A stretch of DNA of 64,000 bases from NCBI GenBank assembly GCA_036785375.1, contig JAWMAR010000005.1:3596001-3660000 (forward strand), written 5' to 3'. A model generated the notes under the pieces. It was not told where the DNA came from, made no database searches, and saw only the letters and a program-made list of their open reading frames with translations. Of the stretch, positions 1-64,000 are shown piece by piece. The stretch comes from Leucoraja ocellata (lineage: Eukaryota). The position numbers and the translations under genes are program-made. How positions within the stretch are numbered: position 1 is the stretch's first letter; every line of letters starts with the position of its first letter.

Positions 1-772
1 GCTTGGCTGGGATAACACTAACTTCCCTCGTTGATCCATGCACATCTGCACAAAAGCTAAATGAGGGCTCAGAACATGACCAAGTTTGCACTGTGACATT
101 TCATTGATTTACACGCAAAATCATCAGAAGCTTCAAACTGAAAGCAAGTAGTGTGACTGAGAAAACGGAGGAGCTGGGCAGATTATGTAGTGATGAGGTT
201 CAGGTGTATTGTTGTCATGGGTAACGGGGATACAGAGAAAAGCTTTTGTTTCAGCAACGGAGGGAACAGGAGCTGGGGGAAGGGAGAAACATCAATTTCA
301 TGTCCAAGTGCACGATGTATTAGATAGAAATTACAGCTCAAACAGGTCACACAGACGCAACATTTGAGAAACATTTAGACAGGTACATGGATAGGAGAGG
401 TTTATTGGGATATGGGCCAAACGCTGGCAGGTGGGACTAGTGTAGATGGGATTTGTTGGCCGGTGTGGGAAAGTTGGGCCGAAGGGCCTGTTTCTACACT
501 GTATGACTCGAGTCATAGCTTAACTAAGCCAGACTTAGTTAAGAACAGAAATCTGCATTTGCAGTGCGGATGTTGATTGTAATGTTTAGGAAATTAGAGA
601 CTCAGTGACATTTGTTACATCATAGCTTTTAACAACGGTGCACTCTATTCCTTTCCTATTGTGTACACATCCTGTCTGTGCACCAGACTGAGCAGGACTG
701 CAAACATAGGCGAGACACGGTCACAGGAGTATCAGGCATTAGATTGAACGCAAGCAGCCCTTAAAACAATAC

Positions 773-775
773 CTG
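773..775 (-). other. Candidate 3-nt microexon (CAG) or recursive splice site
   Basis: Minus strand CACTGAC-tttactgcctccattgtagatag-CAG-gtattg: branch point, pyrimidine tract with UGC, AG, then a donor. Confidence 0.45.
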
Positions 776-1412
776 CTATCTACAATGGAGGCAGTAAAGT
801 CAGTGGCTGTGGGCTGTGTATCATAGCAAGGGCAGCTCCCGGTGGGTGCTGCAGTGGCACAGAAGCGAGCGCCGCGGAGCCGTGCAAGAGCAGACTCAGC
901 GGCCGGACGTGGACGGGCCACGGAGATGAGGTCGAGTCGAGGACATACAAAGAGGGTCCCAGAAAAGGAGAGATACCAAGAGTCACGAGGCACCCGGCAG
1001 GTGGGCGCCACGGAGAGCAAAGAGGGACCAACATGTCTCTACTGCATAAGAAAGAACTGCAGATGCTGTTTAAATCAAAGGTAGATTACCTATGACTCTA
1101 GTGAGTACTTTTGTAACTTTGCCAGCGCCAAACATGTGACGACTGTTTGTGCATTGGATGCAAAAACAAAGCATTTCTCTGTACCTAGATACATGTGACA
1201 ATAAGGAACAATTGAACCGGATGTCTGGTATTAAAGTAAGCTGGTATTTGTCAAATCAAGCCAACCCTTTGACTAACTAGTCCCCACATCATCATCTAAC
1301 CACAATGCCAGATCTACAGGGGTATTTTAGCAACCTCAAGCGAATGAGCACAAGCTGTGTGGTAAAGTGTCTGTGGAGGTTGCTCACGCATGGCAGGGTA
1401 GGGCAGACAGGC

Positions 1413-1731
1413 TTTAGTTTAGTTTAAAGAGACAGCATGGAGACAAGCCCTTTGCCCCACCGAGTCCACACCGACCATCAATCACCCGTTCACACTAGCT
1501 CCATGTTATCCCACAGCTCCCTACACACAAGGAGCAATTTACAAACGACAATTAATCAGCAAACCCACTCATCTTTGGGATGTGGGATTAAACCGGGGCA
1601 CCCAGAGGAAATCCAGGCGGCCACAGGTAGAACGTGCAAACTCCACACAGACAGATAGCACATGAAGTCAGGATCGAACCTGGGACTCTGGCGTTGTGAG
1701 GCAGGGGCTCGACCAGCTGCGCTGCTGTGCC
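1413..1731 (-). mobile_element. HE1-like V-SINE
   Basis: tRNA-like head with GTTCGATCC B-box, V-domain, CR1-type tail ending in (CTAAA)n. Confidence 0.85.
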
Positions 1732-1815
1732 TCATAGAGCAGCTCTACTGTGCTGAGAGTGGACAAAGTGTGTAATGGGGGTTAGCAAGGGGATGAGATT
1801 CATTCCCAACCTTAC

Positions 1816-2007
1816 TTTGATTCCGATCCTTTTGTCCTGCAGCAGTTTCTGCAGCTCCACCAAGCTCCCCTTCAGGTTGCGGAGTTTGTCCGTCAGGTGC
1901 TCGGCTTGTTCCCGCGTCTGGGGCTTCCCTTCCATGAGCAGGTTCTCGCTGTTGACGGAGAGCTCAGACACGGAGGCCACTTTCCGCTCAATCTGCATCA
2001 GTATGTC
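1816..2007 (-). CDS. SYNE1: SYNE1 exon, 192 nt, phase 0/0 (DILMQIERKVASVSELSVNSENLLMEGK...KRIGIK)
   Basis: ctgcag|GAC acceptor, AAA|gtaag donor. Confidence 0.95.
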
Positions 2008-5000
2008 CTGCAGCCGAGGAAGAGAAAGAGAGGCAACTCAGCCTGCTTCCCAATATAGACGGAGCAGCACACCGCACCCGCTCCCGAGGCCCACCACATA
2101 AACACGACCCACAGCAATCTGAATCACAGCCCATAAACCAGTTATGATGAGGCCAAGTCATTGAGTATTTTGCAGGTGGAGATTGACATTCTTGATTAGT
2201 AAGGATGTCAGGGATGATGGGGAGAAGGCAGGATAATGGGGTTGAGAGGACAAGATAGATCAACCATGATTGAATGACGGAGTAAACTATAGGCTGAATG
2301 CTCCTAAAACCTATGAACAAACTTTTTGTATTGAGGTAACATCCTACTTCATCAAGTAGGTCCACAGATTATTGACTGGAAGCCCTGGCCAACATTTAGT
2401 CCTCATCATTTATCCTTCATGATGAGGTTCATGAAGTTCATCCGGTGGCATTTCAGAGACTTCGGGATATGTGTATGTGGATATGGAGGTCAGGATATGT
2501 GTATGTGGATATGGAGGGAATGGTGAGATATGGATTATGCGCAAACAGATAAGAGTTTACTTCACTTTATTTACTTTAGAGATACAGTGTGGCCCGTTGG
2601 CCCACCGAGTTTGCGCCAACCACTATCCTACACACGAGGGACAATTTATACTTTTACCGAGGCCAATTAACCTGCAAACCTGTACGTCTTCGGTGTGTGG
2701 GAGGAAACCAGAGCACCCGGAGAAAACCGACGCGGTCACGGGGAAAACGTGCAAACTCCGCACAGACAGCACCCGTGGTCAGGATCGAACCTGGGTCGCT
2801 GGCACTGGAAGGCAGCAACTCTACCGCTGCGCCGCCGTGCTGCTCTTTGAAGTTCTCCAAGCTTAAACCGATACCTGACAGTCGGTCAGCTGATCCTCCA
2901 TGTCCATGTGCTCTCCGGGGACTTCAAGAGCAGTGTCCAGCGCGGCCTTTGTCATCTGCAGCCAGTTGTCCAGCTCATCGGCCTCACTGCGATACATTTG
3001 CAGGGCTTGGATCTGCCGCTGTTCTTCCACCTGGTCATTCAACCTCTCCTAAAGGAGAAGACGGGATCCTTTTTGTTAAAAGATTCATCGGTGAGTGGGT
3101 GTTTTTATTAAACCTTCAATCCAGTCTTCAAGCCCATCGATCTGCCCCGCCCAACGCCAACCAAGCTAACAGCCAGTCGCCATTTTAATTCACCCCCCCA
3201 CCCCCACTCCTACTTCTTCCCATTACATATCAATTATGGTAAAGAAGGTCTTGAGGAACAGCATCGCTTGTTTACAGATCTCTTGTTTAACTACCTGTAT
3301 CATTACCACCAAGCCCGTGTCCTCACACAACAGATGCAGGTCACAACTCTGCTACATTTAGCATTTCACAGGAAACTTTCAGGACACTCAGCAGTTCAGG
3401 CAGCATCCCTGGAGAAAAGGGATAGGTGACGTTTCGGGTCGAGACCCTTATTCATACCAAATACCTCAATATGCCACCTGACCTGCTAAGTTATGCCAGC
3501 ACCTTGTGTCCTTCTGTGCATTAAGCAGCATCTGCAGTTTCATGTTTCTACGATATGAAACGTTCTTTTAGTTTAAATCATTGACACCATTTTGCCTGGC
3601 ACCATTATCCCTGTAAACACTTCATCTCTTTTAACCAACTCCATTCAGACAGCACCCGTAGACAGGATTGATCCTGGGTCTCTGGCACTGCAAGGCAGCA
3701 ACACCATAGACAATAGGTGCAGGAGTAGGCCATTCAGCCCCTCGAGCCAGCATCGCCATTCAATGTGATCATGGCTGATCATCCCCAATCAGTACCCCGT
3801 TCCTGCCTTCTTCTCATATCCCGACTCCACTATCTTTAAGAGCCCTATCTAGCTCACCTAGTGCCGCCCTTGATCTACTCTGAAGGACCACTTTGCCAAG
3901 TGTCTCACTCTGTCCACAGTCCACGGCTCTGTCTAAAAAGCACAAGCCTTCAAGTAAGTAAACCGAGAGTCCGCAAACCTCCAGCAGCTGCTTCTTCCCC
4001 AAGGCTTTCATCCTGATGGTGGCCATTCTCTCGGCCAGGACGGTCAGTGTGGATTGCATGGCCAGCTGGTCAGCGGTGTCGGCATCCACCGTGTCCGACA
4101 CCAGCTCTTCGGCAAAGCAGACCTGCAGCTCGTTGATCTCGTCCTGAAGCGTCACGATCTCCTCCATCAGTCCCTGGGACACAAACATGACAAACACCTG
4201 TTGAGACGCGAGTCCATGGAAACCCTCGGGACGCCGAGCTCAACATTGAGCTGTGCCAGTGTTTCAGAGAGCAGAGACCATCAGTGATTTAGAGATGAGC
4301 CTCTTTGAGGGCAGTCCACTGATCAAACTAATCAGGGGCATTTGCATTTAAAAAAAAAAATCAAAATAAACTATATTCAAATTTAATAAACACATACAAA
4401 ATAAGAACGGTGCAAAAATTCTCCTGACATTCTCAGAGGCTCCGCAAACATTCATCAGTGTTGTATTTGGTAGCGTTCACAGAAATGAATGAATGAATGA
4501 ATGAATGAATACGTTTATTGGCCAATTATGTACACATACAAGGAATTTTTCTTGGTGCTCCGCTCGCAAGTAACAACATGACATACAGTAAACAATTAAG
4601 AATAAAACATTATAGTTTAAACTTGTGAATTAATTAAAATACCAGAGCAAAAGGAGGCTAGACTTTTGGTTATTGAGTAGAGCTACTGCACGTGGAAAAA
4701 ATATCATTATACCCGGCACCCTTGCCACTCATGTGCCACTTTGCCACCCCAACTTGGGGTGAGATCCCCTCTGTCAGGGAGACGTCTCCACCACACCCTG
4801 CCCCCCAGCATCCAGCAGCGGAAGGACGCTAGATTAAACACGGACATGCATACCTGGTGTGCAGCCATCTGGAGGTCGTGACTCTCGCCCGCAAGGAGCG
4901 ACTCGCCGAGCTTCCCCTCGATCAGCTCCATCTTGGTCGACACCGACTGCACGGAGTCCTGATACTTCTGCTGCCGTTCCAGCGCTTCGTAAAGGGTGCG

Positions 5001-8000
5001 CTGCTTTTCGCTGATCTGCCAACAGGGAGAGAGGATCACTTACGCACTGCATGGCCAGGTAACGTGTTCACAGCATTCACTCCAGAACCCGTTGACCAGA
5101 AACACCTTCCCCGGAACGGTGGGCCAGTGGGAAAAGCTATGTAATGGAATAATTCCCTAATGGAGGATAGGTGTTCCTCCAAAGGCAACACCCTTGAGAA
5201 GTGGCACACGTACTTGCTTCTTACTTACACACACACATAACACACACACACAAGCTTTCACTAAAAATAACTTTGAAACACGTTAAATATATTGCAGACA
5301 GACACCTTCGGCAAGAATGCACATCTCGGACTAAACCTAACATGAATGAATGAATATGTTTATTGGCCAAGTATGTACACATACAAGGAATTTGCCTTGG
5401 TGCTCCGCTCACAAGTAACAACACGACATACAGTAACAATTAAGAATGACACATAAAACATTAATAATAAAACATTACAGTTTAAACATGTGAATTAAAC
5501 ATGTTTAATGTTTAATTCACATTTAATTACATGTTTAAACATACCAGAGCAAAATGAGGCGACATACTTTTGGTTATTGAGTAGAGCTACCACTCGTGGA
5601 TAAAAGCTGTTTTTATGTCTGGCTGTGGCTGCTTTAACATTCACCAAAGATTGGCTTAAATTCCACTCCCAAAGTGTTGATGGTGCCCCAGTGTTTGAGT
5701 TGAATCTTTCATTCAAGCTGCAGGCTGGAAAGGAAATCCTGCAGCAATGTGTTCATTTAAAAGACACATCTTTCATCTGCTTCTGTTTCCACGTGACAAT
5801 GTCGCTAAAGTAACAAGTCATCGCAGAAAATAACAACTTCTCCAATGTCTCCAACTCAGTCCTCAACGTGAATTTGCGCAGTCTGCATCAATGTGCTAGT
5901 GTTCATTTAATTCTATTTGTGGATAGGTTTATACGCAATGGCGTAGAGTTTAGTGGAGATGTGTCGGGCAATTTCATTTTTATCCAGAGGGTGGTGGATG
6001 CTTGAAACACATAGAAACATAGAAATTAGGTGCAGGAGTAGGCCATTCGGCCCTTCGAGCCTGCACCGCCATTCAATATGATCATGGCTGATCATCCAAG
6101 TCAGTATCCCGTACCTGCCTTCTCTCCATACCCCCTGATCCCCTTAGCCACAAGGGCCACATCTAACTCCCTCTTAAATATAGCCAATGAACTGGCCTCA
6201 ACTACCCTCTGTGGCAGAGAGTCCCAGAGATTCACCACTCTCTGTGTGAAAAAAGTCCTATACCTAATGTTTCTCAACACACACCTGGCTTGGTGGTGGC
6301 ATTTAAGAGGCGTCTAGATAGGCACGTTAAGTGCAGGGAAGAGAGGGATATGGGTCATGTACAGGCAAATGAGATCAGTTTAACTTGGTACCAGGTTTAA
6401 TGCATTTCGTTGTCTCTGTACTGTACACTGACAATGACAATTAAAATTGAATCTGAATCTGAATGTTTGGCACAAAACATTGTCGGCAGAAGGGCTGTAC
6501 TGTTCTACGTTTTTCTTTTATGTCTTCTATTCCTTGTGACGGCTGGGGAGAGCCTGTTTCAGTGTTGTCCTTTATAGGGAAAGGAACCTTCTATTTTTAC
6601 TGTACGAACACATTTGTGGAGGACAAGGGTAGGTGGATGCTGGAAAAGTGATGGATGCGAAACAAAGTGATAGTCACAATGAACTGCAGATGCTGGTTTA
6701 CAAACAAACACAAAATGCTAGGTAACTCTGCAGGTTAGGCAGCATCTTTTTTCCAGCTTTCTTCCCCCCTACTACAATAAGTCAAAACACATTAAAAGCC
6801 CTCCAGTGATGCTGCCTGACCCACTGAGTTACTCCAGCACTTTGTGTTTGTGTTTTGTACTGTAGTTCCTAGCGTCTGGCATCTGTAGAGGTCCACTCAT
6901 ACATCCAGCAAGCCTTTGATCGCAGTAAACAGGCAGGAGAATGGGGTTGAGAGGGACAGACAGATCAGCCATGATTGAATGTCAGAGTAGAAGATGGGCC
7001 GAATGCTCCTAACTCTGCTCCTATACCTAATGAACATAATTTAAAGAGGGCACCACAGCAACAGCAGCTTTTCAGGAGGGAATGGATGGACAACAAATGT
7101 CCATCTTGCCCGCCATGGAGAGGACTTCGCCAAGAAGTGTGCCTTTGTCTCCGTTACAGGCCGTGATGGTCAGCTCCCACTCTTACCAGGGAATGAGCAG
7201 GGACAAGTACTCGGATGGAGAAAGGAAGCACAAAACATTGCCCAAACTTACCACATTCTTCAGCGTTTCCCAGGATCGCTGAAGGTCATCGAGCTTGGAC
7301 GAGGCCTGGTCTCCCAACGAAGACTCGGAGGGTTCCTGTGGAGATGCAGCACCATTCATGATCTCCACATCAGAGGCTGCTGTCTGCAACTCTTCTGCAG
7401 ACAATGTTGTGTGATAAGCACTATCCTACAAACATAAACACTCGCAGATTGGGACTCGCAACTACTGAGGTCAGGGACAAAGGATGATAAACCACAAAAC
7501 GAAGCACAAAGTGCTGGAGAAACTCAGCGGGTCAAGGCACCTCTCTGGAGAACATGGATAGGTGACATTTTAAACCACACCTTCACATACCTCCGTTTTA
7601 GAACTGTTCTACAGACAGCCCCCGTGTAATAACTTTTATGACACAGCATCATAAGCGAGTCTCAATTTTCCCCATTCTCCTCTTCCTCTGTAGATCTTCC
7701 CAGCACCCATTGCCCAATTCTTTACCCATTACCCATTCCGTGCATCAACCTCCTAACTGCAATCTTTGTTCCCATGAAGGTGCAGTTACCAGCACAGCTC
7801 TGTGTCTCATTTAGGATTGGTGGGGTAACTTTTGTACAACAGCCCTGTCCAAACTTCAGCTCAGCATTGTGTCCGTTAAAATCTGAAGCTTTTGGTGGGA
7901 CTCATATACAGCAGTCATGAATTACCATCTACCTCATTGGAGACCTTCGGACTACCTTTGATCCAACTTTATCTTGCACTAAACATAATTCCCTTTATCA

Positions 8001-11000
8001 TGCATCTGACCACTGCGAATGGCTCCATTCTAATCGTGTATTGTCTTTCCACTGACTAGTTAGTGCACAACAGAAGCTTTTCACTGTACCTCAGTACACG
8101 TGACAATAAACTAAACACATGTTCTTAACACTTTATGCTCAGTGTTTGCACAAGCATCTGTAATATGATACTGAGTTGGATGATCAGCCATGATAATATT
8201 GAATGGCGGTGCAGGCACGAAGGGCCGAATGGCCTACTCCTGCACCTAATTTCTATGTTTCTATGTAATTTCAAATTGCATATTTTGTTTTGGATGTTTT
8301 GACTGGGAGGTTTAGTGCCTGCTCCTGCTTCTATCTTCCTGCACACTCAGCGACTGGAAGGACCTGCATTCTGGCAGGGCATCTGTTGGCATTTCACCGC
8401 ACCCTTCATTTGCAGAACAGTGTGGAGGAATAGATGGAAGGTGCCACAAACGCTTCTGCCACATCGTGGGCTTCTGCTTAGCTCTAGCAGCCTTTCCTTT
8501 GAAGATGCTGGAGTAACTCAGCAAGTCAGGCAGCATCTCTGGAGAGACAGAATAGGTGATGTTTTGGGTCAAGACCCTACTTCAAGTCCAGTTAGACTCT
8601 ACAGACTGCCCCTATATAATTGTATGATACAGCATCATAAACGTGTCTCAATTTTTCCCATTCCCCCCTTCGTCAGCACCCAAGTAGACCTTCCCAGCAC
8701 CCGTTGGCCAACACCCCTTGCCTTGCGTCAACCCCGTAACTGCAATCTTTGTTCCCACAAAGGTGCAGTTACTAACAGCCCTGTGTCTCAATTAGAGGGT
8801 AGTTTTTACTCAACTCCCTTTTCCAAACCTTCAGCTCAGGGATATGTGTGCTTAAATCTGCAATCTATAGAACACAGGCTGGTGCCACACAGAACAACGC
8901 CTTTAGCCTACAGTGTCCGTGCCGAACATTACGCCAAGTTAAACTAATCTCCTCTGTCTGCATGTAATCCATATTCTTCCATTCCCTGCATATCCATGTG
9001 CCCATCTGAAAGCCTCTTCAGGGCCCTTGGCAGTGCGTTCCAGACACCCACCATTCTCTGTGTAAAAAAAAACTTGCCCCACGCATCTCCTACAAACTTT
9101 GCCCTCTCACCTTAAAGCTATGCCCTCTTGCCTTTGACATTTACACCCCAGGAAAACGGTTCAGATTGTTTACCAAATCTATGTCTCTCATAACGTATAT
9201 ACTTCCGTCACATCTTCCCTCATCCTCCAATGCTCTAGAGAAAAACAATCAAAGGGGCATGTTGGTCAGCCTGGGCAAGTTGGGCCGAAGGGCCTGTTGT
9301 CACGCTGTATGAATTTATAGCAGTCCTATTTTCTCCTTTGGTGGCTCAGTGTGTTTGCGGGCTGAAGGTGAAGCATCTTGGAGCACTCCCCAATGCTAAA
9401 TGCTTCCACACAGAGCGTACGTTATGGTCAGGGTGGCAACTGGGAAGGAAGAAAACGTCTCTCTTTAAACCACGGTTTCCTGCAGGCCCACTGTGGCACT
9501 CAAAGTGTGGATGTCAAGTGTGATGCCAGGCATTGGTCTGTAGTTGGCACTTCAACTCATGGTTAGTGTGCAGTAACTCTTGAAACGCAGTGAGTGAGAT
9601 GACCCCACTGGATAAATTCCTGATGCGCCTCAGAAACGACGTCAACCGACTGTCAAAACACCTCTCAACACTGACTGTCCAGCCCTATATTTTAAGAGTG
9701 AGGCCATGTTTGAGTGAATGATGGACTGAGAGGGGTGCATGTTCTTAACAGACCCAAATAGAAATAATTAAAAATCAGGTTAATATTTAAAACTCCTTTA
9801 CAGAACATAGAAAAGGAGATGTATTCAGCTGGATGATAGAGTAGAATAGTTAATGCAGTAGAGGGGTCGCCTTTAGTCAGCAGTTGAGTAACAGACAAGA
9901 GAGATGGATTTCAATGGAAAATGTTGGCGGAAGGCTAATGTGCTGGAGGGATGGATGGGCTCAATGGGGAAGTTAAAGAATTGGAGGGAGAAGCTTCAAA
10001 GGGGCAGCAGAGCATTGGGGAAGCGGTCACGGTGGCTCAGCGGTAGATTTGCTGCCTTACAGCGAATGCAGCGGCAGAGACACGGGATCGATCCAGACTA
10101 CGGGTGCTGTCTGTGCAGAGTTTGTACGTTCTCCCCTTGACCTGCCTGGGTTTTCTCCGAGCTCTTCGGTTTCCTCCCACAATCCAAAGACGTACAGGTT
10201 TATAGGTTAATTGACGTCCCAAGTAGGTGTTAATGTGCGGGGGTCGCTGGTCGGCGCGGACCCGGTGGGCCGAAGGGCCTGTTTCCGCCCTGTATCTCTA
10301 AACTAAACTTGACAGACCAATATTTGCACCAATACATCGTGAGGGGCATGAGGGTCAGAGAAATAGAGCAAAAAGTGAATGAGCAAAAGCCTTTAATGGC
10401 AAAACAAGGAGACTTGAAGCACATGTCACAGTGTGTGAAACATGGGGGAGAATAGGCTTATAAGATGCATTAGAGAACTGTAAGGTTTGCATGAATGGCC
10501 ATTGTTCTTGTATTTGTGGAGAACTCTCTTTATTCAAGGTATATGGTTTTCACAGGCTGAGCCAGCATTTAATAGTCCACCCCCTAATTGTCCTATAGAA
10601 GGTGGAGGCGAGCTGCTTTCTTGAACCCCTGCAGCCTTGAGGTGTGGATACAGTGGGGAGAGAACCCCAGTATTTTTACCTCGTGACTGGGAAGAAATGG
10701 TAATATCTTTCCAAGTCAGGATGGTGTGTGGTTTGGAAGGCAACTTCAAGAGTCAAGAGTGTGTTATTGTCCTATGTCCCAGATAGGACAATGAAATTCT
10801 TGCTTGCTGCAGCACAACAGAATATGTATACGGGAGAGAAAAAAGGTTCAGCGTGTATATATACACATGCACACATACTCAATAAATAAACAAATATGGT
10901 GCAATGATAATAATAGTCTGTTGTAGTTCAGAGGTTATTTGTTGCCGTGTTTAATAGCCTGATGGCTGTAGGGAAGAAGCTGTTCCTGAACCTGGACGTT

Positions 11001-14000
11001 ACAGTGGCGCTCCCATGCTTTTGCTGCCCTCATCCTTCAAGTTGGTGGAGGTCGTGGGTGCAGAAGGTGCTGTTACAGGAGTGTCAGTGAGTTGATGCAG
11101 CGCATCTTGTGGATGGTACAAACTGCTGCTGCCGTGTATGGGTGGTGGTGGAGTGAGTGAATGGTGGTGGATGGAGGGGGGGGGGGGGGGTGCTATCAAG
11201 GAGGCTGCTATGTCCTTTATGGTGTTGAGCCCCATGAACGTTGTTGAAGTTGCACTCAACCAGGCAAGTGGAGACTATTCCATCACACTCCTGGATTTGA
11301 TCTTTGTAGATGGGGAGTCTTTGGCAAGTTTCTCGCACCAAGATTCCCAGCTTCCAACCTGCTCTTGCAGCTACACTGTGTACGTGGCTTCTCTAGTTCA
11401 GTTTTTCATCAATTGTAAACCCCTCCGGATATTGACAGTGGGGGATTCAGTTATGGCAACACCATTGGATGTCAGGGGTACCAGCTGGATTTCCTCTTGC
11501 TGGATGTCATCATTGCATGGCACTTTGTGTGGCGTGATGGTTATTTGACACCTATCAGCCCAAGCCTAGGTATTGTCCAGATCGTGCTGTATTCTCCACA
11601 CCAGACCGTACACTTGAAAAAAGATCTTTGATGAAGCAGCTGAAGATGGTTGGGCCTCAGAGACCATCTTGAGCAAGTCCAACAGAGACCTCCTGTGAAT
11701 GTTTTGAAGTGCAGCATTGAGACTCCAGTTGGATCCGTTACTAACCACCTCCTTTGGAGGAGATTGCGGCTCACAGGACTAACAGGCACCATCAGAAACT
11801 ACAGGATTTCACTTCCTCAAGGGCTTGGGTGACACGGTGGTGCAGCGGTCGAGTTGTTGCCTCACAGCACCAGAGACTTGGGTTCGATCCTGACTTTGGG
11901 CGCTGTCTGAATGGAGTTTGTACCTTCTCCCCATAACCTGCGTGGGTTTTCTCCGGGTGCATCTGTTGCCTCCCACACTCCAAGGACGTACAGGTTTGTC
12001 GGTTAATTGGCTTCCGTGAAACTCTAAAGTGTCCCCTAGTGTGTGTAGGATAGTGTTAGTGTACGGGGTGATCGCTGATGGTGGGCCAAAGGACCCGTTT
12101 CCGCAATGTGTCTCTTAACTAAACAGAACCAGAGTAATGGGGACATCCATGCACTGATGATCAAGCATGCCGTCAGCGTGAAGGGTCAAGCAGAAGGTAG
12201 TACCTGGTTAACAGACACATCAGCATTAGCCACAGGTGAGGGAGAGCGACAGGCTGTCGGGGAGGAAAGCTCGCTGTTCGTCCCCTCTTCCCCAGACTCC
12301 TCCGTGACAGGTGAGAGGAGGGTGTGACAACGCCCAGCTGTCATCTGATACAAGCCCGGCATAAGCAATACCATTCAATCAGAGAGAGAGGGGGTGGGGT
12401 GGGGGGGGGGGGGGGAGAAAGAGAGAGGTGAGAAAGAGAAGGGAGTAACGTAAATAAAAATCACACAGTAAAGCACAAACCATTGATAACATTTACAATC
12501 TGCCTTCAGCAACATGAAGCAGATACGAATTGTTTTAAAAATCTCTGGCGATAACAACACAGATTGGAGATACAAGGAACTGCAGATGCTGGGATCCTGG
12601 AGCAAAATACCTGCTGGAGGAACTCAGTAGGCCAGGCAGCATCTGCGGAGGGAAATGGATCTATTCTCTCCAGGGATGCTGTCTGCCCATTTGAGTTCCT
12701 CCAGCACTTCGGTGTTTAATATACAAAAAAAAAAGATTAGCATCAGTTCACGCCCACTCCACCCGGGGCAGCAGAATAAAATCAGCCTGGAACGTTATAG
12801 TGTGTAGGAAGGAAGTGAAGGCTCAGGTCAGGCAGCGTCGCTGGAGAGAAGGAACAGGGGACGTTTCGGAGTAGGAGGGAACTGTAGATGCTGGTTTACA
12901 CCGAAGAAAAGACACAAAAAGCTGGAGTGACTCAGCGGGTCAGGCAGCATCTCTAGGGAGATGGAATAGGTGACCTATCGGGTCGTGACTCTTCTTCAGA
13001 CTGAGAGACAGGGGAGAGGGAAACTGGAGGTGGGAAAAGGTTGAGAACAAATCAGAGCCGGCACGGATGACCGCGGAAAGGTGGAGCCCACAATGGTCCA
13101 TTGTTGGCTGTGGAAGAGTTAACTTTGATACGGTTTCCAACAAAGCGCCTTATAAAAAAACATGTGCAAGAAAGAACTGCAGTTGCTGGTTTAAATGCTG
13201 GAGTAACTCAGCGGATGAGACAGCATCTATGGAGAGAAGGAATGGGACCCTTCTTCAGTCTGAAACGTCGCCCATTGCTTCTCTCCAGAGAGATGCTGCC
13301 TCACCCGCTGAGTTACTCCAGCATTTTGTGTCTGCCTTTATAAGAAAACATTGCAATAACAGGGGGGACGGAATCGTAGCCCTGGGGAGCGGGGAGATCC
13401 GGCAGTTTGCTACAAGCGGGAACGCGGGTAGACAATGACATTTGAACATTGCAGCCGGGCCGGGCTGGGGTGGGATCGAGTGGCGGTGAGAGCGGGTTGG
13501 CTTACCATGACCACGGAAGGGTGGGCCGAGTGTGCGTGCAGCGGCTCCCCGTCCAGCTCCTCCAGCCCCTCCACCTCGGTCACCGTCAGCAACATGGTGG
13601 TGTGTTTCGCCTTCATTGTCAACATCTTGCACTTGGTGTTGAGCGCCGCGATTTGCTCCTGATAGCCCTTGATCTTCTGTGCGAAGTCCTGGCCGTGGAT
13701 TAAAAACAGGGGACAACTCAGCAACGCTGTCTCATCTGCCGCCGGGACAACTGAATCTTCGCTGCACCCTCCCCACTCTGTCTCTCTCGCTCTCTCTTTC
13801 TATCTCTCTCTCTTCTCCATTTTCTCTTTCTCTCTCTCTTTTCCCCTCTCTATGTATTTCTCTCTATCTATTTCTATGTCTCCCTATTCCCCTATCCCCT
13901 CTATTTGTCCCTCTCTCTCTTTCCCCCTCTATCTATCTCCCTCTCCCCCTATCTCTCTTTCCCTCTCTCTCCTACAATGAATGAGGTCGTCTCTCTGTCT

Positions 14001-17000
14001 GAAACCAAGCGTCAACAGACAGGCCCCGCCTGCAGGATGTTCAACACAGAGAGAGCGAGAGAGAGGGGAGGGGGTGGCGAGCAGAACATGAGCTGATAAC
14101 ACACAACCTCTGCAGGCACTGTCTGCACAAACAGGAAACGGTTCCACTGGTCTCACCATCAACTCACTGTTAACACATAAAAAAGAGAGGAGGAGGAGGG
14201 GAAGGTTTAGCAAGAGGCGATTTGTGAAGGTGCGTTGCTCACTGGAAGACAGGCGGTCACAGCTGGAAAAACAGCGGTCACAAGGCGCGGAGGCTTTATT
14301 TGGAAGATATATGCAACCAGTGACGGCCCAATATCGAGGCGTGGATGGCCCGGCTCTACTCAATCGCCCTGCGCCTCTCTTATTTCCTCTCTGTGTGTGT
14401 TTTTTGTGTGTGTCTCTCCTCTTTTTTCTCTCCCTCTCTCTGTCGCTTCCTCTCTGCCTCGGTTTGCTGGTGTAGGTTTTACACGCAGTTGCAGGTGGAA
14501 ATCAGCAGAGGCTGAGAGGGCACAGGGTTCCGGCCCCCAGTTCCCTGCCTGGCCGGTTCTCGAGTCGGTGCCGTGGGTCCAGAGCCGGCGGATTCATCAT
14601 GAGTTGGGGGAAAGGCACAGTGAGCCGAGCAGGCGTTGGGGTGGGAGTGGAATGAAATCCCGCAGGAGAGAGAGAGAGAGGTGTGATCCGCACATTTGCA
14701 TCTACTCGAAATGGAGACACAAGGGACTGCAGGTGCTAAAATTCCAACAAAACACAAAGTGTTGGAGGAACTCAGCGGGTCAGGCAGCATCTATACAGGG
14801 GAATGGACAGACCCGAAACGTCGTCTGTCTATTCTTCCCCACAGATGCTGCCTGAGCCGCTGAGTTCCTCCAGCACTTAGTGTCTTGCACCGTTATTCCA
14901 GCATCTGCAGTTTCCTTTTACTGCCGGGAGAATCTCATTGTGTCAGCTAGCAGCTGTGGATAGGAATGGGCAAAATGGTCTGAAGAAGGGTCCCAGAACG
15001 AACCGTCTCCACTTCCCTCCGCAGATGCAGCCTGACCTGCTGTTCCACCAGCTTTTAAGGTGAGGGGGGAAAGATTTAAAAGGAACCTGAGTAATAACTT
15101 TATCACACAGAGCGTGGTGGGTGTGTGGAATGAGCTGCCGGAGGAGGTAGTTGAGGCGGGTAGTATTCCCAACATTAAAAAAACGTTTGGACAGATACAT
15201 GGATGAGACAGGTTTGCCCACACCGACCAAACATGTCCCACCTACACTGGTCCAACTTGCCTTTGCATTGGCCCATATCCCTCTAAACCTGTCCTATCCA
15301 GATATCTGAAGAAGGGTCTCGACCTGGAACGTCGCCCATTCCTTCTCTCCAGAGATGCTGCCTGTCCCGCTGAGTTACTCCAACATTTTGTGTCTACCAG
15401 CCTAAATACCTCCTTAAATGTTGCGATAGTCCCTGCCTCAACCACCTCTTCTGGCAGCTCATTCCATACACCCACCACCCTTTGTGTTAAATTTGCAGTT
15501 TAGACGGATATGGGACAAACGCAGGCAGGAGTGACGAGTGTTGATGGGACATGTTAGTCGGTGTGGGCAAGTTGGGCAGAAAATTTCAATATTCAATCTT
15601 TTATTTCAGATTTTCAGCATCTGTAAGGTTTGTGTTTTGCTTGGATGACAGAAATAAAACATATTGACAAGTAAACACCAAATAACCTACAGTAAGAAGG
15701 TATAAATTATGGATTACAAAGATAAAATTAAAACGTATATTTCATTCAATATTCTCCAAATAAATAAAATCTCTGGTAATGCAATTCCATGTTTGCATTA
15801 CAATTTCAGCATCAAAGATGCTTTAGCAATATCCAAATCTGTGCATTAAATGACTGTGGAATGAACAACTCCTCTGGTAGGTATTTGCAGCAAATGTACC
15901 TGGCATTGATGTGATTGTATCTATGTACAGTATGTATGTGTATATCTGCTGTGTTTAGATATCTGCTGTGTTTAAGTACATGTAACAACCTAGTGGAATT
16001 CATTGCCACAGAAGGCTGTGGAGGCCAAGTCAATAGATATTTTAAAAGCTGACATTGATATAGTTTGATTAGTACGAGTGTCAGCGGCTATGGGGTTGCG
16101 AGAGAAAGATAGATCAGCCATAACTCAGTGGCGGAATCGACTGGATGGGCCGAATGGCTTAATTCTGCTCCTAAAGCGTATTACCTTATATAAACCTAAA
16201 CCTCCATAATCCAGAATGCGAATGTCAGCAAAAGTGGGACTTTGTCTACCACACAGAACTCTGACCATTGCGTGACTTTGAGCACTAATCTATGGTTAGT
16301 GGGAGTCCAAGGTAACAACAGGGGATTTAGAGCCTTGGTTATCAAGGCAAACAACAACCTATCTCTTCAACTAGTCACACGGAAGCACAGTTACTGAGGC
16401 ATGGATGTTAAAATAACAAAGCAATTGTCAATTTCGGCAACAGAGAAATGTAACTATTAGACCAAGATGGAAAAAAACAATTTTAAAGGCTCCACCAGCA
16501 TTTGAACAAGGCTCCAACATACAAATTAACTTAATAATAATAATAATACACTTTATTGTCATTGTAAATACATACAACAAAATTTCAGGCGCACTGCCCG
16601 ACCAGAGCTCCAACGTATCAGATAAATAATAACAAATAACAAAAACAGCAAGAAATCAAGCACAGTTAAGTTGTGCAGGAAGGAACTGCAGATGCTGGTT
16701 TAAACCGAAGGTAGACTCAAAAAGCTGGAGTAACTCAGCGGGACAGGCAGCATCTATGGAGAGAAGGAATGGGTAATGTTTCAGGTCGAGAGTGGCTGAG
16801 GACCCGAAACGTCACCCATCCTTTCTCTCCAAAGATGCTGCGTGTGTGCCTGTCCCACTGAGTTACTCCAGCTTTGTGTCTGTCTACAGTTAATTTGTAG
16901 TCACTAAGATTCAATCAGCAATTCGTTTAGAATGAACTTGCATTGACCTTTTCTCAATTGTTAGGTGTGTAAAAGTAGCAGAACCGTATGTGGCTTCGTG

Positions 17001-20000
17001 TACTTTAATGGTAAATCGCTCAGTACCTGGAGCTGTCCACAAAATCAGACACACATCTCTTGCTTTCTACCTTTCCCTGGGCACATCCCGACAGGTGAAA
17101 TGTCTTAAACATGAAACATTAACTATTCCTCTTTCCACTGGTGTGCCTAGCCTGTAACTTCATTGGAGATCTTTTAACTATCTTTAATTGGACTTTATCT
17201 TGCACTTAATGTTGTGCCCTTAATCCATTTCTGCACCGCGGGTGGCTTGATTACAATCATGTATATAGACTTTTCTTTACTAGATCGCAGGCGAACAAAA
17301 GCTTTCCACTGTATCTCGGTACTCATGACAGTAATAAGCCTAATTAATACTAAAGACTGCTTGCATCAAAGGCAGGCCTGAGGACTAATCATAGTTATTT
17401 TTTATACTATGGGGGGGGGGGGACCTCATTGAAATTTACTGAATAGTGAAAGGCTTGGATAGAGTGGATGCAGCGAGGATTCTTCCACTAGTGAAATAAT
17501 CTAGGTCATAGCCTCAGAATTAAAGGACATTCCTTTAAGAAGGAGATGAGGAGGAATTTCTTGGAATTTCTATGGAATTCTTTGCCAGGCTGTGGAGGCC
17601 AAGTCAATGGATATTTTTATGACAGTGATAGATTCTTGATTAGTATGGGTGTCAGAGGTTATGGGAAAAAGGCAGTAGAATGGGGTTATGAGGTAGAGAT
17701 AGATCAGCCATGATTGAATGGTGGAGTAGACTTGATGGGCCGAATGGCCTAAATTCTGCTCCGATCACTTTTGACCTCTACTTTAGTATGGCTTGATTGT
17801 GCACATGTATAGTGTGGTCTGATTTAATTGGGCAGCATGCAAACAAAAACCTTTCACTCTGCCTTGCTACATGTGACAATAATACAGTCAGCCTTTCAAA
17901 CAGGCAGCTCTGACAAGACAGACTAAATGACAGTCTCCATCCAGTGCTGTAATTATTATTAAAATTAATTGGTGTAATAATTATATAATTTTAATAAAAT
18001 ACAATTTATTTGGACATTAGGTTAACATTTATGAGATCTGTTATGCATAGGTTGGCTGCTAATTTCTATTAAAAAAAATATGACACAAGGACTGCAAATG
18101 CCGAAATCATGAGGAAACAGAAAGTGCTGGAGTAACTCAGCAGATCAGGCAGCATCTGTGGAGAGACTGTATAGGGAATGTTTCGGATCGGGACCCTTCT
18201 TCACTCAATGGGTAAGTGACATTTCAGGTCCTTCATCAATCTTAAGTATCTGAACCAGAAGCGTGCCTATCCACCCCCTCTACAGATGCTGTCTCACCTG
18301 CTGAAGCACTTTGTGGTTTGTTTTAGAAAACGTGGCTATGTTTCAAAGATTTTAATTGGGCAGGAAGCACCTTGGAATAGCTACAGCACTGGGTATACAA
18401 CAATCTGAGTTTAGTTTAGATATGTGGAAAAAGGCCCTTTGGCCCACTGAGTCCGTGCAGACCAGCAATCCCTGCCCACTAACACTCTCATACACTCACT
18501 GGGGACCATTTTTCCAAGCCAATTAGCTAATAAACCTGTTTAAGAAGGAGGGTCTGAAGAAGGGTTTCTGCCCGAAACGTTGCCTATTTTCTTCGCTCCA
18601 TAGATGCTGCTGCACCCGCTGAGATTCTCCAGCATTTTTGTGTAGCTTGTGTGTCTTTGCAGTGTGGGCAGAAACCAGAGCTCCCGGAGAAAATCCACAT
18701 AGGTCACGTGGAGAATGTACAAACTCTTGTACAGAGAGCACCCACAGTCAGGATCGAACCAGGATCTCTGGCACTAAGACAGCAACTCTGGTGCTGCACC
18801 CACAGTTCCGCCCTAATTAGTCGCTGCCTAATGTGATGCCTTTGGGAGCTACAAGCCTCTTACAAGCGGCTGAACTGTCCTTGTGTTGAGATCTGTGTTG
18901 AATTGCGCGCGGGATTTGTTTGTGCATTACCTTGTGCCTGGAGATCTGGGCCTGCAGCTGCTGGATGTTGCTGGTGGACACGGGCCTCTCCTGGATCTCC
19001 CGGTGCGCCCTTTCAATCAGCTGCTGGAGGTGCCTCATCTCTTGCTCATACTGTTCATACTGAATCACTGCCTCCTGCAGCACAAAGTGAAATGCAAAAT
19101 GATTGCTTACTATTAGACAAACTTTCCCCAGTTTATGCAGGAAGGAACTGCAAAGCTTCGGTTCACATCACAGATAGACACAAAATGCTGGAGTAAATCA
19201 GCGGGCCAGATAGCATCTCTGGAGAAAAGGAATAAACTTTCCCCATTTTAGTTTATTTTAGAGATACAGCGTGGAAACGGGCCCCTCAGCCCACCGAGGG
19301 TGCCAACCAACGATCACCCCGTACACTAGTTATATCCTGCACACTAGAGACAATTTACAGAAGCCAATTAACCTACAAACCTGGACGTCTTTGCAATGTG
19401 GGAGGAAACAGGAGCACCCAGAGAAAACCCACTTGGTCACAGGGAGAACGTACAAACTCCCTACAGACAGCATCCAAAGTCAGGATCGAACCCGGCTCTC
19501 GGGCAGCAGCTCTACCGCTGCGCCACAGTTACAAACATAATGGGCCCATCTGAAAATAATTTTGTGTGGCATCAATGGTTATGGTGACACAAGGAACAGC
19601 AGCTGCTGGAATCTTGTGTTGGAGTAACTCAGTGGGTCAGGCAGCATCCGTGGAGGACATGGATAGGCGACGTTTCAGGTCGGGACCTTTCTTCGGATTG
19701 ATTGTACTCGGGAAGAGAAAAGCGGCAAAGAGGTAGGGTGGATAGAGTCTGGAAAGTGATAGGTGGATACAGGCGGGGAGGGGGCTATTGGCACAACTAA
19801 AGGCTGAAGACTAGAAATTAAAAAGGGACTAATGACTGTCCGATAGGGAGAGAAGAGGAATGAAATGTAAAGCCAGAGGGAGGGGTTTGGGTGGAAGAGG
19901 ACAGGGAAAGGGGGGAGGGGAGTGGGAGAAATGTATGTGCACCAGGATAGAAGGGACACAGGAATGGAACAGGGGAACTGGAAAGTTGGAGAATCCAATG

Positions 20001-23000
20001 TTCATACGGTTGGGTTAGAGGCTGCTCGTGGAATATGAGGTGCTGTTCCTCCAATTTGCGTGTGGCCTCACTCTGGTAATGGAGGAATCCCAGGACAGAA
20101 AAGCCAGTATGGGAATGAGGTAGGAGTTAACATGTTTGGCAACCAACACATGGTTATGTTTCTGCTTCACTTGCAACTGAACCCGAGTAAGATTCACCAC
20201 AAGAGCAGCATTTATTGAACTGATCTTTCATGTCTCCTCCCCTTTGTCTCGTGACTGCCGAGGAACCTGGGCAGATGATCTTTTTGTTCTCTGGATGATG
20301 GAACTCATTGGCTGGCCAGGTGCTGTTGAAGGAGCCATGGTGAGGGGATGCAGCGTGCCCATTGTGCCACAGTGGGGAGAGGGGTCGGGCATCTTGTTCA
20401 ATGATATGGGAGGTAAACTAACAAGTGTCACCAGGTTGCATGGCCCACCCAACTCCTGCAGTCCCCAGATGTCCACCCACCCTGACTGGCTCGCAACAGA
20501 GAACAATGCAGCACTGTAGAATCTGACTGCGCCTGATGCAAGCCCACCTGCAGGATGTTGCACTGCTGGATGGCGGTGTGCTGCAGACGACTGGCTTCCT
20601 GCTGCAGCCTCAGCGCCGTCTGGCAGATGGGCAGGTTGGTGACGATTTCTTCCGGGATGCGCAGGGCGGCCTGGAGTTTCTGCACGACCTGTACCTTCTG
20701 CTTGAAGCCCTCCATGTCAGCCAGCAACCTCTAGGCAGAGGAAAAAAAGAACGCACACCGTCACTCCAGAAAGATGCACCGCACCTGAACCATGTGCTGG
20801 ACGCAGATCTGAAAGTAATTCCATAATCAGGCCTCAAAATTCCTGTAAGGGAAGTGTGTAATGGGAGATGGGATTGGACAAAAATTTAGGATGAAGCCTG
20901 ATTTCCATTGGGATCCTAACCCATTCACCTTCATATTAAAGGGCCTGCCATCTATCAGAAGTGTTACTTTGGACAGGATTGGGAACAGACAGGCTTCTCG
21001 ATTACTCACTTTAAACCTCAAAAAGAAAAACAATGGAACTCGTGAACTGGTAAGAATCTCAGTACGTGGGGAAAAGTAATCACCAACAGTATGGATCTAC
21101 AGTGCCATCCTACATTCAGGTTGCTAAGTCACGATGGCACACCTTGCTATGAATAGATCCGCATCGTGGGCAATCAATGGCGGCCTCCATGTTAGGACTA
21201 AAGGGCCTGTCCCACGAGCACGCGACTCCATGAGGCAAGCACAACCTAAGCGACTCCATGCGGCAAGCGCGACCTAACGTGGTCGCTTGAGCCGTACGGC
21301 CTCGCGGGGCCGGTCCCACTTCGATCACTGGAGCCGTATGGATTTGTGCGGAGCTGGACCCGACATCAGGCTCCGGGCTGGGCTCCGAAGAACTGACCAT
21401 GTTTACAAAATTCCGCGCGGCAACAGCCTGCCGGCCCGCAGCCTCCTCGATGCCGTATGTCACGCGTGAACTTCCCGCGGACTTCGCTCGAACTTCATGT
21501 CACTCACTCGACCCCTGCGCGGCCCCTGCTTCTGGTTAGGTCACGCTTGCCGCATGCAGGTGCATGCTGGTGGGACCGGCCCTTTAGGTCGTGCTTGTCG
21601 CATGGAGTCGCATGCTCGGGTAGACAGGCCCTTAACACTCCAGCACACACACACTGATGGGGGAATCACAAGGAATACGGGGACCTGTTTTTTGTTTACA
21701 TGGTGGTAAACGATGTGGTGCAGTTACGTACATCACGGGTTAGTGCCAAAGGAGCTGGTCACATACCCACTCCTACCTAACTTTGTTAATGGATGTTTTG
21801 TCTCTGCAGATCTGTGAAAGCCACATCTAAAGACGTCCACATACAGGCCTTGATGACACAGTGGAAGGCCCAATGAGAACAGTCAACCTTGCCTCAGCTA
21901 ATAACAATTTTGTCAGGCATCATAACATGATGTGTTCATGACCCAAGAGGGAGACTTTTCACCTTGTTTCTTTGAATGGTGGTATTGCTAAGTAAGATCA
22001 GTCATGCAGCGAGATGATGAGGGATTAAAGGGTAATTGTCCTTGGAGGAAACCAAAACATGCAAGATGGTAAAAATCTGAAATAAAAAGAGAAAGCAACG
22101 GAAGCACTGGGTCAGGCAGCATCCGCAGAGAGAAAAGCAAAGCAAATGCTTCAGGTCAATAACCCTCCCTCAAATCTTCGGCCTGAAGAGTTAACTTTGT
22201 TTCTCATTCTGCACACGCTACCAGACCTGCTGGCAGTTTGCAAAACATTCATGATGTTATATGGCGTTTGGGTTGAATAGATTGCTTTCATCGACAATCA
22301 TATGGGGAATTGTAAGGAACATAGATTTAAGATACTTAGCTCAAAATGCAAGAAATATTTTTTTTCGGCAGCAGTGGCTAACTTGAAATGATGGTGGAAG
22401 CAGATTCACTAACAGGAAGTTGACTTAATCCTGAAGGAAGGACGATTTGCAAGTCTGCAGTGGAAGGGCAAGGTGATGTAACCAGCTGGTTCACTCCTTC
22501 AAAGAGCCACTGCAAGCACAAGTTCTAAATGACCAACTTCTGTGCAGTACTGTACATTATCTGGTACCTGTCTTTGGAAGAGTTGCTCCTTTAGGCAGAG
22601 ACGAGCGAGCTCAGGAGAGGTCAGTGTAACTTGGGCCTGCTTCACCATGGCTTGCAGGCTCTTCACTTCGGTCTCAAACTGCTCCATATCCTGTGTGAGG
22701 TGCACAAAGCTGGTCAATGAAGTCAACTCATTAATGAGGTACCTGCGGCACTTGGTGACTGCCGCTCAGCCTGCCGTGATGGGTTTTCACAGCAATCCCT
22801 CCCAACACTTTCAATAGAGAACAAAAGCCGAGGTTCAGTGAAAACCTTTAGTTGCGTGCTAACCAGTCAGTTGAAAAACAATACGTGATTACAATCAAGT
22901 CATCCACAGTGTATAGATACATGAAAAAAGGAATAATGTGAATAACATTTAGTGCAAGATAATGTCCAGTAAAGTCTGATCAAAGATAGTCTGTGGGTCT

Positions 23001-26000
23001 CCAATGAGGTAGATAGTTGCTCGGGGCTGTTCTCTAGTTGTTGGTAGGATGGTTCAGTTGCCCGATAACACCTGGGAAGAAATTGTCCATGAATCAGGAT
23101 GTGTGCGTTTTCACACTTCTATCCCTCTTTCCTGATGGGAAAGGGGAGAAGAGGGAGTGGCTGGGGTACGACTCGTCCTTGATTATGCTGCTGGCCTTGC
23201 CGAGGCAGTGTGAGGTGTAAATAGAGTCAATGGAAGGAAGGCTGATATGTGTGATGATCTGGGATGCGTCCACAATTCTCTTCTGGCTTGCTTCTGTTAA
23301 TCTTAGAATGCTCTTCCAGTTCACAGAAATCAATCGGTCTCAGTCAACCTCCCCAGGAAATTTATGTGATACAATGTTTCTCCATCATTGACTCATTTGT
23401 ATTGTAATCTTTGGAATTTTCCTCCCTCAATCTCTTTGGTTCCCCCATCTCCTCTCAGACATTTGTTCATCTACGTAGGTGGCTCAATGTCATAGTTTGG
23501 CTAAAGCTCCTGTGAAGTGCCTTGAGAAGTTTTATGATCTTACAAGCGCAATATAATTCAACAAATCGATAATTAACCAGGAAAGCAAATAAATAATATT
23601 GTTTCCGGTATTTATCACTGTCAGTCACTCAATTCTCCTTCTGCCCAAAAAACTCAGAAAGATCAGCAACAGCAGATGCTTGAGATCTGATTAAGATGTT
23701 TCCCAACCTTCCTTCCTCCCCTTCACAGAGTCAAAGAGCACAGAAACAGGCCCCTTCGGCCCAGCTTGCTCACACCGACCAACATGAACCATCTATAAAT
23801 ACATCATTACATCAATCCAGATTGTGATCTTGTATCTCCATTGTGGATTTTTTTAAATTTTGCTGGTATTACTTTGTAAGACAAACCTGAAACTGAACAA
23901 TGAACATTGTAAGGTAATACCTCACAATAGACATGTAGTCATAAGGTAATATCTTACAATAGTCATAACCTTAAAGAAGTTAATCCACTTCACTAAAGAG
24001 ATTATTACCATTACTGAAAGAAACATAGAAACATAGAAAATAGGTGCAGGAGTAGGCCATTCGGCCCTTCGAGCCTGCACCGCCATTCAATATGATCATG
24101 GCTGATCATCCAACTCAGTATCCTGTTCCTGCCTTCACTCCATACCCCCTGATCCCTTTAGCCACAAGGGCCATATCTAACTCCCTCTTAACTATAGCCA
24201 ATGAACTGGCCTCAACTACCTTCTGCGGCAGAGAATTCCAGAGATTCACCACTCTCTGTGTGAAAAAGGTTTTCCTCATCTCGGTCCTAAACGATTTCCC
24301 CTTTATCCTTAAACTGTGGCCCCTTGTTCTGGACTTCCCCAAACATCGGGAACACATCGTGAAAGGATGCTGAATAGAGGCCAAGGCCATAGAGGTCAAG
24401 TTTTCATTAGCATGCTCCGTTTGGTCGGGTGAGAATTGTAACTGGAAAAAGACTCGGGGGTGGGGGGTGAGGGGTTTCCCAAAAAGGCAGTCACCAATGG
24501 ATCCAACAAGTAACTCAGAGGAAAGTTCTTTAGTCAAAAAGCATTGAGAATGTAGTAACAAGTACCAAAAGTAGCGGTTGAATCAAACAACTTAATTGTA
24601 TTCAGGAAGAAGCTGCTAAGTACGTGAGGAACTGCGTAGACAACTGTGTGAACTGTGTAGTTAGTTAAGGCTCATGGAGCATCTAAACCCTGATTGACTA
24701 AAGATCCTGCTTCACATTGAAGATTATACCTTTCAGTCATAAATTCACTATGGTGTGCCACAATAATAAAACTAGATTTTTTTCCCTGGTAGGAACCTAA
24801 TTTAACATCCTTTCATGAATGTGCGAATCTCAACTCTCCCTTTGGTGTTAATCTGTCACAACCTTGTTGCAGCAGCATTCACTCTTATTTCACTAAGTGT
24901 GCTGGTAATAAATCAGGTGTCCAGTTTACCTTGGCCGCATCCTGCAGGCTCTGTAGCCGGGTCCGCACCAGCTGCTGGAGGTCGTCGGTCTGTTGGCGGA
25001 GATTGCTCACACGCTGGGACATGGCTGCCGTCTGATACACGTCGCTGACGCTGTCTAGCTTCTCGCTCATGGCCTGCAGGTCGCTCTGGATTTCCTCGGA
25101 TTCACGGAGAGCAGCCTAAAGAAGGAACAAAACACTTGGGCTGATATGTCCTTGGGACATTGTGGTGCATCCTGCAACTAGTTTATTAGTTCCTAGACAC
25201 ACGATCCCAGGAATGAGTGGGGTAACAAATGTTGAACATTTGACGGCACTGGGCCTCTACTCGCTGAAGCTTAAAAGGAGAGGGGACCTCATTGAAACTT
25301 ACCTCAGAGGGCGGTGGAGGCAGGTTCTCTGGATACTTTCAAGAGAGAGCTAGATAGGGCTCCTAAAGATAGTGGAGTCAGGGAATAAGGGGGGAAGGCA
25401 GGAACGGGGTACTGATTGGGGATGATCAGCCATGATCGCATTGAATGGCGGTGCTGGCTCGAAGGGCCGAACGGCCTAATCCTGCACCTATTGTCTATTA
25501 CTACTATATGCATAACTATTATACATGTCTATAGACAATAGACATGTATAGTGAAAGGCATGGATAGAGAGGATGTTTCCACCAGTGGGAGAGTCTAGGA
25601 CCAGAGGTCACAGCCTCAGAATTAAACACTGTTTCTTTGGGAAGGAAATGATGAGGAATTTCTTTCATCAGATGGTGATGTCAATGGATATTTTTAAAGC
25701 CGAGATAGATACAGTTTTGATTAGTATGAGTGTCAAGTGTTTTGGGGAGAAGGTAATAGAATGGAGTTAAGAGGAGGGATAGATCAGCCATGATTAAATG
25801 GTGGAGTAGACGTGAAGGGCCGAATGGCCTAATTCTGCTCCTATTACTTATGAACTTAGTCTGAGCTTGTGGGGAATACCACGATCAGTAACATCTGGTG
25901 ACTGAGTTGGATTAGTGATGAGTAGGTTTGTACTTGTGCACTTTGTCCCTGACATCAGAAGATCAGGAGTTCCTTTCAGCTGTTAAATTACAACCTGAAA

Positions 26001-29000
26001 TAATGTGAGTGCACCCATTCTGGCTGTGGGCAAATCACAGCCTCATGGTGCAATAAGCCATGATGGCCAGATTATGCTTCAGATACAATGATTTGCCTGG
26101 ACATCCTCTCACCAGAGTTTGTCTCTGTAGTCATCAACTGCTCCCTGAAGACTGAGCTTCCTTCTTTTGCAGTGCTTGCAAACATCTTCCAAATGCATGA
26201 TGTCTTGGAAGAGCTTGGAGCAGTTGCAAATTTCCCATCAAAGGGATCTCATGCATCAACACCTCTGCCTGAAGAAACAACCTCCTGCAATTGCCACCAA
26301 GCCATGGTTGCACTTCCACTCATTTACACTCTTAAATCTCCCTCCAGCCTCATTCGGAGGCCACGTCTTCTCAGGTTCTCACCCTGCTCTCTATTCAAAT
26401 AAATAATCTTCAGTTGTCCCCATTCTTCTTGCTGAAGGCTATTTGTTCATCAGGTTAGCTACACATACAGTACATCTCAGCTCCACTCAGCGGTTCAAGA
26501 GTGGCCATGTGAATGACGCCACTCAAGCATTGCTTAAAATGACAAAATAATGTAATGTCATGTAATAATAATGTAAAATAATATAACGCTGGGCGGTGCA
26601 GTGGCGCAGCGAGAGAGTTGCTGCCTTACCACGCCAGAGACCCGGCTTCGATCCTGACTGCTTGTGCTGTCTCCTTGTACGGTTGCATATTTTTGTACAA
26701 GCTTGCATGCTCTCTCTGTGACTGCGTGGGTTTTCTCCGGGTGCTCCGGTTTTCTCCCACACTCCAAAGACGTTCAGGTGATCCATAGAGCGTGGAAACA
26801 GGCCCTTCCGGCCCAACTTGCCCACACCGGCCAACATGTCCCAGCTACACTAGTCCCACCTGCCAGCATTTGGTCCATATCCCTCCATATCTGTCCTATC
26901 CATGTACCTGTCTAACTGCTTCTTAAATGTTGGCATAGTCTCTGCCTCAACTACCTCCTCTGGCAGATTGTTCCATTCATCCACCACGCTCTGTGTGAAA
27001 ACGTTACCCCTCAGGTTCCTACTAAATCTTTTCCCCTTCATCTTAAGCCAACTGTATGTTGGCTCGTCCTTGATTAACTTACTCTGGGCAAGAGACTTTG
27101 TGCATCTACCCGATCCATTTGTCTCATGATCTTATACACCTCCATAAGATCACCCCTCATTCTCCTGTGCTCCAAGGAATTGAGTCCCAGCCTACTCAAC
27201 CTCTCCATATAGCTCAGACCCTCTAGTCCTGGCAACATCCTCGTAAATCTTCTCTGTACCCTTTCCAGCTTGACAACATCTTTCCTATAACACGGTGCCC
27301 AGAACTGACCATAATACTCTAAACGTGGCCTTACCAACGTCTTATACAGCTGCAACATGAACTCCCAACTTCTATACTCAGGTATAGGTTGTACGCTAAT
27401 TGGCTTGGTAAAACTGTAAATTGTCCCTGGTGTGTAGAACAGAACCAGAGTAGGGATGATTGCTGGGTCAACGTGAACTCGGTGGGCCAAATGGCCTGTT
27501 TCCACGCTATATCTCTAAAACAAAGACTAAAACTGGAGCTCCATTGATGGAGCTACATTTGAGCAACTCTCTATTCTTTCAGTTATAATTCCTACCTCAA
27601 TTGGATCAATAGTTTATCCATTTGAAAAGTTGACACATCTAGTCTATGCAGATGTGCCTTAGAGTGATACCAGAGAAGAGGCATTGGACAAGATCATTTG
27701 AGGTGTCTGCAGATTGAGAAAATACTTGATATTTTGATGATTTTCCAGCAACAGTGGATTTCCAAACTTTGCATTGAGAAAGTTGAATTGTTCTCTTCAA
27801 AGCAGGAAAAGTTTAAGGAGAGGTATCCCAAATTATGAGCTGATTGTAATAAAATAAGAAGAGCTCCTGCCAATGTCAATTGCTTGGTAACCAAAGGATA
27901 GAGATAAGATAGAAGAGGAATCTTTATCCCCAGCACATTGAGTTGTTAAGATGTGGATTTCACTGTAAAAAAAAAAAAATAGGTGGGTGGGTGGATGGAT
28001 GGATGCAGATTCAAGAGTGATTTTCAAAACGGAACTGGATTGATGTTACAAGAGGAAATCTTTGGAGAAACAGCGGAGGTGTATGAAGAAGTGAACATGT
28101 TTCAAACAGTGTCAACAGTGGGCTGAAAGTGCTGTTTCGTTCTTAAATGTAATGCAGGATATTTGCATATATTTTTAATGACCTAAAATTCTGTGATCAA
28201 TGGCTTCTCAAGGAAGGATGTCAACCTGGATGGTGCAGGTTTGATTGAATGAAAGGCACAGCAAGGAAACAGAGACTACAGAGACCACAGTTGATCATTG
28301 ATCACCCGTTCACACAAGTTCCATGTTATCTCACTTAAACAAGGCTTGGCTTGTGTACACTGAAGTTTAGAAGAGTGGGAGACTTGAATGGAATGTATAA
28401 TATCCCAAGGGGGGATGGCAGGTTGGATATGTGGGAGGATATTTCTTCTTTTAGGAGTATTTAGGACTAAATATCACTGTCTAAAGTAACGGTCGCCCTT
28501 TATGACAGATTAAGTGATGTTGTTTTTCTCTCACGGTGTTGGAGTCTATGGAAATCTCTTATAAGGATGGTGAAAGCAGACTCCCTTAATATGTTTGAAG
28601 CAAAGGTCAATAGATACTTGAAAAGCAGAAGAATGAAAGGTTACTGTGGATTGAGTGGAATGTGGAGTTGATGTCACAATCAGATCAGCCGCAGCATTAT
28701 TAAATGATGGAGCAGGCTCACAAGGCTGAGCACTCTACTTTCCACTAATACTTTGTTGCCCAATGCAACACTGGGGTGGCACGGCGTAGAGTTGCTACCT
28801 TACAGTGCCAGAGACTTGGGTTCGATCCTGACAATGGGCGCTGTCTGTACAGAGTTTGCACGAGCTCACTGTGACCTGCATGGGTTTTCTCCGGATGCTC
28901 CGGTTTCCCCCCACACTCCAAAGATGTACAAGGTTGTAGGCTAATTGGCTTTGGTAAAATTGTAAAGTGCCCCTAGTATGTGTAGGACAGTGTTAATGGG

Positions 29001-32000
29001 TGGGCATCGCTGGTGGATGCAGACTCGGTGGGCCGAAGGGCCTGCTTCCCCGCTGTATCTCTAGACTAAACATGGATTTTGTGTAGGAAAGAACTGCAGA
29101 TGCAGGTTTAAATTGAAGATAGACAAAAAATGCTGGATTAACTCAGCGGGACAGGCAGCATCCTCCTTCTCTCCAAAGATGTTGCCTGTCCCGCTGTTAC
29201 TCCAGCATTTTGTGTCTACAAACATGGATTTTATCAGATGGGGATAGTTGTGCCCTATCCCATACTGCCCCAGCCAGTTATAGAATCATAGTGTGATACA
29301 GTGTGGACACAGGTCCTTCTCCCACACAGACCATGTCCCAGCTACACTAGTCCTATCTGCCCGCGTTTGGTCCATATCCTTCCAAACCGGTCCTGTCCAT
29401 GTACCTTTCTAACTGTTTCTTAAATGTTGGGATAGTCTCTGCCTCAACTAATTCCTCTGGCAGCTTGTTCCATACACCCACCATCCTCTGTGTGAAAAAG
29501 TTACTCCTCAGATTCCTGTTAAATCTTTTCCCCTTCACCTTAAACCTATGTCCTCTGGTTCTCGATTCACCTACTCTGGGCAAGAGACTCTATGTAATCT
29601 ATTCCTCTCATGATTGGGTGATGGGTCATGATGTCTCAGTTCCTGGTGGAACATCAGAACGCTGCCAGGTTAGCACATGCGTGCTGCCACCTAGCGGCCA
29701 TAGTGATAAAAGCCCTGGGGAGGAGCGCATGTCTAACCTGGTGGATCATCAGCTGGTCATTGAGCTGAGCCGCTGAATCCCAGACGATGTCGCTGTGGCT
29801 GAGGTGCTTCGCTCTCTCCACCCATTTCAGTACAAACTCCAGCATTTCGTGGAATTCCTCCAACTGGGAAGCGGCCTGTGGAGAGCAATGGGAGAAGAAG
29901 ATTAGAACAGTGTTCAGGAAAAGCCAACACGATTCTCAGAGGCAAAAATGAGCCGGGTTCTGTCAAGTGCAAGGTCCAGCTGACAATGGTTCAAATGAAG
30001 TCGCAAGAAATGGGATATGGGCCAAACTCAGGCAGTTGGGGCCAAACTCAGGCAGGTGGGGCCAACATAGATGAGGCACCTTGGTCGGCATGGGCAAGTT
30101 GGGCCGAAGGGCCTGTTTCCATGCAGTATGACTCTATGAATCTAAGCAACTGCAGATGTTGATTTACAAAAGTAACTCAGCGGGTCAAGCGGCATCTCTG
30201 GAAGACATGAACGAGAGATGTTTCAAGTCGTGGCCCCATCCCAAAACATTGCCTATTCATGTCCTCCAGAGATGCTACTTCATGTTTTGAATGAGTTGGA
30301 GGATGGGTGTTGTCAAGGATATGATATCTGTTGTCCTTGACACAAAGCAATCAGTAACCTGTCAAAAGTCAACATGAGAAAAGTTTAGGCATCTTCTTCC
30401 AGTGTCCATGTCCTGGTGGTCACTATCTGCCCGTCTCCTCTCCTCTGCTGAAGGTTCTAACACTAGTCTGGTTTCTTCACCCTGTCACCTCTGAGACCCA
30501 GGCACTGAGTGTTGGCATTGTATCTATGAACAGGTCACGTCACAGGTAAGCAACATCACCTGCTTCTGCCCCTCCCTCCACTTTAGTCCCACATACCAAA
30601 ACAACCGCTCTGCTTATGGTGACCCTAGTCTTCATCCCTCCCTGCAATAACACTGCATCCTTCAAACCTCCGGCTCCTTGCAACTAAGTGTTCAGTTACC
30701 TTATTATATATAGTTTTTTCACTTCCCCATGAAAACCCATATACCATTCTATAAATTATGGCCATGGTTCTGAATTCCCCCATCAGAAGAAATAGTTTCT
30801 CTCTATCCATCCTAGTGATTCTTTTAATCAACACTTTAGAGAACACGGAACGGCACAGTGGTGCAGTGGTAGAGTTGCTGCCTTACAACGCCAGAGACCT
30901 GGGTTCGATCCGGTCTACGGGTGCTACCGATACGGAGTTTGTACGTTCTCCTCGTGACCTACGTGGGTTTTCTCTGGAATCTCCAGTTTCCTCCCACACT
31001 CCAAAGATGTATGGGTTTGTAAATTAATTGGCTTGGTATAACGGTAAACTGTCCCTAGTATGTGTAGGATAGCGTTAGTGTGCGGGGATCGCTGGTCGGT
31101 GCGGACTCCATGGGCCGAAGGACCTGTTTCTGCATTGTATCTCTAAACTAAACTAAACTAAATCAAGCACATTGAAGTAGATTGATATAAGATCTGAAAC
31201 AACACAGTGCTGATAAAAGGCCAAATACTGTTGTATGCAGAGCCGGCGCTGCTTACCTTGTTGAGTTTAGAGGCTCTGTACTCAGTCTCTCGAAAGACCT
31301 GCTGATAGAGGCTGGACAGTTTAGTCATGTCATCCATCAGCCGCTTGCTCTGCTGAGGGTTCTGCTCCATGAAATCCTGCACGGTGGCATCCAGTTCCAC
31401 CAGCTTCACGTTGCAGCTGTCCAGCCTGTCCCAGAGCCTCTGCAGGGATAACAAACCTCATGTAAGTAAGCAATGCCCTGTCCTGGGTGAATATGGAACT
31501 TATCAAGTGCACAGCAAACCTACTCCTCAACCTTGTGTGGGAAGGAACTGCAGACTCGCGTTGAGTTACTAGAGCTTCACTCGTTCAGGAGATGCACCTT
31601 GCAGACAATGGAAATGGTTTAGGCTGTCGGGTGGATGAGGGGGAAGGTGAGTCACTCATTATAAGATCCCAGCCTCGTTATATGATGTGGAGATGCAGGT
31701 AAGTCCAGAGGCCATGTTTGAGTTTAAATACTCCCTTACCCAAAATCGGCAAACAATATTGTTTCATCAGTTTGAGAGTCCTGGCTGTACATAAATTGCC
31801 TTGAGTATGCGCTTACACAATGACATTGTTTGCAGTGCAGGCAATCACTCAACTGAGGATGCTTCTACCATTGCGACGGGGTTCTGCATGAATTTGTTAT
31901 TTCCTTCTTGTTCTCATCCCATCTTGATGTCAAACTGATAAGAGGTGACGGAGCAAGGGAACACAGGCAGCAGAACTGGGATCACACGTATAAAGCTTCC

Positions 32001-35000
32001 TTGTGCGGGTAGATGAGAATATCAAGAAAGACACAAAAAAGCTGGAGTAACTCAGCATCTCTGGAGAAAAAGAATAGGTGACGTTTCGGGTCAAGACCCT
32101 TCTTCAGACTTAGTAAAGATGTGGGAGTGGGGCCAGAGAAGCAGAAGTCATTAAAGAGACGAAGGGTGTGTGAGGTATCGTGGACATAGGTCGGGAGGAA
32201 GCGGATTGGGGTGAGGGGAGATAGGATGGAGTCGAGGTACGTGGAAACGATTTCAGTGGAGCAGGTGCAGTCAGACACAACGGGACTGCCAGGGCAGTTG
32301 TGTTTATGGGTTTTGGGGAGGAGGTAAAACCAGGTCGTGTGGGACTGGGGAATGATAAGATTGGAGGCTGTGGAGGGCAGACAGCTGGAGGTGATAACAT
32401 CGTAAATTTCCTGCAAAATGGTGGCCTGGTGCTCATCTTTAGGGTCATGGTCCAAGGGTAAGTAGGAGGAGGTGTCCGAGAGTTGGCGCCTGGCCTCAGC
32501 AGGCAGAGGTCAGCTCGCCAGATGAAAATATATCCAGCACAATACGTAGCAATCTGAAGAAACCAAAATTTGCTTTTAGTATCCCCAACATCATAAATGC
32601 AATAAAACTAGTCCGCACTTTCCCCCCTCACCTCCTGCTCAATCTTGGCTTGTACGGCATCTACTCCTTTCTCTTTTAGTTTTCTGGAAATGTCGTGCAG
32701 TCCATCGGAGATCTGTTGCATCCTGCTGTTAAAGTCCAGGGTCACTGCCTTCATTTGTTCAGCTTCCCCTTCTTTCACGTTCACCTATACAGTTTAGAGA
32801 TAGTTTCGAGTTCAGTTTCGAGATACAGCGCGGAAGCAGGTCCTTCAGCCCACTGAGTCCGCGCTGACCAGCAATCTCCCCATACACCAGAACTATCCTA
32901 CACACAAGGGACAATTTACAATCTTTGCACAAAGGGCGGTGGGTTATGGAACGAGCTATCGGAGGAGGTAGTTGAAACAGACACTATCGCGACATTTAAA
33001 AAACATTTAGACAGGTACATGGATAGGACAAGTTTAGAGGGATATCGGCTAAACGCAGGTAGGTGGGATTTGTGCAGATGGGACATGTTGGCCAGTGAGG
33101 ACAAGTTGGGCTGGAGGGCCTGTTTCCACGCTGTATGACTCTATGACAAGTCTCTGCCTCCTGTAGAAGTCTGTGGTATTTCTGTGTGGCATCTCTCGGG
33201 TCATGCTAGCTGTTCATGCTAGCATCCTGCTGGAGAAACTCAGCGGGTGCGACAGCATTTATGGAGCGAAGGAGGGTTTTGGCCCGAAATGTTGCCTATT
33301 TCCTTCGCTCCGTAGATGCTGCCGCACCCGCTGGGATATGCTCTCTGCAAAAAGCAGTGAATCACAATTTATCATTAGCTGTGAACATCGCTGGCAACAT
33401 CAGCTTTTATCCCCCAAGTTGTTTCAGAAATAAGAATCTGCGATTTACACCATAAACCATGAGAGTCTGTTAAGGTGGTGAAAGATCTTCCCAAAATCCT
33501 GTTAGATCAGGTATCATGAGATTTTGACTTGACAACAGAAGGGGACTGGTGACTGGGGAAGGGTACCCATGTCAGGAGTTACAGTGAGAAGGCAGGAGAA
33601 TGGGGTTGGGAGGGAAAGGAAGATCAGGCATGATTGAATGGTGGAGTAGACTTGATGGACTGAATGGCCTAATTCTGCTCCTATTACTTATGACCTTATG
33701 ATGAAGTGTATGGAAACAAGAGGGGTACTTGCAATTGTAGGAGTTGCATGCTGCTATCGAGTGAAAGGTGGAGTCAAGGGCCTCTCGAAGAATTTGTGCT
33801 GAGTTCCTGCAGTACACTGTGTAGGTGGTGCACATTGTAGATGGAGTGTGTGAGTGGTTTAGTTTAGTTTAGAATCAGGCCCTTCGGCTCACCGAGTCTG
33901 CGTCGACCAGCGATTCCCGCACACGAGCACTATCCAACACACACGAGGGGCAATTTACAATTTTACCAAAGCCAATTAACCTACAAACCTGCACGTCTTT
34001 GGAGTGTGGGAGGAAACCGGAGCTCCCGGAGAAAACCCACGCAGGTCGCAGGCAGAACGTACAAACTCCCCACCGAAAGCTCCCATGGTCAGGATCGAAC
34101 CCGGGACTTTGCCGATGTAAGATAACAACACTAACGCTGTGCCACCACGCCGCCCCTTGTTGATGAGTAGGATGTTGCCAAAGGACTCTGAGCCAAACTT
34201 ACCTGTTCCTCAATGGCTCCAAGGGCTAGCCTGACCTCAGCCAGTTGCTCTGACAGCTCAGAGGGCAGGATGGTGTATAATTCCAGGTACTTATCCCGCT
34301 GTCTGTCTCCCAGCCGTTCCACTGTCTGATGTCGAGTAGCTACCTCCCCGTGCAGTTCCTAAATACAAGACAGCGTGTTACGGCAAGAAAATGGTATTAC
34401 AGCTCCGTAAGATTAAAAAGTGGATCATCGGACCTGCTACAGAAATTACGCATGATCTCTACTGGTGGGCAAGCTTAGACTCTGTTTGGTGCCACCGAGG
34501 CAATACTAAGAGGATACATTTACATGCTTGCTGCATTCAATCCAGATCCAATAATGTCCCCATGATGAATTTCTCGACCTGGTTTTATCACCACTTCTGC
34601 TCCTCTCTCTCTCTCTATCTATCACTGCAACCCCTCTGCAGTCCTACTCACCACATTCTCTCTCACTGCAGCTTCCTAAAGCCCCGCACACCATGCTTTA
34701 TATCATCGCAACATCCGGCAGTAGAGCACATTGTGCCATCTATCACTGCAACTCTCTGCCGTTTAGTTTCGTTTCGAGATATAGCGCTGAAATAAGCCTT
34801 TCCCACCCACCGGAGAAAGCCCGCGGGGTCACGGGAAGAAAGTACGAATTCTATATGGACAACACCCATAGTCAGGATGGAACGGGTCTCTGGCGTTGTG
34901 AGGCAGCTACTCTACTGCTGCACCACTGTGCCGGCTGCCACTTGGAACTTCTTTACCTCTAACCCTCCACCTTTCCACCTCCCTCTTTCCTTTTATGGTT

Positions 35001-38000
35001 TTACTTAAAACCAGCTTGCTCATATTTCGCTTGTGCAGCTTACAACCCAGCAGTATGAACATTTATTTCTCTAACTTCGTAACCCTTGCATTCCATCTCT
35101 CTCCGTCCCTTCCCCAACCTATCCTTGTTGTCGTCCTGCTTAGTTTACTGTTGCACTCGTTATCACCTTCTCCAAAGCCAACAATGGACCATTGTGGGCT
35201 ACACGTTTCCTTGATCATCGTTGCAGGCTTTCATTTATCCTTTTGCATACCTTCCGTTCATTTGTTCTGTGTACCTCTTCATATCTCTAGTTTCCCTCCA
35301 CCCTGACTGAAGAAGGGTCACGGCCCGAAACGTCACCTATTCCTCTTGTCCAGAGATACAACCTGTTACTCCAGCTTAGAAACATAGAAAATAGGTGCAG
35401 GAGGAGACCATTCGGCCCTTCGAGCCAGCAGCGCCATTCATTGTTATCATGGCTAATCGTCCCTAATCAATAACCCGTGCCTGCCTTCTCCCCATATCCC
35501 TTGATCCACTAACCCCTAGAGCTCTTTCTAACTCTCTCTTAAATCCATCCAGTGATTTGGCCTCCACTGCCCTCTGGCAGGGAATTCTACAAATTCACAA
35601 CTCTCTGGATGAAAAAGTATTTTCTCACCTCAGTCTTAAATGGCCTCCCCTTTATTCTTAGGCGGTGGCCCCTGGTTCTGGACTCGCCCAACATTGGGAA
35701 CATTTTTCCTGCATCTAGCTTGTCCAGTCCTTTTATAATTGTATATGTTTCTATAAGATCCCCCTCATCCTTCTAAACTCCAGTAAATACAAGCCAAGTC
35801 TTTTCAATCTTTCCTCATATGACAGTCCCGCAATCCCAGGGATCGATCTCGTGAACCTACACTGCACTGCCTCAATCACAAGGATGTCCTTCCTCAAATC
35901 AGGAGACCAAAACCGTGCACAATACTCCAGATGTGGTCTCACCAGAGCCCTATACAACTGCAGAAAAACCTCGCTACTATATTCCTTTCCTTGTTGTGTA
36001 TATCTTCTTGTTTAAACAAGTTGAGTCCCAATAGCTTCAAATTATATTTAGTTTAGCGATACAGCGCGAAAACAGGCCCATCGGCCCACCGGGTCCGTGC
36101 CGACCAGCAATCCCTGCACATTAACACTATCCTTCACACATTAGGAACTATTTTTTTTACATTTACCAAGCCAAGTAACCTACAAACCTGTACGTCTTTG
36201 GAGTGTGGGGAAAAAACCAAAGATCTTGGAGAAAACCCACGCAGGTCACGGGGAGAACGTACAAACTCCGTACAGACAGCACCCGTAGTCGGTCTCATAG
36301 ATTTTTTGAATCCACAGCACATCCTTGCAAGGAGCAACCTGTACCTCATCAGGTTTTTCAACGGTAGGCTCTGTATTTTACCGAATGTGTATGAGGGGTT
36401 TAGAGTTTGATCTAGATAAACTGGGCCCTAGGAGCATGCTGGGGATTTGTATATGAATGTTCTCCTTTCCCTTTCAATAGCCAGCACCCATCTGTCACTG
36501 TGGGATATACCTTCAGCTCCTGGAGCTCTGTAACTGCATCAGTGGTTGGGTTTTGCAGATACTCCTTTGTCTCCCGCAGCCACTGCTTGATGGCGTTTAA
36601 TTCGCTCTCCACCTCCTCCCGCTCCTTCAGTTCCTGCTGGACCATTTTCTTGCTCTTCCTTATCTTTTGTCGGACGCTTTAATTGAAAGCAGAAACTTAA
36701 GTCAATATCTGCCTCTGCCACAGAGCGAGGAAATCGGCCCCTTGGAACAAGCCATTTACTTGTTGAGTTTCATTGTTTGTAACTCGTTTTCACGCAGCCC
36801 ACAATTGCCAATGGCCTGTTTCCTTTACCATCGTTACTTTTTTGCATATCTTTCATTCATTTGTTCTGTATCTCTCTATATCACCGTCAATATCTCTCGT
36901 TTCCCTTTCCCCTGACTCTCAATCTGAAGACGAGTCGCAACCCAAAACTTCACCGATACAATTTCTGCAGAGATGCTGTCTGACCTACTGTGTAAAGGGC
37001 CTGTCCCACTTTCCCGAGTTATTCACGAATTCTCCCAACTTTTCCCCTTGATTCAAACTCGCAGAATGTTCGTAACAAGTCCGTAGGCGGCTGTTGGACA
37101 TATTATGTGCGTTTAAGGCTAGATGCTGAATGAAGACACATAACTCATGGCTATTTCTTTTACTCGTGGACATTTTTTAACAGGCTGGAAAAAACGTCCC
37201 AACTTACCTGATGCCCTGAGTACCTACGGCTGGCATAACGAGCCGCTACGATATATCTACAGCCTACGGCCTCATTACGAACATTCTGCTAGTTTGAATC
37301 AAGGGGAAAACTCTTCATTTACTAAGTATGTTGGCTTTTGCGTTCAATGTTTCCCATGTTCAAATAAAACCTCTGGTGTGGATGCTCACTAATTGGAAGC
37401 GCCGTTACCATGCCAGGAGAGGCCAATGTCGTCACATTGGTCATGTGTCTTCACTCAGCATCTAGCCTTAAACGCACATAATATGTCCAGCGGATCAGTC
37501 TGAAGAAGGGCCTCGACCCGAAACATCGCCCATTCCTTCTCTCCAGAGATGCTGCCTCACCCGCTGAGATCCTTCAGCATTTTGTGTCTACCTTATATCA
37601 AGTGGACGTGCATATGGAATGTGTCAGGAAAATTACCAGTGAAACAATGCTTCTGGTAGTCATAGAATCAGTGACAAGACAACACAGGCTGAGGAGGGAC
37701 AACTACCACTGTACCAGCATGCCGCCTCTCTACTGGTGAGATATTCCTTTATCCACCCACACGCTGCGTTTCTAAGAGGTAGACACCGGACTCCCGTTGA
37801 ACCCACTTACTTGTCATATCTGTCCTGCATGGCTTTGATCTCGTGCATGACGGGGAGATCCTCCACCGTGGTTGAAGGCATGGCCACGTCTCGCAGCATG
37901 TTCAGTGCCTGCTGTCGGAGCACGGTCAGAGTGGACTGCTCCCGCTCCACTTCCTGCGCAAAGGCATCGTGGTATTCGAGGAGCTCGAGCAGCTCGGTCT

Positions 38001-41000
38001 TCCGTGCCTTCTCCACGGAGCTGTCGGGGAGTCGATCCTGCAGCTGGTCCACCACCACTGTGGTTGTCTCGATCTGGGGACCGAGGTTAAGCCAAAGGAA
38101 TGGGCAGAGTAAGCACCAGAGTAACACAAGCTCCCCTTGGCGAGTGAAAATAATCAGGCGCACATCACTCCAGTTCTCTATAACTTATCTCCATCTACTC
38201 GGCTTTGAGATGTAACCCATAAGGTCAAGGCAACAATGCCGGGGAATGGGATAATCAAATCTTGTCACGTTTAGAGATACAGTGCGGAAACAGGCCCTGC
38301 AGCCCACCAAATCTGCACCGACCAGCGATCACCCCATACACTGGCACTATCCTGCACACTATGGACAATTTACAATTGTTACCGAAACCTACAAACATGT
38401 ACTTCTTTGGAATATTGGAGGAAGCCAGAGCTCTCGGAGAAAACCCAGGCGGTCATAGGGAGAATGTACAAACTCTGTATAAACAGTGTCCGTAAGGCAG
38501 GATCGAACCCGGGCCCCTGGCGCTGAAAGGCAACAATTCTACCACTACGCTACCATTGATCTTTGATCAGAGAATTGGGTCTTGGCTGATGCAAAACACA
38601 AAGTATAGGGTCAAAAAGGGAACAAACACAGTGCTAAAACAGGACTGCATTTGAAGAGCCAGCAATAAGGTGGTGGGAAGGAAAGGAAAAAATTGTGACA
38701 GAATGGAGATCCCTTTGACCAATCTTCCAACCTGAATTCTCCCTTTCAGACAGGCAGTGACTAGTGGGGTACCGCAAGGCTCGGTGCTGGGACTGCAGCT
38801 ATTTACAATATACATCAATGATTTAGATGAAGGGATTCAAAGTAATATTAGCAAATTTGCAGATGACACAGAGCTGGGTGACAGTGTGAACTGTGAGAAG
38901 GATGCTATGAGGATACAGGGTGACTTGGACTGGTTGGGTGAGTGGGCAGATGCATGGCAGATGCAGTTTAATGTGGATAAATGTGAGGTTATCCACTTTG
39001 GTAGCAAAAACAGGAAGGCAGATTATTATCTAAATAGTGTCAAGTTGGGAAAAGGAAAAGGACAATGGTATCAGGGCTTGTTCATCAGTCAATGAAAGTA
39101 AGCATGCAGGTACAGCAGTGAAGAAAGCGAATGGCATGTTGGCCTTGATACCAAGAGGAGTTGAGTATAGGAGCAAGGAGGTCCGTCTGCAGTTGTATAG
39201 GGCCCTAGTGAGACCACACCTGGAGTATTGTGTGCAGTTTTGGTCCCCTAATTTGAGGGAGGACATTCTTGCTATTGAGGGAGTTCAGCGTAGGTTTACA
39301 AGCTAATTCCCGAGATGGCGGGACTGTCATATCCTGAGAGAATGGAGCGGCTGGGCTTGTATACTCTGGAATTTAGAAAGATGAGAGGGGATCTTATTGA
39401 AACATATAAGATTATTAAGGGTTTGGACACGCTAGAGGCCGGAAACATGTTCCCAATGTTGTGGGAGTTCAGACTCAGTCTTCCACCTTTGTTCTACTTT
39501 AGAGATGTCCTTCATTCTGGTTAGGTTAGGTTAGGTTAGGTTAGGTTAGGTTCGGTTCCGTTTAGTTTGGTTTGCTTTAGTTTGGTTTATTGTCACAAGT
39601 ACCAAGGTACAGTGAAATGCTTCTTGTTGCGTGCTATCTGGTCAGGGGAAAGACTATGTATGACTACAATCAAGCTGTGCTCAGTGTACAGATAGGGGAT
39701 GAAGGAACTAACGTTTGGCGCACGATAAAGTTCTAGTCCGCACCTTGTCCGTGAGGTTCTTCCATCCGCGTGCTGCTTCTTCCAGCATCTTTTCCTGCTC
39801 TCGGGCTACACTGCGTAGCCGGGTCCAGCGCTGCCACACAGTGGTCATCGATCTACTGATGGTGGCCTTGCTGGCATCATTGCCCAAGCTCTCCAGCTGC
39901 GAGGCTTGCTCCTCCAGGGTGGTGATCTTCTCCTGGAAGGAATTCACCACCGATAGCAACGACTAGGAGTGAGAGAAATATCAATGGAACACGTGTATTA
40001 AACCACATTGGCAGCTTTATATAAAAAAAAAACATGTCTTGCAGAAAGGAAGAAAAAGGTAAAAGGGAAATGAAAGGAAGAGAGAGCACAAAATGAGAGG
40101 AGAAAGAGAGAGGGAGAGGGAGAGGGAGAGAGCAAAGGTTTGACAGTGGGTCAGGCAGCATCTCTGGAGCACATGCAAAGGTGACATTTTGGGTCAGAGT
40201 CTGAAGAAAGGTCCCAACCCAAAACGTTGCCTATCCATGCTCTCCAGAGATGTTTCCTGACCCGCTGAGTTACTCCAGCATGTTGTGTTCTCTGAAAGAT
40301 TCCAGCTTCTGCAGTTCCCTGTGCCGACCCCAGGTAGCTCCTTGCGGTGGGCTAGTGATTGCTGTCAGCGAGTTATTGCTAGAAAGTATTGAGAGCCAGA
40401 TACTAGAAACATAGAAACAGAAAATAAGTGCAAGAGGAGGCCATTTGGCCGCTTCGAGCCTGCACCACCATTCATTGTGATCATGCCTGATCATCCACAT
40501 TCAGTACCCCGTGCCTGCCTTCTCCCCATATCCCATGATTCTGCTAGCCCTTAGAGCTCTATCTCTTTTAAATTCATCCAGTGAATTGGCCTCTACTGCA
40601 TTCTGTGGCAGGGAATTCCACAAATTCATAACTGGGTGAAAACGTTTTTTTCTCATCTCAGTTTTAAATGGCCTCCCCTTCATTCTTAGACTGTAGCCCT
40701 AGTTCCGGACTCCCCCATTATTGGGAACATTTTTCCTGCATCTAGCTTGTCCAGTCCTTTTACAATTGTATATGTTTCTGTGGTGCTACCTTATGCTGAG
40801 TCAGCTTCTCTTCACTTTCATGGCTAGTTGCTGCTTTGGCAGTGGAGAATTCCGACAACGTCTTTTCTGCCTGGTTCATGAGAGCAATTAACTGCTGCCG
40901 GGCCTCCTGGTAGTCTTGCCACTGTGCGACACATCTAGGAGGAATGGTGTAGAACCACACTCAGTCAGCTCTCGGTTCAATGAAAGCTAAACAGAAAACA

Positions 41001-44000
41001 GTATATCCCAATCCCAAATACTCATCAGTCAACCCCAGGTCATGCAGACCACTCCTGACAGATCATTGCAAAATTATCTTCAATGCCCCCAGGGCTTAGG
41101 GCATTGGAAGTACAAAATTCAACATCCAAATCTCAATATCCCAAGCCATGGTGCAATACTTTTAAATCATAAAACTATTGACATAACATTGCATAATATG
41201 CCTTCCCTTGGGATCAAGTTTCGATGTTTGCAATGGAATTAAATTCACTTCACTGGCAAAGACCATTTATTTCAATGATCCATGTTTTGTTGATGTGCCA
41301 AATGACCATTTTAGTTCATCTAACCCTATCCTTTCTCTCTCAATCACCAATACATAGCTGCTTCTTAAATATGCACAAGCCCTCAATGTTCCACATTCTC
41401 TGGGTAAGAGGTTTCTCCTGGATTTCCTGCAGGACCCCTCTCACCCTAACCATGGACTATTTGCCCTCCTCCCATCAGGGAGGCGGTACAGGAGCCTCAG
41501 GTCTCGCACAAGCAGGCTGAGGAACAGCTTTTTCAATAACATCATTACACTGCTAAACTCACAGTCCCGACCATAGCTATCTTCTATACTCTCCCATTTG
41601 TATACATTTATTTGCCTATGTACCAGTTTAATTCATCCACAGTGCACACATTGTTTAACCAGTATTTTAATTTCTACTATCTTGCACTCTGACCAAACGC
41701 TAAACTGCATTTCGTTGTAGCTGTACTCGTATTTGTAAGTGGCAATAAAGTTGAATTGAATTGAATTGAATGGAATTGAATTGAATTTACACGTACCTAT
41801 GTTTTACTTTCTTCCCCTAATGTTACCTCCCCATTATCCGGAAACATCTTGCTTACATCCACCCTTGCATAACTTTGAAGACCTCTGCCAGGATCAGTCC
41901 TCTTTTTCCTTCCACATAGTTACCCCACCTTTCAATTGTGGTGTTCCACACTGCATCAAAATTGCATCGATCCCCATTGCATCATTAATTTGATTGCAAC
42001 CCCACCGCATGAATTGCATCACCTATTCCCCAATGCATCAACTGCGCAGCCCAATGGCCTTGTACCTGCCTGCAGTGGAACAGGTGAGACGTTACCTTTG
42101 CAAGATGTTCCGCTGGCCCTGAGCTTCCAGCTCGGTGTCACCTTTCCTTTGCCGCAACGATGCCAAGCTTTGCTCCACCTGCTCTCTTCCTGCCGGGTTG
42201 ATTGACGGCAGTAGGTCCGGTACCAGGCGCTCCAGCAGCCCCATTTGGCTTGCGAACGTGGATTCTGTAGAAAAGAATTCCGTGTGTCTGCTCAAGGTCT
42301 CCTCTGATGCCTCCACATCCAAGCCCTCAGTCGCTTGCTGTAAGAGGGCGTTGGCATCCTCTAACCAGTCACCAGCAGACTGAACTGCCCATTGGTACTG
42401 CAGAATCATGCTTTGTACCTTGTCGAGGGACTGCTGGGAAATAAGAGGATGGAGAGAGGAAATGATCACAATCAACAAGGAACTGCAGATACTGGTTCAC
42501 ACAATAGGACACAAACAACAGTGGTGGATGCCCACAACGTCGCTTAGCCAGGCCGACACTGCAACGTCGCCATGACAATGGCCATTTATGGACAGCTGCA
42601 CTCGAAACAATTTGGACTTTGAAAATTGCGCCAGAATCTGGCGACTCTGGTATATTGTCTCAGTGGACTAGTGCTTGAGTAACTCAGCGGGTCGGGCAGC
42701 ATCTCTGTCGAACATGGAAAAAATGATGGTTCAGGTCAGGGCTCTTCTTCCGACTGATCAGGCTATTATCATCATCACTCCTATTGAACCAGTTGTCGGA
42801 AACAAGGAGGATCTTGTCCAGTGCAACTTCTAGCAAAAGGAATGCAAGATCTCCAATCTGTTGCTAGATTTACTTTAGTTAGTTTAGAGAGTGCCAAAAC
42901 AGGCCCTTAGGCCCACTGAGTCCACACCAGCCAGCAATCGCCCCATACACTAACTCTATCCTACACACTAGAAACAATTTACAAGTTTACTGAAGCCAAT
43001 TAACCTACAAATTTGTACGTCTTTGGACGGGAGGAAGCCAGAGCACTCGGGGAAAACCCATGCGGTCACAGAGGAGAACGTACAAACTCTGTACAGACAG
43101 CACCTGTAGTCAGGATCGAACCCGGGGCTCTGGCGCTGTAAGGCAGCAACTCTACCGCTGCACCACAATAAAGTGGTCAAAAGATTCCTCGTCTAATTCC
43201 TCGGTTTCATGTCATAAAGGAGCAATTCGTCAGAGTGGCCATGACAGAATGGAGTGACTACCGTGTTCAAGGAATATTCAAGAGAGGACAATAACAGCAG
43301 AGATACAAGAAAGGGAGATCATCGATACTAATGAAGTGCAGGCATAGTCTAATACTGGGAAATGAGTTGTAATGCTACAGAGAGGGCTGACAAGATCTAA
43401 CAACACTCCCAATACCAAGAGGAGGACTGAGATACTCTGATGATGGGGAGGTCAATATCCTTAATGGACCATGCAATATCCTAGCAGGAGGCACTGCTCA
43501 AAAAGGCAATGAATATCATCATTGATGCCCATTTCCCTGGCCATGTTCTCTTCTCGTTGCTATTATCAGGAGGAAGTCCCGGGAGCCTAGGACCATTACC
43601 TCCCGATGCTAGAACAACTTCTCCTCATCAGCCGTCATGTTCTACACACCCCCACCTCAGCACCAAATCATTACGGACTTTGAACTACTATAGTTGCTCG
43701 ACATACTTTGGTTTTTGCACGATCACGGCCTAGTTTACTTAGAATAACTTAAAATGTATTGCATATTTATTATTATTTTTGTTGCGTCTAGTGTGTCTGC
43801 AAAGCTGCAGCAAGTAAGAATGTATCTGTTACGGTTCATATCCGGAGTCTATGACAAATGAACATTTTATTTTTATGAATTAAAATGATATCTATATTTT
43901 AAATTTACAATCATTTGAGTTGATTATTCAACCTGTTTCTATCTCTAGCCTTTGTCCAACAACCTGGCCATCGGGGAACTTCTTCACCCGAGGTCATCTG

Positions 44001-47000
44001 TTGCTGTGATTTGATCGCCCCTTTCTCTCATCCACCTTTCTTTACTGCTCCCCCCCTGCAATCAGTCTGAAGAAGGGTTCTCGAGAGATGCTTCCTGACC
44101 CGCTGAGTTATAGTATTCCAGCAATTTGTATTTGTTTTTGTCAAATAAATACTCTTGATTATTGTCTGGGCTAGACACACGGTCTCTTGCCCAGTGTAGG
44201 GTAATCGAGAACCAGAGGACGTAGGGTTAAGGTGGGGGGGTGGGGGATGGGGGGAGAAAGATTTAATAGGAACCCGAGGGTGGAACCCTTTTCATGCGAA
44301 GGATGGTAGGTGTATGGAACGAGCTGCCAGAGAAGGTAGTTGAGGCAGGTACTATCGCAAGGTCTAAGAAACATTTAAACAGGTACATGGACAGGACAGG
44401 TTTAGAGGGATATGGGTCAAATGCGGGCAGGTGGGACTAGCCTAGATGGGACTTTATCAGTTAATTTATTCATGTTGGGCCGAAGGGCCTGTTTCCAAGT
44501 GTACAGTTTTGGTTTCCTAATCTGAGGAAAGACATTCTTGCCATAGAGGGAGTACAGACAAGGTTCACCAGACTGATTCCTGGGATGTCAGGGCTTTCAT
44601 ATGAAGAAAGACTGGATAGACTTGGCTTGTACTCACTAGAATTTAGAAGATTGAGGGGGGATTTTATACAAACTTACAACATTCTTAAGGTGTTGGACAG
44701 GCTAGATGCAGGAAGATTGTTCCCGATGTTGGGGAAGTCCAGAACAAGGGATCACAGTTTAAGGATTAGGGGGAAATCTTTTAGGACCGAGATGAGAAAA
44801 ACATTTTTCACACAGAGAGTGGTGAAACTCTGGAATTCTCTGCCACAGAAGGTAGTTGAGGCCGGTTCATTGGCTATATTTAAGAGGGAGTTAGATGTGG
44901 CCCTTGTGGCTAAAGGTATCAGGGGGTATGGAGAGAAGGCAGGTACAGGGATACTGATTGGGGATAATCAGCCATGATCATATTGAATGGTGGTGCAGGC
45001 TCGAAGGGCCGAATGGCCTATTCCTTCACCTATTTTCTATGTTTCTATGTGTGTATATATTTATACAATGGTATATGGACACACTGATCTGTTCTGTATT
45101 CGTGCCTACTATGTTCTGGTGTGCTAAAGCAAAGCAAGAATTTCATTGTCCTATCTGGTTCACATGTCAAAAAACGCTCTTGATCTTGGACATGTTGGCC
45201 GGTGTGGGCTAGTTGGGCCGAAGGGCCTGTTTCCAGGCTGTAAGACTCTATGACCCATGTTTTGTCATTTTATTGAGAGACATTGTTCTGATTAGTCAGC
45301 ATCGCGTCTCTTCCAATTCCCTTCCCCTCTGGCAGGTCGCATCTACCCAAGGTACTGACTAACCTTCTTGGTGCTCAGCATTTCCTGGACTTGGGCCTCG
45401 AGCTGGGCGAGCTCACTCAGGTTGGTCTCCACCTGTGGCGGCATCAGCTCCTTCGACTCGGAGTACTTGTCCTTCTCCTTGCCGCTCAACGCCGCCATGA
45501 TCCGAAGAGTTGACTGCACCTCCTCCTCCAGGATCTGGGACTTCCGTATCTCCTCCTGGATGCTCTGAAGCTTGACGTCCAGGTACGCGGCAACGCCGAG
45601 GTCCCCCTTGATCTTCCGCAGCCACTCGAGGGTGCGCTGGATCTCGGTCTGGAAGTCGATCCTCTGGACGAGCCTGCCCTCGCACTCTGTTATCCTCCCG
45701 CCGACTGTTCCCTGGGCCGTCTCCAGGGCCTCTCTCCAGGCCTGGATTTGCAGGCTTCTCGCCTGATGAGCGCCGCTCTCCAGCTCGGGCGAAAACTGTT
45801 CCACTTGCTCGATCAGCCTCTTCAGAAGGCAGCTGGTGGCCTGCACGCCTCCGGCCAGGGCGTGGTAGTTCTTCAGCTTCTCCTCGAGGGTGAGGGTCTC
45901 CTGGTTGGTCTTGGCCAGGCCCTCCTGCAGCGCCTGGAGCTGAGCCTCCAACTGCCGGGAGGTGGCCTCGTGCTCCAGGTAGGCCGAGACTGTGTCTCCC
46001 AGCATGGACACCCTCAGCTCGGTCTGGCGCTTCAGCCGGTTGTACAGGCTGCCCAGCCCCGCCATCTCGTCGGGCTGCCAGGGTTGTCCCGAGCTTCGGA
46101 AGGTCTCTTTCCTCTGGTTCAGCTCGTCCACCGCTTTGCCCAGTCCCACCACCTCGCCCAGCAGGGTGCGGTAGTCAGCCTGCACCGATGCTGCCTCCTC
46201 GGAGGAAAGCCTCAGCTTGCTTTTGCCCATCTGGACCAGCTGGTCCTCCAGCTCGCTCAAAGCCTTGCTGGTCATGTCGATGAGGGAGATGTACTCTTTC
46301 CTGCCCGCGATGGCCTCTTGGATCTTCTCCGACTTCTCCTTGGCCAGGCCGATGATGGCGTTGAACTGCTTGGGCAGGGCGTTGAGCTTCTCGTCCAAGA
46401 AGGAGTGGTCGGCCTCGCTGAGGGAAGGCAGGAGTTCCCGGCCGCTCCTCTGCACCAGGAGGAGCTGGTTCTCATACTCGGGGCACTGCTCCAGGAGGAG
46501 CTGGTACTTGGCCAGCTGGACACACAGCTCCGCGTCGCTGCTCATCAGGCTGGTCTGCGGGAAGGTCAGGATGTCGGCCTGCTTCAGCCAGTGGCACACC
46601 TTGTCCAGGTCGGCCTTGAAGTACTTCCTGGAGGCCAGGATCCTCTCCAGCCCCTGCAGCCGCTGCGCGCTCTTCTGCACCGCCGAGTCGTAGGCGGCCT
46701 GCAGCTCCTGCAGGTGGGTCATTATTTCTGTCGTCTCTTCCTCGGCCGCCTCCCGGGCCAGCTCCCTGCCCTGGGCCCAGAGAGCCGCCACGTCGGCCTG
46801 GTACTCTTTCAGGCTGGCGCAGGCGGCCTTGCAGGCCCGGATCTGCTTGGCGACGTCCAGCGGCATGAGGGCGACGTGCTCCGGGGTGGTGGCCGCCATC
46901 TCGGTCTGCCGGATCCAGCCGACGGCCGGGCCCAGCGCCATGAGGAACTGGGTGCGGTCCGACAGGGCCCGGCTCAGATACCTCCTCCGCTGCCCCACCG

Positions 47001-50000
47001 CCTCGCTCAGCGAGCCCATCCTCCCGTGCAGGGCGCCCAGCGTCTTCTGCAGCCGCTGCCGCTCGTCCAGGCCCAACCGGGCCAGGATCTTCTCCGCCTC
47101 CGTCGTGGCCGCGCCGTGGGCCAGCTGCTGCGACTCCAGCTCGCTGCAGCTGGCGATGTGGTCCAGCAGCAAGGTCTGGGCCAGCTCTGCCGGCGGGCTG
47201 CACCGCAGGGCCTCGGAGATAAGCCGGGTCTGACCCTCGGCCCAGTCCAGCAGGTCCTCCAGCTTGGACTGGCACTGGCTCAGCTCCTCCAGGGTGGTCA
47301 CGGAGACCTGGATCTTCCTCTCCAGCAGCTCCTCCAGTTGGGCCCACTGTTTCTCATAGTGGCTGGTCTGCTCCTTGATCAGCTCCTTGTCCTCAGGGTT
47401 CAGGCGCTCCATCAGCTTCTGCTTCTGCTCCTTCAGGTCATCCAGCACAAACCTCTGAGCCTGCACCGCGCTCGCCAGCTGCTTCAGGGCTTCCAGGAGC
47501 TCCGCTGTGCTCTCCGCGTCCGTTCTGTTGCAAAGAAACCAAGACAAGAAGGGTCAGAAGTGAGTGCAATTGCACGTAAAGGGCCTGTCCCACAAGCATG
47601 CGACTCCATGCGGCAAGCGCGACCTAAAGGGCCTGTCCTACGAGCATGCGACTCCATGTGGCAAGCACGACCTAACGTGGTCGCTTGAGCCATACGGCCT
47701 CGCGGGGCCAGTCCCACTTCAATCGCCAGAGCCATATGGAGTTGTGCGGAGCTGGTCCCGACATCGCGGGGGGCTCCGAAAAGATGACCGTATTCAAAAA
47801 TTCCGCGCGGCAATGGCCTGCCGGCCCGCAGCCACCTCGACGCTCGAACTTCATGTCACTCACACGACCTCCGCACGGCCCCCGCTTCTGGTTTGGTCGC
47901 GCTTGCCGCATGGAGTCACATGCTCGTGGGACAGGCCCTTTAGTCACAAAGTGCTGGAGTAACTCAGCGGGTCGGGCAGCATCTCTGAAGATAAGGAATA
48001 GGCGACTATTTCAGGTCAGAACCCCTCTTCGACTGCACCTTGTCTGAAGAGCAACCCAAGTTAACCTTCCCTGTCTTAATTAGGTTTTTCGGAACATTTC
48101 ATAATAAACTCACAAGGAAGTACTGGCTCAAAACTACTGCCAAAATCAGCAAAGGCCCACACCTCCCTATCCATGCTCTCATTTCATCAGGAAGAAGATA
48201 TAGAAATCTGAAAACCATGACCACCAGGTTCAAGAATAGCTTCTTCCCAGCAATCATCCGGCTCTTGAACACTACACAACACCAACCTTAGCCATGACCT
48301 TCTATGAACTGTCTTTGATTACACCAAAGAGTTTGGTGTAGTGTTGTCATTATTAGTTTATTAAATTTTTCTATATTATATATTATCTATGACATTGTTT
48401 ACAGGCCTGTTGTGCTGCAAGTAAGGATTTCACTCCTCCATTGTCAGAGTGAGGCCCAGAGTGAGACCCAGTCATAGTGAGGAACAGCACCTCATATTTC
48501 ACTTGGTAGACAAAAATGGTGAAGAAACTCAGCAAGTGAGGCAGCATCTATGGAGCGAAGGAATAGGTGAAGTTTCGGGACGAGACCCTTCTTCAGACTG
48601 AAGAAGGGTCTCGACCCGAAATGTCACCTATTCCTTCGCTCCATAGATGCTGCCTCACCCGCTGAGTTTCTCCAGCATTTTTGTCTACCTTCGATTTTTC
48701 CAGCACCTGCAGTTCTTCCTTAATCATATTTCGCTTGGGTAGTTTACACCACAGCGGTATGAACATTAACTTCTCTATCCTCAGATAGCCCTTGCTTTCT
48801 CTCTCCATCCCCCTTCCCAGTTATCCCACTAGTCTTATTGTCTCTGACTACATTCTATCTTTGTCCCGCCCCCTCCACTGACATCAGTCTGAAGAAGGGT
48901 CTTGACCCGAAACGTCATTCATTCCTTCTCTCCAGAGATGCTGCCTCACCCGTTGAGTTACTCCAGCATTTTGTGTCTATCTTGCAGTGTTTTAATAACC
49001 TGATGGCTGTTGGGAAGAAGCTGCTCCTGAACCCGGGCGTTACAAACTCCGACATATTCTTCCCGATGGCAGGAGTGAAATGAGTGTGTGGCCTGGATGG
49101 TGTGGGTCTCTGATGATGCTGGCTGACTTTTTGAGACGTCGCCTCCTGTAGATCCCTTTGATGGTAGGGAGGTCAGTATCCGTGATGGACTTGGCAGTGC
49201 TCAGAGATAATAGTATGAACAAAGTGTAAGATCTGGAGAGAGGGGATGTGGTGTGGATATTTCCACGAGTGGGAGAGTTCAGGACCAGAGGTCGTAGCCG
49301 CAGAATTAAAGGATGTTCCTTTGGAAAGGAGACGAGGAGGAATTTCTTTGGTCAGAGGGTGGTGAATCTGTGGAATTCATTGCCTCAGAAGGCTAAGGAG
49401 GCCAAGTTAATGGATAGTTTTAAGGCAGAGATTGGTAAATTCTTGATTAGTAATAGTGTCAGGGGTTACGGGGAGAAGGCAGGGGAATGGGGGTGAAGAC
49501 GGAAGGGTAGAGTAGCCATGATTGAATGGCGGAGTAGACTTGGTGGACCGAATGGTGTAATTCTGCTCCTATCACTTATGAACATCTAACTATCCCTCCA
49601 CTCACCTTCCTAGGTCGTCCCATTCTTTGGTGAACTTGTCCAAAAGCACTTCCACGATGCTCATTCGGTCTTGATAATCCCTGGCCCACTGCTGGTCCCG
49701 CTCCCTCATGGAGAGCAAGGTGTTGCTCTGATGGCACAACTCCAACCACTGGTTGCTCAAATGGCCAACCTCTGAGTGCTCGGGTGACTCAAGACCTTCC
49801 GTCAGGTTACTGATCTTCTCAGTGAGTGTTGTAATATTTACCTGCCTGGATTGGAGTTGATGGCCCAAATCCTGAAAATGACAAACACATACAATCCGTT
49901 GCAGTTGGGCGGCACGGTGGCACACAGGTAGAGTTGCTGTCTTACAGCGCCAGAGACCCTGGTTCGATCCTGACTTCGGGTGCTTGTCTGTACAGAGTTT

Positions 50001-53000
50001 GTATGTTCTCCCTGTGACCTGCATGGGTTTTCTCCGGGATCTCCGGTTTCCTTACACACTCCAAAGACGTACAGGTTTGTACGTTAAAATTGGCTTGGTA
50101 TAATTGTAAATTGTCCCCAGTGAGTGTAGGATAGTGTTAATGTGCGGATATCGCTGGTTGGCAGGGACTCGGTGGGCCGAAGGGCCTGTTTCTATGCTGT
50201 ATCTCAAAATATATATAAATAAAAACCAAAGAGTTATATAAGATGTTGGTGAAGCCGCATTTAGAGTATTGTGTTCACGTTCTGAGCACCAAGTTAAGGG
50301 AACGATGTCAAGTTGGAAAGGGTGCAGAGAATGTTTACAAGGATGTTGCTAGGACACGAGGGTGTGAGCTATAGGGAGCAGGCTAGGACTCTATTCCCTG
50401 GAGCGCAGAAGGATGAGAGGTGATCTTATAGAGGTTTTTTAAATTATGAGAGGAATAGATCGGGTAGACACACAGAGTCTTTTGCACATAGTAGCGAAAT
50501 TGAGAACTTGAGGTCACATATTTAAGGTGAAGGGGAAAAGATTTTATCGGAATCTGAGGGGTAACTTTTTCACACAAAGAGTGGTGTGTGTATGGAACGA
50601 GCTGCAGGAGAAGGTAGTTGAGGCAGGGACTATCGTAACGTTGAAGCAATTAGACAGGTGCATGGATGGGAGAGGTTTAAGGGGATAAGGGCCAAACGCA
50701 GGCAAGTGGGACTAGTGTAGTTGTGACATGTTGGTCGGTTGTGGGCAGGTTGGGCCGAATGGCCTGTTTCCACACTTTATAACTCTATACAATTTTAATC
50801 ACAGATTGAACACCGATTTTCTGGCATCCTTGGTTCCAGAGCCTTACAGGATTAGCCTTTTGTCTGGACGAATAGAGGTCACGTGATAATGAAACGACAA
50901 TAGTTTACATGGTAAATGGTAGGGAATTGAAGAATGCAGTTGAACAGAGGGATTTGGGAATATCCATGCATAGTTCCTTGAAGGTGGAATCTCATATAGG
51001 TAGGGTGGTAAAGAAAGCTTTTGGTATGCTAGCCTTTATAAATCAGAGCATTGAGTATAGAAGCTCAATGTAATGTTAAAATTGTACAAGGCATTGGTGA
51101 GACCAAACCTTGAGTATGGTGTACAATTTTGGTCGCCCAATTATAGGAAGGATGTCAACAAAATAGAGAGAGTACAGAGGAGATTTACTAGAATGTTGCC
51201 TGTGTTTCAACAACTAAGTTACAGAGATAGGTTGAATAAGTTAGGTCTTTATTCTCTGGAGCGCAGAAGGTTAAGGGGGGACTTGATAGAGGTCTTTAAA
51301 ATGATGAGAGGGATAGACAGAGTTGATGTGGACAAGCTTTTCCCTTTGAGAATAGGGAAGATTCAAACAAGAGGACATGACTTCAGAATTAAGGGACAGA
51401 AGTTTAGGGGTAACATGAGGGGGAACTTCTTTACTCAGAGAGTGGTAGCGGTGTGGAATGAGCTTCCAGTGGAAGTGGTGTTGGCAGGTTCATTGGAATC
51501 ATTTAAAAATAATTTGGATAGGCATATGGGTGAGACGGGAATGGAGGGTTATGGTATGAGTGCAGGCAGGTGGGACTAAGGGAAAAAAGTTGTTCGGCAC
51601 GGACTTGTAGGGCCGAGATGGCCTGTTTCCGTGCTGTAATTGTTATATGGTTATATGGTTATATGGTTAATAGATTCAAAAGATGTGGAAGTGAATGGCA
51701 TTGAGATAGAGATCAGCCATATCTAACTGAAAGAACGGGCCATTCACAGGGCAAGGCTAAATGACCAAGTGATAATTCTATAAAATGAAAACCTTTTACA
51801 ACAAATGACAACGTCTTAGGTCCCTCCACAGGTGCTGCCTGATCAGCTGAGTTCTTCCAGCACTTTGTGTTTTGCTCATGATTTTCAGAGAGTTGTGAGT
51901 CTGTGGAATTATCTGCCTCAGAGGGCGGTGGAGGCAGGTTCTCTGGATGCTTTCAAGCGAGAGCTAGATAGGGCTCTTAAAAATAGCGGCGTCATGGGAT
52001 ATGGGGATAAGGCAGGAACAGGATATTGATTGGGGATGATCAGCCATGATTACATTGAATGGCGGTGCTGGCTTGAAGGGCCGAATGGCCTACTCCTGCA
52101 CCTATTGTCTATTGATTGCAGCTACTGCAGTTCCTTTGGTCTCTATTGTGTTGAATGTATCTCAGTGAATCCCTTACCTGCACTTGGGCCAACAGGTTCT
52201 GGGCAATCTTCAGTTCCAGTTCTGCGGGTCTCCTCTTCAGGCTATGGAGCTGTTGCTCGGTGTCCAGGAAATACGCGGAGAGCTCCGTTTTGTGTCGTTT
52301 GATCTCCTCCCAGCCTAGGGCCAGCTCCTGTGACCTGACCAGGTGCTGTTCTATCTGTAATACAAGGCAGCCTTGCTTCACTGGATAGCCCCCAGCCGTC
52401 GCAGTAACATTGTGGTGGAGGGATGTGGAGAAGTGGTGAAGGGGGACAAGTACAAATCGATGAGGAAATGTCCCCAATGAATTCCTGTCCCACTCCAGCT
52501 ACTGGAGCCCAAACTCTCTGCTGAGAGTCTGATTCCATACGTTCGGAGTTCTGAATGTGGAAGGTGCCACATCCACTCGGGTCGGCACGGTGGCGCAGCA
52601 GTTGAGTTGCTGCCTTGCAGAGACAGAGACCCCGGGTTAGTTCCTGACTATGGGTGCTGTCTGTACGGAGTTTGTACGTTTTTCCTGTGACTGCGTGGGT
52701 TTTCCCCGGGTGCTCCGGGGTTTCCTCCCACACTCCAAAGACACACACATTTATAGGTTAATTGGCTTCGGTAAAGATTATAAATTGTTTCTAGTGGGTA
52801 GAATAGTGCTAGTGTGCAGGGTGATCGCTGGTCGTTGTGGATTCGGTGGGCCTAAGGGCCTGTTTCCACACCGTATTTCTAAACTAAGCCAAGCTAAACT
52901 AAGCTAAAACTGCCACAGATATTAGTTGATATTTTTTATGCTGGTTGGTATTTAGCACTAAACCAATATTTGAAGACAGGTCACACTTGCAGCTCTCCTT

Positions 53001-56000
53001 AGCCTAAAAGGGGTGTTGTACTTGGAATGACAGCAGTGCTCGGTCAAATAGGTTGGGAGTGTTGCAAAAATTTGATGTGTTAACTTACCATTTGTTTGGT
53101 GTGTTGGATGTCTCCTGCTGCCTTCTTGACAGTGTCGTCGGACAGGTCACACATGCAACAAAGGAGCTCCAGGTACGTGCTCGCCTGCTCCTGCAGGGCC
53201 CGGTAGTGTTTCACCTGCAGCAACGTGGAGTCCAGGATTATTAACAGGTACATGAGGAAACCATGCACTGCAGATGCTGGTTTACAAAAAGACACCGAGT
53301 GCTGGATTAACGGCGCAGTGGCGCAGCAGTAGAGTTGCTGCCTCACAGCGCTTGCAGCACCGGAGACCCAGTGTCGATCCCGACTACGGGTGCTGTCTGT
53401 GTGGAGTTTGCATGTCGTCCCCGTGACGTGCGTGGGTTTTCGCCGAGATCTTCGGTTTCCTCCCACACTCCAAAGATGTACAGGTATGTAGGTTAATTGG
53501 CTTGGTGTATGTGTAAACTGTCCCTAGTGTGTGTAGGATAGTGTTAATGTGCGATGATCACTGGTCGGCGAGGACTCGGTGGGGAACATGGCTCAGTGAT
53601 GTTTCAGTTGGACCCTTAAATGATTCATTGAAACTTTACTGTCACTTGTACCTATGAATAGTGAAATGCTTTGTATTGCATACAACCCGGTAGCATCATA
53701 TAGCAGACCTCTCCTAGGCAGTACACAAGTGTTGCCACATCTGTGGTGCTGCCAATGTTACATAAACTCACCGAATAATCCTATATTCTGCCTGGCAGCT
53801 GGAGGCCTCCCACCTGGTTCCTCTTCGTTCTTCCGCCCCCCCCACGCTCACCACATGTCGGGTCCCCTTAATTCTCGGCACACCCCCCACACCTTCCCGC
53901 CGGGTACCCCCATTGTTCTCGGCAGCCCCAACCCCCATTCCCCACCCCCCTCCCTCCCCCATGCTGGGTTCCTCTTCATTCTCAGCGGCCCCCTCCAGAA
54001 CGTCAGGATGTTTAGTCTGGTTACCTGTTTGATTGACTTCTTTGGGCTGGTGGGCGGGTGAGCTTGGACCTCCAGCTCCTGCTGCACAGTCTGGAGCCAG
54101 GTCTGGCACTGCTGCAGTGTGTCCTGGTGGCTCACATGTTTCTGGAGCTCGCATTCCAGACTCTGGTACAACTGTGAAGGAACAAGTTAAACAGAGGCAG
54201 AGAGTTAGTCACCAGCAAGCGTGATCACAACTCTGTGCCATCCACATACTAAAGCCATTTGCCAGCCATGCCACCCACCATGGTGACGACTATGGCAGCC
54301 TTGCCTATGAATAACAGGACCGAGAAAAGGCTATGGGTGTAATAGAGTCGGCACAGTGGTGCAGCAGTAGAGTTGCTGCCTTACAGTGCCAGAGACCCGG
54401 ATTCAATCCTGACAATGGGTGCTGTCTGTACGGAGTTTGTACGTTCTCCCTGTGACTGAGTGGGTTTGCTCTGGTTGCTGCGGTTTCCTCCCACACTACA
54501 AAGACGTACAGGTTTGTAGGTTAAATTGGCTTATGTAAAATTGTCCCTGGTGTATAGGACAGTGTTAGTGTATGAGGTGATCACTGGTCAGTGTGTGAAC
54601 TCAGTCAGTTGAAGGGCCTATTTTCGTGCCGTATGCCTAAAGTCTGGTGTCTAGAGTCTGCTTGCTCCCTTTGCCCAAACCAATGCTCCCATGTTTGTGT
54701 AGAAAGGAACTGCGGATGCTGGTTTATACCGACGATAGACACAAAGTACCGGAGCAACTCAGCATCGCTGGAGAAAAAGGATGGATGACTTTTTGGGTCG
54801 GGTCCGAGTCAGTTCCGGTATCAAAAAGTGTCCCAGCCCGAAATGTCACCCATCCTTTTGCTCCAGCGATGTTGCCTGACCCGTTGAGTTACTCCAGCAC
54901 TTTGTGTCCATCATCCCACGTTAGTATTGGTCTTACCGCTGAAGAGAGAGTTGGGGAGAAGAGCGATTCACCTTGGTTCAGGGATGGTGTAATGGAAGCA
55001 ACATTCATGGTATGAATGCAAACAAGAACAAGTGTAGATGTGGGTGTACTTAAAGACCATTCCTTTACCCTCTGAGCTGTGCTACAGATGGCAGAGTAGC
55101 TGTCCCGGATCCCCTGTAGATGTCCTTGGACCTGGTGCTTGAATTTTCCTTGGAGCCCCTCCGAGCAGTTGGCAATCAGGCTGTCTCCTTTGTTTCTCAG
55201 ACTCGCCAGGGCGTGTTCAAAACCGGCAATCTCCTCCATTATCGGCTGTTGGGAGAGAGAAAGTCGGCACACAGAGTCATCACGGAGTATATGGAAGTAA
55301 TATTGGCCCTCAGCTATGTCACACCATTCAATTACACTTTGCTCACCACTACAGAGCTCTCACTCCAGGAGAAAATAGTCGACTCCATTCACCATCCATC
55401 CACCACTCAGCCTCCAGTCATGGTGCACCTCCAGAAAGCCCTGGAGCACACTGGGGCCTCTTCAACAAATTTGTAATCTCCATCCTGCCTACTCTTACTG
55501 AATGATGCACCGCTGGCCCAAGCCAGCATATATTGCCTCTCCTAGCACACTCTACCTTCAAGAAGGCAGTGTACGCAAGCTTCCTGAACAGCCACAGTCC
55601 ACGTGGCTAAAGTTATCCAACAATGTTAGGTAGAGAATTCATCGGCTTTGATCCGTGGTGGAGAAAGACAGTGGAATAAGTCGACGTCTGACCCATTGGG
55701 GTAGATATCGATTTCTGTCATCCTATGTACCTGCGCACGGCCATCCATGCTGTAGGACTCTATTTGTTATTATATCTCCCTTAATTGTCCCTAAAACCAT
55801 AGCTACTTCACCCTTGACCTCCTGTACTCATGGAGATGCAAAGAATCATCGGAAAGAATAGGCGCACAAGTAAGCCATGCAGCCACTCAAGCCTGCGGAC
55901 CGCACCCACCTTATGTCTGGCCAGGTGCTGGGTTGCCATCTCTAGGTTGGTGCTCTGGGTGGTATCGTGGGCCACCAGCCTGGTGGAGATCTGCAGCAGC

Positions 56001-59000
56001 CACTTTTCCACCTCTTGCAGGTTGCTGTTGTAGTCCTCATGCTCCCTCACCTTCTCTTCCAGGTCCTCCTTGCAGACCTAAGCAAACAAGCAGAACATTG
56101 GCCACCAAACCTTTTAAGTGGGTGGGAAATATTCCAATCCACACTTATCACCTGGGCGTTACTAACAAGTCTGTCTTGAATAAAACACTGATACTACCAT
56201 ATATAGAACTGGGTTGCTTCAGAATCCAGTTTGTAGTCAACCTTGCTGATGAGGTGATGGAGCCTTGCTCAGATCCAAATCAGCCTCCGTACAATTATCA
56301 ATCTGGCAGTGACCAAGACGACCTAGGCTTGAGTCCTAGGCTTTTCGACCTTAGACTTTAGATTTAGGGATACAGCAAGGAAACGGGCCCTTCGGCCCAT
56401 CGAGTCTGTGCCGACCAATGACCACCCCATACACTAGCGCTATCTATCCTGCACACTAGGGACAATTTGTAATGTTAGCAAGGCTAATTAACTACAAACC
56501 TGCACCTCTTTGAAGTGTGGGATGAAACTGGAGCACCCGGGGGAAACCCACGTGGTCAGGGAAAGAACGTACAAACTCCATACAGACAGCACCCGTGGTC
56601 AGCATCGCACCCGGGTCACTGGCGCTAAAAGGCAGCAGCTCTACCGCTGCACCACCACACTGCCCGTGCCCTTTTGTGGCCCTAACCTTGACTTCAGGGG
56701 TGTGTGTCGACTTGGAGAACTCTGAATGCTCCTTACATTGGACCCTCACCCCTGCTAACACCTGGGTAAACCTTCTATTGATTATCAGATGGTGGATTCC
56801 ATAACACCAAGTACTTTGTGTGGCAGTGTGGCCTTTGGGGCTCTCTTATACTCCACCCTCAGATCGTGGAAACTTTATCCTGACCGTAAGGATCCTCATC
56901 CCGACGATTTTAAAAAAAGCTTTTTTTTTAATTACATGCTTTCCAGTCAGCACAAAGACTGCACATGATCACAAACAAGCCATCCACAGTGTAGCGATAC
57001 AGGATAAAGGGAATAGCATGGTTATGATAAGAAATTCTGCTGTTGAAAGAAAAATTGAAAAGAGTTGAGTGATTGTAATGAATGACAGCAGAGCCACTTC
57101 TGGGGCCAGCACTCAAAGAGTCGCCTGCCTTCGCCGCCATCTTGGATCAGCTGGGGGTCACTGGTGTCTATACCCGTGCATGGGTATATTTGCTCTGATC
57201 ACTCGGCCTCATCTTAGGTTCCTTGCAACTCGTAGATTCAATGTAAGGCACTTGCCCTAATACTGGCAACTCTACTGCCCCTTACCCCAACCGTGGAGTT
57301 GACAAGCTGACTCTGGGCCTCTCAACACCAGAGAGCCCAGATCCTGGCTGTAACCATGGCACCCACATCCCAACCCTGAGGCCTTCACCGTGGTTCACTT
57401 ACCGTCACCGTGGAGCACAGCTCCTGGTAGTCGGACAGCAGTCTCTTCAGATTGTCACTGACGGCGGGGTCATGAACGAGATCAAAGACTGCCTCGCCCC
57501 TCTCGATCACCAACCTTATGCCTGGCTCGTGGGATACAACTGTCTGCTGGATGGCCTGAAGCAGGGAGGAGAGGTTAACTCAGAGATTTTACGTGGCAGG
57601 TCTTGGCATGAATGTAAGCAGAGAACCATTGTCATCACTAGAGGGCAAAATGTGTGAGAATGAAATTTTGAACTAGGTACTTTATCAAGAAGAGTAACTC
57701 AGCGGATCAGGCAGCATCAGAGGAGAAAAGGAATAGATGACATTTCGGGTCGAGACCCTTCAGACATTAAGACCTTCAGTCAGAAGAGGGGTCTCGACCC
57801 GAAATGTCTGTCCGCCTAAACCTACATGATCTCCCAGTTGCTGGACACTTTAACTCCCCCTCCCATCCCTACACTGTGCGCAAATTGGAGGAACAGCACC
57901 TCATATTACGCTTGGATAGCTTACCACCCCCCCCAGTGGTATGAACATTGACATCCCTAACTTCAAGTAACCCTTACCTTCCCTCTCTCTCCATCCCCTC
58001 CCCCTTCCCGGTTTTCCGACCAGTCTTACTGTCTCCGACTACATTTTATCCGTTCCCTTTGATGTTACCTTTGCCCGGCTAACAATGATCTATTCTACAT
58101 TTTCCCTGATCTCTATTCCGTTTGCCTGTTTTCACACCTTCACATTTACTTATCTATGTATCTCCCTCCCGCCCTGACGTCAGTCTGAAGAAGGGTCTCG
58201 ACCTGAAACGTCACCCATTCCTTCTCTCCGGAGATACTGCCTGTCCCACTGAGTTACTCCAGCCTTTTGTGTCTATGTCGTAATCAACCTTAGTTGATTA
58301 ATAATCAAAAGTCTGTAGCCTCCTTTTGCTCTGGTATTTTATTTCATTCACATGTTTAAACTATAATGTTTTATTCTTAATGGTTTACTGTATGTCGTGC
58401 TGTTGCTTGTGAGTGGAGCACAGAGGCAAATTCCTTGTATGTGTACATACTTGACCAATAAACTTATTCATTCATTCACTCATTACACAGGCATGCTGGA
58501 GACACTGGGCTGTGGTTCTCGTTAAATCTAGTAGATTAAGCAGGATATGGGGAGAAGGCAGGAAAAGGGTACTAATTGGGGATGATCAGCCATGATCACA
58601 TTGAATGGCGGTGCTGGCTTGAAGGGCCGAATGGCCTACTCCTGCACCTGGTGTCTATTGTCTATAAAATGGGGTCTCTGGCCAAGCAGAGTCAGGCAGC
58701 ATCACCATCTGCAGCCACTGTATGTCCAATCACTTAATTATAGAAGAAACTTAAAAGACAGATCCTGACAGATTTACACAGTGAGTCCTTTCACAGTAGA
58801 ATTGTTGAGAGAGGAAACTGGGCCTTATCTCCAGCAATGTCCTCAACGCCCCTCACCTTGTACTTGGCCAGCTGGGCTTTCTTCTCATACAGTTCCACCT
58901 TTGGCTCAACCGGGATCTGTAAGATAGCCTGATAGTCTGCCAGCCACTTGGTCTGGCTCTGGTATTTATCGGTGAACTCCTTTGTGAGGGAGAGACATTT

Positions 59001-62000
59001 CTCCAGGTTTCCACGCTCTCTCCTGATGGAGCAGGTCAGCTCGTTCAGTTGGCTAATGTGGCCGTCCATCGCTTCCCGGAGACACTGAGCTCCGGGTTCA
59101 TCCAGGCACTCGATGGCTCGCTCACTCTTCTCCAGAATCATCTTGAGCAAAGTGTTCCCCATATCAATGTTGCTGTGTAGAGTCTGGAAATGAAAGAATG
59201 TCATACGTTCATAAGTGATATGTGCGGAATTAGGCCATTCTGCATATCAAGTCTACTCTGCCATTCAATCATGACTGATCTATCTCTCCCTCTTAGCTAA
59301 CCCCATTCTCCTGCCTTCTCCCCATAACCCCTACGGAGTGGTGAATCTCTGGAATTCTCTGCCACAGAAGGTAGTTGAGGCCGGTTCATTGGTTATATTT
59401 AACAGGGAGTTGGATGTGGCCCTTGTGGCTAAAGGGATCAGGGGGAATGGAGTGAAGGCAGGTACAGGATACTGAGTGGATGATCAGCCATGATCATATT
59501 GGATGGCGGTGCAGGCTCGAAGGGCCGAATGGCCTACTCCTGCACCTATTTTCTATGTTTCTATGACTAATCAAGAATCTATCGATTTCCGCCTTAAAAT
59601 TATTTTGACCGCCTCCACAGCCGTCCATGGTATCAAATTCCACAGATTCACCACCCCATGATGAAAGAAATTCCTCTTCATCTCCTTTCTAAAGGTACGT
59701 CCTTTTATTCTGAGACTACGGCCTCTATCCTAGGCTTTATTGCTTGTGAAACATGCTCTCTACATCCACTCTACTCAGGCATTTTACAATGTCTCTGGTA
59801 AGCAAAGTCTACACAAGAGACCAAAGGTGGCCACACTAAAGGGCCTGTCCCAATTGGGCGTCATTTGCGCGCAAAGATTTTGTCCTTCCCAAAATCCTGG
59901 GGCACCGCGCGCGACTGCGCGTCACTGCCTACCTCACCACGCACCATGCACGGGTAATGGATACAATGCGTGCGTCGTGACACGTAAATGATGTCGCGTA
60001 AATGACGTGCAAATGGCGCCCAAGTGGGACAGGCCCTTAAAGATCCGCTGCACTTTTGGATACACAATTCCACAACTCATTTTAAGAGTTTTCAACTGTC
60101 CGTTGCTAACTGGAGGAACACCACCTCATATTCAGCTTGGGTAGCTCATAACTCAACGGTATGAACACTGAATTCCCCAGTTTTAAATATCACTTCCCGC
60201 TCTCTCTTTCCTGTATCCACGATTCTGATTCACACTCATCTCTCCCACTACCCACCCTGCGTCCCCCCATCCCTCCCGGTCCCCTCGACTTACCTCAAAC
60301 TTTTTGATCTTGCTTTCCATGGCAACTTTGTCCACCACCGTCAAAGCGACGGCCAGGTTCTTGAAGTTCTTCTGTGCAGCCCTGAGCCAGCCCGTGTAGG
60401 TGCCGAGAGCGGAATCAGCCTCCTCCAGGGCTCGCAGTTCCTCCCTCAGTAATTTGGTCTGGTCCTGTGACACAAAGCACACCCGTCACCATGGGAGATA
60501 ACATCAGAGCGGAGATAGTGCACAATCAACCTGCTTGTGCTGGTCAAGAGTGTTTTATTGTCACATGTCCCAGACAGAACAATGAAAATTCTTACTTGCA
60601 GCAGCACAACAGAACATGTAAACATAGTACTCTGTAAATAGTGGCTCAGTGGTAGAGTTGCTGCATTAACAACGCCAGCGACACGGGTTCGATCCTGACT
60701 ACGGGTGCTGTTTGTACGGAGTTTGCACGTTCTCCCCGTGACCGCATGGGATTTCTCCAGGCACTTCGATTTCCTCCCACACTCCAAAGACGTACAGGTT
60801 TGTAGGTTAATTGGCTTAATAACATTGACGCTAGTGTGTGTAGGAAAGTATTAGCGTGCAGGGATCGCTGGTCGTGGTGGACTAGGTGGGCCGAAGGGCC
60901 TGTTTCCGCGTTGTATCTCTAAACTAAACTAATCAGAACAGAGATAATGCATAATCAAACTGCTTATGCTGATCAAGCATCACGAGTGTTTTATCGTCAT
61001 AATATCCCAGACAGAACAATGAAATTATTACTTGTTGTAACACAACAGAATATGTAAACATAGTACTCTGCAAACAATATATTAAACGGGAAAAAAAGTT
61101 ATATATACACACATACATACACAAAGACAAAAAGACAAAATTAATGCCCCCAAGTCTCTGCAGTTCAGAACTTATTTGGGAAGAAGCTGCTCCTGAACCT
61201 GGACATTATAGTTTTCAGGCTCCTATATCTTCTTCTCGAAGGCAGGAGTGAAATGAGTGTGTGGCCAGGGTGGTGTGGGTCTCTAATGATTTTGGCTTCA
61301 ATCACACCTTTGCTCCATTGATAGCAATGGATTAGAAAGACCTGGGTCCTAGTCCCACTCCAAGGACGTGTTCCAAAGCCGCACACCCAATAGACATCGT
61401 GACACATTGCTGTATCATCCATGTAAAGCAGCAACTCTACTGCTGTGCCATTGTGCTGCCATTCTCACCGCTCCAAGCACTGTGGTTCGATTCCTGACAA
61501 GAGACGCAGTCTGTGTGGAGTTTGCATGTTCTTTCTATGACTGGGGCAGTTTTCCTATGGGCGCTCTAGTTTCCGCCCATGCTCCAAAAGCAAGCTGATG
61601 GGTTCATTGACGACTGTGAATGATGCCTTAGAGTATCAGGGAGCTGGAGTTTTGACCTGTCAGACACTTACCACCACGTGAAGCAGAATGCCCTGGTATC
61701 GGGTGGCCAGTTGGGTGGCCTGACATCCCACACTGCTGTTGATGTGACTCTCCTCCAGAACTTGGTGGGCAAGCAGCCCAACCCTTTCCACTTCATCTTT
61801 CCGGCTCAGGATTTCTTCGTTCCATTTCTAATTCCACAGAAGAGAAAATGATCAGTCCTAACTTTAGCCATTAAGCTAAAACCATTTACATGGAACAAGG
61901 CTACGGTATAAAGAGGTGGAATAAAACTCTTCCAGCACTATCCTCTGTCTTCTGTGGGTGACGTAGAATGGAATCCAAACTACCACGTCACCATGGATAC

Positions 62001-63427
62001 CATGCGTCTTAATCTTCTAGGTTAGTTTTCCAGGAGGGACTTTATCCAATGCCTTGTTAAGGTCCATCTAAACAACTGCCCTACCCTCACCAATCACCTT
62101 CATCTCCTCAAAAAACGCAATGAAATTTATAAAATGCGACGTGCCGTGCTGACTGTCCCAATTGCTTCCAAAAGTGAGTCAACCTACTCTAAGGAATCCT
62201 CTCCAATAGCTCCTCGAGCACTGCAATATAATTCCCGCTTTCGGTCTACTCCGTTGTCAAAGGAATAACATTGGCTACTCTCCAGTCCTCCAGCACCTAA
62301 GCCTGAGAGGATACACAGATCCTCGTTAAAGCCCCTGCAGTTTCTTCTCTTGCCTCTCGCAATAACTATAAATGTAAAGTTGGCTCTAGCCACGATAGTC
62401 CTCCCTCCTTACACGGCAGCCCCTCCCCTGCTGCCCCCACCCCCCTCCCCAGGGTTGCCAACTGCCCCGTATTAGCCCAGACACCCCATATATTGGGCTG
62501 AATTGGTTTGTCCCATGCGGACAATTTGACTGCGACTACTCGGGTCGAGGGGACTGTCGGGGTCGGAGCACCGCATCCCGTCGTAGTGCAGCCCGTGGAG
62601 TGCAGCAGAAGCAGCAGCAGCAGCACCTCGCCCGTGGCCCCGTCGGTTGGCAGCCCGGCCAGCTGTCCGTCCTTCGGACCTTCGCTTACCGCCGACACCA
62701 CCACCCCTCCTTCTCAAGGCCGATCATCGGTTCATGAGTTGGATAGGGTGCCGGACACTTCGCGCAACAGCGTGCGGCCCGGGCCAAAACACCTCAGCAG
62801 TCCAGTACCCGGGCCAACTCATCATTCACCCAGCCACGGCCGAGATGGTCAACACATTGGGAATTTTGTCCCTTATTTTGACCTTTTGTCCCTTATTGGG
62901 GAGTGAGAAAGTTGGCAACCCTATCCTCCCCCACCCCCACCCTCACCCCCCCATTGTTCTTGGTGGCTCCACACTGGGTTCCCCCATCATTCTCAGCCCC
63001 CCCCCTTTGTTCTCAGTGCCCCCCCCCACTAGACCTCCCCATCGTGTAGCTCTCAGCCACGCGGGTCCTCCCCCTCACTCTTGGCGGGTGCTGCTAGCAC
63101 AGCGCTCACCTGCAGCTGCTCCATCTGCACTTCCTTGGTGGCTCGGTCGGACTTCCTCCCCGTCCGGATGTCCACCTCGCTCTCTAAGCCGGACAGCCAC
63201 GCGTCCACCTGCTGGAACATCTTCTCCAGGCGCGTGAGCACGTTCAGGGTGGCGTGGACCTTCTCCTTGGCCTCGCCTAGCCTTCGCTGGTACAGGTGCC
63301 AGTCGTGCTGAGCAGACTCGAGAATGCGATCCTCCATGTACATCGACCCAGGCAGGCTCACCTTCTCCTGCGTTCTCAGTGCGGCATTCATCAGAGTCTG
63401 GCCCTCAGTGCATCGCTTCTCCAAGTC
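1816..63427 (-). CDS. SYNE1: Nesprin-1 (SYNE1), partial: 32 coding exons of the spectrin-repeat rod; the gene continues beyond both window ends
   Basis: 32 GT-AG exons with compatible phases sum to 7965 nt with no stop. Peptides such as MTAGRCHTLLSPVTEESGEEGTNSE, SRSMTTVWQRWTRLR and EQYEQEMRHLQQLIE match human nesprin-1 as I recall it. Confidence 0.97.
2563..2840 (-). mobile_element. HE1-like V-SINE (internally deleted)
   Basis: Same head, V-domain and tail as the other copies. Confidence 0.85.
2875..3048 (-). CDS. SYNE1: SYNE1 exon, 174 nt (ERLNDQVEEQRQIQALQMYRSEADELDNWL...QLTDCQ)
   Basis: ctttag|GAG acceptor, CAG|gtatcg donor; not listed in the ORF track. Confidence 0.95.
3979..4173 (-). 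CDS. SYNE1: SYNE1 exon, 195 nt (GLMEEIVTLQDEINELQ...KKQLLE)
   Basis: tcccag|GGA acceptor, GAG|gtttgc donor. Confidence 0.95.
4484..4702 (-). mobile_element. LINE 3' tail (Rex/Babar-like) with a (TCAT)n end; sister copies at 5343-5640 and 58300-58480
   Basis: Shared sequence among the three copies; the 5343 copy encodes RHKNSFYPRVVALLN. Confidence 0.7.
4854..5015 (-). CDS. SYNE1: SYNE1 exon, 162 nt (ISEKQRTLYEALERQQKYQDS...MAAHQ)
   Basis: tggcag|ATC acceptor, CAG|gtatgc donor. Confidence 0.95.
6005..6257 (-). mobile_element. CR1/HER1 LINE 3' end
   Basis: 3' UTR gaagggccgaatggcctactcctgcacc with (TTTCTATG)n tail; near-identical to the copy at 24018. Confidence 0.85.
7252..7425 (-). CDS. SYNE1: SYNE1 exon, 174 nt (DSAYHTTLSAEE...LQRSWETLKNV)
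   Basis: ttgtag|GAT acceptor, GTG|gtaagt donor. Confidence 0.93.
7500..8845 (+). repeat. Diverged local duplication (about 7500-7865 vs 8505-8840)
   Basis: Shared blocks acagcatcataa, cttcccagcaccc, taactgcaatctttgttccca, aggtgcagttac, cttcagctcag. Confidence 0.85.
8865..9245 (-). mobile_element. Degenerate CR1 LINE 3' fragment
   Basis: FFTQRMVGVWNAL-type C-terminus. Confidence 0.7.
10022..10310 (+). mobile_element. HE1-like V-SINE
   Basis: GGTGGCTCAGCGG A-box; ctccgagctcttcggtttcctcccac V-domain; gggccgaagggcctgtttcc tail. Confidence 0.88.
11000..11590 (-). mobile_element. Old non-LTR retrotransposon RT C-terminal fragment
   Basis: Frameshifted peptides IYKDQI..., LNTIKDIAASLI..., typical of the post-RT region of CR1/L2-group LINEs. 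Confidence 0.6.
11829..12123 (+). mobile_element. HE1-like V-SINE
   Basis: Full head-V-tail structure. Confidence 0.88.
12204..12344 (-). CDS. SYNE1: SYNE1 exon, 141 nt / 47 aa Ser/Thr-rich linker (MTAGRCHTLLSPVTEESGEEGTNSELSSPTACRSPSPVANADVSVNQ); probable cassette exon
   Basis: tatcag|ATG acceptor, weak CAG|gtacta donor; resembles the human 47-aa alternatively spliced exon 93 as I recall it. Confidence 0.95.
13506..13688 (-). CDS. SYNE1: SYNE1 exon, 183 nt (DFAQKIKGYQEQIAALNTKCKMLTMKAKH...HPSVVM)
   Basis: ggccag|GAC acceptor, ATG|gtaagc donor. Confidence 0.95.
13779..13973. repeat. Degenerate (TC)n polypyrimidine/polypurine tract
   Basis: About 195 nt almost entirely C/T on the + strand. 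Confidence 0.9.
14157..14166 (-). other. Candidate 10-nt microexon TGAGTTGATG (stop then ATG)
   Basis: gctaaac branch point, long pyrimidine tract, aacag| acceptor, ATG|gtgaga donor; the ATG is in frame with exon 13506-13688. Confidence 0.45.
14243..14400 (-). promoter_or_regulatory. Candidate internal promoter and short first exon
   Basis: Non-repetitive CpG-containing block; CCAAT at 14328-14332, CATATAT/AAATAAA near 14295-14313, CCA|gtgagc donor at 14242. Confidence 0.35.
17415..17775 (+). mobile_element. CR1 LINE 3' fragment
   Basis: GDLIE...KGLDRVD codons and the CR1 3' UTR. Confidence 0.8.
18408..18800 (-). mobile_element. HE1-like V-SINE interrupted by a Penelope pseudo-LTR piece (about 18541-18646)
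   Basis: SINE consensus resumes after the insert. Confidence 0.8.
18550..18586 (+). ncRNA. Short-stem-III hammerhead ribozyme motif (GUU cleavage triplet)
   Basis: gggu-CUGAAGA-A-GGGU(UUCU)GCCC-GAAA-CGUU-gccu; stem I can form 3-4 bp. Confidence 0.6.
18931..19074 (-). CDS. SYNE1: SYNE1 exon, 144 nt (EAVIQYEQYEQEMRHLQQLIE...ISRHK)
   Basis: ctgcag|GAG acceptor, AAG|gtaatg donor. Confidence 0.95.
19246..19530 (-). mobile_element. HE1-like V-SINE
   Basis: Matches the other copies. Confidence 0.85.
19585..20140 (-). mobile_element. Penelope-like element 3' remnant (GIY-YIG C-terminus plus pseudo-LTR)
   Basis: HSHTGFSVLGFLHYQSEATRKLEEQHLIF peptide followed by a degenerate hammerhead-type pLTR. 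Confidence 0.8.
20548..20730 (-). CDS. SYNE1: SYNE1 exon, 183 nt (RLLADMEGFKQKVQ...HTAIQQCNILQ)
   Basis: gcctag|AGG acceptor, CAG|gtgggc donor. Confidence 0.95.
21202..21632. mobile_element. Harbinger/PIF-like MITE, subtype A
   Basis: TIR AGGGCCTGTCCCAC / ...GACAGGCCCT, TAA on both sides, subterminal GCGACTCCATG repeats. Confidence 0.85.
22568..22690 (-). CDS. SYNE1: SYNE1 exon, 123 nt (DMEQFETEVKSLQ...LKEQLFQRQ)
   Basis: acacag|GAT acceptor, CAG|gtacca donor. Confidence 0.94.
22830..23285 (-). mobile_element. Rex1/Babar-type LINE 3' fragment
   Basis: LPSIDSIYTSHCLGKASSIIKDESYPSHSLFSPFPSGKR; related pieces at about 48120-48430, 48985-49205 and 61165-61300. Confidence 0.75.
24018..24352 (-). 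mobile_element. CR1/HER1 LINE 3' end
   Basis: LGKSRTRGHSLRIKGKSFRTEMRKTFFTQRVVNLWNSLP. Confidence 0.9.
24930..25115 (-). CDS. SYNE1: SYNE1 exon, 186 nt (AALRESEEIQSDLQAMSEKL...LQDAAK)
   Basis: ctttag|GCT acceptor, AAG|gtaaac donor. Confidence 0.95.
25200..25857 (+). mobile_element. Composite CR1 3' fragments, one nested in another
   Basis: LGLYSLK...RGDLIETY; a second CR1 3' UTR lies at about 25305-25500. Confidence 0.8.
26590..27535 (+). mobile_element. V-SINE split by a nested minus-strand CR1 3' fragment (about 26783-27380)
   Basis: SINE head and V-domain to 26779, tail from 27380; CR1 peptide YKTLVRPRLEY...LERVQRRFTRMLPG lies between. Confidence 0.85.
28775..29070 (+). mobile_element. 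HE1-like V-SINE
   Basis: Matches the other copies. Confidence 0.85.
29283..29612 (-). mobile_element. CR1 LINE 3' end
   Basis: PRVGESRTRGHRFKVKGKRFNRNLRSNFFTQRMVGVWNKLP. Confidence 0.88.
29682..29700 (-). promoter_or_regulatory. CTCF-like motif TGGCCGCTAGGTGGCAGCA
   Basis: Close match to the CTCF core CCASYAGRKGGCRS with typical flanks. Confidence 0.55.
29738..29875 (-). CDS. SYNE1: SYNE1 exon, 138 nt (AASQLEEFHEMLEFVLKWVERAK...LMIHQ)
   Basis: ccacag|GCC acceptor, CAG|gttaga donor. Confidence 0.95.
30848..31162 (+). mobile_element. HE1-like V-SINE, full length
   Basis: Head, V-domain and (CTAAA)4 tail. Confidence 0.9.
31257..31439 (-). CDS. SYNE1: SYNE1 exon, 183 nt (RLWDRLDSCNVKLVELDATVQDFMEQN...SKLNK)
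   Basis: ctgcag|AGG acceptor, AAG|gtaagc donor. Confidence 0.94.
32025..32525 (-). mobile_element. Penelope-like element remnant: RT N-terminal part joined to a pseudo-LTR
   Basis: FYLLPKTHK...PGSPVVS...YLDSILSPL...LPTYVHDT matches the Penelope RT motif YxLPKxHK...RPIVS. Confidence 0.85.
32076..32110 (-). ncRNA. Short-stem-III hammerhead ribozyme motif, sense to the SYNE1 pre-mRNA
   Basis: agu-CUGAAGA-A-GGGU(CUUG)ACCC-GAAA-CGUC-accu. Confidence 0.7.
32632..32784 (-). CDS. SYNE1: SYNE1 exon, 153 nt (VNVKEGEAEQMKAVTLDFNSRMQQISDG...AKIEQE)
   Basis: gtatag|GTG acceptor, GAG|gtgagg donor; open phase-0 frame; not in the ORF track. Confidence 0.88.
32791..32921 (-). mobile_element. V-SINE 3' tail abutting a SYNE1 splice acceptor
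   Basis: Minus strand ...gggctgaaggacctgcttccgcgctgtatctc...ctaaact, then gtatag|exon. Confidence 0.85.
33856..34155 (-). mobile_element. HE1-like V-SINE
   Basis: Matches the other copies. Confidence 0.87.
34203..34358 (-). CDS. SYNE1: SYNE1 exon, 156 nt (ELHGEVATRHQTVERL...YLELYTILPSELSEQLAEV...IEEQ)
   Basis: atttag|GAA acceptor, CAG|gtaagt donor. Confidence 0.95.
35005..35377 (+). mobile_element. Penelope-like element 3' remnant
   Basis: LIFRLCSLQPSSMNIYFSNF then CTGAAGA...GAAACGTC pLTR. Confidence 0.8.
35378..35975 (-). mobile_element. CR1 LINE 3' fragment
   Basis: YRALVRPHLEYCARFWSP...LGLYLLEFRRMRG. Confidence 0.9.
36047..36291 (-). mobile_element. HE1-like V-SINE (5' truncated)
   Basis: V-domain and tail. 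Confidence 0.85.
36511..36676 (-). CDS. SYNE1: SYNE1 exon, 166 nt, phase 2/0 (VRQKIRKSKKMVQQELKERE...LQELK)
   Basis: ttaaag|C acceptor completes the AA+C codon from the preceding exon; AAG|gtatat donor. Confidence 0.92.
36996..37312. mobile_element. Harbinger/PIF-like MITE, subtype C (right TIR lost)
   Basis: TAA-AGGGCCTGTCCCAC; long subterminal inverted repeat ttttccccttgattcaaact / agtttgaatcaaggggaaaa. Confidence 0.75.
37811..38073 (-). CDS. SYNE1: SYNE1 exon, 263 nt, phase 0/2 (IETTTVVVDQLQDRLPDSSVEKA...AMQDRYD)
   Basis: ccccag|ATC acceptor, AA|gtaagt donor. Confidence 0.94.
38269..38555 (-). mobile_element. HE1-like V-SINE
   Basis: Matches the other copies. Confidence 0.85.
38753..39470 (+). 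mobile_element. CR1 LINE reverse-transcriptase fragment (frameshifted)
   Basis: SGVPQGSVLG...IYINDL...KFADDT RT motifs, followed by YRALVRPHLEYCVQFWSP. Confidence 0.95.
39519..39590. repeat. (GGTTA)n microsatellite decaying into (GTTTG/GTTTA)n
   Basis: Seen directly in the sequence. Confidence 0.9.
39744..39962 (-). CDS. SYNE1: SYNE1 exon, 219 nt (SLLSVVNSFQEKI...SRSMTTVWQRWTRLR...LTDK)
   Basis: tcctag|TCG acceptor, AAG|gtgcgg donor. Confidence 0.95.
40405..40778 (-). mobile_element. CR1 LINE 3' fragment starting about 12 nt after an exon donor
   Basis: ETYTIVKGLDKLDAGK...; CR1 3' UTR. Confidence 0.88.
40790..40934 (-). CDS. SYNE1: SYNE1 exon, 145 nt, phase 2/0 (CVAQWQDYQEARQQL...EKLTQHK)
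   Basis: tcctag|A acceptor, AAG|gtagca donor. Confidence 0.94.
42096..42433 (-). CDS. SYNE1: SYNE1 exon, 338 nt, phase 0/2 (QSLDKVQSMILQYQWAVQSAGDWLEDA...QRNILQ); NAGNAG acceptor
   Basis: cccag|CAG|TCC tandem acceptor, AG|gtaacg donor. Confidence 0.94.
42870..43165 (-). mobile_element. HE1-like V-SINE
   Basis: Matches the other copies. Confidence 0.87.
44172..45050 (+). mobile_element. Two tandem CR1 3' fragments of different subfamilies
   Basis: ORF 44585-44977 SYEERLDRLGLYSLEFRRLRGD...WNSLP; a separate tail at about 44172-44500. Confidence 0.9.
45364..47524 (-). CDS. SYNE1: SYNE1 giant exon, 2161 nt, phase 2/0, several spectrin repeats
   Basis: Lies within the 734-aa ORF; caacag|A acceptor, AAG|gttagt donor; helical repeats with periodic Trp. 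Confidence 0.97.
47580..47939. mobile_element. Harbinger/PIF-like MITE, subtype A, with a duplicated left end
   Basis: Same internal sequence as the 21202 copy; flanks are TAA and TTA. Confidence 0.85.
48455..48985 (+). mobile_element. Penelope-like remnant with a nested foldback pLTR insertion (48507-48723)
   Basis: EEQHLIF...GMNINFS codons interrupted by a palindrome flanked by tcatatttc(a/g)cttgg duplicates. Confidence 0.85.
48886..48920 (+). ncRNA. Short-stem-III hammerhead ribozyme motif
   Basis: CUGAAGA-A-GGGU(CUUG)ACCC-GAAA-CGUC. Confidence 0.65.
49240..49582 (+). mobile_element. CR1 LINE 3' fragment
   Basis: FPRVGEFRTRGR...FFGQRVVNLWNSLP. Confidence 0.85.
49606..49871 (-). CDS. SYNE1: SYNE1 exon, 266 nt, phase 0/2 (DLGHQLQSRQVNI...KEWDDLG)
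   Basis: tttcag|GAT acceptor, AG|gtgagt donor. Confidence 0.95.
49906..50210 (+). mobile_element. HE1-like V-SINE
   Basis: Matches the other copies. Confidence 0.87.
50230..51668 (+). mobile_element. Two CR1 3' fragments (about 50230-50790 and a younger one at 50903-51668 with a (TATGGT)n tail)
   Basis: 168-aa ORF LYKALVRPNLEYGVQFWSP...WNELP. Confidence 0.92.
52178..52354 (-). CDS. SYNE1: SYNE1 exon, 177 nt (IEQHLVRSQELALGWEEIK...LLAQVQ)
   Basis: ttacag|ATA acceptor, CAG|gtaagg donor. Confidence 0.95.
52580..52908 (+). mobile_element. HE1-like V-SINE
   Basis: Matches the other copies. Confidence 0.87.
53089..53214 (-). CDS. SYNE1: SYNE1 exon, 126 nt (VKHYRALQEQASTYLELLCCMCDLSD...HTKQM)
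   Basis: ctgcag|GTG acceptor, ATG|gtaagt donor. Confidence 0.95.
53311..53583 (+). mobile_element. HE1-like V-SINE
   Basis: Matches the other copies. Confidence 0.85.
54025..54171 (-). CDS. SYNE1: SYNE1 exon, 147 nt (LYQSLECELQKHVSHQDTLQQCQTWL...SIKQ)
   Basis: tcacag|TTG acceptor, CAG|gtaacc donor. Confidence 0.95.
54349..54640 (+). mobile_element. HE1-like V-SINE
   Basis: Matches the other copies. Confidence 0.85.
55069..55245 (-). CDS. SYNE1: SYNE1 exon, 177 nt (PIMEEIAGFEHAL...DSYSAICSTAQR)
   Basis: caacag|CCG acceptor, AGG|gtaaag donor. Confidence 0.95.
55910..56077 (-). CDS. SYNE1: SYNE1 exon, 168 nt (VCKEDLEEKVREHEDYNSNLQEVEKWLLQ...LARHK)
   Basis: gcttag|GTC acceptor, AAG|gtgggt donor. 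Confidence 0.95.
56345..56663 (-). mobile_element. HE1-like V-SINE
   Basis: Matches the other copies. Confidence 0.85.
57403..57555 (-). CDS. SYNE1: SYNE1 exon, 153 nt (AIQQTVVSHEPGIRLVIERGEAVFDLV...YQELCSTVT)
   Basis: cttcag|GCC acceptor, ACG|gtaagt donor; not in the ORF track. Confidence 0.94.
57695..58280 (+). mobile_element. Penelope-like element remnant with a 5' inverted pLTR
   Basis: DLPVAGHFNSPSH...KLEEQHLI...GMNID peptide; pLTR at 58180-58275; inverted pLTR at 57695-57765. Confidence 0.82.
58182..58216 (+). ncRNA. Short-stem-III hammerhead ribozyme motif
   Basis: CUGAAGA-A-GGGU(CUCG)ACCU-GAAA-CGUC-accc. Confidence 0.6.
58857..59183 (-). CDS. SYNE1: SYNE1 exon, 327 nt (TLHSNIDMGNTLLK...ELYEKKAQLAKYK)
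   Basis: ttccag|ACT acceptor, AAG|gtgagg donor. Confidence 0.95.
59205..59725. mobile_element. Nested CR1 3' fragments in opposite orientations
   Basis: A + strand copy at about 59335-59565 lies inside a - strand copy. Confidence 0.75.
59840..60037. mobile_element. Harbinger/PIF-like MITE, subtype B
   Basis: TAA-AGGGCCTGTCCCA...TGGGACAGGCCCT-TAA with a different interior. Confidence 0.85.
60294..60464 (-). CDS. SYNE1: SYNE1 exon, 171 nt (DQTKLLREELRALEE...ESKIKKFE)
   Basis: tcacag|GAC acceptor, GAG|gtaagt donor. Confidence 0.95.
60641..60932 (+). mobile_element. HE1-like V-SINE inserted in a Rex/Babar-type tail
   Basis: Matches the other copies. Confidence 0.85.
61672..61827 (-). CDS. SYNE1: SYNE1 exon, 156 nt (KWNEEILSRKDEVERVG...GCQATQLATRYQGILLHVV)
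   Basis: aattag|AAA acceptor, GTG|gtaagt donor; not in the ORF track. Confidence 0.94.
62451..62923. mobile_element. hAT-like non-autonomous DNA transposon
   Basis: TIR AGGGTTGCCAACT / AGTTGGCAACCCT; flanks ccctcccc / tcctcccc give a 7-of-8 TSD. Confidence 0.75.
63110..63427 (-). CDS. SYNE1: SYNE1 exon, 318 nt (DLEKRCTEGQTLMNAALRT...DRATKEVQMEQLQ)
   Basis: ccacag|GAC acceptor, CAG|gtgagc donor. Confidence 0.95.
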
Positions 63428-63684
63428 CTGTGGAACAATGATAGAGTGTGTTAACACAAGGCAGCACGACACAACTCCATGTGGTATTTCATAGAGTCAT
63501 ACAGTGTGGAAAAGTCCTTCGGCCCAACTTGCCCACACCAACCAACATGTCCCATCTACACTAGTCCCACCTGCCCGCGTTTGGCACAAAACCCTCTAAA
63601 CATGCCCTATTCATGTACCGGTCTAAATGTTTCTTAAACATTACGATACTACCTGCCTCATCTACCTGAGGGGCTGCCAGTGGT

Positions 63685-63885
63685 ATCATCATTCAGATGA
63701 GGCATCAAACCAAGCCCCACCTATCCTCTCAGCTGACCACTAAAGATGGGACTTTACTTTGGAGGAGAGCAGTGCAGTTTCCCCTGTGTCCAGGGCAAGT
63801 GACACCACTAGAATAGAGGTTACAGTCGTTTACTTCAATCCAATTTGGGGAACTTGCTGTGCATAATTTGGCTGCCCCTTTCATT
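63685..63885 (+). mobile_element. Degenerate DeuSINE (SacSINE1/AmnSINE1-like) fragment
   Basis: cagatgaggcatcaaaccaagcccc...ctctcag...aaagat...gagcag...ttgctgtgcataatttggctgcc resembles the Deu domain as I recall it. Confidence 0.55.
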
Positions 63886-64000
63886 ATTTAAAAAATGTGT
63901 CAATGTTTCAGAACAAATGGTTGTGGTAAAACTTTTTCCCCTGAACTTGTGAGATACATTGTATGAAGGCAAATATAAAGTGTGTCCCTATAAATGCACA

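Follow-up and report, generated by a model that had tools for sequence, protein, structure and literature searches.

Introduction

The closest described counterpart of the locus reported here is the human nesprin-1 transcript N1-5'E92, an internal 5' UTR of SYNE1 at exon 92 that was verified by PCR and is represented by 13 ESTs (PMC3388047, Table 1). Combined with the 3' end of the giant transcript, it is proposed to yield p346KASH (PMC3388047, supplement), which is described as an isoform of about 345–350 kDa that starts internally at exon 92 and has spectrin repeats and a KASH domain, with no calponin-homology domains (PMC3388047). Nesprin-1 beta-1 and beta-2, alpha-2 and central-rod variants such as p50 and p31 are short isoforms that this part of the gene also yields through internal promoters and alternative ends, but they start or end at other exons (83–90, or near the C-terminus). 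Other short nesprin-1 isoforms are covered in PMC3981789. The element described below was also considered as the start of nesprin-1 beta-2 and dropped, as the beta-2 start falls within the exon 83–90 cluster.

Two further systems resemble other readings of this element. KLNes1g, a nesprin-1 form of the cerebellum, is without a KASH domain (PMC11545860), as would be a protein ended by inclusion of the element as a cassette. KLNes1g is a giant isoform, however, whereas a stop directly after exon 91 would lose about 3,000 residues and is predicted to lead to decay. The TURBS of caliciviruses and influenza B have a stop and a start side by side, like the element, but carry a UGGGA core upstream (PMC5972666).

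The Leucoraja ocellata locus shares its exon with the human isoform and departs from it in the start codon. The human N1-5'E92 UTR runs into exon 92 without a break, and primates and rodents have their annotated start at an ATG at position -12 from that exon (MFPQ). The Leucoraja codon at -12 is ATC, and translation would begin either at an ATG spliced in from a donor 468 nt upstream, giving MDFAQK, or at an internal methionine.

Results

Setting of the element in SYNE1

The window (the whole stretch of 64,000 nucleotides that was analysed, numbered from its first letter) holds central exons of SYNE1 on the minus strand. By translation comparison, the peptide of the 141-nt exon at 12344–12204 (MTAGRCH...VSVNQ) corresponds to that of human exon 93, a 47-aa cassette exon (PMC3388047). 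This match identifies the flanking exons as exon 91 (19074–18931, 144 nt, phase 0, EAVIQ...ISRHK) and exon 92 (13688–13506, 183 nt, phase 0, DFAQK...PSVVM, with an internal ATG at 13625 that opens MLTMK), and it puts the element into intron 91, with exon 92 following 468 nt further on. A degenerate (CT)n/(GA)n array (13776–13971) lies between the element and exon 92.

The 10-nt element occupies 14166–14157 of the minus strand and reads TGAGTTGATG, preceded by aacag and followed by gtgaga. Joined to exon 91, it would begin with TGA and end the protein at ISRHK, with more than 50 exons still downstream of the premature stop. Its last three bases (14159–14157) are an ATG in frame with exon 92, giving M-DFAQK. 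Inclusion of 10 nt between exons 91 and 92 also shifts the frame, so the TGA is not needed for the element to act as a poison exon. A preliminary description of this DNA had given the same position, flanks, phase-0 exon 91, initial TGA and in-frame ATG, and our reading of the sequence confirms all of these, together with an overlapping donor, ACA/GTGAGT, at 14167.

Upstream of the element on the minus strand are GCTAAAC and a pyrimidine run (14211–14179), which together resemble an acceptor, and then a two-codon upstream open reading frame in weak context (ATG TGT TAA, 14178–14170) that ends 11 nt before the main ATG. The predicted overlap site at 14169–14162 combines an acceptor-like AG (14168–14167) with the competing donor, whose intron would start at 14167. 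This donor, if used, would leave out the ATG, and the protein would then start at MLTMK. On the downstream side, the donor GTGAGA (14156–14151) directly follows the ATG.

Two copies of the SYNE1 region lie 431–433 kb apart on a single contig and are about 98% alike including introns. The second copy, at about 4.04–4.08 Mb, has a 100% score over a 2.1-kb exon and an unchanged element. It is probably an uncollapsed haplotype and no evidence that the element is conserved; a recent tandem duplication could also account for it.

Splice-site quality and expectation by chance

On a crude scorer that uses donor frequencies and 27 automatically picked exon boundaries, at least one of which (exon 93) is wrong, the acceptor of the element ranks 23 of 27 and its donor 13 of 27 when set against the exons of the window itself. 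Branch points follow the consensus yUnAy. Counted from the acceptor, matches to it sit at positions -59, -12 and -4, and GCTAAAC (14211–14205), which had been taken for the branch point, does not fit. Of the acceptor anatomy first proposed, the pyrimidine tract stands, as a pure run of 27 nt (14205–14179), and the branch point does not. The nearest UGC, at -46, is 5' of both GCTAAAC and the pyrimidine run, and 3' only of the branch candidate at -59. A UGC between branch point and AG is found in 74–79% of SRRM3/4 microexons and is not strictly required, according to a preprint that also describes regulated microexons as tending to be conserved from shark to mammals (bioRxiv 10.1101/2024.09.17.613571).

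Three other acceptor–donor pairs of equal quality, at most 30 nt apart, turn up in the roughly 520 kb of strand that was scanned, one on the 64-kb antisense strand of the window and two in the 200 kb downstream, read on both strands. About 0.3 such pairs are thus expected per window, and the microexon anatomy alone is not beyond chance; the branch-point filter of the scan for pairs in the window dropped the element itself. Donors of the form ATG/GT with a like score number four in 264 kb antisense and eight in 264 kb sense, which puts the chance of finding one within 1 kb upstream of exon 92 at roughly 2–3%. An ATG/GT donor at a known internal start site therefore probably exceeds chance.

These counts bear on the simplest alternative, in which the element is a chance pseudo-exon lying in unspliced 5' UTR, promoter or intron, and the isoform is an unspliced extension of exon 92 translated from MLTMK. 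The pair count speaks for it and the scarcity of ATG/GT donors near exon 92 against it. The reads and homologues described below also fall on both sides, and we regard this alternative as unlikely overall, though the most serious of the rivals.

RNA reads at the element and at exon 92

The RNA reads are those of a related species whose intron sequence adjoining exon 92 is about 97% alike, and their depth is low. Exon 92 was mapped in runs X1, X13, X17 and X20 and the element in X1, X17, X18 and X19. The two were mapped separately and without the repeat between them, such that a junction from element to exon 92 is visible only as loose ends of at least three reads; the mapping covered these two stretches of the gene. 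Unrelated reads from simple repeats account for the depth at 14038–14085, 14374–14469 and 14662–14685, which was left out of consideration.

At the 5' edge of exon 92, all 15 spliced reads of X20 come straight from exon 91 (agreement 1.0). This is the sole loose end listed there, and no partly fitting read of that run, of 21 in total, is left unexplained. The contig of X1 starts at 13690, without the break expected from a join to the element. In the samples examined, the giant transcript skips the element. The junction from 14157 to 13688 was found in none of the 15 spliced reads of X20 and in no contig path of X1, and no loose end at 14157 or 14166, nor any joint, is among those listed for X1, X17, X18 and X19. 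None of the three junctions named in the preliminary description (18931 to 14166, 14243 to 14166 and 14157 to 13688) appears among the ends and paths listed for these low-depth reads of a related species.

On the far side of exon 92, each loose end listed for its 3' edge includes exon 93 (one contig, and four and six reads), and some shark and teleost models skip exon 93 or start at its first ATG.

The reads bear on the proposal of a poison cassette, in which some tissue would insert the 10 nt between exons 91 and 92, place a stop after ISRHK and lose the giant message to decay or, rarely, make a KASH-less protein. An early stop followed by later junctions triggers nonsense-mediated decay. Decay would itself deplete the reads, and the tissues of the runs are not specified; the splice-site anatomy and the in-frame TGA fit such a cassette, KASH-less and centrally terminated forms of nesprin-1 are known in mammals, and a gene model that started in exons 87–91 and included the element would also be annotated with an MDFAQK start. 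Counter to this, inclusion was seen in none of the 15 spliced reads of X20 and in no X1 contig path, no canonical branch point is present, no UGC lies between the branch region and the AG, and the element is missing in a teleost, though regulated microexons tend to be conserved. We therefore consider the poison cassette first proposed for this site improbable.

Still less can be said for termination and reinitiation, in which translation would end at the TGA and resume at the ATG 4 nt further on, so that one mRNA yields two proteins. The adjacency of stop and start recalls the viral examples and a few cellular ones (PMC5972666). This proposal, also part of the preliminary description, depends on a cassette inclusion that the reads did not show; unlike with TURBS, they give no support to a stop and start on a translated giant mRNA. 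UGGGA is missing from all 144 nt of exon 91, reinitiation after long open reading frames is presumably very rare, it is about 82-fold weaker in the cellular CASQ2 case (PMC5972666), and an internal promoter already accounts for a downstream protein. We judge it very improbable.

Around the element itself, two sense reads in X19 pass unspliced through both of its splice sites, which fits the chance pseudo-exon, as does the lack of any read using either site. In X18, sense reads reach a depth of 2–4 over 14195–14406 and reads cross 14242 unspliced. Depth over 14040–14406 is patchy, has no start peak and could also represent unspliced precursor; no reads fall on 14470–14565 in the four runs.

The intron adjoining exon 92 is covered in four of four runs (depth 8, about 3, 3–4 and 1–2), on the sense strand in X17 and X20, and transcription of the last part of intron 91 (13770–13689) runs on into exon 92 without a break. 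None of the four runs has any depth over the first 66 nt of intron 92. In X17, the unspliced form outnumbers spliced 5' ends of exon 92 by about three to one. The 3' part of intron 91 is therefore transcribed at a low level. The element has no depth in X1 and X17, where the intron adjoining exon 92 has 3–8; this fits a start site nearer exon 92 and counts against the reading that we prefer below.

The same reads bear on whether the element could be a true 10-nt second exon of an internal transcript, with a first exon ending at 14243 and a 76-nt intron (14242–14167) removed. Arguing for this, the acceptor score is high, the 76-nt stretch has GT, a pyrimidine run and AG in order, its removal would delete the upstream ATG at 14178, and the product would likewise begin MDFAQK. 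The joint from 14243 to 14166 would, in turn, create a two-codon open reading frame with a stop that overlaps the main ATG. Against it, the donor at 14242 (CCA/GTGAGC) is weak, scoring 0.85 versus 4.3, reads run unspliced across 14242 (X18) and 14167 (X19), and no joint is listed. A separate second exon seems to us doubtful. With no read using the acceptor side, a longer first exon that has the element at its 3' end is more likely than an exon of 10 nt.

Exon-92 starts in other vertebrates

We compared the locus with 266 homologous proteins, 81 of which have at least 2,800 residues and a complete C-terminus. Among these long KASH-end homologues, 30 of 81 start at exon 92, and they span mammals, lungfish, teleosts, rays and sharks. 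Their starts comprise 12 MFPQ, 4 MFSQ, 2 MYSQ, 8 internal methionines and 4 other short leaders, so that the ATG at -12 (M-F/Y-P/S-Q) serves 18 of the 30, in mammals and lungfish. M-F/C-P/S-Q directly precedes exon 92 in 48 of 74 short homologous clusters as well, where most matches are contig gene calls that show conservation of the ATG and not its use. Chimpanzee and orangutan isoforms begin MFPQELAQK. A white-shark model has MSQQ in the -12 place, inside a longer leader. The -12 ATG is thus kept in tetrapods, lungfish and the white-shark model, and is missing from ray and bamboo-shark models. Both genomic copies of the Leucoraja sequence read ATC CAC GGC CAG before exon 92 (13700–13689, minus strand) and have no ATG at -12.

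Other ends and leaders were seen at this exon: a brain cDNA of macaque stops within intron 92, just past exon 92; one horn-shark model carries an additional Q ahead of exon 92 (tandem acceptor); and in a hare model exon 92 is preceded by a different spliced leader.

The models nearest to Leucoraja are those of the manta ray Mobula birostris. Isoform X10 (XP_072121716.1) has 3,046 residues, starts MDFAQKIKG and ends with the KASH motif, and X11 (XP_072121717.1) has 3,024 residues and starts MLTMK. These are the N-termini of both products predicted here. X10 and X11 are computed gene models of another ray, known here from the protein alone, and we infer rather than observe that their first exons are orthologous to the element. 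An AG acceptor precedes exon 92, so the methionine of MDFAQK cannot come from read-through and needs an upstream spliced exon that ends in ATG. The manta model matches exactly what donor 14156 predicts, which argues against a chance pseudo-exon. On the other side, the MDFAQK start belongs to X10 alone among the 266 proteins, and to one of the eight cartilaginous-fish models that start in exons 91–92 or just upstream, while four ray and shark models (three ray species and a bamboo shark) begin MLT(M/L)K at the internal methionine, as the chance reading would have it.

The exons of the Leucoraja genome cover X10 over 2,963 of its 3,046 residues in 54 exon matches, at 85% mean identity and to the last residue, running from the window to a KASH exon about 140 kb downstream of it. 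This coverage and identity are the highest among the seven homologues tested (mean identity 85% for two Mobula proteins, 82% for Narcine, 79–80% for two sharks and 65% for lungfish and a rodent), which places the gene closest to those of rays.

A metagenome scan returned one locus among 103 pattern matches, on a teleost-like contig. Its intron 91, the sole other intron 91 compared, has no ATG/GT donor and no similarity to the element, which would fit a chance origin in Leucoraja. None of the 266 proteins ends at exon 91, a weak test of the claim that a stop–start microexon splits nesprin-1 in two; together with the absence of the element from all 15 spliced reads, this leaves that claim without support.

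Candidate promoter region

The forward primer of N1-5'E92 translates to CRKMNAT, a peptide that read-through gene calls place about 20 codons ahead of MFPQ; from this we conclude that the human UTR is contiguous with exon 92. The conserved human UTR motif maps 55–80 nt upstream of exon 92 and not at the element. In the window, the primer match at 13766–13755 is weak, since 33 of 533 tiles are as good, and none is as high as that of the teleost-like contig. That contig has its best primer match of 36 tiles 50–70 nt before exon 92 (2432–2451). This non-coding motif, 50–80 nt ahead of exon 92, could be a conserved element of a promoter or UTR, or one that acts in splicing.

A second candidate region, which could hold an internal promoter or the 5' part of a first exon, lies at 14640–14240, just upstream of the element. 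It has a reverse CCAAT at 14332 and a TATA-like CATATAT at 14313 (minus strand), and it contains 26 CpG per 500 nt with an observed/expected ratio of 0.68, against window medians of 12 and 0.455. About ten other stretches of the window equal this CpG score, which does not single the region out. A bacterial promoter scan gave no match, a result without meaning for vertebrate DNA.

Further signals were noted in passing. An AATAAA at 14300 (14305–14295, minus strand) falls inside the candidate promoter and may serve in intronic polyadenylation of a transcript that ends after exon 91. CpG-rich stretches at 21101–21600 and 47501–48000, with observed/expected ratios near 1, exceed the element region; the former is in the intron before exon 20730–20548 and may mark another internal promoter. 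Read-through translations of four homologues keep IG(Q/C) before MFPQ, which would fit a conserved ATTGG (reverse CCAAT) box in amniotes.

Discussion

Taken together, we think it somewhat probable that the element is the 3' end of a minor alternative first exon for the exon-92 isoform of about 350 kDa. The transcript would start from a promoter inside intron 91, towards its 3' end (about 14640–14240), and could be left unspliced or spliced to exon 92 from either of two donors 11 nt apart. Use of the ATG/GTGAGA donor (14157/14156) would produce a protein that begins MDFAQK, with about 3,046 residues, a mass near 350 kDa, no actin-binding domains and the KASH anchor retained. Use of the donor at 14167, or the unspliced form, would lead to the MLTMK start and a protein 22 residues shorter, a pair of products that matches manta X10 and X11. 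The TGA would be mere 5' UTR sequence, and the giant transcript would skip the element. Two steps depend on the manta comparison: the ATG of X10 would come from the orthologue of the Leucoraja element, and donor 14156 would be used in Leucoraja ocellata itself. One suggestion of the preliminary description, an initiator exon for a short KASH-side isoform, is borne out to the extent that MDFAQK is an annotated isoform start in the manta ray and that human has a 5' UTR at exon 92.

A dual role can also be imagined, in which one element serves two transcripts, as the initiator end of the KASH isoform and as a tissue-specific stop cassette of the giant one, gained in rays when the -12 start was lost. 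We consider this combination improbable. If true, one splice choice would trade giant nesprin-1 for a KASH-less N-terminal part plus a 350-kDa anchor.

In the reading that we prefer, an alternative first exon, the element is a lineage variant of a known isoform, set apart by its missing -12 ATG, and no new mechanism is involved. The MDFAQK product is already in RefSeq for the manta ray. In the open-access literature we found no paper on this element or on turnover of the exon-92 start codon, and searches there for a nesprin-1 exon-91 poison exon or microexon, an exon-92 alternative promoter or p346KASH led, among main texts, only to PMC3388047. A switch that splits giant nesprin-1 would matter much more, and it is unsupported here.

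If the first-exon reading is right, it adds evidence that the little-studied exon-92 isoform of about 350 kDa, which in human is only proposed, is common to jawed vertebrates, and it would give studies of SYNE1 disease genetics more reason to consider this isoform. It would also describe a turnover of start codons, in which an ATG in the acceptor region, as in tetrapods, lungfish and a shark model, gave way to a spliced-in ATG in rays.

Follow-up and report, generated by a model that had tools for sequence, protein, structure and literature searches.

According to our analysis, the repeats scattered through the window (the whole 64-kb stretch of skate DNA analysed here) are clipped end pieces of a Penelope-like element which is intact elsewhere in the genome. 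Their recurring motifs are almost certainly minimal type I hammerheads in the pseudo-LTR (pLTR) of an autonomous Neptune-type Penelope-like retrotransposon, an assignment in which Nematis is set aside by its host range only (RT, reverse transcriptase, below). The overall best explanation, which we hold to be likely, is that the hammerheads belong to the terminal repeats of master elements and that the scattered copies are decaying fragments, mostly leader run-off cDNAs.

Hammerhead motifs in the window and in the genome

With a strict minimal-hammerhead descriptor, we detected five intact cores, at 18554, 35307, 48889 and 58185 on the forward strand and at 32107 on the reverse strand, with the stem II loops UUCU, CACG, CUUG, CUCG and CUUG, respectively. 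These are exactly the five of the initial annotation, whose decayed copies are also family matches at 11/11 sites; the triplet preceding the cut is GUU instead of GUC in the 18554 copy, and stem I is missing from the 35307 copy, which corrects that annotation on both points. A profile HMM gave 47 family matches in the window, about 30 of them fragments beyond the earlier list, and none in the reversed sequence, so the family is not a chance pattern. The motif had been placed just 3' of GIY-YIG and RT codons: GIY-YIG C-terminal codons do lie upstream of four copies (58185, 48889, 35307 and 19696), but a pyrimidine-rich UTR of 120 to 290 nt separates them from the hammerhead, while RT codons (ORF aa 661 to 784, E 1.7e-40) adjoin only the 32107 copy and coding sequence is absent from most window copies. 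The features are listed below.

3374..3454, reverse: decayed short copy
8503..8584, reverse: decayed short copy
12889..13006, reverse: decayed short copy
13193-13341, 14729-14907, 16692-16891, 29100-29219, 54717-54912: inverted pairs, newly found
14978..15056, forward: decayed short copy
15305..15398, forward: short copy, core broken at A13
18103..18203, reverse: decayed copy, newly found
18552..18648, forward: youngest-subfamily short copy whose 5' end is 2 nt ahead of the core; core intact at 18554-18581, with a GUU triplet
19612..20126, reverse: old-subfamily copy with GIY-YIG end and long UTR; core broken at U4
32023..32110, reverse: short copy with its core (32107-32080) intact, in sense orientation relative to the nesprin-type host pre-mRNA
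32123..32500, reverse: fragment of Penelope RT matching ORF aa 661-784 at 65% identity, immediately adjoining the 32107 copy
35019..35366, forward: GIY-YIG C-terminal codons, 3' UTR and intact core 35307-35334, no stem I
36917..36993, forward: decayed copy
37492..37597, forward: short copy, palindrome removed by CpG decay
40144..40312, unstranded: decayed head-to-head pair
42672-42759 reverse, 47941-48033 reverse, 44058-44138 forward: decayed copies, newly found
48455..48506, forward: GIY-YIG C-terminal codons of an older copy, split by the inverted pair and continuing at 48724
48507..48726, unstranded: head-to-head inverted pair, junction a TCAG-N-CTGA quasi-palindrome
48724..48983, forward: remaining GIY-YIG end, UTR and intact core 48889-48916
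57692..57808, unstranded: decayed head-to-head pair
57807..58276, forward: GIY-YIG C-terminus, UTR, intact core 58185-58212 (its G-U from CpG decay) and pLTR end
60105..60211, forward: GIY-YIG C-terminal fragment, no hammerhead match behind it

In the pair at 48507..48726, only the forward copy carries a tail (about 36 nt), and a target duplication of about 14 nt lies on the flanks. Among the 17 Rfam matches to the window up to E 5 there is no hammerhead family; these matches are hairpin artefacts on inverted pairs. The host gene shows no depletion of copies in sense orientation (24 sense vs 20 antisense, n = 44).

The very high abundance initially proposed was borne out by a genome scan with models of the motif: in 80 unselected 10-kb stretches the profile HMM found 408 family matches, and in these 800 kb the minimal-hammerhead descriptor found 29 intact cores, both with 0 in the reversed control. 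The whole-genome load is about 10^6 fragments and about 10^5 intact cores (about 125,000, extrapolated). One young 46-mer has 27,344 exact genome copies, and a 111-aa endonuclease is identical in 150/150 scored matches. The named proteins nearest to the element are from Leucoraja, Hypanus, Mobula and sharks, in agreement with the elasmobranch host suggested earlier.

The intact master element

Genome loci hold intact ORFs of about 1,240 aa, the full-length Penelope ORF with the same pLTR that the initial annotation had proposed to search for, with DKG, QGVAMG and YIDD motifs, a CX4CxxC linker and a GIY-YIG domain behind a long, proline-rich N-terminal part of about 500 aa. Against Pfam, the protein matches RVT_1 at E 6.8e-6 and GIY-YIG at E 0.025, both under the Pfam cut-offs, and PF26215 is present in its relatives; for the RT-EN part, a PDB search at E 0.1 gave no sequence relative. 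The linker before the endonuclease, CNRKRCNTC, fits the CX2-5CxxC pattern which, according to PMC8557442, marks Neptune and Nematis and not Poseidon. The long frames returned by the initial protein search turned out to be a duplicated segment, not elements.

Two same-strand hammerheads, 3.2 to 4.4 kb apart, surround the ORF start in 7/20 loci (L082, L090, L091, L092, L098, L099 and L101); both flanking repeats of the ORF carry a hammerhead in these loci and at L317. We also found a seamless tandem array of three units with a period of 3,985 nt and one intact ORF. Numbering from C3 as 0, with the cut between +27 and +28, a unit consists of the hammerhead, an end site at +91 to +97, an optional tail to about +130, the ATG about 35 nt later, the ORF, the UTR of 120 to 290 nt and then the next hammerhead. 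A minimal hammerhead with an ACGU palindrome in a Penelope pLTR, as first annotated, is supported.

Selection in the master elements and decay of the copies

In distant relatives (about 50% protein identity), the core is kept at the same place with compensated stems, which indicates that the motif is under selection in the master elements; cores in 80 distant loci are 35 sense vs 6 antisense. The extra A before stem II is invariant, G10.1-C11.1 occurs in 14/16 aligned rows and the ACGU palindrome in 16/16, the latter often lost through CpG decay in old copies, while the stem II pairing of this alignment is partly circular because the relatives' matches were chosen by a stem II filter.

The dispersed copies, instead, very probably decay neutrally. 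Columns that differ among six subfamilies number 0/11 in the core vs 15/59 downstream, and private non-CpG decay affects 125/1853 core positions vs 593/7716 in invariant downstream columns, so that the excess conservation of the core over the rest of the pLTR, by which the initial annotation was to be judged, is not significant within the genome (Fisher P 0.10). The varying stem II loops and G-U pairs of the window copies, initially described as keeping the pairing, mostly reflect decay after insertion, in the loops mostly at CpG, and not covariation; true covariation is seen only between lineages.

It is conceivable, although we doubt it, that the motif has lost its catalysis here and is retained either as promoter DNA or as an RNA-binding site of the protein. 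The reduction of stem I to 2 bp, the GUU triplet and AACGUU palindrome of the youngest subfamily, downstream blocks as invariant as the core and a DPE-like word (4/5 match to the consensus) overlapping ACGU would fit this. Against it, both subfamily changes at paired positions (n = 2; U-A to U-G at 2.1/1.1, and one in stem II) keep pairing, and N17 remains a permitted base in the subfamilies.

Folding and cleavage

The uncertain activity expressed in the initial annotation was well founded. Stem I has 2 bp in 19/29 intact copies (median 3 in distant relatives), and stem II, of 4 bp, is predicted to be disrupted by a competing hairpin with UUCCUUC as its rival strand, the probability of stem II exceeding 0.5 in 4/27 intact skate copies vs 19/28 distant relatives in folding models that leave out tertiary contacts and co-transcriptional folding. 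The double-hammerhead energy gap was discarded as a discriminator, since it failed to tell skate copies from distant relatives (26.2 vs 26.6 kcal/mol). On these predictions, the skate hammerhead probably undergoes little unaided cleavage. Three raw RNA data sets from related organisms showed no pile-up of read starts or ends at the cut site, a weak test because the libraries are fragmented and passenger copies swamp the depth.

Ends of the copies and their likely origin

The 5' ends of 144/373 unselected copies fall at -9 to +4. Among 93 young copies the commonest start is -2 (17/93), with a single start at -10 to -49 (1/93), and 85/93 start upstream of the cut, hence crossing the cut site. 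Starts at +28/29 are only 8/373 and 4/93, for which reason a start at the cut site was rejected as the main source of short copies; the 4/131 short ends at +28, from 3 events, have a Poisson P of about 0.05 if all 4 are counted, and a certain amount of cutting may therefore take place. The 5' peak is not accounted for by a missing UTR model, as only 11/97 solo peak copies have an upstream flank in common. Splicing to a CAG acceptor behind a pyrimidine tract was also dismissed as the source of the -2 end, given that target duplications abut -2 and there is no common exon.

The 3' ends fall at two sites, +91 to +97 and the tail end at about +130. Target duplications of 7 to 19 nt border the copies (30/49 solos vs 59/2,352 control pairings) and lie in ordinary sequence, not in microsatellites. 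Head-to-head copies account for 122/373, with a single tail in 45/62 inverted pairs.

Most dispersed copies are likely run-off cDNAs of the first 100 to 135 nt of the element's uncut RNA, in which the ribozyme, by prediction, misfolds if it is not assisted by the element's protein. RT would start at two internal sites, as it does in vitro for the anole element, giving short products from the 5' repeat copy and long ones from the 3' repeat copy. The RNA 5' end would lie at about -2, the start probably falling in the TCAGT initiator-like word, and ribozyme activity may be confined to master transcripts, where the two repeats would form a double hammerhead that works with the protein's assistance and at low yield.

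For a leader run-off from a transcription start site, in particular, we see about even chances. Position -2 is the exact outer 5' edge of the 2-bp stem I, so an end set by structure or protein fits equally. The corresponding alternative, to which we give only limited weight, is that -2 is a stop, produced by 5'-3' exonuclease decay or by RT release at the edge of a protein-bound hammerhead, which would leave a protected RNA of 100 to 135 nt to be copied. It is consistent with that edge, with the missing cap-G signal (the base before -2 is G in 9/23 and before -3 in 1/5, and a cap-derived G is inseparable from the templated G at -2) and with the ORF-bearing copies, most of which cross -2 seamlessly: among 16 ORF-linked 5' ends only 2 are at -1 or +4, and 8 continue seamlessly into an upstream unit or repeat. 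Such runs also count against the leader model, which needs read-through, strand transfer or circles to produce them. The stop reading is at odds with naked RNA not being predicted to form stems I and II, and with TCAGT, invariant in all six subfamilies although only its last 2 nt pair; Drosophila Penelope promoters are internal to the pLTR (PMC2377424), and an Inr-like word has been noted in rotifer pLTRs (PMC3846280).

Retrovirus-like copying is a tentative extension, in which a strong-stop leader cDNA would be transferred to the 3' repeat, yielding seamless partial tandems, and the million short copies would be failed transfers. The segment from hammerhead to tail, -2 to about +130, would then be the terminal redundancy at both RNA ends, and the 2-bp stem I exactly what the transcription start leaves. 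Jumps from -2 into the internal ORF were set aside, blastn showing 1/222, plus the 32107 copy of the window. We found no strong-stop description for such elements in a literature search mostly outside subscription journals.

Efficient cutting in vivo, with unit-length RNA circularised and copied round into arrays and into copies crossing the resealed site, is the model of Cervera and De la Pena. It would account for the seamless 3,985-nt array, the small excess of starts at +28 and a core unchanged from invertebrate-host relatives to skate, but a cut or circular template cannot give the dominant -2 start, and the predicted misfolding and, as a weak test, the three RNA runs speak against it; we regard it as unlikely.

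The initial view of a largely non-autonomous family is not supported, intact ORFs and tandem units being present. Each of the three 3' variants is found among long as well as short copies, and because of this the short pieces seem to have arisen as by-products of autonomous masters rather than a SINE- or retrozyme-like lineage. An independent family of the latter kind, with its own promoter and mobilised in trans, is improbable: about two-thirds of the young copies measure <140 nt and have target duplications of their own, one 3' variant is found mainly in short copies (17 short vs 2 long) and retrozymes derive from pLTRs (bioRxiv 10.64898/2026.07.22.740005), but, besides the common variants, no tandem array of a short hammerhead-bearing unit exists in the window, a same-strand pLTR piece lies directly upstream in only 3/222 copies, and starts at -2 lose the initiator-like word.

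Comparison with known systems

Short-stem-III hammerheads linked to Penelope-like elements were reportedly treated by Lunse et al. in 2016, with cleavage said to take place in dimers. The motif and its host element class are already known, and minimal hammerheads of metazoan Penelope-like elements were described in 2014 (Cervera and De la Pena, PMC4209133). The skate motif shares with these the type I core, an additional base between 9 and 10.1, the G10.1-C11.1 pair and the palindromic 15.2-16.2, the same pLTR location and the same prevalence of dispersed singles from truncated elements, with opposite-strand pairs. It differs in stem I (2 bp vs 4 to 5), in stem II (4 bp vs 7 to 8 in Schistosoma) and in number, with about 125,000 intact cores vs about 4,000 in coelacanth and 9,000 in Xenopus, counts obtained with different descriptors. 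The available text of PMC4209133 names no chondrichthyan host, and our search of the literature, Repbase and Dfam lying outside it, found no chondrichthyan description of such elements.

The single ORF with RT, CX2-5CxxC linker and GIY-YIG is shared with the EN+ elements of the Neptune clade (Craig et al. 2021, PMC8557442), as are partial tandems, an inverted 5'-truncated partner and a 30- to 40-nt tail at one end. Unlike those described in the available text, the skate element has the proline-rich N-terminus of about 500 aa, target duplications outside microsatellites and a 5' end placed sharply at 2 nt ahead of the core.

Non-LTR retrozymes, of which 1/9 tested dimers cleaved and which are reported from one chondrichthyan (Li et al. 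2026, bioRxiv 10.64898/2026.07.22.740005), are likewise pLTR-derived and hammerhead-bearing, but are defined by short-unit tandem arrays, whereas the skate copies are dispersed solos or head-to-head pairs.

For Poseidon PAc of Anolis carolinensis, an internal RT start, a protein-assisted hammerhead and uncut RNA as the main substrate were reported (Frangieh et al. 2024, PMC11167929). The skate family agrees with PAc in having a pair of 3' end sites separated by about 35 nt, in copies probably made from uncut RNA and, by the weak test above, in showing no read end at the cut site. PAc belongs to another clade, its ORF begins inside stem II, while in the skate element about 165 nt separate the core from the downstream ATG, and the in vitro test exists for PAc only. 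The transposition mechanism has been reconstituted just this once, and the skate records bear on the same mechanism: this intact and very young Neptune element, whose near-identical insertions number in the tens of thousands, provides base-exact records of starts and ends and, for the role of the hammerhead in Penelope-like elements, a natural combination of intact ORF and sharp 5' end.

Hammerhead copies in the window and in the genome

According to our analysis, exactly five copies in the window pass a strict descriptor, which combines the catalytic core with an extra base, a 4-bp stem II, ACGU, and UH:

18554, + strand, intact core
35307, + strand, intact core
48889, + strand, intact core
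58185, + strand, intact core
32107, − strand, intact core

The motif was found wherever the initial annotation had placed it. A family profile built from 161 natural copies gave 47 matches in the window, 408 in 80 unselected 10-kb genome stretches, and 0 in reversed sequence. Rfam holds no family matching the window motif. One young 46-mer occurs exactly 27,344 times in the genome. The sample, taken only from the 80 largest contigs, extrapolates to roughly 1.7 million fragments and roughly 125,000 intact cores, both totals being inflated by haplotig duplicates, as the window itself recurs on its own contig. This recurrence (G000:C5:4045444-4079864; loci L001 and L012) lies about 430 kb off, with 100% identity in probes, and is either a haplotig or a segmental duplicate.

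The copies sit within introns of a minus-strand spectrin-repeat protein gene, presumably nesprin/SYNE, with many exons across 1735-59246 (−), among them a large one at 45346-47553. Further dense repeat families (D2, D3, and D7 to D10; e.g., 10032-10317, 30849-31162, 49909-50224, 8177-8265, and 44817-45049) resemble V-SINE/HE1 and CR1-type LINE 3′ ends. Another family of short repeats, whose tandem units measure 28 and 48 nt (21222-21277, 47577-47675, and 47800-47940), is unrelated to the hammerheads.

The host element

The motif had been described as lying just 3′ of Penelope codons; GIY-YIG C-terminal codons do lie upstream of four window copies, but a pyrimidine-rich UTR intervenes. A reverse transcriptase (RT) fragment adjoins the 32107 copy. 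For a 111-aa endonuclease from the genome, 150 of 150 scored matches showed 100% identity, and those of its relatives that are named come from skates, rays, and sharks. A full-length Penelope ORF with the same pseudo-LTR (pLTR) had been proposed as a search target; an unbroken 1,240-aa frame was found at 1 of 20 loci chosen via the 5′ part of the ORF. Two same-strand hammerheads 3.2 to 4.4 kb apart, with the ORF start between them, occur at seven of these loci, and a further locus carries a three-unit array (period 3,985) with one ORF intact. The protein features RT motifs, a CX4CxxC linker, and GIY-YIG, the same arrangement as the Neptune/Nematis layout of PMC8557442.

At L095:3479-7198 (−), a proline-rich, repeat-bearing stretch (aa ~170 to 500) of variable length among copies separates the conserved N terminus from the RT and recalls the N-rich inserts of rotifer Penelope-like elements (PLEs). 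Retroviral env-like and gag-like frames were seen at L031:780-2132 and L034:7605-9298, within a segment of which several contigs carry duplicates.

Copy ends and proposed mechanism

Ends were numbered with C3 as 0 and the cut between +27 and +28. The young set comprises 93 distinct copies among the first 100 matches listed on one contig, with the UTR known and starts beyond +38 invisible by design. Their 3′ ends fall at +91 to +97 in 61 and at +125 to +134, the signature of the optional tail, in 26; all three 3′ variants are common to short and long copies. Target duplications of 7 to 19 nt accompany 30 of 49 solo young copies versus 59 of 2,352 control pairings. In unselected DNA (373 analysable matches; 35 of 408 were left out at stretch edges), 122 copies are arranged head to head, and 45 of 62 such pairs have a single tail.

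The 5′ ends of the young set lie at −9 to +4 in 36 copies (17 at −2 itself), at −10 to −49 in 1, and further upstream in 29; 85 of 93 begin upstream of the cut (starts past +38 not being visible). Among the unselected copies, 144 of 373 start at −9 to +4 and 8 at +28/29. Of 218 young-type ends in a broader collection, 23 lie at −2; another 4, from three events, fall at +28, where the local mean is 1.4 (P about 0.05).

Beyond what was observed (the layout, both 3′ end sites, duplicated targets, head-to-head pairs, the −2 peak, and neutral decay), we infer two classes of template. RT initiating at the internal sites of the 3′ repeat would yield copies that are long and truncated at random; if it initiates in the 5′ repeat, it would run off at an RNA end at about −2 and give the 100- to 135-nt copies, some two thirds of young insertions. 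Short copies beginning at −2 must have had uncut RNA as template, and resealed circles could also be a source of long copies. The RNA end at about −2 may be a transcription start: the word TCAGT, which matches the initiator consensus, is invariant in the skate family. An internal pLTR promoter was demonstrated in Drosophila Penelope (PMC2377424) and an Inr-like word was observed in rotifers (PMC3846280). Against such a start, of 16 5′ ends linked to an ORF just 2 fall near −2 and 8 continue upstream, −2 shows no cap-G signal, and this position doubles as the edge of stem I.

At 57776-57810, a + copy halts near the cut site and runs straight into endonuclease codons, the joint being ambiguous because of microhomology; none of the 373 sampled copies has such a 3′ end. 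An inverted pair at 48507-48726 is nested in a more ancient member of its own family; L075 and L079 contain a comparable insertion into an older copy, which hints at self-targeting.

Selection and decay of the core

Between lineages, the core is under selection. A set of 80 metagenome loci, about 50% identical in the endonuclease, yielded 35 cores in sense and 6 in antisense orientation, most of them ~100 to 140 nt behind the ORF. An alignment of 16 natural sequences shows double changes at each of the nine base pairs of stems I and II, and its covariation score was not reached by any of 500 shuffles, evidence that is weaker for stem II, not stem I, because of relatedness and the stem II filter used in picking.

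Within the genome, the excess conservation of the core, whose absence had been named as a refutation, is not significant. Here 190 of 455 matches span the core and form six main age classes (5 to 17% diverged), among which no core column differs, versus 15 of 59 downstream (P 0.10); two changes in paired positions both retained the pair. After insertion the core is not under selection, and dispersed copies decay neutrally: outside CpG sites, decay amounts to 6.7% for the core and 7.7% for those downstream columns that are invariant, and it reaches 23 to 24% at the CpG sites of the palindrome and of G12. The stem II loop variants of the initial annotation mostly reflect such CpG-type decay, the true succession being CCCG, CUCG, UUCG.

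Cleavage capacity

Stem I has 2 bp in 19 of 29 intact copies, and the youngest class has GUU, with 52 of 60 whole cores identical. Folding predicts that a downstream UUCCUUC pairs with GAAGGG, disrupting stem II, and gives stem II a probability above 0.5 in 4 of 27 copies here versus 19 of 28 distant relatives. Published tests agree that motifs of this type are weak cutters: uncleaved as monomer and little cleaved as dimer (PMC4209133), dimers active in 1 of 9 (bioRxiv 10.64898/2026.07.22.740005), and cleavage protein-dependent and dispensable for insertion (PMC11167929).

Thousands of reads from three raw runs of related organisms carry the motif, on either strand, and neither their starts nor their ends pile up, a weak test; a run search for motif carriers returned none listed as RNA on record. 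At L091:2500-3100, reads of two runs (X23 and X24) map to the element's antisense strand ~4 to 10 times more often than to its sense strand, and calibration with 56 reads on a host exon suggests that they are sense to their RNA; either priming bias or an antisense promoter may be responsible. Reads and contigs of related organisms at L091:2988-3036 also contain joints stepping back 26 to 34 nt, which reveal short tandem repeats of the stretch around stem II and the cut site.

Comparison with known systems

In our literature search, neither this chondrichthyan family nor its −2 peak turned up in print; Repbase, Dfam, and the Cervera 2014 and Li 2026 supplements lie outside its scope and may hold either. 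The PLE-linked hammerheads of Lunse 2016, as treated in two reviews (PMC6765202 and PMC6466107), are said to cleave as dimers. The window copies are not a retrozyme array. By all sequence tests except stem I length, the motif belongs to the minimal hammerheads of metazoan PLEs and would be expected to work like them.
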